Shown here: positions 1 to 64,000 of the stretch, piece after piece
Layout of the letters: every line of letters begins with the position of its first letter
Position numbering within the stretch: position 1 is the stretch's first letter
NCBI GenBank assembly: GCA_010405405.1
Contig: MU004233.1
Location: 695,122-759,121, forward strand
Origin: Microthyrium microscopicum
Lineage: Eukaryota
DNA: 64,000 bases
Reading direction: 5' to 3'
The notes under the pieces: model-generated
Told to the model about the DNA's origin: nothing
What the model saw: the letters and a program-made list of their open reading frames with translations, nothing else
Database searches by the model: none
Program-made: the position numbers and the translations under genes

Positions 1-2859
1 CTTACTATTATTCTATAATTATTAGATTAAATAAGTTCTTTTAAATCTATTTTATACTTAGTTATTATATATAGAATAGCGTAGCTTTATAATAATTTTG
101 CTAGTAAATAAACTTCTAGTTGCGTCTTTAATAAAGAAAGTAATTCCTTACTTTATTCCTATAACCTCTTTTTTATTACTACCTCTCTCTTTTACTACTC
201 TTTATAATTATAAGAATTAAATAAGTCCTCTTAAATAATTCCTTAAGTTTATTCTTTTATAAATAATATAGCTTAGTAATCTAAAGTTTAGGCTAAATAG
301 CTAACTTTTAGTAGTTATGCCTTTAGACTTTAGTATAGTAAATAAGTTACTACTTTTATTACTATTATTTATCTTCTCTTCTTAATACTTCTTTTTTCTT
401 AAAGAAAATACTATCTAAATCCTTTATATCTTCTATCTTTTTCTTAGCTCTTACTCTATCTATTATAAGCATAGCTACTTATAATGCTTTATATACTTAG
501 TAATTAGTATATAATTATAATAGCTAAATCTATAGTTAAGATATAGATAAAGACGAAATTTTTACTAAGATCTTTAGCTATTTAGCTATTATAATCCTAA
601 AACTTCTTCTTAATTAGTACAAAACTTATACTCTTTATAAGGATAATAAGCTAAATAATTTTAAGGCTATTAAAATATAAGTTTAAAGAAATTTATTTTC
701 TTATTCCTAGTTAATTACTTATATAGACTAAATTTTATAGCTATCTCTACCTACCTAGCTAAAGAGAATCCTTTACCTATATTCTTAGACTTAAGTAAAT
801 AAAATCTTAAAACTAAAAATAAAGGTAAAGTAAAAGTTTAAAATAGTTTAGAAGCTTCTAAATATACCTTTATACTAACGCCTTAAATAGATTCTAAGAA
901 TCTTTAATATACTATTTATAATCTTATAGTAAATCTATTTAATAGTAAGCCCTTAATTTAATAGATCTATAGCTTATAAGTATATTTAAGTAAGCCTTAT
1001 TTAGAAAATATACTAAAGAAAGGTTTAAAAGTAGCTCTTAGTAAAGATAATCTAGTTAATAAAGTAAATTAATACTTAGGTAATAATATTAATAATAAAG
1101 TTAATTAAGATAGTACTACTAGTAAGCCTAAATATATATATAGATTAAAAAAGAAGTATTAATAGGCTATAGTTTCTAATATTAAAGTATAATTCTTTAT
1201 AATAAAAAATAATAAATAGGTTACTTAATTTATATTAACCTTAACTATCTACCTATATTTTAGAAATAAGAGAAATACTTTTAAAGTTAATAAGAATAAA
1301 AATAATATATAGAAAAATATTATAACTTTAATAGTTAAAACTATCTACTTCTTACTAAATAATCTAATTATAAAGAAAAAAAAAATAAACTAGATAATTA
1401 CTAAGTTTCTTATAGTTATCCTAGAGAAGTAACTTATCTAGTTAGCTTATAAGATTAATTAAGACGTTAAATACTATAGAAGTATACTAGCTATAAGCTA
1501 TATAATTATACTTATTATTAAAATATACCTTAATCTATCTAATAACTCTTTTTAAGTCTACTCTATTATAACTAGCAATTTAATAGTTAATAGTAAAGAT
1601 ATTAAATTTAACCTACTTCTTTATTATCTCTAATATACTATTTAGAATTAATACTTTATAGTCTTCTAGTTCTTTAAGGTTAATACTAGCCTAGCTATAC
1701 TTATAGAAAAGAATCTTTCTTAGCTAATCTCTTAAGGTGCGTAAACTAATCTAGATATTATTCCTACTAATATTAATTATCTATTTATAAATAGCGTCTT
1801 TAGCCTATAGAAGGGTTATATTACTCTCCTAGATAATTATAATAATCTTATAAAAGTAAAGAATAATAGAATTATAAATTTATTATATATAGTCTATCCT
1901 TTAGTCCTATATCTATTTATAGCTTAGAGTATAAATCTAGTAGAATAGCTTTATTAGGCATATAAGTAGAATAAAGCTTTTTATAATACTATATTACACG
2001 CTACTAGAATACTAGGAAGTAAAAACTATAAATTCTTAGTAAGCCTTAATTTCTATATTATAACAAATAGATATAAATATCCCTATTTTTAAGAAAGTAA
2101 CGTCTATATAATCTAACTTAAGCTAGAAGCTAGACTTAAAGGCTTTTAATTTACTATTAAAGTTATTAACTAAGACTATAATATTTAAGCTACTTATAAC
2201 GTACTTATAATTATATACTATCCTTCTATTATACCTAATAATAAATATGCTAATAATACTTAATTCTCTTTATTCTAAATTTCTAAAGAAGTTATTATTT
2301 CCCTAAACTATAGCTAATTAATTAAGAACCTATATAAAGCCTTTCTTAAACTAAAAGAGCTAGAGGTTAAGGTATATATATATAATTTAGATAAGCTTAT
2401 TATACGCTAAATAAATAGTCTTAACTAAATATAGTTAAGATAGAAAAAATATAATCTAGATTACTACTTTACTATAGTACTTAGCTTATACCTAGACTTC
2501 TTAAAATATTAACCTTTATTAAAGAAGATTCTTACTATTTATACTTTACTCTTACTCCTTAGAAAGATAGAATTTAGTATTATATTAAAGTATACTAAAG
2601 AAGTATTAATAAATACTAACGCGCTAAAAGAGTTAACTATAAAGGTTAATAAAGTATAAAAGGATACTTTATTAGGTAACTTATTTTCTAGTAATATTAA
2701 GAATAACGCGTTAAAACTTTTAACTAGTTAGATTAAAGAAACTTTAAAAAAAATAAGTAGTAGTTCTACTTTATAAAAGCTAATTAATAAGCTACTTAAT
2801 CTAAATTTATCTAACTATATAACTAAATCTTAGTTTAAATAGGAATTTAAAGCTAATAA

Positions 2860-3270
2860 TAATAATACTTCTTATTCTCTCTTTCTCTCTATCTAAGATA
2901 ATATTAATATAGAATTCCTAGATACTACTATAATAGCGCTTCTCTATTCTATTAATAATAGTACCTCTTAACCCTTTTACCCCTTCATCTAAGATAATAT
3001 TAATATAGAATCCCTAGATACTACTATAGTAGTACTCCTTTATCTTAATAATAATAGTACTTCTTATTCTTCTTTCCCCTCTATCTAAGATAACGTTAAT
3101 ATAGAATCCTTAAATACTACTATAGTAATACCCCTTTATTCTACTAATAATAGCATCTCTTATTTTCTCTCTTCCTCTATTTAAGATAATATTAATATAG
3201 AATCCTTAGATACTACTATAGTAGTGCCCCTCTATTCTATTAATAATAGTACCTCCCTCCTTATAGAGTC
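2860..3270 (+). repeat. Four tandem 96-bp units (32-codon period)
   Basis: '(c/t)taagataa' recurs at 2893, 2989, 3085 and 3181; units differ mainly by transitions. Confidence 0.9.
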
Positions 3271-3307
3271 TTAAGCTTAGGATTAATAAACTAAGCTAGA
3301 AGTTACT

Positions 3308-3549
3308 AAAGCTAATAGTAAATAGGGTTAGTAATTAAAAGTAGCTAATAATGAATAGAGTTAGTAATTAAAAGCGGCTAACAATAAATAGGGTTAGTAA
3401 TTAAATATAGCTAACGACGCTAATAATAATAATAATAATAATAATAATACCTATAAAGATATACCTAAAGATATTTCTAATTCTAATAAATAGTTAGATA
3501 ATAAGATTACGCCTATAAAAAATACTAATAATACTAATAATAGTAATAC

Positions 3550-3580
<31 letters not shown>

Positions 3581-3615
3581 ACTAATGTTAATAATACTAA
3601 TATTAATAATAATTA
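3308..3615 (+). repeat. Three 33-bp tandem units followed by (aat)n tracts
   Basis: 'gctaa....aatag(g/a)gttagtaattaaa' x3 at 3311-3415; aat runs at ~3421-3449 and ~3525-3612, plausibly RIP-converted gat/gac acidic codons. Confidence 0.8.
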
Positions 3616-3779
3616 GTACTAGTTACTAAGCACTTTTATAGGACTAGGCATAGCTACTTCTATATAATTACTAAAGACTAACTTTAAAATTACCTTAGAA
3701 AAGATTTAAAATTTTATAAAAAAAGCAGAATAGATTAGTATTATAAAGGCTCTTTATAAGGATTAAAAAGAATTTATTA

Positions 3780-5770
3780 ATATTATTCTCTTAAAAGGTA
3801 GTAAGGATAGACTTAATATCTACTATACTAGGCTAGAATATAGTAAGACTAAAACTATAAAAGCTATAATAGCAATATTAATCGCCCTTATAATATTCTA
3901 TTCTAATTTTAAGATAAAGATTTTAGCTATATATACTATAAACGCATAATTAGATAACCTTATTACTAAGTATATAAATATCCATATAGAAGTTAATCTT
4001 ATAAACCTTTTACAATTTTTTGCTATCTAAGGATACTTAATTAAAATAGAGAAATTTATTATCTTAAGGAAATTAAAAGAGGTATAAATCTAAGTTTATT
4101 AAAATTAAAGTCTTAGTACGTAATAGTAGAATATAGATAATATAAATAACTATAGTACTAATATTCTAAATACTAAAATAATATTACTTACTAAATAGTA
4201 TAGTGCTTACTACTTATAATAACTCTATATAAATGCTAAACGTTAAAACTTTAAAGATATCTATAACTATTATATTAAATATTTTAAATACTTATTTAAA
4301 GAATTTATAAATTAAGCTAGTAAAATAATTAGCATAATTAACTTAGTAATAGGAAAGCAAAAATACAATATAGATATAGCTACTAAAGAGTTACTTAATT
4401 ATACTTTTAATTTCTAAATTCTTAACGAAAAGTATTATAATAGAAAGAAGCTCTTAAAGTTAGAGAGCGCTAATTATAGTAAACTACTACTAGATATAGA
4501 GCAATATTATTTATAATTAATAATTACTCTTCTTAGTCTTATAAACTATAACGCTCTATAAGAGCTTTTTTAGGCAAATTTTATAGATATTAACTTATAG
4601 ATTTATAATAAAGTAGCAGCATTATATAGACTATAGATAATAGCTATTATATCTTTATATAGACTTTAAATAATTATATAGACTAGAGATTTATTTTAGC
4701 TTAGACCTATTTATAATCTTAAATATAAAAAAGCTACGTTTTATAATAGTTCTTAAGCATTATTAATATATAACGCTATAGTAAATAGCTTTAGCTAAAC
4801 TATACTAAAATAAGTATTTAGATTTAATTTATTATACTATAATCTTCTTAATAATATAAGCTATAAAATTCTTAAATATACTAATAATAATAACCCTAAA
4901 TTTAACTAACTATAATACATTATAAGCTAGCTCTTTCTATCCTTAGAATATAAAAAAGATACGCTACTTATAATATTTATAAATATTAAAGATAGTAAAG
5001 TTAAAAAAGATATTATTAGTTTAAGTTCTAATACTTATAATACCTATATTATAGCCTTTATATAGATTAAACTTTTACTATAAATATAATTAAAAGGCGT
5101 TAATACTATAGTTATTACTCTTTACCTTACGTAAACTAGCCTCTATACTAAAACTAAAGATTAGCTACTTAAATAAGTTACTATATATATTTAGAATAAT
5201 TATATATATACCTAGTAAGATTATTAAGATATACCTTTATAATTTAGCTAGGTTTTAATAACTATTTATAATAATAGCTCTAGTACTAAGTATAATTAGA
5301 ATCTTATTAATCTTATTTAAAAAGATTATACTAGTTTCCTTATAGAAAACTTATAAATAAATACTATAATATCTTAAGGCTACTTATCCTTATTCTTTAG
5401 TAACTTAAAGCTTTATAGTACTATAATAGCTTCTAGTGCTAAGAAATAAGAGGAGTTTAAATAATCTATACTTAGTAGATTACTAAAGCATTTTATTAAT
5501 AATAGCTATATATAGTATATACTATTTACTAATAATTACTCTTATTAGAATTTAGAGAAACTTAATATTCTTAACTTTAATAGAGTAGTTTCTTATTATA
5601 AGAAAGAGCTAAATATACGTAAAGAAATTAAAACTATTATACTTAAAGAACTAGAGGCAATTAAAAATCTTATAGAACTAACCTTACTTTATAGTTTTAA
5701 ACCTAAGAGTAAAGAATTTAAAGCTAATAAAGCTAATAAAGAAGGTAAAGTTAGTAAAGATTAGTAGTAA
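3780..5770 (+). pseudogene. RIP-inactivated UPF1/DNA2/NAM7-like superfamily-1 helicase (AAA_11/AAA_12 type); frame probably extends upstream toward ~700
   Basis: All motifs lie in frame +2, in the right order, and revert by C>T/G>A only. 3830 RLEYSKT (Walker A, GPGCGKT); ~3920 ILAIYTINA*LDNL (motif Ia); 4607 NKV (DEA); 4685 RDLF*LRP (GDxxQLxP); 4802 ILK*VFRF (LxxQYRM-like); 5111 VITLYLT* (VITPYxAQ); 5333-5405 SFL...*INT..S*G....FSN (GFL..R.N...SR....GN). Ends approximate. Confidence 0.8.
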
Positions 5771-6539
5771 AAAATAGTAATAAGAAAAAAGATAGCAAGA
5801 AGGTTTAAGTTTAAAGTAAAGTTTATTTAGCTAATTAATTAACTAACTTAAATAGTATAATAGTTAGTATTAAATAAAAAAAGGGTTTAGGATAAAGGAG
5901 TTATATAAGTAGAAAAATTTAATAAAAAAGAATATATAAAGGGGTTAGACTAGAAAGGTAAATAGAATAGTACTATTACTAGAAAAGTTAACTTACTAAG
6001 CTAGTAATTAATAATATAAAGTTACGTAATACGTCTCTAGCGTAAAATTATAACTTATTAGTTATATAAGATTAGCTAGTACTTCTACTTAATCTTAGTA
6101 CTAGCTATCTAGAATATTTAGAAATATTTAGTACGTCTAGAAATATTTAGTAAGTAAAGGTATATTATATATATAATAAAATATTATTAAGTAATATTCC
6201 TAAGAGTTAACTCTATTACTTAAGCCTTAGAATACTAAGTAAAATTAAATGCTAGTTATTACTAGTATAAATTTAATACTAAATTTATTACTTATATACT
6301 AAGGATATATTTATATCTTTAAAAGTTAATAAGAACGAAATAGGTATAAAAGTTAATATACTAATATAACGCTTCTAGTATCGTATATAATAATAAAAAA
6401 AGATAATTAAATATAGATATATCTAACTTATATATTTTAGTTCCTTAGTATATATTTAACCTAAATAAGTTATATTACTATTCTTATAGACTAATCTTCT
6501 TAAATATAAGTATATTAAGTCTTTTAAATAGTATATAGT

Positions 6540-9500
6540 TCCTCTTTACTATAAATTCTTATAATTACCTCTAAAGGCTCTTTAATTAAGTATAAAGGTT
6601 AATACTAGTAATAAAAACTCTAGTAATAGAATCCTTTATAAATAGTCCCTTTACTAGTATAAGATTTATTACTTATCTTAGTTATAACTATACTACGTCT
6701 AAAATACTTATAATAAAAGATAAGATAATTATACCTTTTACTATACTCTTATTTTTAGCTACCTTTAAAGCTATAGAAAGAGTTACTACTCTAATATAGT
6801 ATAAATATAGTTTATAAAATAGAATAGATAAAGCTAATAAGTCTTAAAAGTCTAAGAGCAATATATAATATATAGTTAATAAAGTTATTATATACTTATA
6901 ATAAAATCTAAGATATCTAGTAAGTATATCTATACTAGCTTATAAAACTAATAAAAGCTATAACTAAATTAATAAGTATAAGCTACTACCTTAAAATACT
7001 ATTAAGATAGAGTACTAATATTATTATTTAGAAAAAGAAAAGCTTTATAAAGAAGTAAAGCTATAGAGTTAATTAGAAAAAGAATTAGAGTTTATTAGTT
7101 AGATAGTTTTTAGTAGTACGTTAAAGAATAAGATAAATAAGTTATTCTAGAGAATAGTCTTTAAGAGTAAAATACGTAACTTACTTAATTAAAAGGTAAA
7201 GGATTATAAATTACTAATAAAAAATATTAATAACCTTAAAGGCTTTATACCTAGTTAGTAAGAAGTAATACTTAAGGAGCTACTATATAATAAGATAAAA
7301 AGTATTAAAAATCTTTTAGGTAGTAAAGTTAAAGTATACTTTTAGAGTATCTTAGAGATTATTAAATTCTTTATCTCTTATAGGCCTTTTACTAAAGACC
7401 TTTACTTTAAGCTTATAATATAAAAGAATAAAGATAGTAAGTATATTTATACTAATACTTAATTAGTAGAAAGATAGTAGGAATTATAAAATAAGGTTAA
7501 TTTAGGTATTATACTTATTCCTATTTACTAGAAGTTAAATAAGACTATAATATTTAAATAATGTAGTAATAATTATATATAGGCTTACTATATAACTATT
7601 TTTAATCTATTAGGAAGTATTAGAAGAGCTATAGAAAGACTAGGATTTCTTCCTATTATAATACTTCTTAAGCTAAAAAGTATAAATATTAATAGTAAAC
7701 TTAAGATATTTTATAACGCTATAGATATTATATTTAAAGGTTTAATATTACGCATTTAAGTATTATAAAGCTATTTACTAATAAAATATAGAACTTAGAA
7801 TAGTCCTTAAGAGTAATTACGTTATAATAATTACTAATAACTAGTTTTAAAGGTATCTTCTAATTCTTACTTACGTAAGTATAAATTATAAAGAGCTTAT
7901 TATAATTATAAGTATTTAGTTTAAATATTATTATTCTATTTACTTAGTACTATAACTATATTAGTAAGATCTTACTAGTAAATAGGCCTATTAGACTTAT
8001 ATAACTTTATAAGAGAATATATTAAAATAGAAAGCACTTTACTACGCTAATTAAAAAAAAGAGTATACTAAGTAGCTTACTACTACTAATAATACTAAAG
8101 GTAAAGACTATATTTATAAAATTTATAATTTTACTTAAAATTATTCTTTATTAAATATTTATATAGTAATTACTTTTAATTTATTATATATATTCTTTTT
8201 AAATAGACTAGTTAAGTAAGTAATAGACTAGATAGCCTAAATTATTTTAGAAAAGAGAGTACTAGTAATATCTATAGCACTAGTAGCTAAAATAAAGAAT
8301 AATAGAGCTATATAGAAAACCTATACCTATAAGACGCTAAAGACTAAGAAGAAAAATAGTAATATACTAAAGACTAAGTAGAAGAAGAAAAAGAAGAAGT
8401 CTATATTTAGTATAAAAGCAAAGTCTATAATTAATTATAAGTTTCTATAGTATTTTATTTATTTAGGCTTTTTAAGGATAGCCTAAGGCTATTATAATAT
8501 TTAATAGAAGATTAGCCTAGAATTATAAGTACTTTTAAAGTAACTTATAGCTACCTTAGCTCTACTCTTAATTCTAAAGAATCTAATTATAATAAAATTT
8601 ATTAAAGCTTTAATAAATATTATTATACTTTCTAGCTATAAGTTATATAATAAAAATATACTTAAATATATATAAGTCTATTTATAAATTATAAAATATA
8701 CTAAAATAGTAATATATAAGTATAAGACTTTTTAAGCTAGGTTTAAAGAGCTTAATTTCCTTAAGTTTTATAACTTAATTTATCTTATACTATCTATTTA
8801 TATATTTAGTACTATAGATAGAACTAGTTCTAGTATTATAGAAAAGTTATATTAAAAGTATACTATACTAGTAGTAAAATAAACTAACTTTTAACTTAGT
8901 TAATATATTTAGATAATCTACTATCTTACTAATTATATTAAGAATATAATCTAGAATAATAATAATAACTATAACTATTAAGTCTATAATATTACTAAGA
9001 AAAAGATTATATCTAAAGAAACTTATCCTATAATTATTCTATTAAGTACGCCTAAATATAGTTTATAACTCTAATTATATTATATAGATAAGCTATATAA
9101 TAAGGGTATTTATAAATTTAGTATACTTCTTACTAAAGACGTTAGTAAATAAGCTAAGCTTAATAACCTTAAGGGTTATTTATATAGCTAGTTAATTAAT
9201 TACTATAAAAAAGACCTTAAGAAGTACTAGTCTTTTCTAAAGCTAATACTATTACGTATATAGGGTAAAGAAATATACTTAGATAAAGATCTTATTAATA
9301 ATAAACTAAACTTTATATACTTTAGTAAAGCATTATATCTTAACGCTTTTTAGCTAAGTTACCTTATTATAATACTATATAATAGTATAACCTACGTAAT
9401 AGATAATAATAAGAATAATATATAACTCTTTATAGCTTACTATAAATAGAAATAGTAAAAAGGTAAGGATAATAATTAATAGTATAATAAAGTCTTAACT

Positions 9501-10210
9501 AAGAACTACTAGTAATGTAACTTTATATAGGCTTAGGCCTATCCTATATCTAAGAAAGAGCTTAATAATAATTTTAGTCTTTTAGATTAACTTTTTATAT
9601 AACTACTTATTATTTATATAGTATATAATATAGATTAAATAATAAAAGATTTTAAATTATAGCGTAGATATACTAAATTTCTTATAGCTTTAGTTTAGAA
9701 GTATATACTAATCTTAGAAAAAGCTATAGAACTTATATTTAATAGGCTATTAGGTCTTATATTATTTAAGCTAGCTATAAAGTTAAAAGTATATAAACTA
9801 AATAAACTATTAACTATTATATATATAGTTCCTTATAAGGACTTAAAGTATCTTAATTACTATTAGTTAAATTTATATCCTAATTATAATAATTATACTA
9901 GAATATATAACCTAGTTACTTTTAGTAAATAAAGAATTAAGGCGGCTAAGGCTAAAACTATAGTAAGACGTAAGGCCTTAAAGAAAAAGAATAAAAAGCT
10001 TTATAAAGCCTAGGTTAAAGTTTATCTTAAGAAGCTTACTAATAGGGTAAAGAGAATAAAGTATAGTAATAAAAAAAAAGTAAAAAATAAAGAAGATAAA
10101 CTAAATAGTAGTAAAAAGGATAAGTAGAAAACTAATAAAGATAGTAAAGAAGAAACTAGTAATAATAGTAAAGAAGATAATAGTAACGATAGTAAAGATA
10201 TATAGTAAAA
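6540..10210 (+). pseudogene. RIP-inactivated Plavaka-family transposase
   Basis: From ~7442 frame +2 reads YIYTNT*LVER**EL*NKVNLGIILIPIY*KLNKT...SNNYI*AYYITIFNLLGSIRR, matching the Plavaka core WWxxQ..LP.G.T..PI...SDKT....GD..AW..Y.TI.N....RR. After a likely intron (~7740-7791) come PILA.V.VDYEE...CP.C-like remnants, and at 8751 LNFLKFYNLIY..SIYIFSTID....EKLY (FNFPKFH.L.H...I..FG..D....E..H). Acidic/basic tail ends ~10210. Boundaries approximate. Confidence 0.8.
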
Positions 10211-13105
10211 TAAAGGTCTAATAGACGTTTTATTACTTAAGAGTTATATATTTTATAGACTACTAAGTATTATTATTATTATTATAATATTATCTCCTAA
10301 GTAATTTAGTTTTATTAGTATTAGTTATAGACTTAAATATAATAGTTAGTATAATATAAAATATAATAAAATAAATTAACTTAAGAACTTTAAGAATATA
10401 TATTTATATAGAATAGTATATATATAAAAGGCAAAATTATTTATTCTTTTTAATAGCTTTTAATTTATAATTCTTTAAATAAAATAATAAGCTATTAATT
10501 TTAAATCCTTTTTCTTTAGTACTTATAATAATCTAAACTTATTTTACTTTTTTATCTTACTTTTAATATATATATCTTCTTTATACTTTACCTTAAGCTT
10601 TTATAAAGAGCTTATCTAGTTACTAAACCTAAACGTTACCTAATAATTATCTACTACTTATAGTAATAATTAAAATAGTAGCTATTTACCTTTATTATAT
10701 ATCTTTATTATCTTAGTTTTTAATAACCTTCTTTATTTATAATAATTTACTTAGTTAATTAATAACTTTACTACTACTTATTATAATACTATTATATCTT
10801 TTATTTAATTCTATTATAAACTATATACTATAGTCTTTAAGATAACTAAAAACTATACTTAACTCTTTTAGTATCTTTATTTAAAGTATACTCTTATCTA
10901 AAAAATATAAATTATAAATACTTAGAATTCTAGACTACTTATTAACTCCTTAAAGCTATTATACTAGCTAAATTAACTTCTAAGCTAGAAGAGAATAATA
11001 ATAATACCTTAGACTTAGATATAGAATCTCCCTTAGAAACTAATTAAACTAAACTTAAGTATAAAGTTTACTTAAACTCCTATACTACTTATTAGTAAAA
11101 CCTTAGTTCTACTAAATAGACTACTAGCTAACTTATAAATACTATATTACTAGACTCTCTTTAATAAGATATAGTCCTAGAAGTAAATAAGTAAGTTATT
11201 ACTATATAAATATATAAAAATTAGATTCTTAAGTAGGGCTTTAGCGTCCTTCTAAAAGTAGTTAGGCTATTAGTATTAGTACTAATAATAAAGGAGGAAA
11301 TATAGGCGTAGTATTTTAATATATATTAAAATATTTATAAAGTACTAAATCTATAGCTATCTATATAATATATATTATATTATAGTCTAATTAGAGTATA
11401 GTAGAAATCTTCTCTTCTTAGCTATAAATAGTAAAGCTCGTAATAAGAAGATAATTATTATATAAAGATATAAGGTATCTCTTTTTAAATAGATAAAGAG
11501 AAAGAATAAGATATAGGTATAAATAATACGCTATTTAAGAAAAATAGAAGTAAGAGTTTAACGTAAGCCTAATAGAATTTATAATCCTATTAGAATATCT
11601 TTAATTTCTTTATCTTTAAGTAAGTAAGACTTTATAATTAAAGCTTTTAGATCTACTCTTTACGTCTTAATAAGTATAAAGCTAGGTTTCTTTTAGTATA
11701 GTGCATTCTAAACGTTAGTGCTTAATCTTCTTAAGTTATTATAAATAAGTATATTAATATTAGTTAATTAGCTTCTATCTTACTTCTTTTATATATTAAA
11801 TCTACTCTACTAGTACTACTTATTATCTTTTAGCTAGCTCTTAATTAATAATTACGTTAGCTTTAGTAACTAATTAATTCTTATTCTACTATAGATAGTA
11901 ATACTTCTTCTACTTAACGCTATAAATATAATAAAACTAATTAACTATATTTATAACTAATTTTCTAGTATATTAGTATAAGATAGAAACTTAAAAAGTA
12001 TAGCTTACTATATATAGTAGTAGCTAGTATCTAGTTTAATTATTAATTTATAAGTATTATAATACTACTAATTTATTTTTATAGCTAGTACAAGTATAGC
12101 TTATAAAGCTTTATCTTTAAAATAGTTACTATACCTTATTAGTCTAGAATTATAATATCTTAATATATATTAAAGAGATAGTATCTATTATTTAAAGTAA
12201 TCTTAAAACAAGATATAGAAGCTATTAATAAAGATAAAAGACTCTAAAGGTTTAAGTATCTTTCTATATTATATTATTAAAAAAATATAATAATTAAGTA
12301 CCTTACCTAGTATATTTAGCTTTCTTATACTAAATATATATCTAATAGAAGCATTTATTATATATTATAACGTTAAGACCTAAAGCTATAAATAAAATAA
12401 AGAATTTTTCATAGCCTAATTTACTATAATAAAGCTAGTTCTTAGTAGTAAACTTAATAGCTACTAACTAAAAAGCGTTTAATTCTTTAGGTAATAGAAC
12501 TAGCGTAATAAGCTTAATTATAACTTTTTATTAATAGCAACGTAAAGAGAAGTAGTTTTTATCTTTAGTAGCTAGTAAGAAGAGCTTTTTTAAAAGATTT
12601 AGAAGTTATTATTCTTTAGTAGCTTAATAATAATATTATAAAAGCTTTTAGTAGCTAAATAAAGAAAAATATTAGATAGTACTATTAATAGATTTAGGGC
12701 TAAATATCTCTAAAGTTACAACTAAACTAAAACTTACTAGAATATTACTATTATTAAACTAAACTTAACTCTTATACGTTCTATCTTCTATTAATATTCT
12801 TAATATATTCCTTATACTCTACTATACTCCTTCTTACTTATACCTATAGCTATTATATTCTATATTATATTTAGGTATTTATTACTATTATTTAAATTAA
12901 ATAAATAGCTATTTATAATAGCTATAATATATAATAAACTTATAACTAAAATTAAGCTAAACTATATACTAAAGCAGAAGGTTATTAAGATTTTTAGACT
13001 TATTAATACCTTATTTAATATACTTTAACTTATATTTATTAGTACTATATTAGAGTACTAAAGTACTAGAGCTAGACCCTCTTTCTAACTCTCTTAATTT
13101 CTTAC

Positions 13106-13505
13106 TACTAAGGTATAAGCTCCTTTTTATCTTTAAATAAGTTTAAGTAATAACTTATAGAACTTAAGGTAGCATTATATTAATAATAAAATAGTATTAA
13201 TATAATATTATTTCTTAAAGAGTTAATATATAGCTACTATAAAGGCAAAATAGCCTTAGAGTAATACTATAAAAGAATAATTATAGCGCTAGTATTAAGG
13301 TAAACGTTACTATATTACCTTAATAATATTCTTATAAGTATTATATTATAAGTATATACTAATTATATAATAATAATAATAATAACGCATAGCAGTATAC
13401 TACTAAGGTATAGATTTCTCTTCCTCTATAAATAAGTTTAAGTAACGACTTATAATACTTAAGGTAGTATTATATTAATAATAAAATAGTATTAACGTAA
13501 TATTT
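13106..13505. repeat. ~100-bp direct repeat at 295-bp spacing
   Basis: 'tactaaggtata...aataagtttaagtaa..acttata..acttaaggtag.attatattaataataaaatagtattaa' at 13106 and 13401. Confidence 0.8.
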
Positions 13506-15179
13506 TCTCTAATAAGATTTTATAAAAGAGAAATAGTACATTAAATAAAAAGTAAAAGACTTATTAGTAATAATAATAATTTATATAGATAATAGAATTT
13601 TACTTTAAAGTTACTACCTTAATATTTTTATTTATTATTTAAAAGCCTAGTAGTATTATAATAAGTACTACTACTATACGCTTTATAAACCTAATCTATA
13701 GAACGTTATATACTTATACTATAGCTTATTATACTATAAGATATACTAAAGTTAGCTCTAGTAATTTAAATTAAGTCTTTATAAATATTTCTAGACTTTT
13801 AAGTATATATAAACTTATATTTACTTATAAAGTAGATTAGCATATAGATAACTATTATCTTATATCTACTTTATCTTATGCCTACTATATAGTTATCTTT
13901 ATTATAAACCTATATTACTAAAATAATTTTTAAAGTTAAGGATAAAGTTAAAACTAGGCTAGCTACTCTATCTAAGTAATATTTTATACTTTAGTACTCT
14001 AAGTATAAAAGATACCCTATTAATATTATTATCTATTAAAATAGTATATTAAAAGAATAATATAAAATAGCCCTTAATACTAAACTTTTCTAACTCTATA
14101 AACTATATAAAGGGCTCTATTCTATTAATAATACTACTATAAGCCTTCTATATATAATACTTATTATTATAGCTAAATATCCTTATAATTTCTATTCTAC
14201 TAGCCTCTAAGATACTAGCTATAAGAGTAACTATTACCTTCTAGTATTTATATAAGAGTAGTTTTCTATTTACTATAAAAATTAAGACTTTAGTTATATA
14301 CTAATAGGATATATATACTATAAAAAATTATAAATATTAAATAAGATTCTTAAAGTAGGTAATTATATATCTAGTAATAGGGCTACTATTTTTAAACTAT
14401 TAAGTAGAATATTAAGAAGAATTTTAAATACGTAACTACTTTTAATAGTAATAGAGATTAACTTAATACCTATTATGCTTTACCTTAACATTTATTATTA
14501 CTTACGTCATTACTTATATACTTATTAGTTTTAGTTATTTCTAAATAGATTACCCTTATCTTAAACCTACTACCTAAAAACTAGTTCCTTACTATTACTT
14601 TTATTATTATAAATAATTAATATACTACTAAAGAATACCCTTAACTAAAGTAATTATATGCTTACTCTATTTATTTAGCTTATATTATTCTATAATAAAC
14701 CTATATTACTAAAATATAAAGTTAGAGTTTATAAAGTTAATAGTAATACTATTACTTCTTAAAATACTTAAGTAAGGCTTTATAACTAGCTTTAACTAGC
14801 TTTGCTACCTATATTTTAACTAATCTATTTAAAATAGTAATTATAGTAATATTAAACTACTAAACTTTTCTATTAATATAGAAGCTATATTTAGTATAAA
14901 AGTAATACTTTTAACTTAATATATATTACTATAAAGGAAAGCTATTACTACTTAGCTTCCTTAGAGAATACTATATTTAGAGGCTATTACTATTATATAT
15001 AGCTACGTTACCTTTTCTTACTTATACTTTTAAAGTACTCTAGAAGTCTAAGAACGTTTAGAAAAGTACTTTAGGTATTTACTACTTAATACTCTTTATT
15101 CTCTATAAGATCTACTTTATATAAGAAAAGGTTAAAGATATTATAGTAATACTTAGTATACTACTCTACTTCTACTACT

Positions 15180-15830
15180 ATAAAAGTTACTTTTATAGCT
15201 ACTACCTTAGCCCTTCTATATCTTTATTTTAATTACTATAGAACTTACCTTTACTACTATTACCTCTTTCTTTATTATTATCTTAACTACTATAGAATTT
15301 ACCTTTACTATATATTCTATATATCCTAAGGCCTTTAATATTTTAGTTAGCTTTATAAATAAAGTAATAGAATTATATTAAAGTTTAGAAGTAATAAGAA
15401 GAAAGAAGATAGAAATAAAAGATATAGCTAGGCTATTATTAAAGCTACTAAGTAGATACTAGAAGAAGCGTAATTAATAATAATAATAACTACTATCTCC
15501 TTCTTTATTAAATCTACTTTTATATTAACTACTATAGAATTTACCTCTATAGCTATTACCTCCTTCTCTATTAAACTTACCTTTACCTTAACTACTATAG
15601 AATTTACCTTTATAACTACTACCTCCTTCTTTATTAAACCTACCTTTACCTTAACTACTATAGAATTTACCTCTATAGCTATTACCTCCTTCTCTATTAA
15701 ACCTACCTCTACTTTAACTATTATAAAATTTACCTTTATAGCTATTATAATTACTATAGTAAAATATAAAGGGCTTATTAAGTTAAAGAATATAGAAATT
15801 AAAGTAATAAAGGAATAAACCTTAGGCAAA
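15180..15830 (-). repeat. 63-bp (21-codon) tandem repeat, probably a RIP relic of a repeat-containing coding region
   Basis: 'actatagaatttacc' at 15531, 15594 and 15657, with related copies at ~15235 and 15289; gives the EKEVIAIEVNSIVVKVKVGLI repeat of ORF 15428..15829. Confidence 0.8.
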
Positions 15831-17212
15831 AATTATTCTTAATTATATTAGAATAGTAGATATCTAAAGATTTAGTAGTTACTAAAGTAATTACTAAGGT
15901 ATAATAACCTTTCCTTCTTAGTTAAGATAGTACTTTTCTTAAATCTTTTCTTTAGCTTTAACTTAATTTAATCTCTTCTCTCTCTCTTTATTTTACTTTC
16001 TACTTAGCTTAAGTATAAAAAAAGCGCTTATTAAAGTTATTTTAATAGCTTTTATATAGTATAATACTAAAATATTACTATACCTAAAAAAGTACGTTTC
16101 CTTATAGCTACTTAAGACTTTAAACCTTATATATAAAGTAAAAGAAACCTTATTTTCTTATATTATAGATACTCTTTATATAAAAGATAAGAAAAATTAA
16201 TAGCTAAGTATAGGTAGCTTATTTTCCTTCTTTACTTTATTTTCTATACTTACTTAGTTCCTTTAAATTAATTATATAAGACGTATACTTACTTTATAGT
16301 CTCTTTTTTTATAATAGATATAATAAATAGAGTTCTAGATAACTCTTACCTTCTTAAATTAGTAGTAGACTATATATATTTATATACTTATCTACTATAA
16401 GAGCGTAAAGAAGTTATAAAGCTTTATCTTATTTACTATTTAATTAATATTATACTATTATATATAGTAAGACTACTTTTTATAAGCTTATATTTATTAA
16501 GATATAGAAGTAGCTATATAGTTTTATATAAGTAAATACTATTTCTTATCTATATATACTTAATAAGTAGTTTTAGTTATATATAGCATATAAATAATAT
16601 ATATATAGATATTTAGTATAGCTATATAACTTTTATATTATTAAAGTTATAAATATTAAGTAGTTTAATAATATATTTACTATTAGTAAATAGAAAAAGG
16701 CGTTTTAAGTATACCTTCCTAAATTAGAAGTTAACTAAGTAGGTTTACTATTTCTAGATTATAGTTAACTTAGTAAAGTAGTTAAGGACGTAGATTCTTA
16801 ATATTAGGAAGTACTTATTAATAAGATAATCTTTTTTAGGTAAATTAAGTAAAGCGTTTAATTAACTTTATATTATATTATAAAAGAAAAGTAGATAGCT
16901 TATTTTAGAAGAATTCTTTATTAGGCTAGCAAATTATAGTAGAGTTATAAGAAGCTAAGAGATTACCTTTAGCTACTACTCCCTATAATAAATATCTTAG
17001 TAACTATTTAGTTTATATTAATTAAAATAGTATCTAACGTTAGCTATAATAATTAGCTAACTCTTCTTTAACTTCTTAATATATTCTTTAACTACTTTTA
17101 CTAATCTAATATAAATATAGCTATAATTAAACTATAAAAAGTCTTTCTATTTATTAGAGCTAATTTATAATAGCTTTATCTTAATAGTAGCTTATTAACT
17201 CTTTAAAGATAC

Positions 17213-17935
17213 TATACTAGTGCTTAACTTATAACTTCTTATATATTAGTTAATATTAACGTTAGTAAGGTAGCTTTCTATTCTAGTAGGCTACTACCTA
17301 AGCTTATAATATTCTATTAGAGTAATTATAATACTACTAATATATATAAATTAGCTTAGTTCTTATTTTATATTTATATAAAACTAACCTATCTAAAAGA
17401 GCAAAAGAATAAAGCTAGCTAAGTAGTTATATAAGCAAAGGATATATATAGCTTAGCTAATATTAATAATAGCTACTTCTCTAATAAGAAGTTACTACCT
17501 AACTCTAATCCTATACTTAGAGAACTAATATAAAGTTTCTATATTTAGTATAAGCTATAACTATCTACTATCTATACTAGTGCTTAACTTATAACTTCCT
17601 ATATATTAGTTAATATTAATATTAGTAAGGTAGCTTTCTACCCTAATAGGCTACTACCTAAGCTTATAATATCCTATTAAAGTAATTATAATACTACTAA
17701 TATATATAAATTAGCTTAATTCTTATTTTGTATTTATATAAAACTAACCTATCTAAAAGAGCAAAAGAACAAAGCTAGCTAGATAATTATATAAGTAAAA
17801 GATATATATAGCTTAGCTAACGTTAATAATAGCTACTCCTCTAATAAGAAGTTACTACTTAACCCTAATTCTATACTTAGGGAACTAATATAAAGTTTCT
17901 ATATTTAGTATAAGCTATAACTACCTACTATTTAT
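17213..17935. repeat. Tandem duplication with a 360-bp period
   Basis: Lines 17221-17580 and 17581-17940 align column for column; differences are almost all C/T and G/A. Confidence 0.95.
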
Positions 17936-18299
17936 AGATTATTATTCTTATCTAGTAATCTATTAATAACTAGCTATCCTAGCTTTATTATATTTATAAT
18001 AAGAGCCTAAATATTTTAGTAAAAGCTTATCTTCTTACTCTTAAGAATATACTTAATAGCTATAATTTCTTTATATACTTATAAAAGCTAGCTAGACTAA
18101 GAATATTAAGAAGCTATCTAATTACTAAGTTATTTTTTGCTATTACTTACCTAAGCTTCTAAAGTACTAACTACTATGCTTACTATAAGAATATTTAAAG
18201 GCTATAATCCTACTACTAAAGCTTTAGGTAATAATACTAAAAATAAGTCTAGTACCTAAATAATCTTAATTATATTAGAGTTAAGGTAAACGTAATTAT

Positions 18300-21200
18300 T
18301 ATTACTATAAATAACTACTCTAAGTATTTAATCTACCTACTTATAAATAAAGTTAAAGTAGTCCTTAGCTACTTCTTTAATAAGTTAAAAGTATAGATAT
18401 ATTTATTAACGTAATTACTTAGTTTCGTACTTTAACTTTATAGAAGCGTATACTAAATACTTAAAAGGAAAGTAAAGTTAATAAGAAATAGACTTAGTAA
18501 TAAAAAGTATAGAATATATAAACTCTTTAACTACTTTAGTTAATAAACTAACCTTTATAGTTCTTAACTTAAAAGATATAACCTATAAGTATACAAAATT
18601 TATTAGTAATTAGCTAATATATATTCTAAAAGCATTACTTACTAATAGACGCTTTAAAGTTTTAAAATTCTTTAATTACTTTATTACTAAAACTAGTACC
18701 TAGCTTATAAGAATCCCTTATAGTATTATAATTAAACTACTTTTAGTACATTAGTAGGTTAATAACTCTAATATTATTAGATATTCTACTTTTCTTTATA
18801 GAAGCTTTTCTATTACCTAATTTATTTATTAGCCTTAGACTAAGAAAACACCTACTACTATAATATAGGCTTTCCTACCTTAATAATTAGTATACTTTTA
18901 TTAACTTAAAGATAACTACTTTTCTTAATAATATTTATTAGATTACTAAGTCCTTACTAATATAAGAATTATAAAGATACTAAACTCTTAACCCTAGCTT
19001 TATATAGCATTCTTTAACTACATTTATTATAAAGAAACCCCTTTCTTTATCCTAAAGGAAAAGCCTATATAAGATACTACTAAAATATCTAAGGAAATAT
19101 TTAAAAAAATCTAGTCTATTTACTATTACTCTTATTATTATAGTTAACTAATATATTACTAAAGGTACTATTACCTTACCTACTCTTAATATTATTACTA
19201 CTTTATCTAGGTACTAAATATATCTAAATATAATAAAAGTTGCTAGTAAGTAACGTTCCTATATGTAGTAATAACTTCTAGATAACTATTATTACTCTAA
19301 GTATCTAATCTACCTACTTATAGATAAAGCTTAAGGTAGTTCTTAGCTACTTCTTTAACTAATTAAGAGTATAGATGTATTTATTAACGTAATTACTTAA
19401 TTTAACTATAAAGGCAATATACTACTTACTTAGTAGAGTATAAGATATAAAAATAGCGCTATCTTAACTAAAAAGAAAAGGTTATTACTCCTTAATAACT
19501 ACTTTAGTAACTATTAAGTCCTTAAATATAACCCTAGCTTTATATAGCGTTCTTTAACTATATCTATTATAAGAAAACCCCTTTTATTATCTTAGAAGAA
19601 GAGCTTATACAAGATACTACTAAAATAACTAAAGAAATATTTACCTACTTAATACCTTTACTATATTACTTAAGTATTCTTACCTAGTTTAATAGCTATA
19701 TAATAGTACCTCTATTAGACTAGGAATAGTAGATAAATCTCTAACTCTACTAATTACGTAAAGAAGTAAATAGCACTATATAATTAAAATAACAACTAAG
19801 CTACTTTTAGCTTAATTTATATACTATTTACTATTACTCTTATTATTATAGTTAACTAATACACTACTAAAGGTGCTATTACCTTACCTACTCTTAATAT
19901 TATTACTACTTTATCTAAGTGCTAAATATATCTAAATATAATAGAGATTACTAGTAAGCAACGTTCCTATATATAGTAACGACCCCTAGACGACTATTAT
20001 TACTCTAAGTATTTAATCTACCTACCTATAGATAGAGCTTAAGGTAGTCCTTCCTTTATTATATTACTTAAGCATTCTTACCTAGTTTAATAGCTTATTA
20101 AAGGCATTTATAAAAGCTTATAGTATATTAAATATTTCTTCTTATTATTAAGCAAAATTATACTAGAAATATATTCTACTTAGTAAATTCTTTAGACTTT
20201 AAATCTAATACGTATATAAACTACTAGAGTTAAGAACGCTACTAAAAGCCTCTTAAGTCTAGCTTAATAAACTATATAATAGTACTAAATATAGAAATTT
20301 TTAAAGAAAACTCTCTTATTTCTATAGGAAAAATAATTTAAGAAAGAAAAAAGTTAATAATACCCTTTAAGTAGTATAAAATAAAAAAAACTTCTTTAAT
20401 ATACTATAACTAGTCTTTAATATTAATCTTTATTAGATTAGGAATAGTAAATAAATCTCTAACTTTACTAGTTATATAAAAAGGTAAGTAGCACTATATA
20501 ATTAAAATAATAACTAGGCTACTTCTAGCTTAATTTATATACTACTTACTATTACTCTTATTATTATAATTAACTAATATACTACTAAAGGTACTATTAC
20601 CTTACCTACTCTTAATATTATTACTACTTTATCTAGGTACTAGATATATCTAGATATAATAGAGGTTGCTAGTAAGCAACGTTCCTATATATAGTAACAA
20701 CCCCTAAATAACATATAGTATTAAGGGTTATAAGGCTTTATATAGAATTTTCAAAGTATACTATAGGTATAATTAGATACGCTAAATAGATTCACTACTA
20801 TAGGCGCTAGTTATTACTCTAAGCATCTAATCTACCTATCTATAGATAAAGCTTAAAGTAGTTCTTTCTCTACTATATTACTTAAGTATCCTTACCTAGT
20901 TTAATAGCTATATAATAGTACTAGATATAGAAATTTTTAAAGGAAACTCTCTTATTCTTATAAGAAAGATAATTTAAGAAAGAAAAAAGTTAATAGTACT
21001 CTTTAAATAGCATAAAGTAAAAAAAACTTCTTTAGTATACTATAACTAGTCTTTAATATTAATCTCTATTAGACTAAGAATAATAAATAAATCTCTAACT
21101 CTACTAGTTACGTAAAGAGGTAAGTAGTACTATATAATTAAAATAATAACTAGGCTACTTATAGCCTAGTAGAAGTAATGTCTTACCCTTAGTATAGTAA

Positions 21201-22270
21201 GTATATAAGACCTTATTATAAAGAATTATATAGTATATAAAATAAGTAATACCTTAAAGTATAGAGTAAGATTAGAGATAAAAGTCCTAAGTATAAGCGT
21301 TAATAATACTATAATTAATAATAATACTAAGATAATAGTTATTATTATAGTCTACGTCCTAGAGACTAGTAAAATAAAAATAAATATAGTAGTACTTTAT
21401 AATAATAAAGAGTATTATACGCAAACTTAGCTTAATTTATATACTACTTACTATTACTCTTATTATTATAGTTAACTAATATACTACTAAAGGTACTATT
21501 ACCTTACTTTACCTTACCTACTCTTAATATTATTACTACTTTATCTAGGTACTAAATATATCTAGATATAATAAAGATTACTAATAAGTAACATTCTTAT
21601 ATATAGTAATAATCCTTAAATAACTATTATTACTCTAAGTATCTAATCTACCTACCTATAAATAGAGCTTAAAGTAGTCCTTAGCTACTTCTTTAACTAG
21701 TTAGGAGTATAGATGCATTTATTAACGTAATTACTTAATTTAATCATAAAGGTAATACATAGCTTACTTAACAAAGCGTAAAATATAAAAATAGCGCTAT
21801 CTTAACTAAGAAAAAAAGGTTATTACTCCTTAGTAACTACTTATAGTAGTAACTACTAAGTCCTTAAATACCTTCTTAGTTAGCTATAATAAATATAAGA
21901 AATATATTTTTCTACTAGGTCTAGGAAATAAAAGCCTAGTTATATATCCTACTTATAACCTACTAAAACTAGAATAATAATATTAAAAGCTAATTAAAAC
22001 GTTTAGGAAGGATAGATTATAAAAGCAATATATAGCTTACTTAAGGCGTAAGATATAGGAATAGTAATATCTTAACTAGTTAGAAAAGGCTATTACGCCT
22101 TAGTAGCTAATTATATAGTAATTTTTAATCCCTTTCCTTAAAAATTATATTTTCTACCTAAAGATTATAACTACTTTATCTAGATACTAGACATATTTAG
22201 ATACTAATATCTAGATATATTTAGATATATTTAGACATATCTAGATATATAGAAAGTTACTAGTAAGTAT
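18300..22270. repeat. Mosaic array of shuffled 60-170-bp modules
   Basis: Module A (tactctaag.at.taatctaccta) at ~18316, 19285, 19992, 20811, 21622; B (actattactcttattattata.ttaactaat) at ~19121, 19831, 20549, 21451; C at 18991/19531; D at ~20307/20944; E at ~19715/20433/21069; F at ~19451/21789. Confidence 0.85.
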
Positions 22271-22329
22271 TATTTATATTCTATTATACATAGCTCTAGC
22301 TATAATAAATTTACTTAAGTATAGTATAA

Positions 22330-22730
22330 GCTATACTTAAATAACTATAATATACTTAATAAGTTTAAAATATTTTAAATAGTTTTATAATATTTCTAAT
22401 AAAGTATATAATATCTTATATATATTTAATATCTTTATAATAAGTTTAAAANNNNNNNNNNNNNNNNNNNNNNNNNNNNNNNNNNNNNNNNNNNNNNNNN
22501 NNNNNNNNNNNTACCTAATAAGTTTAAAATATTTTAAATAGTTTTATAATATTTCTAATAAAGTATATATTATCTTATATATATCTAATATTTTTATAAT
22601 AAGTTTAAAATAATTATAATATACCTAATAAGTTTAAAATATTTTAAATACTTTTAAAATATTTCTAATAAAGTACGTAGTTATCTTATACGTATTTAAT
22701 ATCTTTATAATAAGTTAAATATAACTTTTC
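22330..22730. repeat. ~110-bp tandem repeat array containing the assembly gap (60 N at 22452-22511)
   Basis: 'taataagtttaaaatattttaaata' at ~22358, 22517 and 22627, on both sides of the gap; true copy number unknown. Confidence 0.85.
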
Positions 22731-22767
22731 TAGTATAATATATAGTCTAATTTGTAATGTATAATAA

Positions 22768-22780
22768 TTTTTTTATAATG
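22768..22780 (-). mobile_element. Candidate CACTA-like terminal sequence of an element inserted into the gypsy
   Basis: Reverse complement cattataaaaaaa differs from the En/Spm terminus CACTACAAGAAAA only by C>T/G>A changes, and lies exactly where the gypsy RT frame stops being recognisable. Confidence 0.45.
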
Positions 22781-25700
22781 TCTTATTTTAATAGATTAAT
22801 AATAATAGTATATCTTAGTATATACTCTTATAGCTATCTAGTTAATATATTCTAATATTTAAGGACTACTAAGGTAGTAAGGAATAGTAGTTTAGTAATT
22901 ACTATAATTCTTTTTAATATATAAGAAATACCTTTATTAGTAAGTTTCTTTTCTAAGATTATAACTATAAGAAATCCTAGGAAGTATTTCTTATTAGCTA
23001 GAGTAATATTAAATTCTTTATAAAGTTTAAGGAAGGTTTTAGTATACTTTATTACTAATTAGAAATTTTTTAATATAAAAATAAAGTTATTAATATAGAT
23101 TCTTAGCTATTTTTTATATTTATAAATAATACTATTTATAAATTATTATACGTAAGAAGGAGAGTTTTAAAATTCTATTAAGGTAATATTTATAACTTCT
23201 AGTCTTTTATACGTAATAATTATAAATATATAGTAATAGCTTAGATAGATAAGAAATTAATAGAAGAAAAATTTAGCGTTTTATATTAATATAAACTTAG
23301 TGCTAGTAATTATATTTATAATATTTAATATTTTTAAAATTAGGTAGGTATCCTTAATAGTAATCTTATTTATTACTCTTATATTAAGTATAATATAGCC
23401 TTCTTATTCTATAGTTCTATCTAGTTTAGTAATATTTTTCTAGACTATAAAAACTAGGGTAATAAAAGGCGTAAAGTACTTTTAAAATTCTATTTTTCCT
23501 TAGGCCTATAACTTATTAAATAAAGTATTAATTACTTTCTAACCTATTATTCTAACTAAGTATAGTTTTATACTAACTTTATTTCTTTATACTATTTGCT
23601 AGTCTATTATTAGAATAACTTTTATAAAATCTTTTTCTTATATTTTAATAAGTCTTAGTATACTATTAAAAACTTTTATATATTTCTAAAGTATAGAATT
23701 AAATACTTATCTTTATTTATATAAACTATAAACTATTACGCTATATAATATAGTCTCCTAAAACTTTTTACTTTATTCTAAATTAATTTTTAAGCCTATA
23801 TATTCTATTAGTATTAATAACTTATTATAAAAACTTAAGTCTTTTAGTACGTTTATAGAAAAGGAGCTAGAAGAAGACTAGTTATTTATAAAGAGTTTTT
23901 AGTATAAGCTAACTAGCTTTATACTAGGAAGCTCTTAAGGAATTATATTTTATTAGCCTACTAAAAGTATAGTAATAAAGCGTTATTTAAGTATAGTATT
24001 ATTTTAGGTTTAGTCTAGTAAGGTAAAAAGCTTTAAAGCTAGCTTTAGTAGGTTTTTAGTACTTATAATAGCTAGTTTAGAAATAGTTAGTAAGTTAACT
24101 TTAGTTAGTTAGTTAGGCTTACTTTTTATAATAGAGTTAAGATCCTTAGTAAGAAGTAATTTCTACTTAGGTAATAGCTTAGTATTAGTAAAGATTTAAT
24201 TCTTTAGTTTAGAGCGTAGTACCTAAGTATAAAAGATTAATACCTAAAGACATAATTTAGCTATTAAAGAAATATCTAAATTTTAATAGTAGTAATTCTC
24301 TTTATAGGCTTAGATACTAGTAGTAAGAAATTTATAAAGTAGTTAGATAGTAGTATTTAATAAGATTTTAATTATATATAATATTTTTAATATAGCTATA
24401 GTCTACTTAGGCTATAGTACGTATAGTATTACTATAGTATTTAAATAATTAATACTATAATCTTTATATAGTAGTAAATAAATAGAAAATAGAATTTTTA
24501 TCTTTATCTTATTGCCTAATTTTACCTAAGAATAGTAAGGCTAAAAGAATTTAGCTTAGTAAGGAATTATAAATAGAATTTTAAGTTTCTATTAGTAAGG
24601 ATTTTTATAAGCTTCTTAATAGAAAGAAGTTCTAGCTAGTAAAGAAGTTATAAAGTTTAAATACTTAGTACTAATATAATAAGTACTATATTTAGAGTAT
24701 AAAATAAGTAATCCTAGTTTAGTTTACTTATAGAGAGAGAAAGGTTTATCTATATTATTATAAATAGTAATAAATTTAGTTTTTAAATTTACTATTATAG
24801 AAATTATGCTACTAGAAGGACTAAGCATTAGGCTATTTAGATCTAGAATAAAGAATAGAGTTTCTTTATTAAAAAGGTTTTTTCTAGCTACTACTATTTA
24901 AATAGACTAGATAGAATAAAAAAGAATAGTTTTATTTTAGGTAGTATAAACTATTTAGTATACCTAGGTATATTATCTTATAAAAACTTATAAAGGTATA
25001 ATAAAGAAATAAGGTTTTTTTATACTATGCCCTTTATAATAATAAATTAGCTTCTTATTCTTTAGATTTAGTATAATTCTAAGTAGCTTTAAGATATCTA
25101 TAGAAACTAGTAATAGACTATCTAAGTCTTTAATAACCTAGAACTTTGCCTAGATTTCTAAGATAGCTAAGAAGCTAAGGTTACTATAGCTATAAATATA
25201 TAGTAATAGCTTTATATAGTTTATAGCTCGTACTAGTATATTATATACTTTTATTTTAAGTATATATTTTTAAAGTATAAGAATTATATTTAGTAAAATT
25301 TTATATAGTATATAAGAGCTAATATAGCTTACTATAATACCTAAATTAATATATACTAGTATTAGAGTCTAATTTTTGCTAAAAGTAATTAAGATAATTA
25401 AATAATAGTATTAAAGAAAGTTTTTACTTTAGATTAGTTATAGCGTATATATTAGTAATATTTATATAATCTTCTAATCTATCTAAATATAGTTAATTAA
25501 GACTAATAAAGGTTTTAAGATTTTATCTTTAACCTCCTTATTAGCTATAAACTTATAAACTTTTAATAAGTATAAGTACTTAAATAGTAGATTTTAAGAA
25601 TTAAATAAGGCATTATAGTTAAGATAAGTAGTATGTTTTAAAGTTAAGTTTTTAGACCTAAAGACTTAAGTTTAAAGGTAGTAAACTTAGTAGCTATTAT

Positions 25701-28700
25701 TATCTTAATAGCCTCTAAAGTTACCTCTAATTTTGTCTACTTTATTATACTCTTCTTAGTAGCTTCTATTATTATTATTATTAGTAGTAAAATTCTAATT
25801 ATTATCTAAATATATAACGTTATTATTCTATTAATCTTAAGTATAATCTATAAACTAATAAGATTTATATAAGTCTATAATAACGTTAGAATTATTATAC
25901 TAATTACTTACCTAGTTATTTTACTAAACGCTATTTATAAAATCTTAATACTATTAGTAATTAATAATAAGAAATTTATAATAAGAAGCTAATTATTTAC
26001 TAAAAGTATTTAGTATCTTACTACTCTATTCTATACTATTTATAAACCTATTTAAATTTATATCTAAGTTCTAGTAATAGCTTCTTAAGCCTAAGGCTAT
26101 AGCTTTCTAACTATAGTATAGCTAACCTAAAGTTTTCTAACTATTATCTTAATCTCTTTTATAATTTTATTACTATAATTAGTAAGTTAACTATTTATTA
26201 ACTTTTATACCTTAGTTTACTAAGGAGCTATTATTATAACTAGTATACTAATTACTATCTTTACTATATCTAGAATTTTTATAGTAAGAGTTATTATACT
26301 AACTATAACTAGCATTCTAAATATAGTAAAGTTATCTTATTATCTTAAGATAGCTTATAGCTATCTTCTTTTATAAGAACTTATTACTTTTTAGAGACGC
26401 CTTATAACTATTTACTATTATTATTATATCTAGTTTACTAATTACTATTATAAACTCTAATTCTAGGTTTATATATACCTATTTAATCTTAGATAGTATA
26501 TCTTTAAAGCCTATATTATTAGCCTTAATAAGTATATTAGAAAGCTACTATATAAGGCTTTTCTTATTAGATATATCTTCTATAGTATAGCGTAAGTTAA
26601 AGTTACTTACTAGCTTACTTAAGGCTTATATCTTATCTAGTATAAATTTAGTTTTAAGAGTTTTAACCTAGTTTATTATAGCTAGTCTTCCTTATAAGCT
26701 ATTTTTTTTAAAAGTAGATAGTACTATATACTATAGTAGTGCTACTTTATAAAGATAATAAGGAATATTTATTTAGATAGTTTAATAATTTATTAAACTT
26801 AGAAGATCTTTAAGTTAGTTATAAAATAGTCTAACGTCTCTATAGTAATATTCTTTATCTTTATAAAATATGCTTTCTTTACTCTAGCTCTATAAAGTAT
26901 CTAGAAAGAAATATTCTATATTCTTAGTCTTCTATTTTATATAGTGTTTTACTATAGTATAATTTAAACCTTAGTTTATTTTATTAAGTATTATATAAGC
27001 GCTTATTATTATAAGTTCTATAATAAGCTTAAGTAAGGCTAATAAAGCTATAAACTATTCTACTAATATAGAGACTATAAGTATTAGTTATAGTATTAGG
27101 TCTTATTAATATTTAGGAGTATAATCTTTCTAGATTAATTCTATAGAATTATATTTATTATAAAAATTATTCTATTTTCTTAATATATAGTTATAGGACT
27201 ATAATCTATTATAACTATTATTATTAGAATATTTACTATTTACTATAGTATTATTTTATTTATAGCTATAAGAGTTAGTAGTTCTATTTTACTTATTATC
27301 TCCTTAATAATCTACTATAATTTTTTTAGAGGATTAATCTTTACTATATCTATACTTATAGAAAACGCTAGGCTTATTTCTATACTACTTAGAAGTAGTC
27401 TAAATTACTATATAATCTAAGGTAGAAGAATTTTAGCCTAATAATAAAGATAGATTTTCTAAGAAAGAAATAATTAAGACTATAAGTAACTCTAAATTCT
27501 TTATAAAAATTAAGAAGTTAAATTTAGATTTAAGTTTAAAACCTTCTCTAAGAAGTACTAAATCTTCTTATAGTAATATTAATAAATTTATACTATTAAA
27601 ATATAGATCTAGATATATTATTAATTTATACTTTAAGAAAGTATTATTTTCTATTAATAGTTATAAAATAGAATATTTTTAGCTCTTTATTTATAAGATC
27701 TATATAGCTAAGAAGTAATCTTCTATAGGATCCTAATCTTTTAAGGATATTAATAAAGAAATAACTTTAATATTTACTTTTAGGAGTAGATTTTATAAAC
27801 TTAATTTATTAAAAGAAACTTATAGTATTAGCTAGGGTAAGGCTATATTTAAGAGTAAGTTTTTCTCTTAATAGAAATTTACTAAATAAAGTTTAAATTC
27901 TTTTATAGCTTTTATTCTTAGCTTACGTTATTTTATTTACTCTCCTAGTATTTTAAAAAAGTTTTTAAATTTAAACTCTAATATAAACTTCTTATATAAT
28001 TTCTTTTAGTAAGAAAGATTCTTTATTAATATAAATTATAAATACTATCTTTTAAAAGTTATATCTTTAGCTAATAAAGATTCTAATAAATTTATATTAC
28101 CTATATATCTCTATATAATATATAAATAATTTTCTTTCTAAGCTCTTTTTATTTATAAACTTCTTAAACTTTTACTTATAAAACTAAATCTTTATAGTAA
28201 TATATTACTTAGTAAAACTACTAGGTAGCCCTAGCTTATAAATTAAGAAGTAGTAAAGCTATAGTAAATACTTTTAAGGATATTTACTATTAAAGATCTA
28301 AAACTACTAGCTAGATAAATACTAGTAACTAGATCTTACTAAGCCTAATTAAGGTATAATCTATAAGTAGAGTATAGAGAGTAGCTTATTAATAGTTTTG
28401 CTTAAAGAGATCTAATTCTTAAGAAAGAGTTTTAGAAAAGTATTTTATACTATAGTATAATACTTAGAAATAATTATATAATAGTATAGTTGCTAATTTA
28501 TAATAAAAACTTTTAGAGACTAGATTTATTACTTTTACTAGTATATAGAATTAAAGATTTTTAGGAAAAAATTAATAAAAAGGTTTTAAAGAAGGTATAT
28601 AATAATAAGACTACTATACTAAGAATAGATAGAAGTCTAATATTATTAATAAATTTAAGTATAAAAGTTAATATAAAGACTTATAAAAAATTAAGAAGAA

Positions 28701-29351
28701 ATAAAGAGAGAAAAATAATAGTAATTATTAGTAAAGGGTAGTTTATTAACTATTATCTAATATTATACTACTTCTTACTAGGTAGTAATAGTTATAATAT
28801 AGTTAAGGCTTACTCTTAATATTATTAAGCAATTCTTTATACTTAAAAATAAATTATAAAGGAAGTTTTAATAAAGAATTAAAATAGATAAAATAGGTTA
28901 GTAGAGAAAAGTAAATAAAGATTAGAAAGTTATATAATATCTAATACTAGTAGTTATATAGTAAAAATGCTTTATAAAATAATTCTAGTAAGATAGTAAA
29001 GATAGAAAGTATAATAAAAAAACTACTAAGAAAACTCTAAGCTTAAAGTAAGGGGTTAATTAATAAGCCTATAAGAATATAAAGAATAAAATCTTTTAAA
29101 GAATATATACTATGCTTTAAGGTTAATAGAGCTTCTTTTATTTATCTTTATAATAAAGATAATTAAAAGAATTAAAAACTTATTACTACTACTAAAGAGA
29201 AAGCATATAGTAAGATAAAGTCATAGTAAGTAAGATAATAGAATAAGGAAGCTATCTAGCTTCTAATCCCTAAAGGGGATGAAATATCTATCTGACCCTA
29301 GCCCTACCTCTTTAGGAATAGGTAAGAGCTATGATCTAACGTCACGTATCA
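22781..29351 (-). mobile_element. RIP-degenerated Ty3/gypsy LTR retrotransposon, 5' half (LTR, gag region, protease, RT), truncated before RNase H/integrase
   Basis: One minus-strand frame: protease YINLG (CIDSG) at 25339-25347 and LLVSIDIL ~25100; RT FNKL*A*GKIE..PF..LVFIV*K...INKITIKDTYL...NAKFFFY*F...F*NSPSYV**FIN...IYINNF (YIDD at 23086-23097), LGFL..ILEK, TR*L*EYILRY. Outer end reads TGATACGTG from 29351, consistent with an LTR 5'-TG. Inner LTR end not located. Confidence 0.88.
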
Positions 29352-30806
29352 TTCAGCCAGCGTACAGGATTGGAAAGGTTGAACCTCACGAAGAACCGGG
29401 CTCATCGGAGGGGCCTCACTCCATCCTAGACCATTGATAGTTCCCAGCCACAGTGCCGTGGAGACTATCCTAGTCCGGTCAGACGATACAGTGCTAGACA
29501 AGTTTGCGCCCCTTGATGCTGCGTACAGAACTGGTCCATCCTGTTCATTCCTAGTGCCGCTCTTGACATGCTCAAGGTGAAGCTCATGATTTCCCCATAT
29601 GGACACAAGATACCAGCGATCCTCATTCTCCAGAGCCCAATCTGGCACCCACGATGGTAAACTACCACGTGTTTGATTGTTTCTGCCGTAACAAATGATA
29701 TCCAAGTCTTTGTAGTAATCGATATGTGCCACAACTAAGTTTGTAAATACTTCCTGAACACTAGATGCATAGTCTGGCCGCGGTACGAGAGCTTGTGAAC
29801 CTCGTGCAAGACCAAGCATGGCATAGATGGCATCTCTCGGGTCGGTACACTCGGTTGCAGTAGTCCTGTTCAACAGGTAGAGTAAAGGCAGCGAGAAATC
29901 ATGATGTAAACGATGAATTTTGGTGTTCCTCATATTGGAAGCCTGCCAAAGACCAGAGTTTCCAATAATCAAACAAGGTCCGCCTTCAGAAATTGGGGCT
30001 AGATTCGAGTTCTCCAAATCTCCAAGCACAACCTGCAATCCAGGGGGTCCAAGAGAGGGATCAAGTGCCTTGTCGAGCGTGTTTATTGCTTCGAAGAGAA
30101 CGTCACTACTGCACCATCGTGTACCGCAAAACATGAGTATTCTTTTGGAAAGAGTGTACTCCTGTTGGATCCAAACACGGACCCACCACTGGCGTTGGAA
30201 TAATCGATGCAAGGCTAACCACCCGTCACGTAGCCCAGGATGTTGCAGTAATTCAGTATTGACAAACTCATGGCCCCCAATTTCCTCGTGCCCATGCCAA
30301 ATAAGCTCTATCATATCAATAGCTAGGTCGCTATTATGATAAGATGAGCCCAGCCAGGCCAGAGTGCAACCGGCATTTTGGTAAATTTGAGCCATTAAAG
30401 AGACCTGTTTTCCACGCTCTTCTAGGTTAGATTGATCAATACATAAAGCATCGATCCAGAAGTAGGGCTCGCCGATGATGTTTTCGTCTTTACCGAAGTT
30501 GAATTCATGAAGATTGACGAGACATGAATATAGATTGTCTGTGACCGGCAGGCCGCAACCATCGATTGTGATTTCGAGATTGAATTCTCTTGGACCCCAC
30601 ACGTAGGATAAGGGAAAATATTGCGTCGAGCTAAGGTCGCTTACTTGAACCGTTATCATGGACAGGTCTATAGCCCCGTCCGGCTTGAACGCGTTGGCAG
30701 CGTACTGCACCAAGCGAATCTCCGAAGATGCTGAGATAGGGGAATATATGTATCGAGGTCGAGGTAGGGCATCTCCAAGATCAAGAGGTATCTCAGATTC
30801 TGTCAT
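29349..30806 (-). CDS. HET-domain (HET-6-like) heterokaryon incompatibility protein, probably 3'-truncated
   Basis: Motifs IRL, LSYVWG, FWIDALCIDQSNLEERGKQVSLMAQIY, WWVRVWIQQE, TDPRDAIYAMLGL, PDY and LPSWVPDW; the stop codon coincides with the edge of the RIP block. Confidence 0.9.
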   Translation of the reverse strand: MTESEIPLDLGDALPRPRYIYSPISASSEIRLVQYAANAFKPDGAIDLSMITVQVSDLSSTQYFPLSYVWGPREFNLEITIDGCGLPVTDNLYSCLVNLHEFNFGKDENIIGEPYFWIDALCIDQSNLEERGKQVSLMAQIYQNAGCTLAWLGSSYHNSDLAIDMIELIWHGHEEIGGHEFVNTELLQHPGLRDGWLALHRLFQRQWWVRVWIQQEYTLSKRILMFCGTRWCSSDVLFEAINTLDKALDPSLGPPGLQVVLGDLENSNLAPISEGGPCLIIGNSGLWQASNMRNTKIHRLHHDFSLPLLYLLNRTTATECTDPRDAIYAMLGLARGSQALVPRPDYASSVQEVFTNLVVAHIDYYKDLDIICYGRNNQTRGSLPSWVPDWALENEDRWYLVSIWGNHELHLEHVKSGTRNEQDGPVLYAASRGANLSSTVSSDRTRIVSTALWLGTINGLGWSEAPPMSPVLREVQPFQSCTLAE

Positions 30807-31470
30807 ATTGGAAAACAGTAGTGATGTTATCTGATGTCTCTCCTTTGGTCAAATGTCCAGTAGATCACCTCATGGTATTGAGGAAGTCAGTTTGGAACCA
30901 GGTCGGATTGCGGAAACGTCGTCAGCACCGTGGACATGCGCCTGAGCTGGCAGTGCACCAATCCGCTTCCGTGGCTGAGTCCAGTCTGGGCATACCTAGC
31001 CCATCAAATGGAATAGCTACTTCGTAAGGCTGAATCGACGTGGCGTTAGGCTGAACATGAAGTAAGAAATTCTCCCTTGGTCGATCGACAATTATTAGCT
31101 TTGTACATGATTTGTCTTGCAATCTCAGCTAGTAAATCATGTCCAGAAGTTCATTGGCTTTTTAAGAACAGAATGTCAACATGGTGGTTAGCTTTCGCAG
31201 TCTCTATACTGAGTACTCAATGTCGCTATCAATCACAGTCTTACCATGTTCAGCCTGACTGGCCAAAATCTCAATAAATGCATGCGATATGCGCAGGAAT
31301 AAATTGGCACTTTTCCTTTCAATGTTTTTCATGATTGGTTTCCCTCCAGACCATCTCTTGCCTGTTGACCATGTGATGACGTGACGCTTTACTTTCCGGT
31401 CTTGCTGTTGACTCTATTTTGTTCGCATATCTTGTCCTTGTTTCAAGATGTCATGCTTACTATATCAGCC

Positions 31471-32240
31471 ATGCTACACCTGCTTTCACTTTTCCTACAT
31501 CTATTACGCAGCTGTCTAGCACAACAACCACAAATCACCGCGTCGCCAATCATCGTCAAACGACAAAATCAGGGTGAGACAAGGCTATGTCACCACCACA
31601 GCAGGCGGCATCTGTATTCACAATATCCGCTCCACATCTCACAAGCCCACCTAGAGCTAACCAGAAATTACTCGCAAGGGAGCACAAACAGCTGTCGCTC
31701 CAACGCCTGGTTCTCAACATCCAGCTCCTACACGATGTTTCTCCACCAGCGAAACCACCAACGGGGGCGCCATATTCTTCACAACCTGCTCTGACAACAC
31801 ACAACTGGGAGCTAACGAACTTGGTTCATCTTACTACTATGAATGGTTAGCTCTTACCATGCATATATACCTCTATGTTGAGCAGACTACTCCCGGAGCT
31901 CCCGCTAATTCACTCATCAAACAGTTCAAACAATGCTCCAGTATGCAGTACAGAATACCGAGCTCTCGACTTAGCAGATACCGCGCCACTAAGTCTTTTA
32001 ATTTGTGATTCAGTAACGGGGTTTAGCCGGAGAACACTGTACCTTACCACGCCTACTATCTCGACTGAGTCAACAGCAACACAGTATGTGGCAACAGGCA
32101 AAGCATCAAACAAGATCGTTCTAGGCGTTGGAATTGGTCTTGGAGTGCCGGTTCTAATTGCGATGGTAGTGGGTGCCATTTTCGCTTATAGAGCGATTAG
32201 ATATCGGAGATTGGAGCCTGTGGCTGTTTATCGTAGTTAG
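31471..32240 (+). CDS. Hypothetical small single-pass membrane protein (signal peptide, Ser/Thr region, C-terminal TM); spliced, exon structure uncertain
   Basis: MLHLLSLFLHLLRSCLAQQPQITASPIIVKRQ (signal peptide plus KR site), GTGAG donor ~31574 and gctaac..cag acceptor ~31664; last segment ends IVLGVGIGLGVPVLIAMVVGAIFAYRAIRYRR. Confidence 0.5.
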
Positions 32241-32554
32241 TGAGAATAGCTGGATATGTTGGAGAATGAGGATGATCTTATGTGGAGAGGGTTGAAGTTG
32301 ATGATCCGAGATGTCTTGGTGCCCATTAACTACGTTGGAATCGGTAAAGGTATTGAAAGCGATGCTTCCGTCAAGTATATATGTAAGAACATGTATCCAC
32401 AAACGCATCTAAATAATAAGAAGAGGCAACATTGTTCCTCTCATGAATGGTCTATATCTACCGCCAGTACGCCAGATCTTCCTTGTATATTCGTTTGTTG
32501 CATTAGATAGATGGTGAAGAGATATATATAAATAGTACAGGTTTTGGTGCGTGA

Positions 32555-33931
32555 TCACTTCCTTCGTTTCATGACTTTTGTGCACATTTCTTCTAGACCT
32601 TCTTTGGCCTCGCTGGGTGGAAAGTCTTTTATAGCGTCGATGGCTTGGTCAACGTAGCTTTGGGCTAAAGCACGCGTTTGCTCTAGTCCGGAGCTTTGGA
32701 GGACTAATGTTCGTGCCTGGGTTTGTTAGTTTCGTGATAGGAATACTGGGCGGGTTCAACATACCTGTTCCACATCGCCCTCATTGGCAAACTTCCTGCC
32801 CACCAACGTCCCCAGCTCAGGCATCGACTCCCATGCAAACAACAACGGCGCAGTCGCGAGTCCTAATTCCAAATCCGCGCCCGCTGGCTTTCCTAATCCA
32901 GCGCCAGACTCGGTGTAGTCAAGCATATCATCAACCAACTGAAACGCCAACCCCAAATTCTTCCCATACGCATACGCCGCTTCCACCACAGCAGGTGAGC
33001 TCTGCCCCAACAGCGCCGCCGCCCTACAACTCTTGCTTATCAAACTCGCGCTCTTGAGATACGTCTTTTGCAGATAATACGTCAGTGTCTCTGGCGTCCA
33101 CACTGGCCGCTTCTCATCCTTCGCCGTATTCCGCAGCTGCATGAACTCGCCCTCCACCAAATTCGCAATGACTGTTGCAAGTAGTTCGGTCACTTCGGGA
33201 TCTCGTAGACGGGCTAATGCGACAGATGCGCGGCCGAGGAGAAAGTCGCCCGCGAGGACGGCGAGTTTGTTGGAGAAGGCGAGATTTGCTGAGGGCATGC
33301 CTCGCCGGGCGGTGGAGTGGTCAATTACGTCGTCGTGTAGGAGGCTGGCGGTGTGGATTAGTTCGGTGATTTCGGCGAGGCGGCGTTGGGAAGGGAGGAT
33401 GTTCTCTGCGTCGGGGTCGGTTGATTCGTAGAGAAGGCCGTCGTTTGCGGTTAGTGGGAGGAGCTGAGATGCGGAGGGGTTGCTGTCGTTAAGTATGCTG
33501 GGAATGGCGAAGGGTGTGTCAATTCCGCGTTGGGAGATTGGTGAGATTTGGGATCGTGTTTCTTTGGGAGCAATTGCGGTTGCTCGAGACATTAGGAGGA
33601 CTAGCATTGGCCGTACGTATTTTCCTTCTGATTGAGTGTAATATTTTGCGACTTTGTCGAGCATGGGATGACCTGATCCAAGGAGGTCTCGTATGTTTTT
33701 GGTGAGGAATTTCATCTCTTTAGCGACAGAGCGGAGAGGGTCGAAGCTGATTGGGGGTTCCGTCTTTGTGCCATTGGTAAGGATTTGCTTCACAGCGGAA
33801 GCTATTGACGATTGATGTCGATTTTGTGTTATATAAAGCGAAGGATGTCTGCATTGGGCGCAGAGTTGTATGTTGGCATGGGATCTGATGGTGGATGTTA
33901 TCCTCGAGGGATGGGCGGACCGGGCCCTCAT
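32555..33931 (-). CDS. COQ1: Mitochondrial hexaprenyl/polyprenyl diphosphate synthase; 2 exons (intron 32717-32764)
   Basis: GKYVRP, ELIHTASLLHDDVID (first Asp-rich motif), LAGDFLL, LGLAFQLVDDMLD (second motif), GKPAGADL; Arg/Ser-rich presequence; second exon ends ..KVMKRRK*. Confidence 0.93.
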
Positions 33932-34502
33932 TGTGAAGTATGAGAACTGGAGTTGTTATTGAGCAGTCATGCGTAGCAGGCGAGCAAATCTATAGCGATT
34001 CGAAGTAGATCGAGGGTGTATCAGAGGCAATTGGGACCATTAAGACTGTTGAAGACTGTAGAGAAGTAAAGATTTTGGATGAAGCTTGGACGGGCTTTGG
34101 CGACCAGGATGCGGCTAGCTGGCCAATGAGGTATTTGATATGACGGGTTCCACGCGACTGCAACTAGGATCCTCGCGGCTGCAGCCACCCATCATCATAC
34201 ATTTAGACACTGCATGATAATCAACACTTCCAGGTTATTTTTTGAAGTAATCGTATGATTTGAGAATGGAGATACAGCCTTCTCCTCCACACAGATGAAA
34301 AAAAATCTTAAAGCTCTAAATAAATATAGGTAAAGCAGGCAAAAGCAACAGGAACGTTGGTAGCCTTGCAGCTTGGCAGGCACGAATAGCTCCAGCCAAT
34401 CATCTTTTTATCGCATCCCTGCTCCTGCCGACTGATCTCAAGCTTAATTCCCATGAAGATCAAGACATCTTGATCTCTAAAGTCACCGACACATCCGCCA
34501 TC

Positions 34503-35314
34503 ATGGCTTATTTCCTGGCAATGACGCCGTCCATCGTCCAACTCGTTCAGCTATACTTGGAGCAACATGACCTGATGGACGACGCGATGAAAGAGCCGAA
34601 GCTCGACAGTCCCGCTCCAGGCAACCCCATTTCACATCTCCAACTCATAACACTAGCCAACTGGGCCCAGAAATGGTTCCAAGGCCATTCAAACCCACAT
34701 GCCATACCAACGCGTCTCAATGATTTGCTCAAGGGTTGTGAAATCTACAAACCACCGATAGAAGCGCCGAAAGCACAAGTGAGACAGCCATCCTACAAGC
34801 CTTCTCGAAACTAACCATCCAGACATCCGAATACAAGCAACTAATGGCACGCCTTCGAAAAGAAGAAGAAGCCCGCTCCTACGAACGTATGGTGAACCCA
34901 GCCCTACCGAGTGAAACATTCTCCCAACGATTCCCGGGTTCCCGAATCCAGCACCTCATGCCCTCGAATCCAAAAGACTATGAAGACGACGATATCACAT
35001 ACGCCGAGGTCAATCGACAAGTGGCACTCATATTTAATGTTTTGATATCGATTGTGGCATGCGCGGTGGCTATTTGGGTAGCGGCGAGACACTGGCGCAT
35101 TGAGGCTAGATTGGCGTTGAGTATGACGGGAAGTCTGGTTGTGGGCGTGGCAGAGGTGGTGATATATTCGGGGTATTTACGACGACTGCAGGAAGCGAAG
35201 GTTAATGAGAAGAAGAAAGTGGAGGTCAAGAGTATTCAAGACACATGGGTTATCGAGAGCAAGCCAAGTAAAGGCAAAGAGACGGAGAGTGGGGTCAAGA
35301 AGCGTCGCATATAG
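34503..35314 (+). CDS. VMA12: ER V-ATPase assembly factor Vma12/Vph2 (TMEM199 family); intron 34779-34822
   Basis: L.MTPSI start, PGNPISH, LLKGCEIYKPP, spliced TSEYKQLMARLRKEEEARSYERM, two TMs ending VGVAEVVIYSGY. Confidence 0.85.
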
Positions 35315-36100
35315 GTTGAATCTGATGACAGGTCTATATGATAGCAGGTATCAAAACATGTTTCGTACTTGATGGCACCCGTCAGGTTGAATTTTAAAGG
35401 CATTGATACTATGGAACAACTCCTACGTGTTGATTGGCCAGCTGGCTGTTGTTTGCACACACATGAAAACAGGGATGGTGGCACATGGAAATTGATCGAT
35501 GACGTAGGGATGCATTTGGAGCAAACTCAACACCAACAATCTTTCCGAGTATATCTTTGTAACCCATTTAGGAAACCAACAGGGCTGACTGCTTGGCCTC
35601 TGCTTCAGCCTTCAGCCTTTTCATCTAATTTCTCACAGTTTCTCATTAAAAGCACGGTACTATTCATTTCCCACAACCAGTTGTTGTTCAATTAGCATCT
35701 CCGTTGCTGAGAAAAGCGACTGCCAACTTTTGTCCCACTATTCCAACTTCAATATACATAAACATCAGCCTCAAATCGCTCATTGATCTTGTGCTTTTGG
35801 GCTTCGAAATTCACAGCGGAATATCTCTCTTTTATTTCCAGTTGAAAGGTATCGGAGATAGGTCCGGCGCTATTCCCTTTGGTGCTAAGTTCATGCAACT
35901 TTAAATCCTGATCCCAGTTTCATACAATCCTGCTTGCCTGCCAAGTTCAACATTTTACTTGAGCCGCTCCTGCATTGCTTTTCGTCCACTTTGATCCGGC
36001 TGTGTTTACTCCTCCTACCCGCGCCTCAAGTCTTCTCTTCTTCCTCTTCCTCCCCACCTTCATTGTCCTCATTCATGACCCAAGCCTATATTCATTAATC

Positions 36101-37756
36101 ATGACCTATTCACAATTACTCGCTGGTGCTGCCATACTCTGCGCAGTGGCTTCTGCTGTCCCTGCCCCTGCTCCGACTGCCAAACCACAACCTGTAGCTG
36201 ATGCTCAACAACCTCAAGTCACACCCTTCCGAGTCCAAAATGAGCCTACAAGAGTCCTCTTCGAACCTACTACTACACTAGCCATATATAGAAGAGATAA
36301 TATTCTCAGCAAGATCGAAAGTGGAGTCGGCGGTGTTTTGAGCAAGCTTGGTTCTGCCATACCAAGCTATGTCGCATCAGGCAAGTTGTGCTCTCATGTC
36401 GCAGTAACGGCTTCTAATACCATCTAGGAATACCCAACTTTTTTCAAGACTTTCCTACTGGCGATAAAGTGCAGTCCTCATTAGGCATAGACGATGCCCA
36501 GCTTGCAGCTCTTCCCACACAAGTCCTCAATCTCCCTCCCTATGGAAACTGGACTGATCAAGGTTGGCAAATACGATTCCACGGCAATGTAAGTCGAGAT
36601 GATATTTGTTCTTTCATCTTTTATACTTATCATTTTCAAGGTCTATAAACAACCCAACACAAACCTGACGACACTCAATAAACTAGCTAACATCTTTGTA
36701 CCGGGTGACTTCAATCAACTGCAGCCCTCCGAACAAGACCAGGCGCGCAACTTGACAGCCGAAATCTTCGTCGTACAACAAGCCAATGTCTCTGTTACAA
36801 TGCATCTCGAACCCGCACCACCATCTGGTAACCAAACCGGTGGTGTAACGGCGCCCGGAGGATCTCAAGACATCACCCTTCCCTACAACACCACCGCAGA
36901 AGGCGATTTCGATAACTTTACGCCGATCAAGATGAACGGTCTTCTACCAGGCAATCAGACCGCTGAAATACAAAAACTCAATGTATATGCAACCGGTGCC
37001 ACACTGGGTAACGCAACAGCCTATCTAGTTCCACCAACTGGCTACACAGTCATCAGTGATATTGACGATATTCTCCGCGTAACCAAGATTTACCAGCCCA
37101 AAGAAGGCCTCCTGAACAGTTTCGCGCGCCCTTTCGCTTCCTGGTTGAACATGCCCGACATATACGCCAATTGGAGCAACACCGTGCCAAATCTCCACTT
37201 CCACTACCTCACCACGACCCCAGAGCAAGTTACACGAAACTACATGGACTACATCTTCAAGACCTATCCCCTCGGCAGCTTCGATACCCGCCCACTCAAC
37301 TTCTCAGATATCGCAGCCACCCTCTCCATCCGCAAGTTCCTCCTCACCAAGATATTCGAGACCTTCCCGCAGCGAAAGTTCATCCTAGTAGCCGACACCA
37401 GCAACAGCGATGTCATGAAAGACTACCCCTTGATGGCAACAACCTACCCCAACCAAGTCCAATGCATCTTCCTCCGCAACACATCCGCCACAGATGACGA
37501 TAAATTCCCATACGATACCAGTGGCTTCAAGGGCATCAACCAGACAAAATACATGTTCTTCATCCAGCCAGATGATTTGATGAACCTCAACATCGCTGGC
37601 GGCAACTGCTATAATTCCACCATCAAGCAAAATGTCACTTTTGGCCTACAAGATGAATTGCTAGGTATTCACGGAAGTTCGGCGAGCACACTAGCTACGT
37701 CGAGTTCATCTGCGTTGATCGCATTTATTGTAGCGGCATTGTTTTTGATTACTTAG
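36101..37756 (+). CDS. Secreted, probably GPI-anchored App1-like phosphatidate phosphatase-domain protein (DUF2183 type); introns 36381-36427 (GC-AG) and 36589-36640
   Basis: Signal peptide MTYSQLLAGAAILCAVASA; WQIRFHGNVYK; HAD-like ISDIDDIL; HFHYLTTTP; ETFPQRKFILVADTSNSD; Ser-rich spacer and hydrophobic C-terminus. Confidence 0.8.
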
Positions 37757-38384
37757 ATAAAGGCTGGGCCTTTTAATTGTTTCCCTAAGACTCCATATGG
37801 CGAGAGAAAATCGCCTGTAAATACCTACGTGTTTTTTGTGTAGCATTATCTTGTAGGGTGGTTGGGTGGTTACATAGCATGCTGGCGCTGGAAATTGGTA
37901 GCGAAGTATTGGCTTAATGCGGATGAATAGAATGAGAATGATACATTTCTAAGCCTTTGAATTACTTACCCCAAATTTTCGATCATTTAGCCTTGTGCAG
38001 AGAATGGTACCATTTTATGATAACTGCCATTCAATGGTTGTGGTACTATCGGCTGCACAACTCAAATGCCCCCCAACTCCAACTCCAATTCGAGAGTGTT
38101 CCTGAAACGTTCACAACCACCAAGACAAATCCGCCTTGCCTGTTACCTACCCTCTCTCGTTCCAATGAGCACTCCCTCTGAACGCTGTCTGTCCTATACC
38201 ATCTCTTCCATACAGCGCTCCACACTCAGCCGGCCCTGACCCTACCGTCCTTGGCTCTATGATCGCACCGCAACAACACCACCACTTCATCACTTCGTCC
38301 TACAGATGCGCCCTGGCAAACAACTGGTGCTCCGTACTACACTGATGAGGGCGGAAGATTTTGGGTGTGGAGATATAAACTACG

Positions 38385-40487
38385 ATGGCACGCCGGCCGG
38401 ACCGGTCGAAATATGATCGTGTGGTTGGCGATGGCTTTGACGATGGTTCGGACGAGGACGATGTGGTAGTTTTGGATAGTAAGGACACTGAGTAAGTGCT
38501 TTCGATGGTTCTACAGCACTTCGATGGGAGGATGGCCTGTAGAGCCATGCGCCCAACAACAATGTCCATCTCCATGTTCGAAGCTAATAATGGTCTTCCA
38601 GACTCCAAAACCTCCTCCACCGGCCCACCGCAAACATGAAAGAAGGCGCAACAATCGCGACCGGCGCCGACACATACCACGATGGAGAAACACTCGACGG
38701 CCCACCCTACACAGATACCGAATCAGCCTCCTTCGACCCAAACGAGCCCACCCCACGCGAGTTGACCACCCTCCGACGAGTCCCCGACCGTCTCCCCCGG
38801 AGCGCCTTCCTAGTCGCCATCGTCGAGCTCTGCGAACGATTCTCCTACTACGGCCTAAGCGGGCCCTTCCAAAACTACATCTCCAACCACTACCTCGACG
38901 CCGCCAACCCCGGCGCCCTCGGTCTCGGGCAATCGTCTGCCACAGCACTGACGAATTTCTTCCAGTTCTGGTGCTACATTACGCCGCTATTTGGAGCTAT
39001 TGTTGCGGACCAGTGGTTGGGGAAATATAAAACTATCGTCTACTTTGCGCTCATCTACCTCCTCGGCCTCACCATCCTGTTCATCACGAGTTTGCCGGTG
39101 AGTATTGAGGGTGGGTATGCGCTGGCTGGCCTTGTGTGCGCTATGTTCGTCATTGGGCTGGGTACGGGTGGTATCAAGAGCAATGTGTCCCCGCTTATCG
39201 CGGAGCAGATTACGGAAACGCGGGTGAGGGTGCGGACAGAGAGGGGTGGGGAGAGGGTACTTGTTGATCCAGCGTTGACGGTGCAGAGAGTTTATATGGT
39301 GTTTTACATGTGTATCAATCTCGGCTCGCTAAGCAGTATCGCGACGACGAATATGGAGCTACATACAGGCTTTTGGAGCGCGTATCTGCTCGCGTTGTGT
39401 ATGTTTGTCGTTGGATTGGTGGTGTTGGTGCTGGGACGGGGGAAGTATGTTGTTAGACCGCCGAAGGGGTCGGTGATTGCGCATAGTGTTAAAGCACTCT
39501 GGATTGGCGTCCGCAGTAAGAGAGGACTGGAGGCCGCGAAACCGAGTGTACGCATGAGTTTGGGAATGGCGAAGAGTGTGCCGTGGGACGATGCGTTTGT
39601 GGAGGAGTTGAAGACTGCTCTGAAGGCATGCAAGGTTTTTCTATTCTTTCCCATCTACTGGGCCGTCTATGGACAAATGAACAACAATTTCGTCTCGCAA
39701 GCTGGGACGATGGAACTTCACGGTATACCGGTATGTTTATCCCCCCTATAACCTCTATACCTTCTATCCAAATATCCATAACTAACTAGACGGACAGAAC
39801 GACATAATGCAAAACATCGACCCCATAACAATAATAATCTTCATCCCCCTCTGCGACCAACTCCTCTACCCAACCCTCCGCACCCTCGGCATAAAATTCA
39901 AGCCCATCACCCGTATCTTCTGGGGCTTCCTAATGGCCTCCATCGCCATGGCCTACGCAGCCTACGTCCAACACCTTATCTACTCTTCCGGCCCCTGCTA
40001 CACACACCCACTAAAATGCGACGCAGCATTCCTCACAAGTCCCACCCCCAACGACCCAACACTCACCTCAACGCCCAGCAGTCTCGACATTACTGTCCAA
40101 CACAACTCTGTGCATGTAGCACTCCAGACGCCGGCATATTTTTTTGTGGCGCTTAGTGAGATTTTTGCGAGTATTACGGGGCTGGAATATGCGTATACGA
40201 AAAGTCCGGAGGGGATGAGGAGTTTTATTATGGCGTTGTTCCTGTTGACGAATTCGGGGGGTGCGGTGGTGGGGATTTTGTTGGCGCCGGTGGCGAAGGA
40301 TCCGAATTTGACGGCTCTTTATGCTGGGTTGGCTTGTTTGGCGTTGGTGGGTGGGTGTGCTTTTTGGGGGGTGTTTAGGGGGTATAACTCACTGGAGGAT
40401 GAGAGGAATGATGGTATGGTGGGTGGTGGTGTTGATGTGGGGCTGGAGAGGTTGGATGGGAATGGGAAGGCTGAAGATGTGTCGTGA
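38385..40487 (+). CDS. POT/PTR family di-/tripeptide transporter (Ptr2-like); introns 38492-38601 and 39731-39797
   Basis: ELCERFSYYG (ExxERF), GAIVADQWLGKYKTI, GLGTGGIKSNVS, FYMCINLGS, spliced GIP|NDIMQNIDP, SEIFASITGLEYAYTKSP; upstream exon from ATG 38385 splices in frame. Confidence 0.92.
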
Positions 40488-41015
40488 AGGAGTGTCTGAT
40501 GGGACAGATGATACGACGTAATGAAGCTCCGCCTAGAGAGCGAGTTTACAGGAGCGCAAGTACTCGAGGGAGCGTCCGGTGTATTCGACCTGGACGAAAT
40601 AGACTCACGAGCTATTCGCCTGGTCAGTGGCTTGTTGCCAGAGGAGCCTTCATGCGAATGGCAAGTCGAAAGATGACTTGCGAAAGCTTCCTCTGAAGCA
40701 GGAAGGTATCATCGTACAGCCGGCGATGTCGACTCGCAAACGTCGGATCAATGCGAATGGCAAGGCTGAATATGTTTAGCTCAAGAGTGCCTTCCAGAAT
40801 AGATACCAGAGCAGGCATTGACGACCGAAGTAATGCAAGCTCCGGCTTCGGAGGACATAATGAGCATCAGTGACATTGGAGAGTTCGGATGAATGGAGAA
40901 TGAAACCGTAGACAATAAGATAGTGTAATCTTGTGGTATGGCACTGAATGATATAACAGACAGACAAGAACGATATCTGGAGATGATGCTCGCGTGGGAG
41001 CTCTGCTTATGCTGT

Positions 41016-41568
41016 TATGACGGCGCATTACCGCCAACCCTGGCCACTTCAATAATATCTAACTTCTAAACTTCTAAAGTCCAAGAGTCATCTACAAGCA
41101 CATAAAACACGCATTTCTGCCTCCAAAATAATCGTTCTAATGCTTCCAAAGAAGCCAAAAGATCAAACAAACGGAGCAGCATCTTTTGGCTTTTTTAGAA
41201 ATTTTATTGAAGCATAAGTAGTTATGTAGGTTTAGTGAGTGCTCCCTAATTTAGTGACAACCCTCACTAAGCTTCGTTGATCAGAAAATCGTAGATCTGA
41301 CAAGATCAGATTAGATTAAAATAGACCCACTTATTATAGTGGATACTTCTCAACAAAAGAAATATGCTTCAAAACTAAATAGCTAAAAGGGCTTGAAATA
41401 AAAATTGTGAAGAAGCCAAAAGATAATGCTCCTTTTGTTTGCGCTTTTGGCCTTTTCAGAAATATCAGAATCGTTATGGTGGAGGCAGAAAGGTAGATTT
41501 GGACTTCAGAAGTTTAGAAGTTTAGATATTATTGAAGTGGCCAGGGTTGGCGGTAATGCGCCGTCATA
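41016..41568. mobile_element. Non-autonomous DNA transposon (MITE/foldback), ~553 bp
   Basis: Ends TATGACGGCGCATTACCGCCAACCCTGGCCACTTCAATAATATCTAAACTTCTAAACTTCT are near-perfect inverted repeats (~69 bp, continuing imperfectly to ~190 bp); flanked by direct repeat TGCTGT at 41010-41015 and 41569-41574; no coding core. Confidence 0.9.
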
Positions 41569-42692
41569 TGCTGTCTTATTCCCGACCAATCGAGGCACTT
41601 TAGGAGCAAAAGACATCTTGATCTTCGACCTGGTTGGCTGAAGCTACAAGTGAGCCTCCAGGTCTCGAGGGACAAAAAAAGTGAGCCATAGCACTTCTTA
41701 TAGAGCGACTGCTTTCACTCCCTAAGAAGTATTATGGCAGCCATTGTAATCGTCGGAAAAAGTCGCCAAAGCGTCTCACTTATCTTGTCCCCGTAGAGCG
41801 AGCTTCGTTGGATCTTGATGGCATTTAGCAGCCAGCCAGCCAGCCAGCCAGAAGAAGCTGTCGCCACTTTCCCATGTTACAGTGGCACTCAACACCACAG
41901 ATCTGTATGACGATCTCTTCCCCGCAAAGAATAGTTGCATTAATTTATGGTTAGTGTCGACCGTTGAGAAGCCAAGCAGACCAAGCAGACCAAGCAATTG
42001 CATCCCCGCAAAAATGCCATCGAATCATTATTCAAAGCTTTCTGCAACCTCGTGGAGTCGTGGTCGACCTTGCTGCCGACTCCGCTTACATCACTGCTTT
42101 ACTCGATGATCGTCGCCATGGTCAGTTACCATCGTCACACTTTCCCTCCTTTCTACCGTCCTTTCTTTTTTTCTCCTTGAGCATCTTCTTGTTTGTTTTC
42201 CTCCATTGCTTGCGCCCAAAGCTGGACCCTTTCTCATCTCACTTTTGGCATCCATCTGCAACGACATAACACGGAACCAGACCATTTTGAATCATATCAC
42301 CATTCGCCAATATCATATTACTCGTATTGATAATTCCCCAGATTTTGGTGTGTCAGGCTGTCATCCTAGCCCGCTGTTGCTTATTCCCAGACCATCCAAC
42401 CGGTTGAACCATTGGCACGGCGCACGAAAGGAAGACGTCTGCTATTCTTGCTTCAGCCTTGCTGCTTATTTCCAGACTTCAAGGCGCGTCTCTGTCGCCC
42501 ATGAATTGCGAAGTCGGAGGTTATTGTTGACACTGGAGAAAACTCAACTGTGTATAAATATCAACAGAGCCGGGATCGAAGGATTTGCTTAGAACAGACT
42601 GGATCATTACTACTTCAGTTTTGCGAGCAGGCGTCTGAAGAGCAGCGAGCCTCAGAAATTATTCCATTGTATCGAGGAGATCAATCGCGACT

Positions 42693-44253
42693 ATGGCGAA
42701 CACAACCAAGAATGTTCCTCCAACCGACTCGGAGTTGGAAAAGAACACTCCGATGCAACAGCCAGGTCCAGCTTCAACAGGAATGGATGAAGCTACGTAC
42801 CGTCAAATCGAAAAGAGCGTGATACGCAAGCTCGACTGGACACTTGTGCCCCTAGTTATGGGAATGTGTATGTTTACCATCAATCCGTATTATCACACAG
42901 ACCTAACCTAGAATAGATCTTCTGGCCTTCTTGGATCGATCAAACATTGGAAATGCAAATGTCGCAGGTCTCAGCACATCTCTACACATGGACGACGCAC
43001 AGTATCAATGGCTCCTCACCATTTTTTACATTTCATATATTGTGTTTGAATGGCTACCGCTCATGTGGAAAATATTGCCTCCTCATCGCTGGGGTGCCTT
43101 CTGTGTACTCGGATGGGGGATAGCTTCAGTCTGTCAAGCCGCCACAGTCAACTGGTCTGGAATGATGGCTCTCCGCTTCCTCATGGGCATGTTCGAAGCC
43201 GGTTACGGTCCAGGAATTCCCTATCTTCTCTCCTTCTTCTACCTACGCCATGAACTTGGTTTCCGTATTGGCATATTTCTCGCTGCTGCTCCCTTAGCGA
43301 ACACATTCGCTGGCGCCCTTGCCTACGGCATCACATCAGGCCATCATGCTATTGAAAATTGGAAGGTCTTGTTCCTCGTGGAAGGTCTTCCGACCGTCGC
43401 CATGGCTCCTCTCGTTTGGTTCCTCCTTCCAGACTCTCCACAAAAGTCTCGATATCTCACCGATGATGAGAAGATTGTTGCTGAAACACGCGGAGTCCGA
43501 CAAGCAGGTACTGCTAGCCGAGTTGGCGGTATCAACATGCGCGAAGTGTTTTCCACGCTGCTGGATGTCAAAGCCTGGTTCACGGCGCTCATGTACTTCA
43601 GCTGCAACGTCTCCTTCGCCTCGCTGCCTGTGTTTCTACCCACTATTCTCAAAGAAATGGGGTTCACTGCCGTCAACGCTCAGGGACTCACTGCGCCACC
43701 GTTCTTCCTCAGCTTCTTGGTCACCATTTCCACTGCCTGGATCGCAGACCGCACACAACAGCGCGGCATTATGATTGCCTGTTTGACCACTATTGGCGGT
43801 GTCGGCTATTTGATGCTAGCTCTCGCGAAATCAGTGGGCGCACGTTACGCTGGCGTCTTCCTCGCAGCGTCAGGAATTTTCCCAGCTATCGCAAACATTC
43901 TCCCCTGGGTGCTCAATAACCAAGGATCAGACAGTAGACGCGGTTCCAGCATCATGTTGTTGAACATCGTTGGTCAGTGTGGACCACTCCTTGGGACACG
44001 GCTGTATCCAGCCAACGAAGGCCCATTTTACGTCAAAGGCCAAAGTGTTTGTGCGGGCTTCATGTTCTTCACGACTTTCTTGGTTTTAGGACTCCGGACG
44101 TTACTCTGGTGGGAGAACAAGAAGTTGGACAAGGAGCATGGAACTGTGGATGACCAGAAAGCGAGGACGCAGAGAGATAGTACGGCTTCTGCGGCCAAGG
44201 ATCAGAGTACCGGAGTGGAAAATTCCGGACCGATGTTTCGATACGTTTTGTGA
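42693..44253 (+). CDS. MFS transporter, anion:cation symporter family (Dal5/Tna1-like); intron 42868-42916
   Basis: IRKLDWTLVP, spliced YLLAFLDRSNIGNA, LRFLMGMFEAG, WKVLFLVEGLPT, C-terminal FRYVL. Confidence 0.92.
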
Positions 44254-45939
44254 GAGGTTTTGATGAAGATTAATGCAGTCGTTATCGATTTTGCTTCTGC
44301 GGAAGTCAATAGTTTAGCGTATTAATGAGGTTTGAACGAGCTATAAGCTCTTGGTACAATTCAAGTACAACCCATACAGATATACTTGTGTGTAGAATTG
44401 TAGAAGAGTACTAAGTTCTACGATTAATCGAGCTAGTATTACATACAACTTTTCTCAATGCTCTGTACTAAACTCTGGTCATCTGCATACTGGTTGAAAA
44501 TCATGCGAAATTCTCCTCACTTCCATATAGCTAGATGTCAATTCAGATAAGGTTTCCGATACGCTATTGACCACTTGAGATATTATACGACCTTCCAAGA
44601 ATAGAAATCAGATGACCATCAACTAGAATGAAAGATCTACAGTCTCTTCAGAACTAAATCTACTAAAAATCCAAGACAACATACACTACATAAATCCACC
44701 ATATAAAGTTGACGCAAATCATCCGAATCCCGCCGTGTGGAGAATATTCCACAGAACAAGGCTAATCCTTCAAACATTCTCTTCAAGTCCACTCAATGCC
44801 AAGCTGTGGATGGCCCAATCTGTAGAAGACCAGTGAGCTTCTTTCCGAGGCCAGACTAACTGAGTGGTGTTTCAGCAAAGGCAGGGAACAGCAATATGAT
44901 ATTGAACATCGATGCGCCGCGTGGCCCTAGCACACCAGCATCGTTGCAGATTAAACAACCTTTCTATTGTGTTCGAGCCCCAGAAATTAACCTTCTAGCC
45001 GTTTTCTACTGCTTGTAGGGAACGCAAGCTTCTCTGTTAAGGGAGTGACTTACCGCTATAGCCCATGCTTATTCCCATTTAATATCAATCCAACCAGCTT
45101 GGTTTAATGATTGCGATCCACGTATGGTACGCGTGATTGTAAACCATCTACAGCATGAAATGAGTATTTTGCTGTGCCTCACAATGCCAGGGGAGTAGTT
45201 ATTGTAGGATTCGAGGTAAAGCAATTGGTAGCACAAAGCAAGCAATTATAGGATAGAAGGAATCAAGTCCTACCTGTCGTCACTGTAAAGACTAAAGACA
45301 AGATAGATATGCTCACTACTGCACGGCTTACCCCTGAAAGTATTTCGATCGCACAAAAATCTACCAACCATTCAAGGAACCACTCGATATTATCTACGCT
45401 TATTGCTCGAATCTAAACCACCACCGCAGCGAGGTCCCTGCCACAACCAGGTCCCAAGACCCAGCACAAAAGCCATGTCAAGGTTCCGAGGCGGCTTTCT
45501 AGTGGCTTTGTAGTAGTACAGCCGCTTACCCAGCGATATGAGAGCGTGACATCTGCATTGGCATCAAGGCCGGGCCGCAATTACTTGTATTACAACCAGA
45601 TGATCACTTGCTGGGCCAAGCAAGATACACAAGGCCTAAGAGCTGTCCCTGGTGCCGGTCCTCGCTTGTAATACTTTACAGGTACGAGGACAGCGGCTTT
45701 TGCTGTAGTGCTCTTTCTGCATCCGCGGGGATTTTGATATAGCAGGTCATTTAAGACTAGAGCCTCGACCAAAGTCGTGAAAGTCTTTCTCTTTCTCTCC
45801 CTTTTACAGTCCATTCGCTCGTTTCCCTCTCACATTCCTTTTATCAAAACCGCTCCGGCAGCCAGGCTTTTGCAGAAAAGGGGCGTTTGAATACACAGTC
45901 ACTGGTTGACTATTTGAGAAAATTGAAAGTGGGCTCAAG

Positions 45940-47198
45940 ATGTCTCCACGCGGCAATAACTCAGATGATATTGAGATTGGTGTATCGGAGGTGTTGAAGA
46001 GACATGTTACGAGACATGTTGCTCATGGAGAACCGGTATCACAACGAAGACTCGATTTCGAGCATCGTCGGCCAAAGATCTTGAGAGAGATGGCGGCCGA
46101 GGCCACTGGTGTCTTCTTTTACGGTTTGTGAATACCAGAAGATACGCAACTTGGCACTGAATGCTGACTTTCTTGTAGTTTATCCTGGTATCTCTGCAAC
46201 AGCAGCATTCATCACTGAACACGCCAAACCTGAATTCGGCTCTATGCTGACCATTGGATTTGCCTACTGCTTTGGTATTGCTCTTGCCGTCATTTGCTGC
46301 GCTGCCACTTCCGGTGGTCACTTCAACCCCGTATGACTATTCCAAACTCTTCACACTATCACCACTGATCATAACACAGGCCATCACCGTCTCCTTCGCC
46401 GTATGGAGAGGTTTCCCATGGAAAAAGGTCCCTCTCTACATCTTCGCCCAATGTTTCGGTGCCTTCGTCGCCGGTCTCCTCCTAATGGGCCAATACCACG
46501 AACAACTCGCCGAACTAAGCCACCTAACCGTCAAAGCCGGCAAAGGCAACGTCTTCGGCGGTGGCCCAGCCAGCATCCTCACCACCTACCCCACAGCCAA
46601 CCAGCACAATGCCGGCTACTTGATCCTCATCGAATTCTTCGTCGACAGCTTTTTGGTAAGTTCTTTTTTTTTTTGTTTCACCCTCCGTCGATCAAGCTTC
46701 ACATATATTAAGTCACCTCTTCTTTCCCGCAATACCCGCTAACCAGGATATGTTCAACAGGGCCTTGTGATCTGGTCAGTTCTCGATCCCGCAAATCCAT
46801 TCATCACCCCAGGCATGGCGCCCTTCGTCATCGGCATCGGCTACGCTGTCATGGTATGGGGTTTCGCACCCGTTTCGATATCAACCAATCTCGCCAAAGA
46901 TCTCGGATGTCGTGCCGTTGCAACCATCTTCTACGGCAAGAAGGCGTGGACGTACCGCGGCTACTTCTGGATCAGCCTGTTTGTCAACATACCTGCCACA
47001 TTGTTCGCCACGCTGTACTATGAGCTTGTGCTGAGAGATTCGTTGGATCGTATTGCTATGGGCCATGGAGCTCATGAGGATGGCGAGGAGGGCTTGACTA
47101 GACATTTTACGAATACGGGCCATATTCAGGCTCGTCCGGATAATGCTAGTGATGGCACTCGTCATGAGGACTATACGTACCACACCAAGGCTTACTAG
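45940..47198 (+). CDS. Aquaglyceroporin-like MIP channel; introns 46124-46178, 46331-46379, 46656-46760
   Basis: AEATGVFFY|VYPG, SGGHFNP|AIT (NPA formed by splicing), FPWKKVPLYIFAQ, second motif STNLAKDLG. Confidence 0.9.
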
Positions 47199-47491
47199 AG
47201 ATATGTGCTAGAGGGAAGATGGTAAGGGGATGGGGAAAACGAGGGAGGAGAGGATGGGCATGGCATTTGGGGTACTCCTCGTCGTTCGATGATGGAGCAG
47301 TTTGGCGTATGGTTGACTCTAGTAAACGTAAAATTATTAATCTGGTATCGTTTTCTAAGCAATATGTGCTTATAAGTGAAATGTCTATATACCATCGACA
47401 AATCACCCATATGAGGGTATCAATCGCACCTTTCGGTTGCGAAGAATGGAGACATGTCCTACTCTGTAACAAGGCGACTGGCAATTACTGA

Positions 47492-50033
47492 TCATTCGTC
47501 GGTCAAATCGATAGGCTGGCTAACGCTGCCAGAGATTTTCGCAGGCGCTGGATTTCGCTTGGGTGGCTGGCGCACTTGAGGACGACCCGGTCCACGCTTC
47601 TTTTGTGGTCGTCCTGCCTTTTTCTTGTCCGCGGCTATTGCAGTATTGGGCAAGATGGGCTCATTCGTGGAGGACTCTGCCCTGTTCACCGGCGATCCAA
47701 GAGTTCGAAAAACAGGTCTTTTGCCTGCAGCTACCTGGCTGATTTTACTGCGATGGGCATAAGTTCGGCCTGGCGTCAGTGGAGTATTCTCCTTCGCGTT
47801 CTCAGACGGGGAGCTCTGGACGAACAAGGGTGATTCTGATCGAAGAGGACAGGAAGTCGATTCCCCTCGCTCTTGTGATGGTGTATTGGAACTTTCAGAT
47901 CCTGACGTCGAAAGGTGTGTAGACGCATCTTCTGTCGCAGCACTTTTCTTAATTTTGGTAGCACCCTTTTTGGCACCCGAGCCAAAAAAGCCTTCGATGC
48001 TCGAGGCTAAAGCCGCATGCCACTCCTCCATGTATTTGGCTGTGGCTGGGGAATACGACGCTGGTTCTGGGGTATCACCAGACTCTTCCGAGTCGCTGTG
48101 GATGAAAGCGCTCTCAATGGCAAAGGTAAGTTTGGCTGCAAATTCCGTTTTGGAGAACTCATTGGGATAATCCTCATTGAAGACGCCTTTCGGCGGTATA
48201 TATGCGCGGCGTGCTTGATTTGATCCGCTCGGGTTATGTTTGTCTGCACCTGCTGCTGCTGAAGTTTCTGCCTCTGGAGCGGCCTTCTTCTTCCTTGGCT
48301 TCTTTGCTTTAGGCGGCTGGCTTGGATCCTCTGGATTCTTCCGTTTACTTCCAGTGGCTTTTGCTGCCTTTGCTGCAATTTTGTCTTCTGCCTCTTTGAC
48401 AGCTTCTGGGACTGCGAATTCTAGCAAGTGGATCGGAAGCTCACACTCTGCACGCTCCATGGGATCCCACTTCTCAGGCAGCTCTTCTCTTGGATGTTTC
48501 TCCCATAGTTTGGCATCAGATACCTTGTGGGGATTGAACTTGATTTTCTTCTCATGAACTTCAGCATCATTGAGTTTCGCTTTGGGATTAGCCCTTGGCA
48601 CAACCACTTCAATCTCGAAAACCTTGTTGATGTGTTTCATGCCAGGTTTTGTGTTACGTAGAAGTCTGGTGAGGAGGACTGGTACGATATGCTTGATGTA
48701 GAATCTTGTATTTATGTTGAATGATTCGAGAACAAAATCTCGAAGGATCTGTAGGTTGTCAGTCCCTACTATCTTCACGACCAAAGATATAAACTGAATT
48801 GGTTATATTCCTGCTTTTGAAATGAGGAACAAACGTCACGAGACTAGGCGTCCGAAACTGCTAGCTCAATGCACTGGCGACATACAAGTATAGACAAAAA
48901 CATTCGGTTAAGAAGTCGCTGACATGCGAAGCTGCGCGAGACATGAAGAGTGAAGCATTTGAAACAAATAGAAAAGATACATACCGATTCCTCGATTGAC
49001 CTCGGATCCCATAATGTGTCGAACATGCTCAAATCTTGGGTTACGGTTGGATTGCAGTAATAGTTCCATGCTCTTTGAGGTGGAAAGTCCATTGGAACAT
49101 GTAATCCAAATTTGCTGGATAGTTGCAACCTCCACTCTACCAGCCCGTATCCTGGGCTTTTTGGGTCAAAGTTGGCTAGGGATTGGCCGAACCCCATTCC
49201 GACAGCTCGTATAGCAGTTTCTGGCCCACAGCCACGTAGGCCAGCAGCATCGTAATCACCTCCGTTGAGTAGAGCAAATAGGACCATACCATGTTTGTCC
49301 ATATTCGCAAGCTTTGGCAGCTTCCGAAGAGCTTCAGACCGATACACCCGCATATGAGTCTTGCTCTTGGGACCTTCTTTCGCTTTCCCGTTGGCGCCCA
49401 TGGCATAATGAGTTCGAATGAGAAAGTCACATCCAAACATGAGGGCGTCGGAGTCATCAGACCAGACAGCATCGACTATACCAGCTTGTTGAAGTCTGGC
49501 ACATTCGGCTTCAGCTTCACCTGGAGCAAGGTGAAATGGCACTCGCAAATTCTTGAAAATGTTCTTTGTCATTTCAATTCGCTCATAGTTCACTTTGTTG
49601 CCCGAGTTGCGCCCTTTTTTCCAAGGTCGTTTTGGGCCATCAAACACGAAGATTAACTCAATGTTTTGTCTGAGGAGACCGGTAACCCGATAAAATATAG
49701 CCTTTTCGATAGGATTGGAGAATTGGGCCGCGTCGGCTAATGGCTCAAGTTAGTGTTCAAGATCTTGGAGATATTCATACGATCCAGCACTAAGGCATGA
49801 CTTACATGATTTTCTGATGTTGGCGACTTGTCCGTCATTTAGGTTATTGAACCGCCATTGCGCTTCATCAATGGCAATTCTGAAAGGGCGCCCATATCTT
49901 TGAAAATGTTCTGAAGCCAATTGCACGATTGGGACCACCTCGCCATCGCCTAAATATGGCCATATACTGTAAGACTCATTAATAACTGCGAGTCGTGACT
50001 TGGGAGTATGATTGATTACCCAGTGATTCCCAT
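47492..50033 (-). CDS. XPG/Rad2-family structure-specific nuclease (Yen1/GEN1-like), multi-exon
   Basis: MGITG|IW start (ATG at 50033), RIAIDEAQW, VFDGPKRP, APGEAEAECA, WSDDSDALMFG, GGDYD..GLRGCG helix-hairpin, long basic disordered tail. Confidence 0.87.
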
Positions 50034-50423
50034 TACGTTGGCTCTCAAGCGCAAAAAGGAGGGTTGAACTTTTCTTTGATGTTCATTTGTTGTATGTCCA
50101 ATTATTCTGCTGATTTCCAATCAAGTTGATATTGGACGCAACGATGATTGGTTTGATCGGACCTGACTGATGCGGAAGGAGGAAGTAGCAAATGAATGGA
50201 GGAAAGAACGAGCAGCCCCTGAGACTCGAGAACTGGTAGGAGACGCGATTGGAAATCGCGCTAGTGTCGCGCTTCCACGTGAGCAGCCATGTGTTCCAAC
50301 AGATAAGATCCTCAGATCTTGTAGCTTTAACTTCCCTCCAAAGTCCTCCATTTATTGCACCAAAGTCCATTTACCACCATGTCGACAAATCTTACGACAA
50401 GAGACTAACACGAAGTCATCATC

Positions 50424-52016
50424 ATGAACAACGATCAATTTCGCCGCCTCATCGCCTCCAACAGCTCCAAAGTAGCATCCGACTCCTCTCCGAAAGATGC
50501 GACTTCTACAACCAAGCATGGATCGCGATCCACGGCGCTCATGACACCGCGCACGGTGAAGAATAGCGCCGGAGCCGATTATGCACAACAGTTCGCAAAC
50601 AGTCACCCGTCACAACGGCCGTCCAAGAACTCAAAGAACTTCAAGTCTATTGCGCCAAAAGGAGTTAAACTTGCCAAAGGCTACCAAGATAGAACCCATT
50701 CGAGGGTTGACGATGAGGATGATGAAGCAGGCAAGCAGATCAAAGAGCTGGAGAAGAGTTTGAAGGAGGGAGAGATCGACCTAGCCACATTCGAGCAGCG
50801 GAGGGATGCGATTACAGGTGGAGATCTTGAGAAAACACATTTAGTCAAAGGCCTAGATTGGAAGCTACTAGCGAGAATCAAAAAGGGCGAAGATCCTACA
50901 GCGGCACCCACTGAAGAAGCTGTCGGAGATATTGATGATGAATTCGAACAATTGGAGCAACATGAAGTTGTTGCGGCGCAAAAAGAGGCAAAGGTGAAAC
51001 AAGGCCAGAAAGCCGATCCAGGACGAAGCGCCGGCACGAAGAGAACGAGAGACGAAATATTGGCGGAACTCAAAGCTTCAAGAAAACGGGCAGCTGAGGC
51101 GGCACAGCCGGCGCAGAGTCAGCTGGGCACAAAGTTCCGAAGAGTCGGAGAGCCCAAGGAATCCACGCGACTTGAAGTGGACAACATGGGTCGGGAAGTT
51201 CTAATTATCACGGATGCCAAGGGCAATGTCAAGCGCAAAGTTCGCAAAACCAAAGAAGAGGATAAACCAGAGTTGGAAATGCCCGATAAAGATGCGGTGG
51301 TGCTTGGCGCCGACGTTTCAATACCCGATTTTCCAGAGCCAGAGAAGGGAGAGGAGAGTGAAGGTGATATTTATGCTGATGTGGGCGATGATTACGATCC
51401 ACTGGCTGGTCTCGCTGGATCCGATTCAGATTCGGAAGACTCTGACAAGGACGAGCCCAAAAAGAAAGAGACAAGTAAAGATCCGACGAGCGATACCGAG
51501 TTGGAGGCAGCAATATCCGAAAAGCGACCACAAGGCGACTCGACTCTACAACCGGAGAGTAAAGAATCGACAGCAATCAAAGAACCACCCGAAAAGCGAC
51601 GCAACTACTTCAACGATGGACCAAGTTCCCTCTCCGTCCTCGACAAGATCACCAACCCTCTACACGACCCAGCCGTATTCGCAGCACTAGCCCAAAAAGC
51701 CAAAGGCTCCGAAGCAGCAGAGAAACCGCTCACAGAAGAAGAGCAGCGACTCAAGAAACGTGCAGAAATGCTTGCCGGCCGAGATCGCGATCTGGACGAT
51801 ATGGATATGGGTTTCGGCGGCAGTCGATTTGACGATGCAGATGAAATGGCAATGGAAGATTCCAATGTCAAACTCGCCGAGTGGCAAGGAGGAGATGGCG
51901 ATGATGACGATGGCGAACAAAAAGGGAAAGGAAAACGGAAACGAGGCGCTAAAAAGCGCAAAGGCGATAAGAATAGTGCGGCTGATGTCCTTAAGGTCAT
52001 TGAGAGTCGGAAGTAG
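50424..52016 (+). CDS. RED-like (IK/RED N-terminal domain) nuclear protein
   Basis: MNNDQFRRL start, GYQDR, GGDLEKTHLVKGLDWKLL signature; charged, NLS-like C-terminus; 530-aa single-exon ORF. Confidence 0.82.
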   Translation: MNNDQFRRLIASNSSKVASDSSPKDATSTTKHGSRSTALMTPRTVKNSAGADYAQQFANSHPSQRPSKNSKNFKSIAPKGVKLAKGYQDRTHSRVDDEDDEAGKQIKELEKSLKEGEIDLATFEQRRDAITGGDLEKTHLVKGLDWKLLARIKKGEDPTAAPTEEAVGDIDDEFEQLEQHEVVAAQKEAKVKQGQKADPGRSAGTKRTRDEILAELKASRKRAAEAAQPAQSQLGTKFRRVGEPKESTRLEVDNMGREVLIITDAKGNVKRKVRKTKEEDKPELEMPDKDAVVLGADVSIPDFPEPEKGEESEGDIYADVGDDYDPLAGLAGSDSDSEDSDKDEPKKKETSKDPTSDTELEAAISEKRPQGDSTLQPESKESTAIKEPPEKRRNYFNDGPSSLSVLDKITNPLHDPAVFAALAQKAKGSEAAEKPLTEEEQRLKKRAEMLAGRDRDLDDMDMGFGGSRFDDADEMAMEDSNVKLAEWQGGDGDDDDGEQKGKGKRKRGAKKRKGDKNSAADVLKVIESRK

Positions 52017-52409
52017 TAATGTCGAATTGACATCGATCATTTCTGTTACAGCAACTAAATAACACAAATCGCATAAGAAGCCTTCTTCAAGCTTGTCTGA
52101 TTACTACTCCCCTTGTCCACTCTAGGAGACTTTAAAGTATAATTCGCAGTTTCAAGTTTTGTTATTCCGATTCAGTATGCCCAACAGTAAGACTGTGATT
52201 TACAGGAGCAAAGGCAGAGTTTACCATATGGCTGAGAAGCAGAATATTTTACATGAGAATCTTTCACTATCGAAATTCACGATATATCAACTTGTATCAT
52301 TTAACAAAAACTCTAAAGTTGTTACATTGTGGGATGAAGGCTATACCCACCAGATAGTATAAAAATGTCTATATTTACAACAAAATTACAAAAAGAAAGA
52401 AAATATATC

Positions 52410-55400
52410 TCAAGTTGTGACATAACACAGTGCGTCGTCTATAAGCATATCCAATCTGGTAATCGGCGTTACGCTACTAAAGCTGCTGGTTATAGCGAAT
52501 TGAGGGTTCTTTGTCGTAAAGGAAAACGTTCCAGAAACCAAATACCATTGATTACTGTCTTGAGCAGCAGTTGTTCCGAAAACGGTACCGCCAATACTCA
52601 TGGCTGCAGTCTCAGTGTTAGGGCTACTCAACGTTGCCTTCTTATAATAGAAAGAACAGGCGACTTTTGTGCCGATTCCGCCCGTGATTGTTTGGCTTGC
52701 AGCGACTGTGGCCGTACCAGTGTAGCCTTTGCTAATGGCTAGGGTAATGTTAAGGGCCTGGCTGCCACTGTGAGATGATGTACTGATTAGTTCTGTGAAC
52801 TTGTCGGGGTTTGTGGAATCAGAGTAGGACCAACTTGTGGTGCCTGACTCGAAACCTCCATTTGTGAGTAGATTGGTCACAGAGGCGGATGGGCTTGCGG
52901 ATGATGAGGTCGAGGAGACTATACTGCTGCTGGAGCTGCTTGATATCTTTGAAGACGAAACGGGTGCGCTGGAAGAAATGGGTGCACTTGATGAGGCTGG
53001 AATCGACGAAGACGAGCTAGCGGTGACTGGTATAGACGATGAAGTTTTACTAGAAGTGGTCGATACACTTGGAGATGCTGGAACCGACGAAGTCAGGCTA
53101 GAAGATACCACTTCAGATGACGATGTTTTGGTAGACGATACAGGTACGCTGGAGGTGACGAGAGTCGATGAGCTAGAAGGAGCAGTTGTGGACGATGATG
53201 CTTTGCTAGAGGACACTGGTGCGCTGGACGAAGCTGGAATCGAAGAACTCGCGCTCGACGAAATTGGTACAGATGAAGATGCTTTGCTAGACGATACCGA
53301 GCTAGATGAGACTGGGCTCGACAACGCCGTGCTGGAAGATATCGGAACAGACGATGATGCCTTGCTGGATGATACAGATCCACTAGAAGATATTGGCACA
53401 GACGACGCCGCTTGACTGGATGACACTGGTCCGCTAGATATGGCTTCTGACGAGGAGACAAATATCGTGCTGAAGGTCGAAGGCGCCATACTGCTGGAAA
53501 TTGCTACGCCGCTTGAGGAGGCTGAACTGCTTGAGATAGCTGAGTTGCTGGGGCCCACGGAACTGCTCGGGGCAACAGAACCACTTTGAACAATAGAACT
53601 GCTTTGGACACTAGAGCTGCTTTGGACAATAGAAGTAGAAACAACGGAATTGCTTGATGTAGTAACAGTAGACGAGGACTGGATGGAAAATTCGCTAGAT
53701 GATGCGGTGGAGCTCGATATCGTGTCGCTGGCCTCGATTATAGCACTGGAGCTTGCGGGCATTTCACTGCTCAGCACTGAAGATGTGGCGAGAGACATAG
53801 GTGAACTGCTGGCATCCATGATAGAAGAGACAAAAGATGTAGGCGATGCAGATATAATCGAGGATGGCTCGACACTGCTAGATAACGACACGGATGCTGA
53901 GCTTGACGATTCGCCCACTCCGGAAGAAGTCGGGAGCATAGTTGAGGTTGGTATATCGCTGCTGACAGAAGAAGCTTCAATAGTTGAGCTTGACGGAAGC
54001 TCAGTTGTGCTTGACGGCAGGGCAGAAGATGTTGTACTAGGAACCTCACTGCTGGAAGAAGGCTCAGTGGGAGACGAAATTGGCACGCTCAGACTTGAGC
54101 TCGCCAAATCGCTGCTCGTTGAAATGATCATGGACAATGAGCTTGGGGACGCGGTAGAGGATGCAATATTAGAAGAACTAGGTACCTCCGCCGATGAGGT
54201 AGGTACTACGCTAGAGCTCGTAAATTGGCTGCTGGTAAGACTCTCAGATACGGATAATGAGGCTAATGAGGATGTAGCTGAATCGGTGGAAACCATGGAT
54301 ACTGGAACTGAGGAGGTGCTTGAGACAGGTGTTGCAATAGCGCTGGAAAGATCATTGAAAGAATTGATATCGAAGCTTGTTGGTACAGCAGATGAGCTGC
54401 TTTCAGTTGGGGACACGATGATTGATTGCACAGAGCTGGAGCTGATAGCAGAGTCCGTAGAACTGCTCGGGAAAGGAGAGGATGTCATGGTTGCCGACGT
54501 GGTTATACCATCGGAGCTGCTTTCAGTAACATAGGACGAAGAAACCAAAGAGCTCGAGGATGTTCCCTCACTGGACATTGTAGAAGAATTGGGAACGAAC
54601 TCTGACGAGACACCGGAACTAGAAACGCTGCTGTCCACCAGGGATGGTATAACGGAGGAGCTCTCAGTAGAAGATACCGATGAACTGACTTCTGATGACA
54701 TCGTAAAACTGGTTGAAGAAATGTCTGTCGAGCTCACTGGAGAGCTTGTTGACATTGCTGACGAGATTACTTCCGATGCACTGGATATTGGTGAAGTTGG
54801 AATAGTGCTCGAGATTTCAGAAGAGCTCACTTCAGAGCTTGTGGGCAGCATAGCGGTCGAACTGGCTTGCAATGAACTGAAATCAGATGAAGTTGCGATG
54901 GCGCCCGAAGGAATACCAGAAGAGCTTATCTGAGTGCTCGTTGGCAGATTTGAAGAGGTGATTTCCAATGCACTACTTACTTCTGAAGACGTTGAAACAG
55001 CGCTGACAATCTCGGACGAGCTGATCTGGGCGGAAGGTGTAGCAGTTGGCATATCGGACGAGCTGACGTCGAATGAAGATGTAACAGCACCTGTCTCCGA
55101 TGGGCTTACAGTGAGACTGGCTGATGAGCTAATTCCAATGCTAGAACTCGAGAAATCACTGGACGCCATCTCGGAAGAGAGAGAAACAAAAGAAGTCCCC
55201 ATGCTCAATGTGGTGGAGCTTGTGATTGTCGAGCCAATGTCGCTCGACGTCGCGCTAGATGACAAGTCGCTGGAGCTCAAGGCTGACGATGACGAATCTG
55301 AGAAGACCGAGGAAGTCGTGGCTGTGGCCATCATTCCAGAACTGGACGGAGAGATGTCAACTTCAGAGCTTGAAGGCATGCTGCTCATGCTATTGAATGA

Positions 55401-58400
55401 CGATAAAGCACTGGACTCCGCATCAACAGTTGCCAAGCTCATGCTTGAGGCAATATTCGAGGATGACACGGACGGACTAGATGATGTTTCGAAAGATGTG
55501 ACTGTGGATGATACCTCGGATGACAGTATGCTGGACGTAATGTCTAGCGAAGAAGTAGTAAAGAAGTTATCGGAGGATGAGCTGCTTGCTATGGACGACG
55601 CATCAGAAGAAATGGAAGTTTGCTCTAATGTGGCGCTGCTCGTGATAGACGGCGTGTCTGACGAGATTGTAGAAGATGAATCTAAAGCAACACTACTGGA
55701 AATAGGAGAAGTCCCAGATTCGGATGTCATGGAGGAGGCCTCAGATGACGTTGCAGCGGTGGTTGATAACGCAGTCGAAGACGAGACAGTGGACGATACT
55801 TCTAAGGAGGATTCGCTGGAAGAGAGATCCAAAGATGAAGCAGCGCTTGAGACTTCCGAGATGACAGATGATAATACCGTAGAAGACACGTCAGAGGAAG
55901 TGGCACCAGAAGACGATTCAGAAGACGATGGCATAGAAGGGTACTCTGAAGAAGAAGAACCAGTGCTTGAGGTCGAGAAAACTTCAGATGGCGACACCGA
56001 GGAAGACGCATCTGAAGATGACAATGTGGTAGATGTCATACTGGAGGAAGAGATCATAGAAGATTCATCTGAAGATATGACAGTGCTTGTGATAGACACG
56101 ACGTCTGACGAGATCGTAGCAGATGAAAACTCCGAAGAAGATACGATCATCGGACTGAACAAACTTTCGCTAGTAGGGCTGCTGATTTCGAAGGAAGTTG
56201 TACTGCTAGTATCCGAAGAGAGTGTCGCACTACTTGTAATAGAGTAGCCCTCTAAACTGCTAGAGACATCTGAGCTGATTTCGGAGCTTGTTGCAAAAAC
56301 AGATGAGCTGATCCCGGAAGATGTTGAGACTTCGCTTATGGACATCTCAATCGAACTCGATTCGAAAGAGGTAGCAACGGCGCTGGTGGACACCTCACTC
56401 GAACTGACTGATGATGGAGTAGCAACAGTGCTGGAGGATATCTCAGAAGAGCTAAATTCGACGCTGCTTGAGCTGGTATCCAGGGAAGAAGAGAGGCTAG
56501 AGGACTCCGTCGTGATCGTTGCGGTATTGCTAGATGTTAAGCTTGGTACATTGCTTGAAGATGGCTCCTCGGAGGAAGTTGGACTTGAGAACATCTCGCT
56601 GGACGTGCTAGAGCTAATCAAAATCAATGACGAAGCAGTCTCAATTATAATACTTGCGGAGCTTGTAATGCTCGAAATATCAATTGACATTGTGCTGGAT
56701 TCAGACATGGAGTTGGACATGTCTGAAGAGGAGAACGATCCTACTGAAGAAATATCTGAAGAAGATGTTGTAGATACTTCGGATGAGGAGGGGAAGCTTG
56801 TGATAGTAGCATCGTTGGAGACAGTACTGCTGAAATCCAGCGATGGGGATGAACTAATTGTCGCAGTGGCAATGCTCGAAATATCACTGGACGCAGTACT
56901 TGACTCGGATAGACTTGTTGAACTGGAGCCATCCGAGGAAGTTGAGATGGCACTAGATGAAACCTCGTTTGAGCTAGTGTTGGTGGAAGTAGGAGCAGCG
57001 CTTGAGGATATGTCAGATGAAATGATCTCGGAGCTTGTTGAAACACTTTCAGAGCTGCTGTCAGAGGACGTTGGAACAGCACTTGATGATAACTCAAAGG
57101 AGCTTGTTTCAGAGCTTGACATACCAGATGAACTAATCTCGCTGGACAAAATTTCGGACGAGCTCAGGCTTGAACTGCTTGAACTGCTTGTAATGCTTGC
57201 AGTATCACTGCTCAAGATTAAACTTGAGCTGGATGTGGTCTCCGATGCCACTGAGCTGGATGCGGGTTGACTCTCGGTTGCAGAACTTGTCATAGATGCC
57301 GATATGATTGTGGAAATAGAAGTCATACTTGAGCCTTCCTGCACAGATGAGAAAGAGCTCAAAGAATCCGACGCATCACTCGAGGAACTCGAGGAACTCG
57401 AGGACAAAGCCGAGTCACTGCTAGCAGAGACGCTGGAGGATGGCTCTACCGACAAAGATGATAAGGAAGCAGAAGAGGATGCACTCGATGACGGGTTTTC
57501 AATCAAGGAAGAAGAACCTGACGATGTTTCCAAGGAAGCCGTTGATGTAATGGATGCCGTGCTACTGCTTTCGGCGGAGGACTCAGATGAGCTGAAAATA
57601 GTGGATGTCACCAAGGCAGAGCTCGAAGGGATAGTCGAAGACACCGTCTCAAAAGCTTGTGAGCTGGTCATGGATGAAGAACCAATTTCGGAGCTGGAAG
57701 CCGTAAAAGAGCTGGAATCAGGAATAGATAGTACAACAGACGATGAAGAACCGGCGCCAGAAGAGCTCGATATCTCGGAAGATGCAGCCGACTCAGTAGA
57801 CTCCGTTGATGATATCCCGGACGAATAAACATCGCTCGATGCAGATGAGGTGATATCAGAGCTTGTGGTTGGAATAGCAGATGAAATAGTATCAGAGCTT
57901 GTGGTTGGAACAGCAGATGAACTACTATCAGAACTTGTTGTAATAGATGAGCTGATAGTCGAGCCTGTAGGAACAACAGATGAACTACTATCAGAACTTG
58001 TAGGAACAACAGTTGAACTACTATCAGAACTTGTAGAAACATCGGATGAACTGGCCAATGAGGATGCAGAGGTGGTGCTGGATATCAATTCGACTGAGCT
58101 AGACACAGAACTCGTTCCCAGGTCCGAGCTTGATGGCACAGTAGAGCTTGCGTCAACCGTTGATGATACTGTGGATGAACTCACATAATTTGATGGGACG
58201 ATGGAGGAGGTTACATCCGAGCTTGTTTGCATAGCGGATGAACTGGTTTCCAACGGCATTGAACTTGTAGGAGAAGGGCTGGCATCAGAGCTTGACGGGA
58301 ATACAGACGAGCTTATGTCAAGGCTTGATGAAACGGTAGATGAACTGCTGTCAGAGCTGGAAGCAGCAATTGAAGAGCTGGCAGCAGAGCTTGACGGGAA

Positions 58401-61400
58401 TACCGACGAGCTTGTGTCAAGACTTGATGAAACGGTAGACGAACTGCTCTCAGAGCTGGAAGCAGTGATTGAAGAGCTGGCATCAGAGCTTGACGGGAAT
58501 ACAGACGAAGTGCTATCAGAGCTGGAAGCAGTGATTGAAGAGCTGCTGTCCTGTGAGCTGGTATCCGAAGATGGAATAGCGGCTGAGCTCGTAGTGGAAG
58601 TGTTGCTCTCCTGCGAGCTGGTAGGAGAGGATAGCATATCTGCTGAGCTTGTAGTGAAAGAACTGCTCTCCTGTGAGCTTATTACAGAAGATGTAATAGC
58701 TGCCGAGCTAATAACGGAAGAGCTGAAATCTGAACTTGAAGGAATTTCTGAGCTCGTAGCAGAAGAAATGGCATCAGCACTGCTTGTAGTAATAGAGCTG
58801 CTTGCTGAAGAACTGCTATCGGAACTGCTTTGAAGATTCAAGCTGCTGGTAGAACTTGACGGGGATGGCGTGATTACCGTCGAGGAGCTTATATCGGAAC
58901 TGCTTGAAATTGTAGAGGAGCTGAAATCGATACTGCTCGGAATGGCTGAAGAGCTTATGTCCGAACTGGACACCGAAGAACTGAAATCAGAGCTTGACGG
59001 AGACGACGAGGAAGTTGTTTCCGCAATTTGAGAACTAGTCAGAGTGGAGCTGATATCGGAGCTACTGAGGACTGAAGATGACGATGTGTCAGAACTAATA
59101 GCTGACGATGAGACTTCAGAACTAGTCGCGGAGCTCGAAAGAGCGGAACTAGTAGCTGACAACAAGATTTCGGAGCTAGTGACTGTCGTTGATGCATCCG
59201 AACTGGTAAAGAAGCTTGACACGGCGGAACTAGTAGCTGATGACGATACATCTACAGTGATAGGTGCCGATGAGAAATCTGAGCTGAGTGTGGAACTTGG
59301 AATAGCGAAAGTGGTAGCAGATGACGATACTCCGGAGCTGAGAACAGCCGAAGTAGTAGCAGATGATGAGACATCAGAGTTGGTTGCAGAGCTTGAGCTG
59401 GCGTAACTGATAGCTGACGACGAGAGCTCAGAGCTTGTGGCTGATGATGAGACATCTAAACTGGCTGTGGAGCTTGAAACAGCAGAACTTGTGGCAGATG
59501 ACGATACTTCAGAGCTGCTATCAGAAGTAGAGACAGCTGAACTAGAGGCAGCAATCGAGGACGATATCTCAGAGCTAATGGTGGAGCTTGAAACAGCAGA
59601 ACTAGTAGCAGATGACGATGCTTCAGAACTACTCACAGCACTCGATATAGCTGAGCTCGAAGTAACAATTGACGAGATCGCAGAGCTGCTATCAGAAGTA
59701 GAGACAGCTGAACTAGAGGCAGCAACCGAGGACAATATTTCAGAGCTAATGGCCGAGCTTGAAACAGCAGAACTAGTAGCAGATGACGATACTTCAGAGA
59801 TACTTGCGGTATCTGATGAAGCTGAACTTGGAGTGGCAATTGACGAGATCGCAGAGCTGCTAGTGGTGCTCAGTACCACAGAGCTACTGACCGATGATGA
59901 CTCGGCGGAGCTTGAGGTGGCGACCGAAGACGATATTGCCGAGCTAGAACTGGCACTTGATGATGCATCTGCTGAGCTACTGGCAGAACTTGATGCAAGG
60001 GAACTACTGGCTGATGAATCGGTAGCGCCTGAAGCAGTAATTGAAGACGAGGGCTGGGAGCTGCTTACAGAGCTCGATACAATGAAACTGCTGATGAAAG
60101 ATGAGATAGTGGAGCTACTGACCGAACTAGTTATGACAGAGCTTGAAGTAGCAATTGACGATGGAATTGCAGAGCTCGATATGGCAGAGCTCGATATGGC
60201 AGAGCTCGATATGGCAGAGCTCGATATGGCAGAGCTCGATATGGCAGAGCTCGATATGGCAGAGCTCGATATAGCGGAGCTACTGGCAGATGACGAGGTT
60301 GCAGAGGTGCTCAACGAGCTCGAGATGGCTGGACTGCTAGCTAACGAGGAAACTCCAGAACTACTGGAAGAGCTTGAGACGGTAGAACTGCCGACTGCTG
60401 ATGATAGCGTCGGGCTACTTGAGATAGCAGAGCTGCTTAGAATCGTGGAGCTGCTCAGACTCGAGCTACTCAAGGCCTTGGAGCTGCTAGAACTGAAGGA
60501 CACCGCCGAGGAGCTAGATGGTATTGTTGAGCTTGTAGCAGAAGAACTTTGAGGCTGCGATGAAGTGCCAGGAGAGCTAACACTGGATGACACCACGGTA
60601 GACGTCGCGCTTGAGGACACTTGCGTCGATAAAGTGGAAGAAGAAGTTGACGGTCCGACGGTTGATACGACAGAGCTAGATGACTGAACACTACTGGTTC
60701 GGCTACTGGATGACGAAGAAGTAGACACAAGTGAGGTCTGGCTCGATGATCGTGTCGACGAGGATACAAGTGAAGACGAGGACGATGACGGTCGCAGTGA
60801 TGAAGACGAAGCCACCGAAGACGATGAAGCTCGAGACGAAGTGACCACCGAAGAGGACGATGAGATTCGAGAAGAGGACGATGAGAGTCGAGAAGAGGAC
60901 GATGAGATTCGAGAAGAGGACGATGATATTCGAGAAGAGGACGATGATATTCGAGAAGAAGAGACCCCTGAAGAGGACGACGATGAGGCACCGGAAGATG
61001 TTGAAGCTGGTCGGGAGGACGTTAAAGTCGGTCGCGAAGAAGACGACGACGCTGACGATATACGAGATGATGTCGAAGTCGGTCGCGAAGAAGACGACGA
61101 TATACGAGATGATGTCGAAGACGGTCGCGAAGAAGAAGATGACGATATATGAGAGGATGTCGAAGTCAGTCGCGAAGAAGAAGAGGACGATATGTGAGAG
61201 GATGTCGAAGCTGGCCGCGAAGATGAGGAAGAAGAGGAAGCAACAGTCGACTTGGTTGACGTAGATCTAGTGCTGCTAGAAGACAATTTCGCCGTCGAGA
61301 GTGTTGAAGACCGTATACTTGAAGATGTAGCTCTCGCAGAACTACTCGAGCTTACACCGCTGAATCTGTCAGTATAAACTCATCAAACGGGTTATGTTAT

Positions 61401-62021
61401 CCAACAGCGACTGCGCTGGTGTTTCACCAAAGTAATACTCTGACGACATATGAATAGGATCACATTACAGCAAATATCATCCTACGCCACAGGCACTCCT
61501 GGTGCTAGAAGGGTAAATCTTACCATGAACCATAGCCACTCTGGCATCCCGTTCCGCAAAAGGCACTGGAACTCCCACTTAAAGATCGTCAGCATCAAAT
61601 CCAGAAGAACCTCAATCCCAAACTCACCAATATCCCCACTGCGAACAGCAATTCCCAAAAACACTATTCTGACAAGTCGTCCCAAACTGCGCTCCACAGG
61701 ATCCCGTTGTAGAAACTTTACTCGGAGCTGGAGCCGGCTGGCCTGTCGATGTAGCCTGAATACCGCATGATCCGTACGCAGACAAACAACCTGTACCGCA
61801 GAAATCCGAAGTTCGACCACTTTACGAAGAGTCAGTGACTGCCATTCCATCGCGTAGATATAACTGTACCAATAACCCCATTGTGAACAACAATCGCCAT
61901 AACGTGAACCTAAACACGTATTTCCATTACGAAAACCACATGCGCCATTAGTAGAAACTTTTGCATCAACAAATGCTGTAAAAATGAGAAGGACAGTGGA
62001 AGCGAAAAGAGTGAGCTTCAT
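52410..62021 (-). CDS. Giant (~3,100 aa) secreted mucin-like protein: signal peptide, two hevein/CBM18 chitin-binding modules, ~2,800-aa Ser/Thr region, C-terminal CBM4/9-like beta-sandwich
   Basis: MKLTLFASTVLLIFTAFVDA; spliced CG..NGNTC....GDCCSQWGYC|GRTSDFCGTGC and CGAQFGTTC....GNCCSQWGYC|GSSSAFCGTGCQSGYGSC; last intron (ctgacagattcag acceptor ~61361) joins the 2958-aa ORF in frame; C-terminal domain starts NLLTNGGFESG and ends IDDALC. Confidence 0.88.
60169..60273 (-). repeat. Coding minisatellite, 15 bp x7 (SSAIS)
   Basis: Near-perfect gcagagctcgatatg units within the mucin-like gene. Confidence 0.95.
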
Positions 62022-63485
62022 GGTTGAAAAGAACGACTATCGCAGCGCAACCCTCCGCTGCTGTTGATTAAAAACGACGCACGATACACCGAGAACGAGA
62101 GACTGGAGAAGAAGAGAATGAAGGTGAGTATGGTTGATTCTGGAAGAAGGTGTATTAAACTCATCGACTAGTCTCGCTAAAGGCGTAAGCTACCCTACCG
62201 TAAGAAGCGAGACTCCATTTCGCCGCACAGGTACATCACAACGCTGATATGGTAAAGTGGACTTCGATAAAGCCAAGGGGTGAAGTCCACCATTTGCCTA
62301 TCCATCTCTTGACGCGTCTCCATTGAGCTGGGACTCGGAGTGGCCATCCAGTCTATCCTGAGTTAGCAAGCGAGACCCGCAAGGCGATTAGCGTCCACTC
62401 AGATTTTTGACGACAGGACGACGTTTGAAAGGAGTCCAAGACCACGAAAAGGCGTTGGAGTTGGAAGCGGAGGCATCAAAATGCAGCTGTGCAGGAGCGC
62501 CACGTGCCGAATCGGGGAAAAACAGCTACACTATGTAAAATGGCTTTATACCAGGTACGGATTAATGATGATTGGTCAAATACTGGTAAGGCTAGCTTCT
62601 AGTCTTAAGATCTTGATTGTGGGCCATTTGTGGCACGATTAAATGGAAATATCGTGGGCCAGAACAACGCCACTTTTCATAGACCATTCCAGATCTCGGT
62701 GTTCAATGTTGAAAGATAGGTATTTCTCAATTGTAAGTCCACGAGTCTTCGTGTTTAGTTCACAAAACAGTATGAAATGAAGAACTTTTGGGAGGTTTTG
62801 GTGAAGGATTTGATTTCCTTCAGAACATCGGATCGCTTTGATTAGGTGTCTAAGTTGGATTTTTTCATTGCCTCATATGAGGCTTTCGCCGTACACACAT
62901 ATGGAGGAGCTCGGGAATCGCATCATACAGTTCCCGGCCAGTCTGCCATCCCAAAACTTTACGTTTTCAAGATCCTGTACGCCTTGCAACCCCCGGTTCT
63001 CTGATATTCATGTTATATGTAAATTTGGGCATCCAGCAGGCCTCATCTTCGTCTCTTCCTCCTGCTATTTGACAACTCTCTCTATCCAGCCAAGCCAGCA
63101 AGAGGTAGAAATGAAGTGATCCTGACTACTACACTGAAGGTGAATCGGGAAATCACGCATAGGGTATAGGGTTCACATCAGGCAATATGCTGCAACCGCT
63201 GGGAGCAGAATAGAAGACATGGGTATAATGATGTTGTATATCAAGATAGGGTACTGATATTACCCAACACCTCGGGGTCGTGGTTTTGTGTCCGATGTAT
63301 TACAAGACATATGTTGTAACGCATGAGAGTAGGAGTAGTTGTTTTTAACAATGAAATACGTCTTAGCATTAATGTATTGATTCTCGAATAGCGCAATCAT
63401 TAGCCTCATTCAGGCGCACTAAAAACCCCAATTTTCCAGCATCCTGATCACTCAATACCATTGCATTCCTTGTTCCGTTATTCCC

Positions 63486-63888
63486 TCAGTGCTTCTTTGG
63501 TGGTGGGCCAGCAGGTGCCTCATATCCATTGTATGTATGGTCCGGACGATTCAACTCAATGCCACTCTGCTGATCACCACGATATGATGGTGGCTCATAC
63601 GGAGGCGCTGGCTGCTGGTACGCGTAGTAAGTATTTGGTGGGTTCTCCGTCTGGGGCTGGTGTTGCCCTCCGTGATGATTGCCGGCCCATGGTCCTTGAT
63701 TGGCCCATCCGGTGCCGTAGAAAGGCTGGCGACCGACGCGACGGCGTCGACGGGCGGAAAGACAGGAGCAGAGGCAGAAGAGGAATAGGAAGGCGAGAAT
63801 GATGACGACTAATGCGACCCAGCGGCCCCAGTTGTACCAGGCGGAATCGTAGGTACATGTGTTACATCTTCCAAAAGCATTGCAGCAT
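63486..63888 (-). CDS. RCR-family membrane protein (Rcr1-like; Congo red resistance/chitin regulation), 3' exon only
   Basis: After a ctaac..ctctag acceptor the frame reads CCNAFGRCNTCTYDSAWYNWGRWVALVVIILAFLFLFCLCSCLSARRRRRVGRQPFYGTGW...APPYEPPSY...YEAPAGPPPKKH*; TM, poly-Arg, P.YGTGW and PY motifs are typical of the family. Start exon not located. Confidence 0.82.
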
Positions 63889-64000
63889 CTAGAGAAGTGT
63901 TAGTTTGGATGTTGGATTGGGTAGAAAGCGGTATCGCCACTGAGCGGAATGCTAGTGTCCCATGGATTTCGATGCGGCCATTGTTTGTACATATGCCATT

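Follow-up and report, generated by a model that had tools for sequence, protein, structure and literature searches.

The first 29 kb of the window (the whole 64,000-nucleotide stretch analysed here) raise the question of whether the transposon remains that they hold belong to one giant cargo-carrying element or to several elements lying side by side. An earlier note, made from the letters of the sequence, had argued for the former: a single cargo-carrying element of Plavaka/CACTA-like type, larger than 22.8 kb, that reaches from beyond the left edge to position 22780 and is inserted in the reverse transcriptase (RT) of a gypsy element. The comparisons below instead point to a dead two-gene Plavaka element on the plus strand inside a mosaic block as the likely explanation. 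What the note had observed was largely recovered, namely the Plavaka transposase relic, a co-oriented SF1 helicase relic upstream of it (with moderate support), ~110-bp tandem repeats, a gypsy RT relic and heavy RIP, while its terminal 13-mer proved not to be distinctive.

Positions 1..28900 form an AT-rich, unstranded repeat island with extreme RIP mutation. GC content is 0.17-0.24 across 1-29 kb versus 0.44-0.53 further on, TA/AT is 1.5-1.9, (CA+TG)/(AC+GT) is 0.02-0.11, and TG, CA and TA dinucleotides number 52, 96 and 6583, respectively. Just one ORF of at least 80 aa was found in 1-26000. To the left the island runs beyond the window, and at its other end it adjoins a HET-domain gene. RIP is known from Pezizomycotina, and as part of the same likely explanation, 1-28.9 kb would be RIP-destroyed transposon debris in a filamentous ascomycete. 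The "uniform RIP" cited in the earlier note does not separate the parts of the island, as the gypsy relic is RIPed to the same degree.

A near full-length Plavaka transposase relic lies on the plus strand. Its first coding block (6656..7738), covering the N-terminal region and Pfam model positions 36-195, was detected by Pfam, tblastn and RIP-aware alignment, and its second (7779..10007), the C-terminal two thirds, by phmmer and RIP-aware alignment, with a K-rich tail continuing the frame to ~10.5 kb. Pfam run directly on positions 6002-8101 placed PF18759 at 7304-7744 (E=2e-5) with 24.4 bits, slightly short of the curated cut-off of 26.3 bits. When positions 7800-10802 (plus strand, stops read as X) were compared with 1.84 billion proteins by phmmer, seven matches were obtained at E<=1e-3 (best 7.6e-13), six of which contain PF18759, and tblastn matched 12 of 16 soil-metagenome loci (best 2e-18, to L001). 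In RIP-aware alignment, block 1 scored 180.8 against residues 44-403 of L005 exon 1 (shuffled-target null 43.0 ± 5.3) and 294.8 against L001, and block 2 scored 439.8 against residues 14-671 of the 672 in L001 (null 48.6 ± 6.6). No other Plavaka copy lies within 1-29 kb. The two blocks are separated by a frame switch of about 40 bp (7739..7778, plus strand), set by the ends of the two alignments. In all six intact relatives scanned (L001, L002, L003, L005, L006, L007) the ORF breaks at Pfam model position 192/193, and the split in the window, placed at about position 193 like these breaks, is probably an intron.

The nearest sequences to the window transposase are P0003, P0004, L001, P0001 and P0008 (scores 435-462), and lower scores were obtained with L005 (310), L011 (258) and L003 (230). 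As a counterpoint to a compact helicase-transposase unit, it is thus closer to a group without an observed helicase than to these three loci with a neighbouring helicase.

Upstream of the transposase, RIP-aware alignment, a custom scoring scheme and the one method to detect it, indicated an Upf1-like SF1 helicase core relic at 4160..5383 on the plus strand, the frame of which continues to about 5770. The motifs, all on the plus strand, are collinear with spacings of 147, 169, 49 and 33 codons: a Walker A-like motif one residue short (one glycine missing; 4160-4189), Walker B (4601-4627; IYNKVA, as from ICDEA), motif IV (5108-5146; IVITLYLTXTS, as from IVITPYxAQ), motif V (5255-5317) and motif VI (5354-5383). 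A by-eye placement of motifs V and VI at 4980-5100 was rejected. Within 3.4-6.3 kb, two helicase cores scored 68.2 and 71.0 (nulls 44.7 ± 6.4 and 42.4 ± 5.7), values reached by none of 150 shuffles for either core, versus 34.6-51.2 in the remaining five frames. Among 198 bins (six frames across 29 kb), the region ranked first for all three cores; for L005core the margin was narrow, 68.2 versus 65.7 at the runner-up position. Robustness was assessed with codon-shuffle nulls under three reversion weightings per core, of which L005core passed all three and L003core two, failing at the strongest reversion weights (41.7, a score that 24 of 100 shuffles reached). The helicase frame closes with a triple stop at ~5.77 kb, and the transposase alignment starts at 6656 within a low-stop frame from ~6.3 kb, so the gap between the two genes is roughly 0.5-0.9 kb.

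It is fairly unlikely that this stretch lies outside the transposon, whether as a chance likeness in low-complexity RIPed DNA or as what is left of some unrelated gene, or of a different element (a Helitron, for example), that happens to lie upstream. Such a reading would account for the standard tools, with which nothing was obtained for the relic (Pfam at E<=10, phmmer against PDB, plain phmmer, tblastn), for the absence of a helicase next to the closest transposase relative with flanks, for RIP-aware scores of 63-79 that are far below the 180-440 of the transposase, and for the by-eye motif placement having proved wrong. However, both helicase types independently choose the same place and frame among the 198 bins, the motifs are in order, orientation and spacing to the transposase agree with those in L005/L008, and Pfam gave no Rep/HUH or Pif1 signal in the plus-strand frames of 1-6 kb. 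The stretch is taken, with moderate support, as a co-oriented helicase relic.

The soil-metagenome relatives show what an intact arrangement looks like. A co-oriented Upf1-like helicase gene (AAA_11+AAA_12, 961-1311 aa) stands beside an intact Plavaka transposase in 4 of the 16 loci, 0.8 kb upstream in L005 and L008 and 0.6 kb downstream in L003 and L011. Among solved proteins, yeast Nam7/Upf1 comes closest (E=1e-42 for the L005 helicase, 1.6e-16 for that of L003), the L005 and L003 helicases share just 22% identity, and those of L003 and L011 carry a C-terminal zf-CCHC. L005:1-8744 and L008:3577-12321 are 99.8% identical over 8745 bp that include both genes; they split abruptly after ...GCGGATG, 422 bp beyond the transposase ORF, and have subterminal tandem repeats of ~270 bp at the other end. 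L014 and L015 have 9 kb in common (861 transitions versus 31 transversions), ending in ...CCCGAT[G/A] 0.5-0.75 kb beyond the transposase. No helicase was seen in the flanks of L001, L004, L007, L014 and L015; L001, whose flanks measure 2.8 kb (upstream) and 3.4 kb (downstream), is the sole locus with flanks in the group closer to the window. Because intact relatives pair the two genes and the L005/L008 unit spans both, helicase and transposase probably travel together as a unit of ~9 kb, which supports the earlier proposal that they form one mobile unit.

Further upstream, a coding-like stretch at 677..3613 (plus strand) lies in frame with the helicase core (codon start = 2 mod 3), as judged by stop density (7-14 stops per 150 codons versus 21-52 in the +1 frame) and codon-position bias, with G enriched at position 1. 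TRF identified three repeats in it: 4.2 tandem copies of a 96-bp (32-codon) unit (2853-3255), a 33-bp unit (3310-3414) and (TAA)n/(AATAAT)n (3421-3613). The stretch showed no Pfam family and no likeness to the N-termini of the relatives' helicases.

Downstream of the transposase, 13-22 kb is occupied by direct and inverted repeat families of its own, none with an assigned strand. A tandem array of 58-63 bp units lies at 15164..15748 (TRF 63 bp, 4.2 copies; transition-collapsed self-BLAST), and a 360-bp tandem duplication at 17212..17936 has two copies that are 93% identical as they stand and 100% identical once transitions are collapsed. Self-comparison revealed a ~710-bp array of at least four units at 18284..22134, with partial inverted copies at 14147-14240 and 15799-15957; several of its unit pairs are also 100% identical after transition collapse. 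As the copies differ by transitions only, they were duplicated in place before RIP. A 110-bp tandem repeat at 22339..22726 (TRF, 1.9 copies at 22512-22724) is split by a run of 60 Ns (22452-22511), past which the unit extends leftward to 22339. This run, overlooked in the earlier note, is an assembly gap or else withheld sequence, and lies 257 bp from the claimed element end. No coding relic was identified within 10.6-22.7 kb, and where Pfam was run, including six frames of 12-29.4 kb, no family reached E<=0.05 except ArgoL1 in the 12-24 kb scan, which was rejected as chance level (E=0.044). The window matched none of the flank ORFs of the relatives, and 1-3.7 kb has no inverted match in 17-22.8 kb. 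Taken together, the 12 kb from the transposase to 22780 are arrays of non-coding repeats.

The claimed right end rests on the "CACTA-like" 13-mer TTTTTTTATAATG at 22768..22780 (no strand), next to a Ty3/gypsy RT relic on the minus strand (22780..23472; YxDD reads IYINN). The RT was found by RIP-aware alignment, in which the L029 RT segment scored 94.2 versus 47.0 at the next place elsewhere and a longer alignment 102.8 versus a null of 45.5 ± 5.7 (maximum 63.5), while Pfam and PDB searches for it were negative. RT homology is secure down to ~22780-22770 and lost at about 22.73-22.78 kb. RNase H and integrase were undetected throughout 1-29 kb. Sensitivity outside the RT is low, since the protease segment expected to its right was also undetected and gag was merely marginal (70.0 near 25.0 kb, 95th percentile 61.4). 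A giant insertion would itself predict that RNase H-integrase is absent from the window, as found, which is a counterpoint to a mosaic. The 13-mer lies inside the RT reading frame, as the antisense of codons D-I-I-K-K that still align with a gypsy pol reference. It ends in TAATG, the expected RIP product of a Plavaka ...TGATG end, yet it is not distinctive: the 28.9 kb contain 7 matches to TATAATG/CATTATA and 19 to TAATG/CATTA. With these frequencies and no inverted partner in the window, the 13-mer is no more special as a terminus than expected by chance.

The single giant element, which would have 12 kb of cargo or repeats on its 3' side, is distinctly improbable. In its favour are the loss of RT homology at the claimed end with RNase H/integrase nowhere else in 1-29 kb, a TAATG end that is RIP-compatible with the ...TGATG of PlavakaB, as given in the accessible text of PMC12730594, and with the ...GATG ends of two relative families, tandem repeats 40 bp inside that end (L005/L008 have subterminal ones at their other end), and red-algal Plavaka elements, 17.4-19.1 kb long and equipped with tandem repeats as well as accessory genes, described in the accessible part of bioRxiv 10.1101/2025.02.11.637652. 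Against it, the end would lie 12.8 kb from the transposase versus 0.4-0.75 kb in two relative families, the motif is frequent and without an inverted partner or common subterminal repeat, the 13-mer is still in the RT frame, the intervening DNA holds no identified coding relic, and the N run leaves the local assembly uncertain. A size above 22.8 kb also disagrees with right ends 0.42 kb and 0.5-0.75 kb past the transposase in relatives and with window homology that stops at 10007. Alternatively, a normal-sized Plavaka-helicase element could have inserted in the gypsy RT with its right end at ~22.78 kb and then grown by accretion, through nested insertions and tandem duplication in place, rather than through cargo. 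This is very improbable: it shares the end-side evidence just given and fits the in-place duplication of the 13-22 kb repeats before RIP, but nothing in 10.0-22.7 kb is tied to the Plavaka 3' region of any relative, no nested element was identified, and the end motif is not distinctive.

The favoured two-gene element would begin at ~3.6 kb, or perhaps as far left as the 2.85-kb tandem repeats, and reach ~10.5-11 kb, with the helicase followed after ~0.5-0.9 kb by the transposase with one short intron. The comparisons establish homology, the order and orientation of the genes and where the intron lies, and they show this gene pair in relatives that are still intact. The element would have moved by cut-and-paste through its own DDE transposase, presumably bounded, as the relatives are, by ends of the ...GATG type some hundreds of bp beyond the genes, and the helicase may have been an accessory factor for transposition or silencing evasion. 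Neither end was located in the window, where fully RIPed ...GATG ends are indistinguishable from background. The other 12 kb, as far as 22.7 kb, would be separate non-coding repeat families (63-bp, 360-bp, ~710-bp, 110-bp), duplicated locally and then RIPed. They would be adjoined by a Ty3/gypsy element, represented by the minus-strand RT relic at 23472-22780, that was truncated independently. With such repeats and such an element beside the Plavaka unit, the block would be a mosaic and not a single giant cargo carrier.

Plavaka was reportedly first named by Iyer et al. in 2014, and the window transposase is homologous to the fungal members (PF18759; PlavakaA and PlavakaB). The latter two are described by Kojima 2025 (PMC12730594), in the accessible text of which the families are mostly from Agaricomycotina, whereas the window host shows RIP; the terminus given there for PlavakaB, ...TGATG, is similar to the ...GGATG and ...CGATG with which the relatives end. 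In the accessible portions of that paper and of bioRxiv 10.1101/2025.02.11.637652, the only accessory gene mentioned for Plavaka of fungi is TET/JBP, in contrast to the Upf1-like SF1 helicase here and in four metagenome loci. The giant Plavaka elements of the red alga Bostrychia (17.4-19.1 kb, PAG1-3 cassette), as far as the accessible part of the same preprint describes them, show that large Plavaka elements exist and likewise contain tandem repeats internally and accessory genes beside the transposase, but these genes encode a DNA methylase/SET protein and a ParB-like/2OG-oxygenase protein, and the word "helicase" is absent from the preprint's main text. AcademH and KolobokH (Kojima 2020, as cited in the accessible text of PMC10799480) are helicase-encoding DDE transposons that similarly unite a cut-and-paste transposase and a helicase gene in one element; their helicases are, however, DEAD/Helicase_C (SF2) rather than AAA_11/AAA_12 Upf1/Nam7-like SF1, and their transposases belong to other superfamilies.

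Plavaka and CACTA/EnSpm form a related transposase clade (CMC/CMCT) according to the accessible text of PMC12730594. Subterminal repeats, as in L005/L008, are a shared trait, but no CACTA...TAGTG termini were found in the window: the 28.9 kb contain CACTA 5 times and TAGTG 10 times, and no occurrence coincides with a boundary that could be demonstrated. In Starships, mobility depends on a tyrosine recombinase "captain" and not on a DDE enzyme. The likeness once drawn to them is confined to the idea of a large element with extra DNA and finds no support, with no cargo demonstrated and no tyrosine recombinase domain in any Pfam scan of the window, a search of low sensitivity on RIPed DNA. Among the Upf1-like SF1B helicases (Upf1/Nam7, Sen1, IGHMBP2, DNA2), Nam7/Upf1 is the best solved match for the L005 and L003 proteins, although the transposon copies differ in having unrelated N-termini and, in L003/L011, the zf-CCHC C-terminus. 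The intact soil-metagenome pairs of such a helicase with a Plavaka transposase are new evidence that the two travel together.

The low-GC block of the window, from position 1 to ~28,900 (GC 17-24%, vs 44-53% in the gene-bearing right half), carries the signature of repeat-induced point mutation (RIP; C to T and G to A) of a filamentous ascomycete. TA/AT is 1.5-1.9 and (CA+TG)/(AC+GT) 0.02-0.11 in the block, TG and CA occur 52 and 96 times and TA 6583 times, and a single ORF of at least 80 aa is found in 1-26000. The gene set of the right flank agrees with such a host, as a HET-domain (heterokaryon incompatibility) gene that immediately adjoins the RIPed block (29352-30848, minus strand) is followed in order by polyprenyl synthase, APP1, PTR2, MFS and XPG genes. 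The right half also contains an uninterrupted 2989-aa ORF (52413-61379, minus strand) with 46.6% Ser and 10.5% Thr, without a Pfam family. Its three-base periodicity is very strong, with chi-square values of up to 260 per 900 bp, and it resembles a giant Ser/Thr-rich protein of mucin or adhesin type. Within the RIPed block, codon-phase statistics over ~676-7650 single out the plus frame with codon start 2 mod 3, in which G is enriched at the first codon position and stops number 7-19 per 150 codons (mostly 7-14), with mostly 21-52 in the neighbouring plus frame. Over ~8100-10575 the same low-stop, G-first-position pattern shifts to the plus frame starting 0 mod 3. No clear coding signal was resolved by a stop-density scan in 120-codon windows, and Pfam scans (stops as X), which in 1-12 kb covered the plus strand and in 6-12 kb one of its three frames, gave nothing on the plus strand of 1-6 kb.

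One Plavaka copy is present in 1-29 kb. A phmmer search with 7800-10802 (plus strand, stops as X) against 1.84 billion proteins returned seven matches at E<=1e-3 (best 7.6e-13), six of them with PF18759 (Plavaka), and a direct Pfam scan of 6002-8101 matched Plavaka at 7304-7744 (model positions 36-195) with E=2e-5 and a score of 24.4 bits, which is 1.9 short of the curated threshold of 26.3. Scanning metagenome contigs with an alignment of five of the phmmer matches yielded 16 soil-metagenome loci with a Plavaka transposase (such as L001 and L005), and the two relic blocks of the window match 12 and 7 of these by plain tblastn (best 2e-18). A word-indexed protein search returned nothing with the RIPed query, nor with the protein-database match P0003 at 'longer' lengths. 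As RIP changes D to N, E to K, H to Y and C to Y, the relic cannot display such original residues. A home-made RIP-aware local aligner was used, in which each relic codon is a weighted mix of the codons from which RIP may have produced it (by C to T and G to A), scored with BLOSUM62 and with significance taken from shuffled nulls. It aligned 6656-7738 with exon 1 of L005 (aa 44-403) at a score of 180.8 (null 43.0±5.3) and 7779-10007 with aa 14-671 of the 672 aa of L001 at 439.8 (null 48.6±6.6), the homology stopping at 10007 and its frame at ~10.5 kb. Because the alignment runs nearly end to end, the transposase relic is, judged by its sequence, almost full length and homologous to the Plavaka family. 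The frame switch of ~40 bp at 7739-7778 corresponds to Pfam model position ~193 and is probably a conserved intron, since the ORF breaks at the matching position (192/193) in all six intact relatives scanned (L001, L002, L003, L005, L006 and L007). Within the family, the L001/P0003 group is the nearer one to the window's transposase, with scores of 435-462 compared with 230-345 for the group bearing helicases.

The organisation of these relatives indicates that helicase and transposase travel together. A clear AAA_11/AAA_12 helicase with motifs I, II, IV, V and VI in order is encoded at four loci, as a 961-aa ORF upstream of and co-oriented with the transposase, ending 0.8 kb before it, in L005 and L008, and as an ORF of ~1300 aa with an additional zf-CCHC domain 0.6 kb downstream of the transposase in L003 and L011. 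Both helicase types are Upf1/Nam7-like, yet they are only 22% identical to each other. L005:1-8744 and L008:3577-12321 share 99.8% identity over 8745 bp with both ORFs intact, and the shared unit covers ~270-bp subterminal tandem repeats (L005 30-1286), helicase and transposase; beyond ...GCGGATG, which lies 422 bp after the transposase ORF, the two loci are wholly different. The captured sequence did not reveal where the unit ends on the left. This 8.7-kb unit is probably a currently active element, and L003 and L011 retain the opposite gene order at 74-79% protein identity. Intact relatives thus lend independent support to the view of the earlier note that the helicase and transposase genes belong to a single mobile unit. 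Since no helicase was found in the flanks of L001, L004, L007 and L014/L015, the pairing is not universal. An SNF2-related ORF on the opposite strand of L011 (3955-5433, minus), 3.4 kb upstream of the Plavaka transposase, is a further candidate element gene. Plavaka lineages in which the second gene encodes an Upf1-like SF1 helicase, placed before or after the transposase gene, are likely to exist and are probably still active in soil fungi.

Upstream of the window's transposase, Pfam (E<=10) and tblastn searches gave no helicase signal in 3.6-5.85 kb, nor did phmmer against PDB with the helicase/upstream frame, and the relatives' helicases had no plain phmmer match in six-frame translations up to E=100. 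The RIP-aware aligner gave 68.2 for the helicase core of L005 and 71.0 for that of L003 in the frame predicted within 3.4-6.3 kb (nulls 44.7±6.4 and 42.4±5.7, the observed score being reached by 0 of 150 shuffles each), and the five remaining frames gave 34.6-51.2. Across 198 bins that cover all six frames of the 29 kb, the cores of L005, L003 and L011 share their best place, ending at 5228-5414 on the plus strand, with a small margin for the L005 core (68.2 vs 65.7 at the next place). Five of six robustness runs with codon-order shuffles were significant overall, as the L005 core passed under all three weightings and the L003 core under two, failing under the heaviest weighting, where 24 of 100 shuffles reached its score of 41.7. 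Strings resembling motifs I, II, IV, V and VI occur in collinear order on the plus strand of the RIP-aware alignments, namely a Walker A-like string that is imperfect and one residue short (4160-4189), IYNKVA (4601-4627, as from I-C-D-E-A), IVITLYLTXTS (5108-5146, as from IVITPYxAQ), motif V (5255-5317) and XINTIISXGY (5354-5383, as from R-x-N-x-x-I-S-R). Taken together, an Upf1-like SF1 helicase relic upstream of the transposase is probable, though short of proof. Motifs V/VI assigned by eye at 4980-5100 were withdrawn because the alignments contradict them.

How far the element extends is a separate matter. According to the earlier note, 1-22780 would be the right part of one large cargo-carrying Plavaka/CACTA-like element. 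In its boldest form this means a single Plavaka-family unit of at least 22.8 kb that has an Upf1-like helicase and 12 kb of repeat-rich sequence on its 3' side and that went into a gypsy reverse transcriptase (RT). Such a giant element is unlikely given the right ends of two relative families, which lie 0.42 kb (L005/L008) and 0.5-0.75 kb (L014/L015) after the transposase, whereas the end claimed at 22780 is ~12 kb beyond the end of transposase homology and frame. In the second family, L014:1-9216 and L015:3449-12478 share DNA that ends in ...CCCGAT[G/A] and is 89.1% identical, or 98.9% with transitions collapsed (861 transitions vs 31 transversions), a RIP-like decay in metagenome contigs; their 5' region of at least 6 kb has tandem repeats and no helicase. 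L014/L015 were ruled out as close relatives of L001, to which they are 29% identical, vs 43-47% to the L005/L003 group. Plavaka termini take the form TGT..ACA or CATCA..TGATG, accompanied by a target duplication of 2-3 bp (PMC12730594), and the right ends of both relative families (...GGATG, ...CGATG) resemble the PlavakaB terminus ...TGATG described there. At 22776-22780 the window reads TAATG, which is RIP-compatible with a Plavaka end but has eight occurrences on that strand. Neither end of the window's element was located, the left one being outside the window or unrecognisable. The CACTA-type termini that had been proposed were not recovered, as neither an exact-motif search nor transition-collapsed self-BLAST revealed a CACTA...TAGTG terminal inverted repeat pair.

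The 12-kb stretch between the transposase and 22.7 kb also speaks against the giant element, being built of its own repeats in a transition-collapsed self-comparison and having no match to ORFs from the relatives' flanks. Where scanned by Pfam (12-24 kb, six frames), it has a single row at E<=0.05, a chance-level ArgoL1 (E=0.044), and six-frame scans on to 29.4 kb yielded no family either. The self-comparison resolves a 58-63-bp array (15164-15748), a 360-bp duplication (17212-17936; 93% identical raw, 100% with transitions collapsed), an array over 18.3-22.1 kb whose unit of ~710 bp recurs, inverted and in part, at 14.1 and 15.8 kb, and a 110-bp array (22339-22726), and it gave no inverted match linking 1-3.7 kb with 17-22.8 kb. 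Exactly 60 N stand at 22452-22511 inside the 110-bp array, the unit resuming on both sides, and represent either an assembly gap or withheld sequence. The tandem copies at 17212-17936 and 19116-21891 are 90-93% identical raw and 100% with transitions collapsed; as all differences between copies are RIP-type transitions, duplication preceded RIP. An element of normal size swollen by nested repeats is improbable.

The claimed end itself is a 13-mer at 22768-22780 reading TTTTTTTATAATG. The RT was tested with two Ty3/gypsy-like viral-collection records as references, L025 and L029, the latter with the layout PR-RT-RNaseH-IN-SH3-chromo. Most matches to the RT-motif pattern in that collection (L017-L036) are 7-8 kb records in which a single ORF encodes 1600-2040 aa, resembling plant pararetroviruses in layout. 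On the minus strand, the RT segment of L029 reaches 94.2 in an alignment that ends at 22878, and 47.0 at the next place elsewhere; a longer alignment runs from 23472 to 22624 (minus strand, pol aa 309-587) at 102.8 (null 45.5±5.7). The YxDD motif of this relic reads IYINN, and phmmer against PDB found nothing for the RT frame. The 13-mer is antisense to the codons D-I-I-K-K, and because these codons are still aligned with ...LTKK of the reference, it lies within the pol frame and not beyond it; past ~22770 the alignment gains too little score for a judgement. No segment of RNase H, integrase or protease rose above noise in 1-29 kb, gag was marginal on the intact side, and a gypsy RNase H-integrase on the minus strand of 10-15 kb did not rise above the null, by eye and by RIP-aware alignment; as the protease was missed and gag was marginal on the intact side, the absence of an RNase H/integrase signal is weak evidence. 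At ~11600-11684 (minus strand) the zinc-knuckle end of L029 gag scores 84.7, where the 95th percentile for the block is 61.4; this may reflect a CCHC relic or low-complexity noise. These alignments put the truncation of the RT near 22.75 kb, with no sign of the missing half in the rest of the window. The proposed cut in a gypsy RT is borne out, but there is no support for its placement at the 13-mer, which is in the pol frame and whose motif recurs in the block (TATAATG/CATTATA 7 times and TAATG/CATTA 19 times in 28.9 kb). Insertion of a giant element predicts an RT truncation with the other half not detected in the window, and a simple deletion predicts likewise.

The reading that appears likely is a dead, RIPed, two-gene Plavaka-helicase element of ~7-9 kb in a repeat mosaic beside a truncated gypsy element, so that 1-29 kb would be a mosaic of separate repeats holding the Plavaka-helicase unit. 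The parts listed in the earlier note are largely borne out, but not its headline. Positive support is lacking for a Starship-like element that exceeds 22.8 kb, carries cargo and ends at a CACTA-like 13-mer, and the way the relatives are built tells against it. A Starship captain (tyrosine recombinase, DUF3435, at one end of the element) did not appear in the Pfam scans, which covered the minus strand from 12 kb on and also missed the RT and the helicase, and the left end lies outside the window. If true, the giant element would parallel in fungi the giant Plavaka elements of red algae, and it would be an analogue of Starships moved by a DDE transposase.

Among the branches of the CACTA/EnSpm-Transib-RAG1 transposase group, Plavaka is poorly characterised. 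Its members are found with an Upf1-like helicase in three settings, upstream in L005/L008, downstream in L003/L011 and, probably, upstream as a RIPed relic in the window. No report of a Plavaka-helicase pairing was found in the portions of the literature searched, a scope that ended short of Repbase reports, subscription journals and bioRxiv supplements. In the accessible part of PMC12730594, TET/JBP is the sole accessory gene reported for fungal Plavaka, and 'helicase' has 0 occurrences in the available supplement text. A giant Plavaka of 17.4-19.1 kb with three accessory genes is described from a red alga in bioRxiv 10.1101/2025.02.11.637652. The pairing poses the question of whether the helicase aids transposition or counters RNA-based or homology-based silencing. 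AcademH and KolobokH are DDE transposons that encode a helicase with DEAD/Helicase_C domains, as stated in PMC10799480, whereas the helicase of the Plavaka relatives is an Upf1-like SF1 type. A recurrent pairing would thus add a third helicase-recruiting DDE superfamily after AcademH and KolobokH, and the first with a helicase of the SF1B type.

Follow-up and report, generated by a model that had tools for sequence, protein, structure and literature searches.

A RIP-degraded UPF1-like helicase core beside a Plavaka transposase relic in the fungus Microthyrium microscopicum

Introduction

Does a heavily mutated block of the Microthyrium microscopicum genome hold the remains of a UPF1-like helicase, of a kind otherwise met in RNA surveillance, R-loop removal and replication, and did that helicase once travel with the Plavaka transposase whose relic lies next to it? 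A first-pass annotation of this locus, made from the letters alone, had proposed a UPF1-like superfamily 1 (SF1) helicase borne by a transposon and had called such an arrangement unusual. Fungal repeat-induced point mutation (RIP) targets duplicated DNA, any duplicated gene included, and in the blocks that it leaves behind unrelated relics commonly end up as neighbours.

As far as the available parts of the published descriptions go, Plavaka elements are related to CMC/EnSpm, with PlavakaA and PlavakaB in Agaricomycotina and further members in Tuber and red algae. In the same partial sources, Plavaka/EnSpm elements carry accessory genes (TET/JBP in basidiomycetes, PAG1-3 in red algae), reach about 17-20 kb, with lengths up to 17-19 kb for Plavaka, and are bounded by terminal inverted repeats (TIRs; 5'-TGT, 5'-CATCA or 5'-CATAC) and target-site duplications of 2-3 bp.

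Results

The window analysed here is a stretch of 64,000 nucleotides (contig MU004233.1, positions 695,122 to 759,121), of which positions 1-29,200 form a block of 20% GC that is saturated with RIP mutations: in every segment TpA/ApT lies between 1.49 and 1.95 and (CpA+TpG)/(ApC+GpT) between 0.02 and 0.15. Saturation extends to the helicase relic and the Plavaka relic alike, and because RIP acts on duplicated DNA, the sequence was presumably once multi-copy. What stands there today has no coding function and is part of a heterochromatin-like AT-rich block. Other, unrelated repeat relics are found elsewhere in this block. Sequencing runs that contain the stretch number only four, all from one sample and one study, and none is listed as RNA.

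The helicase had been described as invisible to an open-reading-frame track, and this was borne out, since the longest open frame on the + strand at 3780-5770 does not exceed 71 codons. Stop density, three-base periodicity, Tandem Repeats Finder and the profile searches described below delimit the following features:

750..5770, + strand: coding-like stretch with few stops and three-base periodicity (phase pos%3=2), putative ancestral ORF1 of ~1670 codons
2853-3255, + strand: tandem array, 96 bp x4.2
3310-3414, + strand: tandem array, 33 bp x3.2
3521-3613, + strand: tandem array, (AAT)n
3698..5398, + strand: predicted RIP-degraded UPF1-like SF1B helicase core, from RIP-aware alignment in one frame
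5762..5770, + strand: three stops in a row (TAG TAG TAA), with codon periodicity lost beyond
5771..6300, no strand: spacer of ~530 bp, lacking codon periodicity (p=0.68) and with stop density alike in all frames
6300..7950, + strand: coding-like stretch, N-terminal part of the transposase relic (phase pos%3=2; stop density 0.06-0.09; weak periodicity, p=0.048)
7304..7744, + strand: Plavaka transposase domain relic (Pfam PF18759, profile positions 36-195 of 325)
8100..10500, + strand: coding-like stretch (phase pos%3=0; stop density 0.03-0.09 versus 0.19-0.31 in the neighbouring frame)

Within 750-5770, stop density is 0.05-0.11 in frame versus 0.15-0.35 in the neighbouring frame, and base composition depends on codon phase with a common pattern throughout (750-2850, p=6e-10; 3698-5398, p=6e-7; 5399-5770, p=6e-4). 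The helicase core makes up the C-terminal third of this stretch, and just upstream of it sit the three tandem arrays, every one with a period that is a multiple of 3; direct repeats at 2853..3613 were also seen in purine/pyrimidine space. The triple stop is likely the end of ORF1. Periodicity in 8100-10500 is strong (p=2e-11) and follows the same pattern shifted by one base; this segment, in which Pfam found nothing credible, may hold the remainder of the transposase gene, displaced by a frameshift or an intron around 8000. Periodicity is absent from 1-750, 5771-6300 and 10500-14500, and the coding-like blocks are consecutive and confined to the + strand. Codon periodicity thus suggests a pair of coding stretches in the same orientation, 750-5770 and 6300-10500, with a spacer of ~530 bp between them, an arrangement compatible with a two-gene element of ~10 kb.

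Conventional searches of the helicase region, which used the raw translation with X in place of stops, were uniformly empty. Pfam returned no family at E<=1 for this translation and no helicase family at E<=0.1 for the long frame translations, so that neither AAA_11 (PF13086) nor AAA_12 (PF13087) reached its gathering score; this outcome is expected, because RIP is saturating. A phmmer search of the PDB and a word-indexed search of 5.8 billion proteins produced no matches at E<=10, and phmmer against 1.84 billion representative proteins produced none. The intact homologues for which the first-pass annotation had advised looking therefore did not emerge from these collections.

We then aligned the region with a purpose-written profile alignment, a likelihood model that tolerates C>T and G>A decay. 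Its main profile was built from 20 SMUBP-2-like prokaryotic helicases (472 columns, covering AAA_11 and AAA_12), and all 8 reference proteins tested carry both domains above the Pfam cut-off. The chunk at 3602-6001 (+ strand, phase pos%3=2) scored 58.6 bits, ranking first of 144 chunks from the same block (median 15.6, sd 2.3), of which the best one not overlapping it reached 21.2 bits; 200 codon shuffles gave a mean of 17.5 and a maximum of 29.9 bits. The alignment runs from 3698 to 5398 (+) and from profile column 6 to 436 in a single reading frame, so that once RIP is allowed for, the similarity to verified members of the AAA_11/AAA_12 family is collinear over nearly the whole profile. It includes 27 of the 30 strongly conserved columns, and C>T or G>A change alone explains 21 of these 27; 100 realigned shuffles gave a mean of 3.9 and a maximum of 11 such RIP-compatible columns. 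The score exceeded the null maximum in all 8 combinations of settings (RIP rates of 0.3-0.9, each with two gap settings), and in control runs on genes RIPed in silico (12 of 12) the method returned 258-372 bits for a gene's own family and 17-28 bits for the other.

Motifs along the alignment are listed here under their conventional names, with stops written as asterisks and consensus strings taken from the profile:

3827..3850, + strand: Walker A / motif I, reads TRLEYSKT, RIP-compatible with [A/T]GPGxGKT
3920..3961, + strand: motif Ia, reads ILAIYTINA*LDNL, aligned to VLVCAPSNTAVDNL (block 15.6 bits)
4418-4429, + strand: motif II, alternative placement, ILNE
4607..4627, + strand: motif II, preferred placement, NKVAA from DE[A/V]AA, 26 residues before the GD of motif III
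4685..4708, + strand: motif III, reads RDLF*LRP, from GDxxQL[G/R]P (block 19.6 bits)
5108..5134, + strand: ITPYxxQ region, the AAA_12 hallmark, IVITLYLT* from I[G/A/V]VITPYxxQ (block 14.4 bits)
5336..5383, + strand: motif VI region, reads FLIENL*INTIIS*GY, from FLxDxRRxNVAxSRA (block 14.6 bits)

Motif blocks score 9.8-19.6 bits overall, and their codons show the decay directly. In Walker A, the codons CTA, GAA and AGT can be derived by RIP from those for P, G and G, and AAG-ACT (K-T) is intact; intact as well are the conserved D of motif Ia at 3953 and the Y of the ITPYxxQ region (TAC at 5123). Motif III combines an AGA from G, an intact GAT (D), a stop from Q, CTT (L) and CCT (P), and the two stops in motif VI, at 5354 and 5375, fall on conserved R columns (CGA>TGA/TAA). 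Securely placed are the Q-motif-like LxxxQ, Walker A, Ia, III (GDxxQLxP), ITPYxxQ and VI. Motif II and the core of motif V (TVDxFQGxE) each have two candidate placements, in neither of which is the Q following DEAA or the E within QGxE RIP-compatible; for motif II the placements differ between an alignment with the profile's own transitions and a relaxed alignment, and our preference rests on spacing. The earlier description of seven motifs in one frame with no frameshift is thus correct as to the frame and its continuity, and the number of firm motifs is six.

The first-pass annotation had also set the helicase apart from the PIF1 type of Helitrons, and here it was right. A PIF1 (PF05970) profile gave 21.2 bits on the relic, within its null (maximum 23.6, n=70), as compared with 284-372 bits on PIF1 genes RIPed in silico, and a PIF1/Helitron-type identity was rejected. 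Because the UPF1-like profile reaches 58.6 bits with the PIF1 profile at noise, we identify 3698-5398 (+), from its sequence, as a RIP-degraded UPF1-like SF1B helicase core of the AAA_11 + AAA_12 type, predicted to lie nearest to SMUBP-2/IGHMBP2-type profiles.

Placement within the family is coarser. The best RIP-aware scores came from the prokaryotic SMUBP-2-like profile and the eukaryotic IGHMBP2 profile (52.4 bits; z ~20 for this type), followed above noise by Sen1 and SETX (29.9 and 30.1 bits, z ~6), with Dna2, at 19.4 bits, and Upf1, represented by one sequence, at 15.6 bits, both at noise level. This ranking is not a phylogeny, since the number of sequences behind each profile varied. 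These scores do not support a specific link to Upf1, SAD-3 or Hrr1, the fungal examples in the first-pass annotation, although Upf1, Sen1/senataxin and Dna2 have the superfamily fold and motifs in common with the relic. A mixed profile that pooled all 59 prokaryotic cores reached 20 bits under its native gap costs, rose to 35.7 bits when gaps were relaxed, and was dropped in favour of the SMUBP-2-like subgroup profile; a profile of the nuclease-fused subgroup A gave 27.7 bits, barely over noise. Scored one by one, 118 eukaryotic and 20 prokaryotic helicase cores, 138 in total, all fell at ~30-35 bits, and none stood out as a close relative.

In the relic, motifs Q, I, Ia, III, ITPYxxQ and VI follow one another in the order and at the distances seen in SMUBP-2/IGHMBP2/Hcs1-type helicases. 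The relic differs from them in what precedes the core, namely ~950 unrelated coding-like codons with tandem repeats in place of a detectable N-terminal 1B-barrel region; a SMUBP-2-type N-terminal domain was detected neither upstream nor anywhere in the block, and when the N-terminal portions of 63 eukaryotic helicases were compared with the upstream region, the only matches looked like low-complexity sequence. Because true SMUBP-2-type members RIPed in silico score 258-306 bits, far above 58.6, the relic is a distant relative of SMUBP-2/IGHMBP2 at best.

The claim that a Plavaka transposase adjoins the helicase found support as well. When 1-28,901 was translated in 12 frames, no family other than PF18759 was reported at E<=0.1, and its relic lies ~1.5 kb downstream of the helicase, with which it shares strand and codon phase. 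The match reaches 24.7 bits (E=1.7e-5) on a 633-residue piece, just under the curated cut-off of 26.3 bits, and 20.8 bits (E=2.5e-4) within a 4833-residue frame. A search for protein homologues with the translation of the Plavaka part found none.

Several searches bore on whether the two relics belonged to one element. No inverted repeat between the flanks rose above shuffled noise (68 bits) in a purine/pyrimidine-space search for TIRs, short TIRs and target-site duplications being unrecognisable after RIP, and the same kind of search found no second copy of the helicase or the Plavaka part within the window. On co-occurrence with Plavaka, the other line of evidence proposed at the outset, PF18759 was carried by none of the 120 long helicase relatives listed among 705 matches.

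Discussion

Our results identify a helicase and a Plavaka neighbour, so the adjacency in the original claim of an unusual transposon-borne UPF1-like helicase stands. Because no terminal repeats, second copy or intact relative turned up, we infer rather than observe that the helicase was carried by a transposon. With that caution, the reading that we tentatively favour, and hold to be nearly as probable as not, is that a cut-and-paste transposon of the Plavaka/CMC (CACTA-like) kind, ~10 kb long and with two genes, carried the helicase as its accessory gene. The putative DDE transposase gene (6300-10500, with its Plavaka domain at 7304-7744) follows the helicase gene by 530 bp on the same strand, and the two would have moved as one unit. 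In the live element, an ATP-driven 5'-3' translocase might have aided transposition at the DNA level, speculatively by stripping proteins or RNA:DNA hybrids off the element ends or in repair of the donor site. We consider such a role in transposition more likely than one against silencing, both being speculation about a dead gene.

The adjacency could also have arisen without any such partnership. The helicase may come from a separate repeat, either a transposon of an uncharacterised kind or a gene family with many copies, that came to rest beside an independent Plavaka relic in a transposon graveyard. The relics share no TIRs and no second copy, a non-periodic spacer of 530 bp lies between them, and the block contains further unrelated repeat relics; moreover, the residual CpA/TpG index (0.147 in the helicase core versus 0.021 in the Plavaka part) and the sign of the GC skew (-0.07 versus +0.09) differ, which could reflect different histories of the two parts. 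However, 530 bp is short for the non-coding ends of two elements, and the relics share orientation and phase, although such agreement would arise by chance in ~1 of 6 cases. Nor would this explanation be any less novel, as the literature searched, to the extent of its accessible text, names no transposon class with a UPF1-like helicase. We regard it as somewhat unlikely, though second in probability to the accessory-gene reading.

A former host gene, for instance a duplicated Hcs1/IGHMBP2-like paralogue that was never mobile and was killed by RIP, either following its duplication or as RIP spread out of repeats nearby, is a rather improbable source. The top profiles (52.4-58.6 bits) are indeed those of cellular SMUBP-2/IGHMBP2-type helicases, and any duplicated gene is a target of RIP. 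However, the relic sits ~23 kb deep in the AT block, a long way from any normal gene, and carries saturating mutation over ~5 kb; in addition, no single cellular helicase is close to it (all at 30-35 bits), and the N-terminal domain of the SMUBP-2 type went undetected upstream. That there is no helicase at all, the motif-like strings being chance products of AT-rich low-complexity translation, is very improbable: every conventional search came back empty and a model in which T may represent C, and A may represent G, eases chance matches, but 143 other chunks, 200 shuffles and the other five frames never exceeded 29.9 bits, the matches are collinear over the whole profile in one frame, the PIF1 profile fails to score, and the null distributions led us to reject this explanation.

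Transposon-derived helicase domains in fungi are attributed, in the portion of PMC10799480 available, to Helitron (PIF1), AcademH and KolobokH (DEAD/Helicase_C). Like the element that we propose here, all three are mobile and come with a helicase of their own, but their helicases are of the PIF1-type SF1 or of SF2, whereas the relic is UPF1-like SF1B, a distinction drawn from profile scores for PIF1 (at noise) and from class for SF2. In the accessible parts of the Plavaka literature, reported accessory genes encode dioxygenases, methylases and SET proteins and never a helicase, which is what neighbours the transposase here; this locus also differs in that its PF18759 score is under the curated cut-off and its TIRs and duplications have become unrecognisable after RIP. 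The literature searched, as far as its main text extended, contains no report of a UPF1-like helicase in Plavaka/CACTA elements. It is possible, and we advance it with somewhat more reserve than the accessory-gene reading itself, that a Plavaka/CMC transposon of Pezizomycotina, ~10 kb long and with a ~1670-codon accessory gene ending in a UPF1-like SF1B helicase upstream of the DDE transposase, is the first DDE transposon lineage with this helicase family.

Should the helicase have travelled with the Plavaka transposase, the set of accessory genes known for CACTA-like transposons would be wider, with a new kind of accessory function beside TET/JBP and PAG1-3, and the use that a cut-and-paste element makes of a UPF1-family motor could be studied, whether at the element ends, in repair or in interference with the host's RNA-based silencing. 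If the two are merely neighbours, the locus adds just another dead gene to a RIP block. Either way, a C>T/G>A decay model recovered a domain that was missed by Pfam, the PDB and two billion-scale protein searches, and the same approach could annotate other RIP-saturated regions of fungal genomes.

Results

The AT-rich block (window positions 1 to ~29,200; 17–24% GC) bears the signature of repeat-induced point mutation (RIP; C>T/G>A): TpA/ApT was 1.68 and (CpA+TpG)/(ApC+GpT) 0.06, as compared to 0.71 and 1.29 in the remainder (42–55% GC), and leftover C and leftover G lay almost entirely within CpT and ApG, respectively. The GC-normal part carries ordinary filamentous-ascomycete genes (HET domain, polyprenyl synthetase, APP1 phosphatase, PTR2, MFS, XPG-type nuclease, RED-like protein). 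A HET-domain gene (PF06985, E=4e-26; 29349–30848, − strand) directly adjoins the transition from the RIP block to normal DNA (~29.2 kb). The GC-normal part further contains an open frame of 2989 codons (52410–61379, − strand) that matched no Pfam family at E≤0.001. The AT-rich block also contains a 60-N assembly gap (22452–22511) and further repeat relics (15486–15747, 17212–17936, and 19116–21891), namely a 63-bp array, a duplication of 360 bp, and a number of scattered segments 90–100% alike in purine/pyrimidine space; none of these relics is similar to the helicase or Plavaka region.

Only five stop-free stretches of at least 60 codons occur in 1–12,000 (the longest having 73 codons); any gene there is invisible as an ORF. 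Coding-like stretches were judged by stop density per frame and by base composition by codon phase.

Coding-like stretches and the transposase match
750–5770, + strand: coding-like, phase pos%3=2 (sub-segments p=6e-10, 6e-7, and 6e-4)
6300–7950, + strand: coding-like, pos%3=2, as in 750–5770 (p=0.048)
7304–7744, + strand: Plavaka transposase match, in the codon phase of the helicase
8100–10500, + strand: coding-like, phase shifted one base (p=2e-11)

Codon periodicity was absent from 1–750, from the 5771–6300 spacer, and from 10,500–14,500. Periodicity across 750–5770 makes the helicase the C-terminal third of a ~1670-codon stretch, whose frame terminates in three consecutive stops (5762–5770). 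Upstream on the same strand and in the helicase's phase, 750–2850 holds ~700 stop-poor codons with 3-base periodicity, for which Pfam returned no match and comparison with 63 other N-terminal regions nothing credible; a SMUBP-2-type N-terminal domain was not found upstream of the helicase. The tandem arrays between this region and the helicase (96, 33, and 3–9 bp) are all multiples of three, and because such a repeat period itself yields phase heterogeneity, a periodicity p value within them is uninformative alone.

PF18759 (Plavaka transposase) was the only Pfam family reported (E≤0.1) in 12 frame translations of the AT block, covering profile positions 36–195 of 325 with E=2.5e-4 in the long frame and E=1.7e-5 in a 633-residue piece (24.7 bits, just below the 26.3-bit cut-off). 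The Plavaka neighbor that the first-pass annotation had placed beside the helicase is credible. Near 8000 there is an apparent frame change or intron in the transposase relic; 8100–10500, in which no family was recognized, may hold the remainder of the transposase beyond that point.

Conventional searches, in which frames were translated straight through with X replacing each stop, were silent on the helicase. Pfam returned zero families for the three + strand frames of 3600–6001 (E≤1) and no helicase-like family for six frames of 1–14,501 and 14,401–28,901 (E≤0.1); the helicase region had 0 matches by phmmer among all PDB chains (E≤10), by word-indexed search among 5.8 billion proteins (E≤10), or by phmmer among 1.84 billion cluster representatives (E≤0.001). 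Taken literally, the refuting test of the first-pass annotation, a lack of AAA_11/AAA_12 matches, goes against the raw sequence. Because that test concerned the de-RIPed sequence, we built a RIP-aware comparison. For each observed codon, a likelihood was computed for each ancestral amino acid under a model in which codon usage came from normal genes in the window, ancestral C and G were allowed to appear as T and A, respectively, at rate r, and other change was set at 3%; these likelihoods then entered a local Viterbi alignment to profile HMMs in which long gaps cost little.

Reference helicases were sought with a back-translated TVDxFQGxE pattern among contigs of prokaryotic genomes, which gave 120 loci (flanks present for 80), 62 open frames with Walker A and >450 residues, and 59 excised helicase cores, three being left out for want of a Walker A at usable distance. 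Motif spacing split these into subgroups A (n=33, nuclease-fused), B (n=20, SMUBP-2-like), and C (n=6); both AAA_11 and AAA_12 exceeded Pfam cut-offs in 8 of 8 reference proteins checked. As a control, three subgroup B and three PIF1 genes were brought to 20% GC by in silico mutation, with a further 5% noise. Own-family leave-one-out profiles gave them 258–306 and 284–372 bits, respectively, and the opposite family's profile 17–28 bits. Own and other were separated in 12 of 12 runs, and the method is thus sensitive and specific.

The chunk 3602–6001 (+ strand, pos%3=2) scored 58.6 bits on the subgroup B profile, as compared to a median of 15.6 (sd 2.3) for 144 chunks over six frames of the AT block; ranks 2 and 3 were overlapping same-frame pieces (39.3 and 28.6 bits), and the best unrelated chunk reached 21.2 bits. 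Codon shuffles of the target (n=200) had a mean of 17.5 (sd 2.8, maximum 29.9). The AAA_11/AAA_12 relationship appears under RIP-aware alignment but not in the raw translation. The alignment (3698–5398) spans profile columns 6–436 of 472 in one frame; the other frames of the region all stayed at noise level, which gives no hint of a frameshift, in line with the single frame described in the first-pass annotation. Among the 30 most conserved columns, 27 were aligned; for 21 of them, C>T/G>A changes alone suffice to turn a codon of the consensus residue into the fossil one, and 9 are still identical (RIP-compatible columns in 100 realigned shuffles: mean 3.9, maximum 11). All 8 settings tried (r 0.3–0.9, two gap schemes) placed the target above the null maximum, but only 1 of 2 did so without the RIP model (r=0), which explains why standard tools are blind to this helicase. 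Set beside the controls, its score shows that the fossil is only distantly related to the reference set or has undergone further decay.

Helicase features, + strand (position, present reading, ancestral form)
Q-motif-like LxxxQ: L at 3752, Q-derived stop at 3764; LxxxQ
Walker A: 3827–3850, TRLEYSKT; [A/T]GPGxGKT
Motif Ia: 3920–3961, ILAIYTINA*LDNL; VLVCAPSNTAVDNL
Motif III: 4685–4708, RDLF*LRP; GDxxQL[G/R]P
AAA_12 hallmark: 5108–5134, IVITLYLT*; ITPYxxQ
Motif VI: 5336–5383, FLIENL*INTIIS*GY; FLxDxRRxNVAxSRA, both conserved R positions now stops

Seven motifs had been counted initially; these six features could be placed, whereas motifs II and V have two placements each. Motif II is most plausibly NKVAA (4607–4621), preferred because it lies 26 residues before GD, the family's own spacing; a relaxed alignment favors ILNE (4418–4429). 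The motif V core may lie at 5186–5203 or 5210–5236, and RIP reversal does not recover its conserved glutamate.

On these sequence comparisons we judge the relic to be a UPF1-like helicase and not a PIF1 helicase, in agreement with the original reading: the PIF1 profile (30 helicases chosen by Pfam family from Bacteroidota genomes) gave 21.2 bits, within the null (maximum 23.6, n=70), and a PIF1/Helitron-type helicase was rejected. Eukaryotic profiles were built from hand-picked subsets of the best 120 of 705 matches in a profile search for long proteins (null n=70). IGHMBP2-type (7 sequences) and mixed unclassified helicases (14 sequences) gave 52.4 (z 19.7) and 52.5 bits, vertebrate senataxin (5) 30.1, fungal and other Sen1 (12) 29.9, RdRP-fused helicases (3) 23.8, and Dna2 (2) and Upf1 (1) a non-significant 19.4 and 15.6, depths being unequal and the ranking no phylogeny. 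No protein stood out among 138 helicase cores, the best all scoring 30–35 bits. The weakly scoring RdRP-fused proteins (P0054, P0055, and P0060, from ENA and Logan sources; ~2000 residues each) combine an RdRP domain (PF05183) with an AAA_11/AAA_12 helicase at the C terminus.

Discussion

RIP acts on duplicated DNA, and its saturation here implies that the stretch with the helicase was formerly present in more than one copy or lay within a repeat. Our leading, tentative reading, to which we give slightly less than an even chance, is that helicase and Plavaka relic belonged to one ~10-kb two-gene element. They share a strand, are separated by a short 530-bp spacer, and lose periodicity on both outer sides; RIP is saturating on all parts of the putative element, and published Plavaka/EnSpm elements grow to 17–20 kb and include accessory genes. 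However, no TIRs or target-site duplication could be recognized around the region, no second copy of either part exists within the 64-kb window, the protein searches recovered no intact relative, common strand and phase would coincide by chance in ~1 in 6 cases, and PF18759 occurs in none of the best 120 of 705 long helicase relatives. The residual CpA/TpG index is also higher in the helicase core (0.147) than in the Plavaka part (0.021), and GC skew is of opposite sign. The helicase may instead be an unrelated repeat neighboring the Plavaka relic, which we consider less likely, the differences in residual index and skew speaking for it and the shared strand and short spacer against. Still less probable is a duplicated host gene killed by RIP. 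Chance as the source of the helicase-like motifs is scarcely believable beside the shuffled controls.

Earlier reports describe Plavaka accessory genes in Agaricomycotina (TET/JBP dioxygenases; PMC12730594) and red algae (PAG1-3; bioRxiv 10.1101/2025.02.11.637652), Plavaka in Pezizomycotina also (Tuber; PMC12581995), and Helitron, AcademH, and KolobokH as transposon sources of fungal helicase domains, via PIF1, DEAD, and Helicase_C domains (PMC10799480). In the literature searched, no cut-and-paste transposon was described as carrying a UPF1-family helicase, and Repbase or supplements may contain one. Because the element is dead, this copy reveals nothing of its function. The case would be of interest if the UPF1-like helicase was borne by a transposon, which is plausible.
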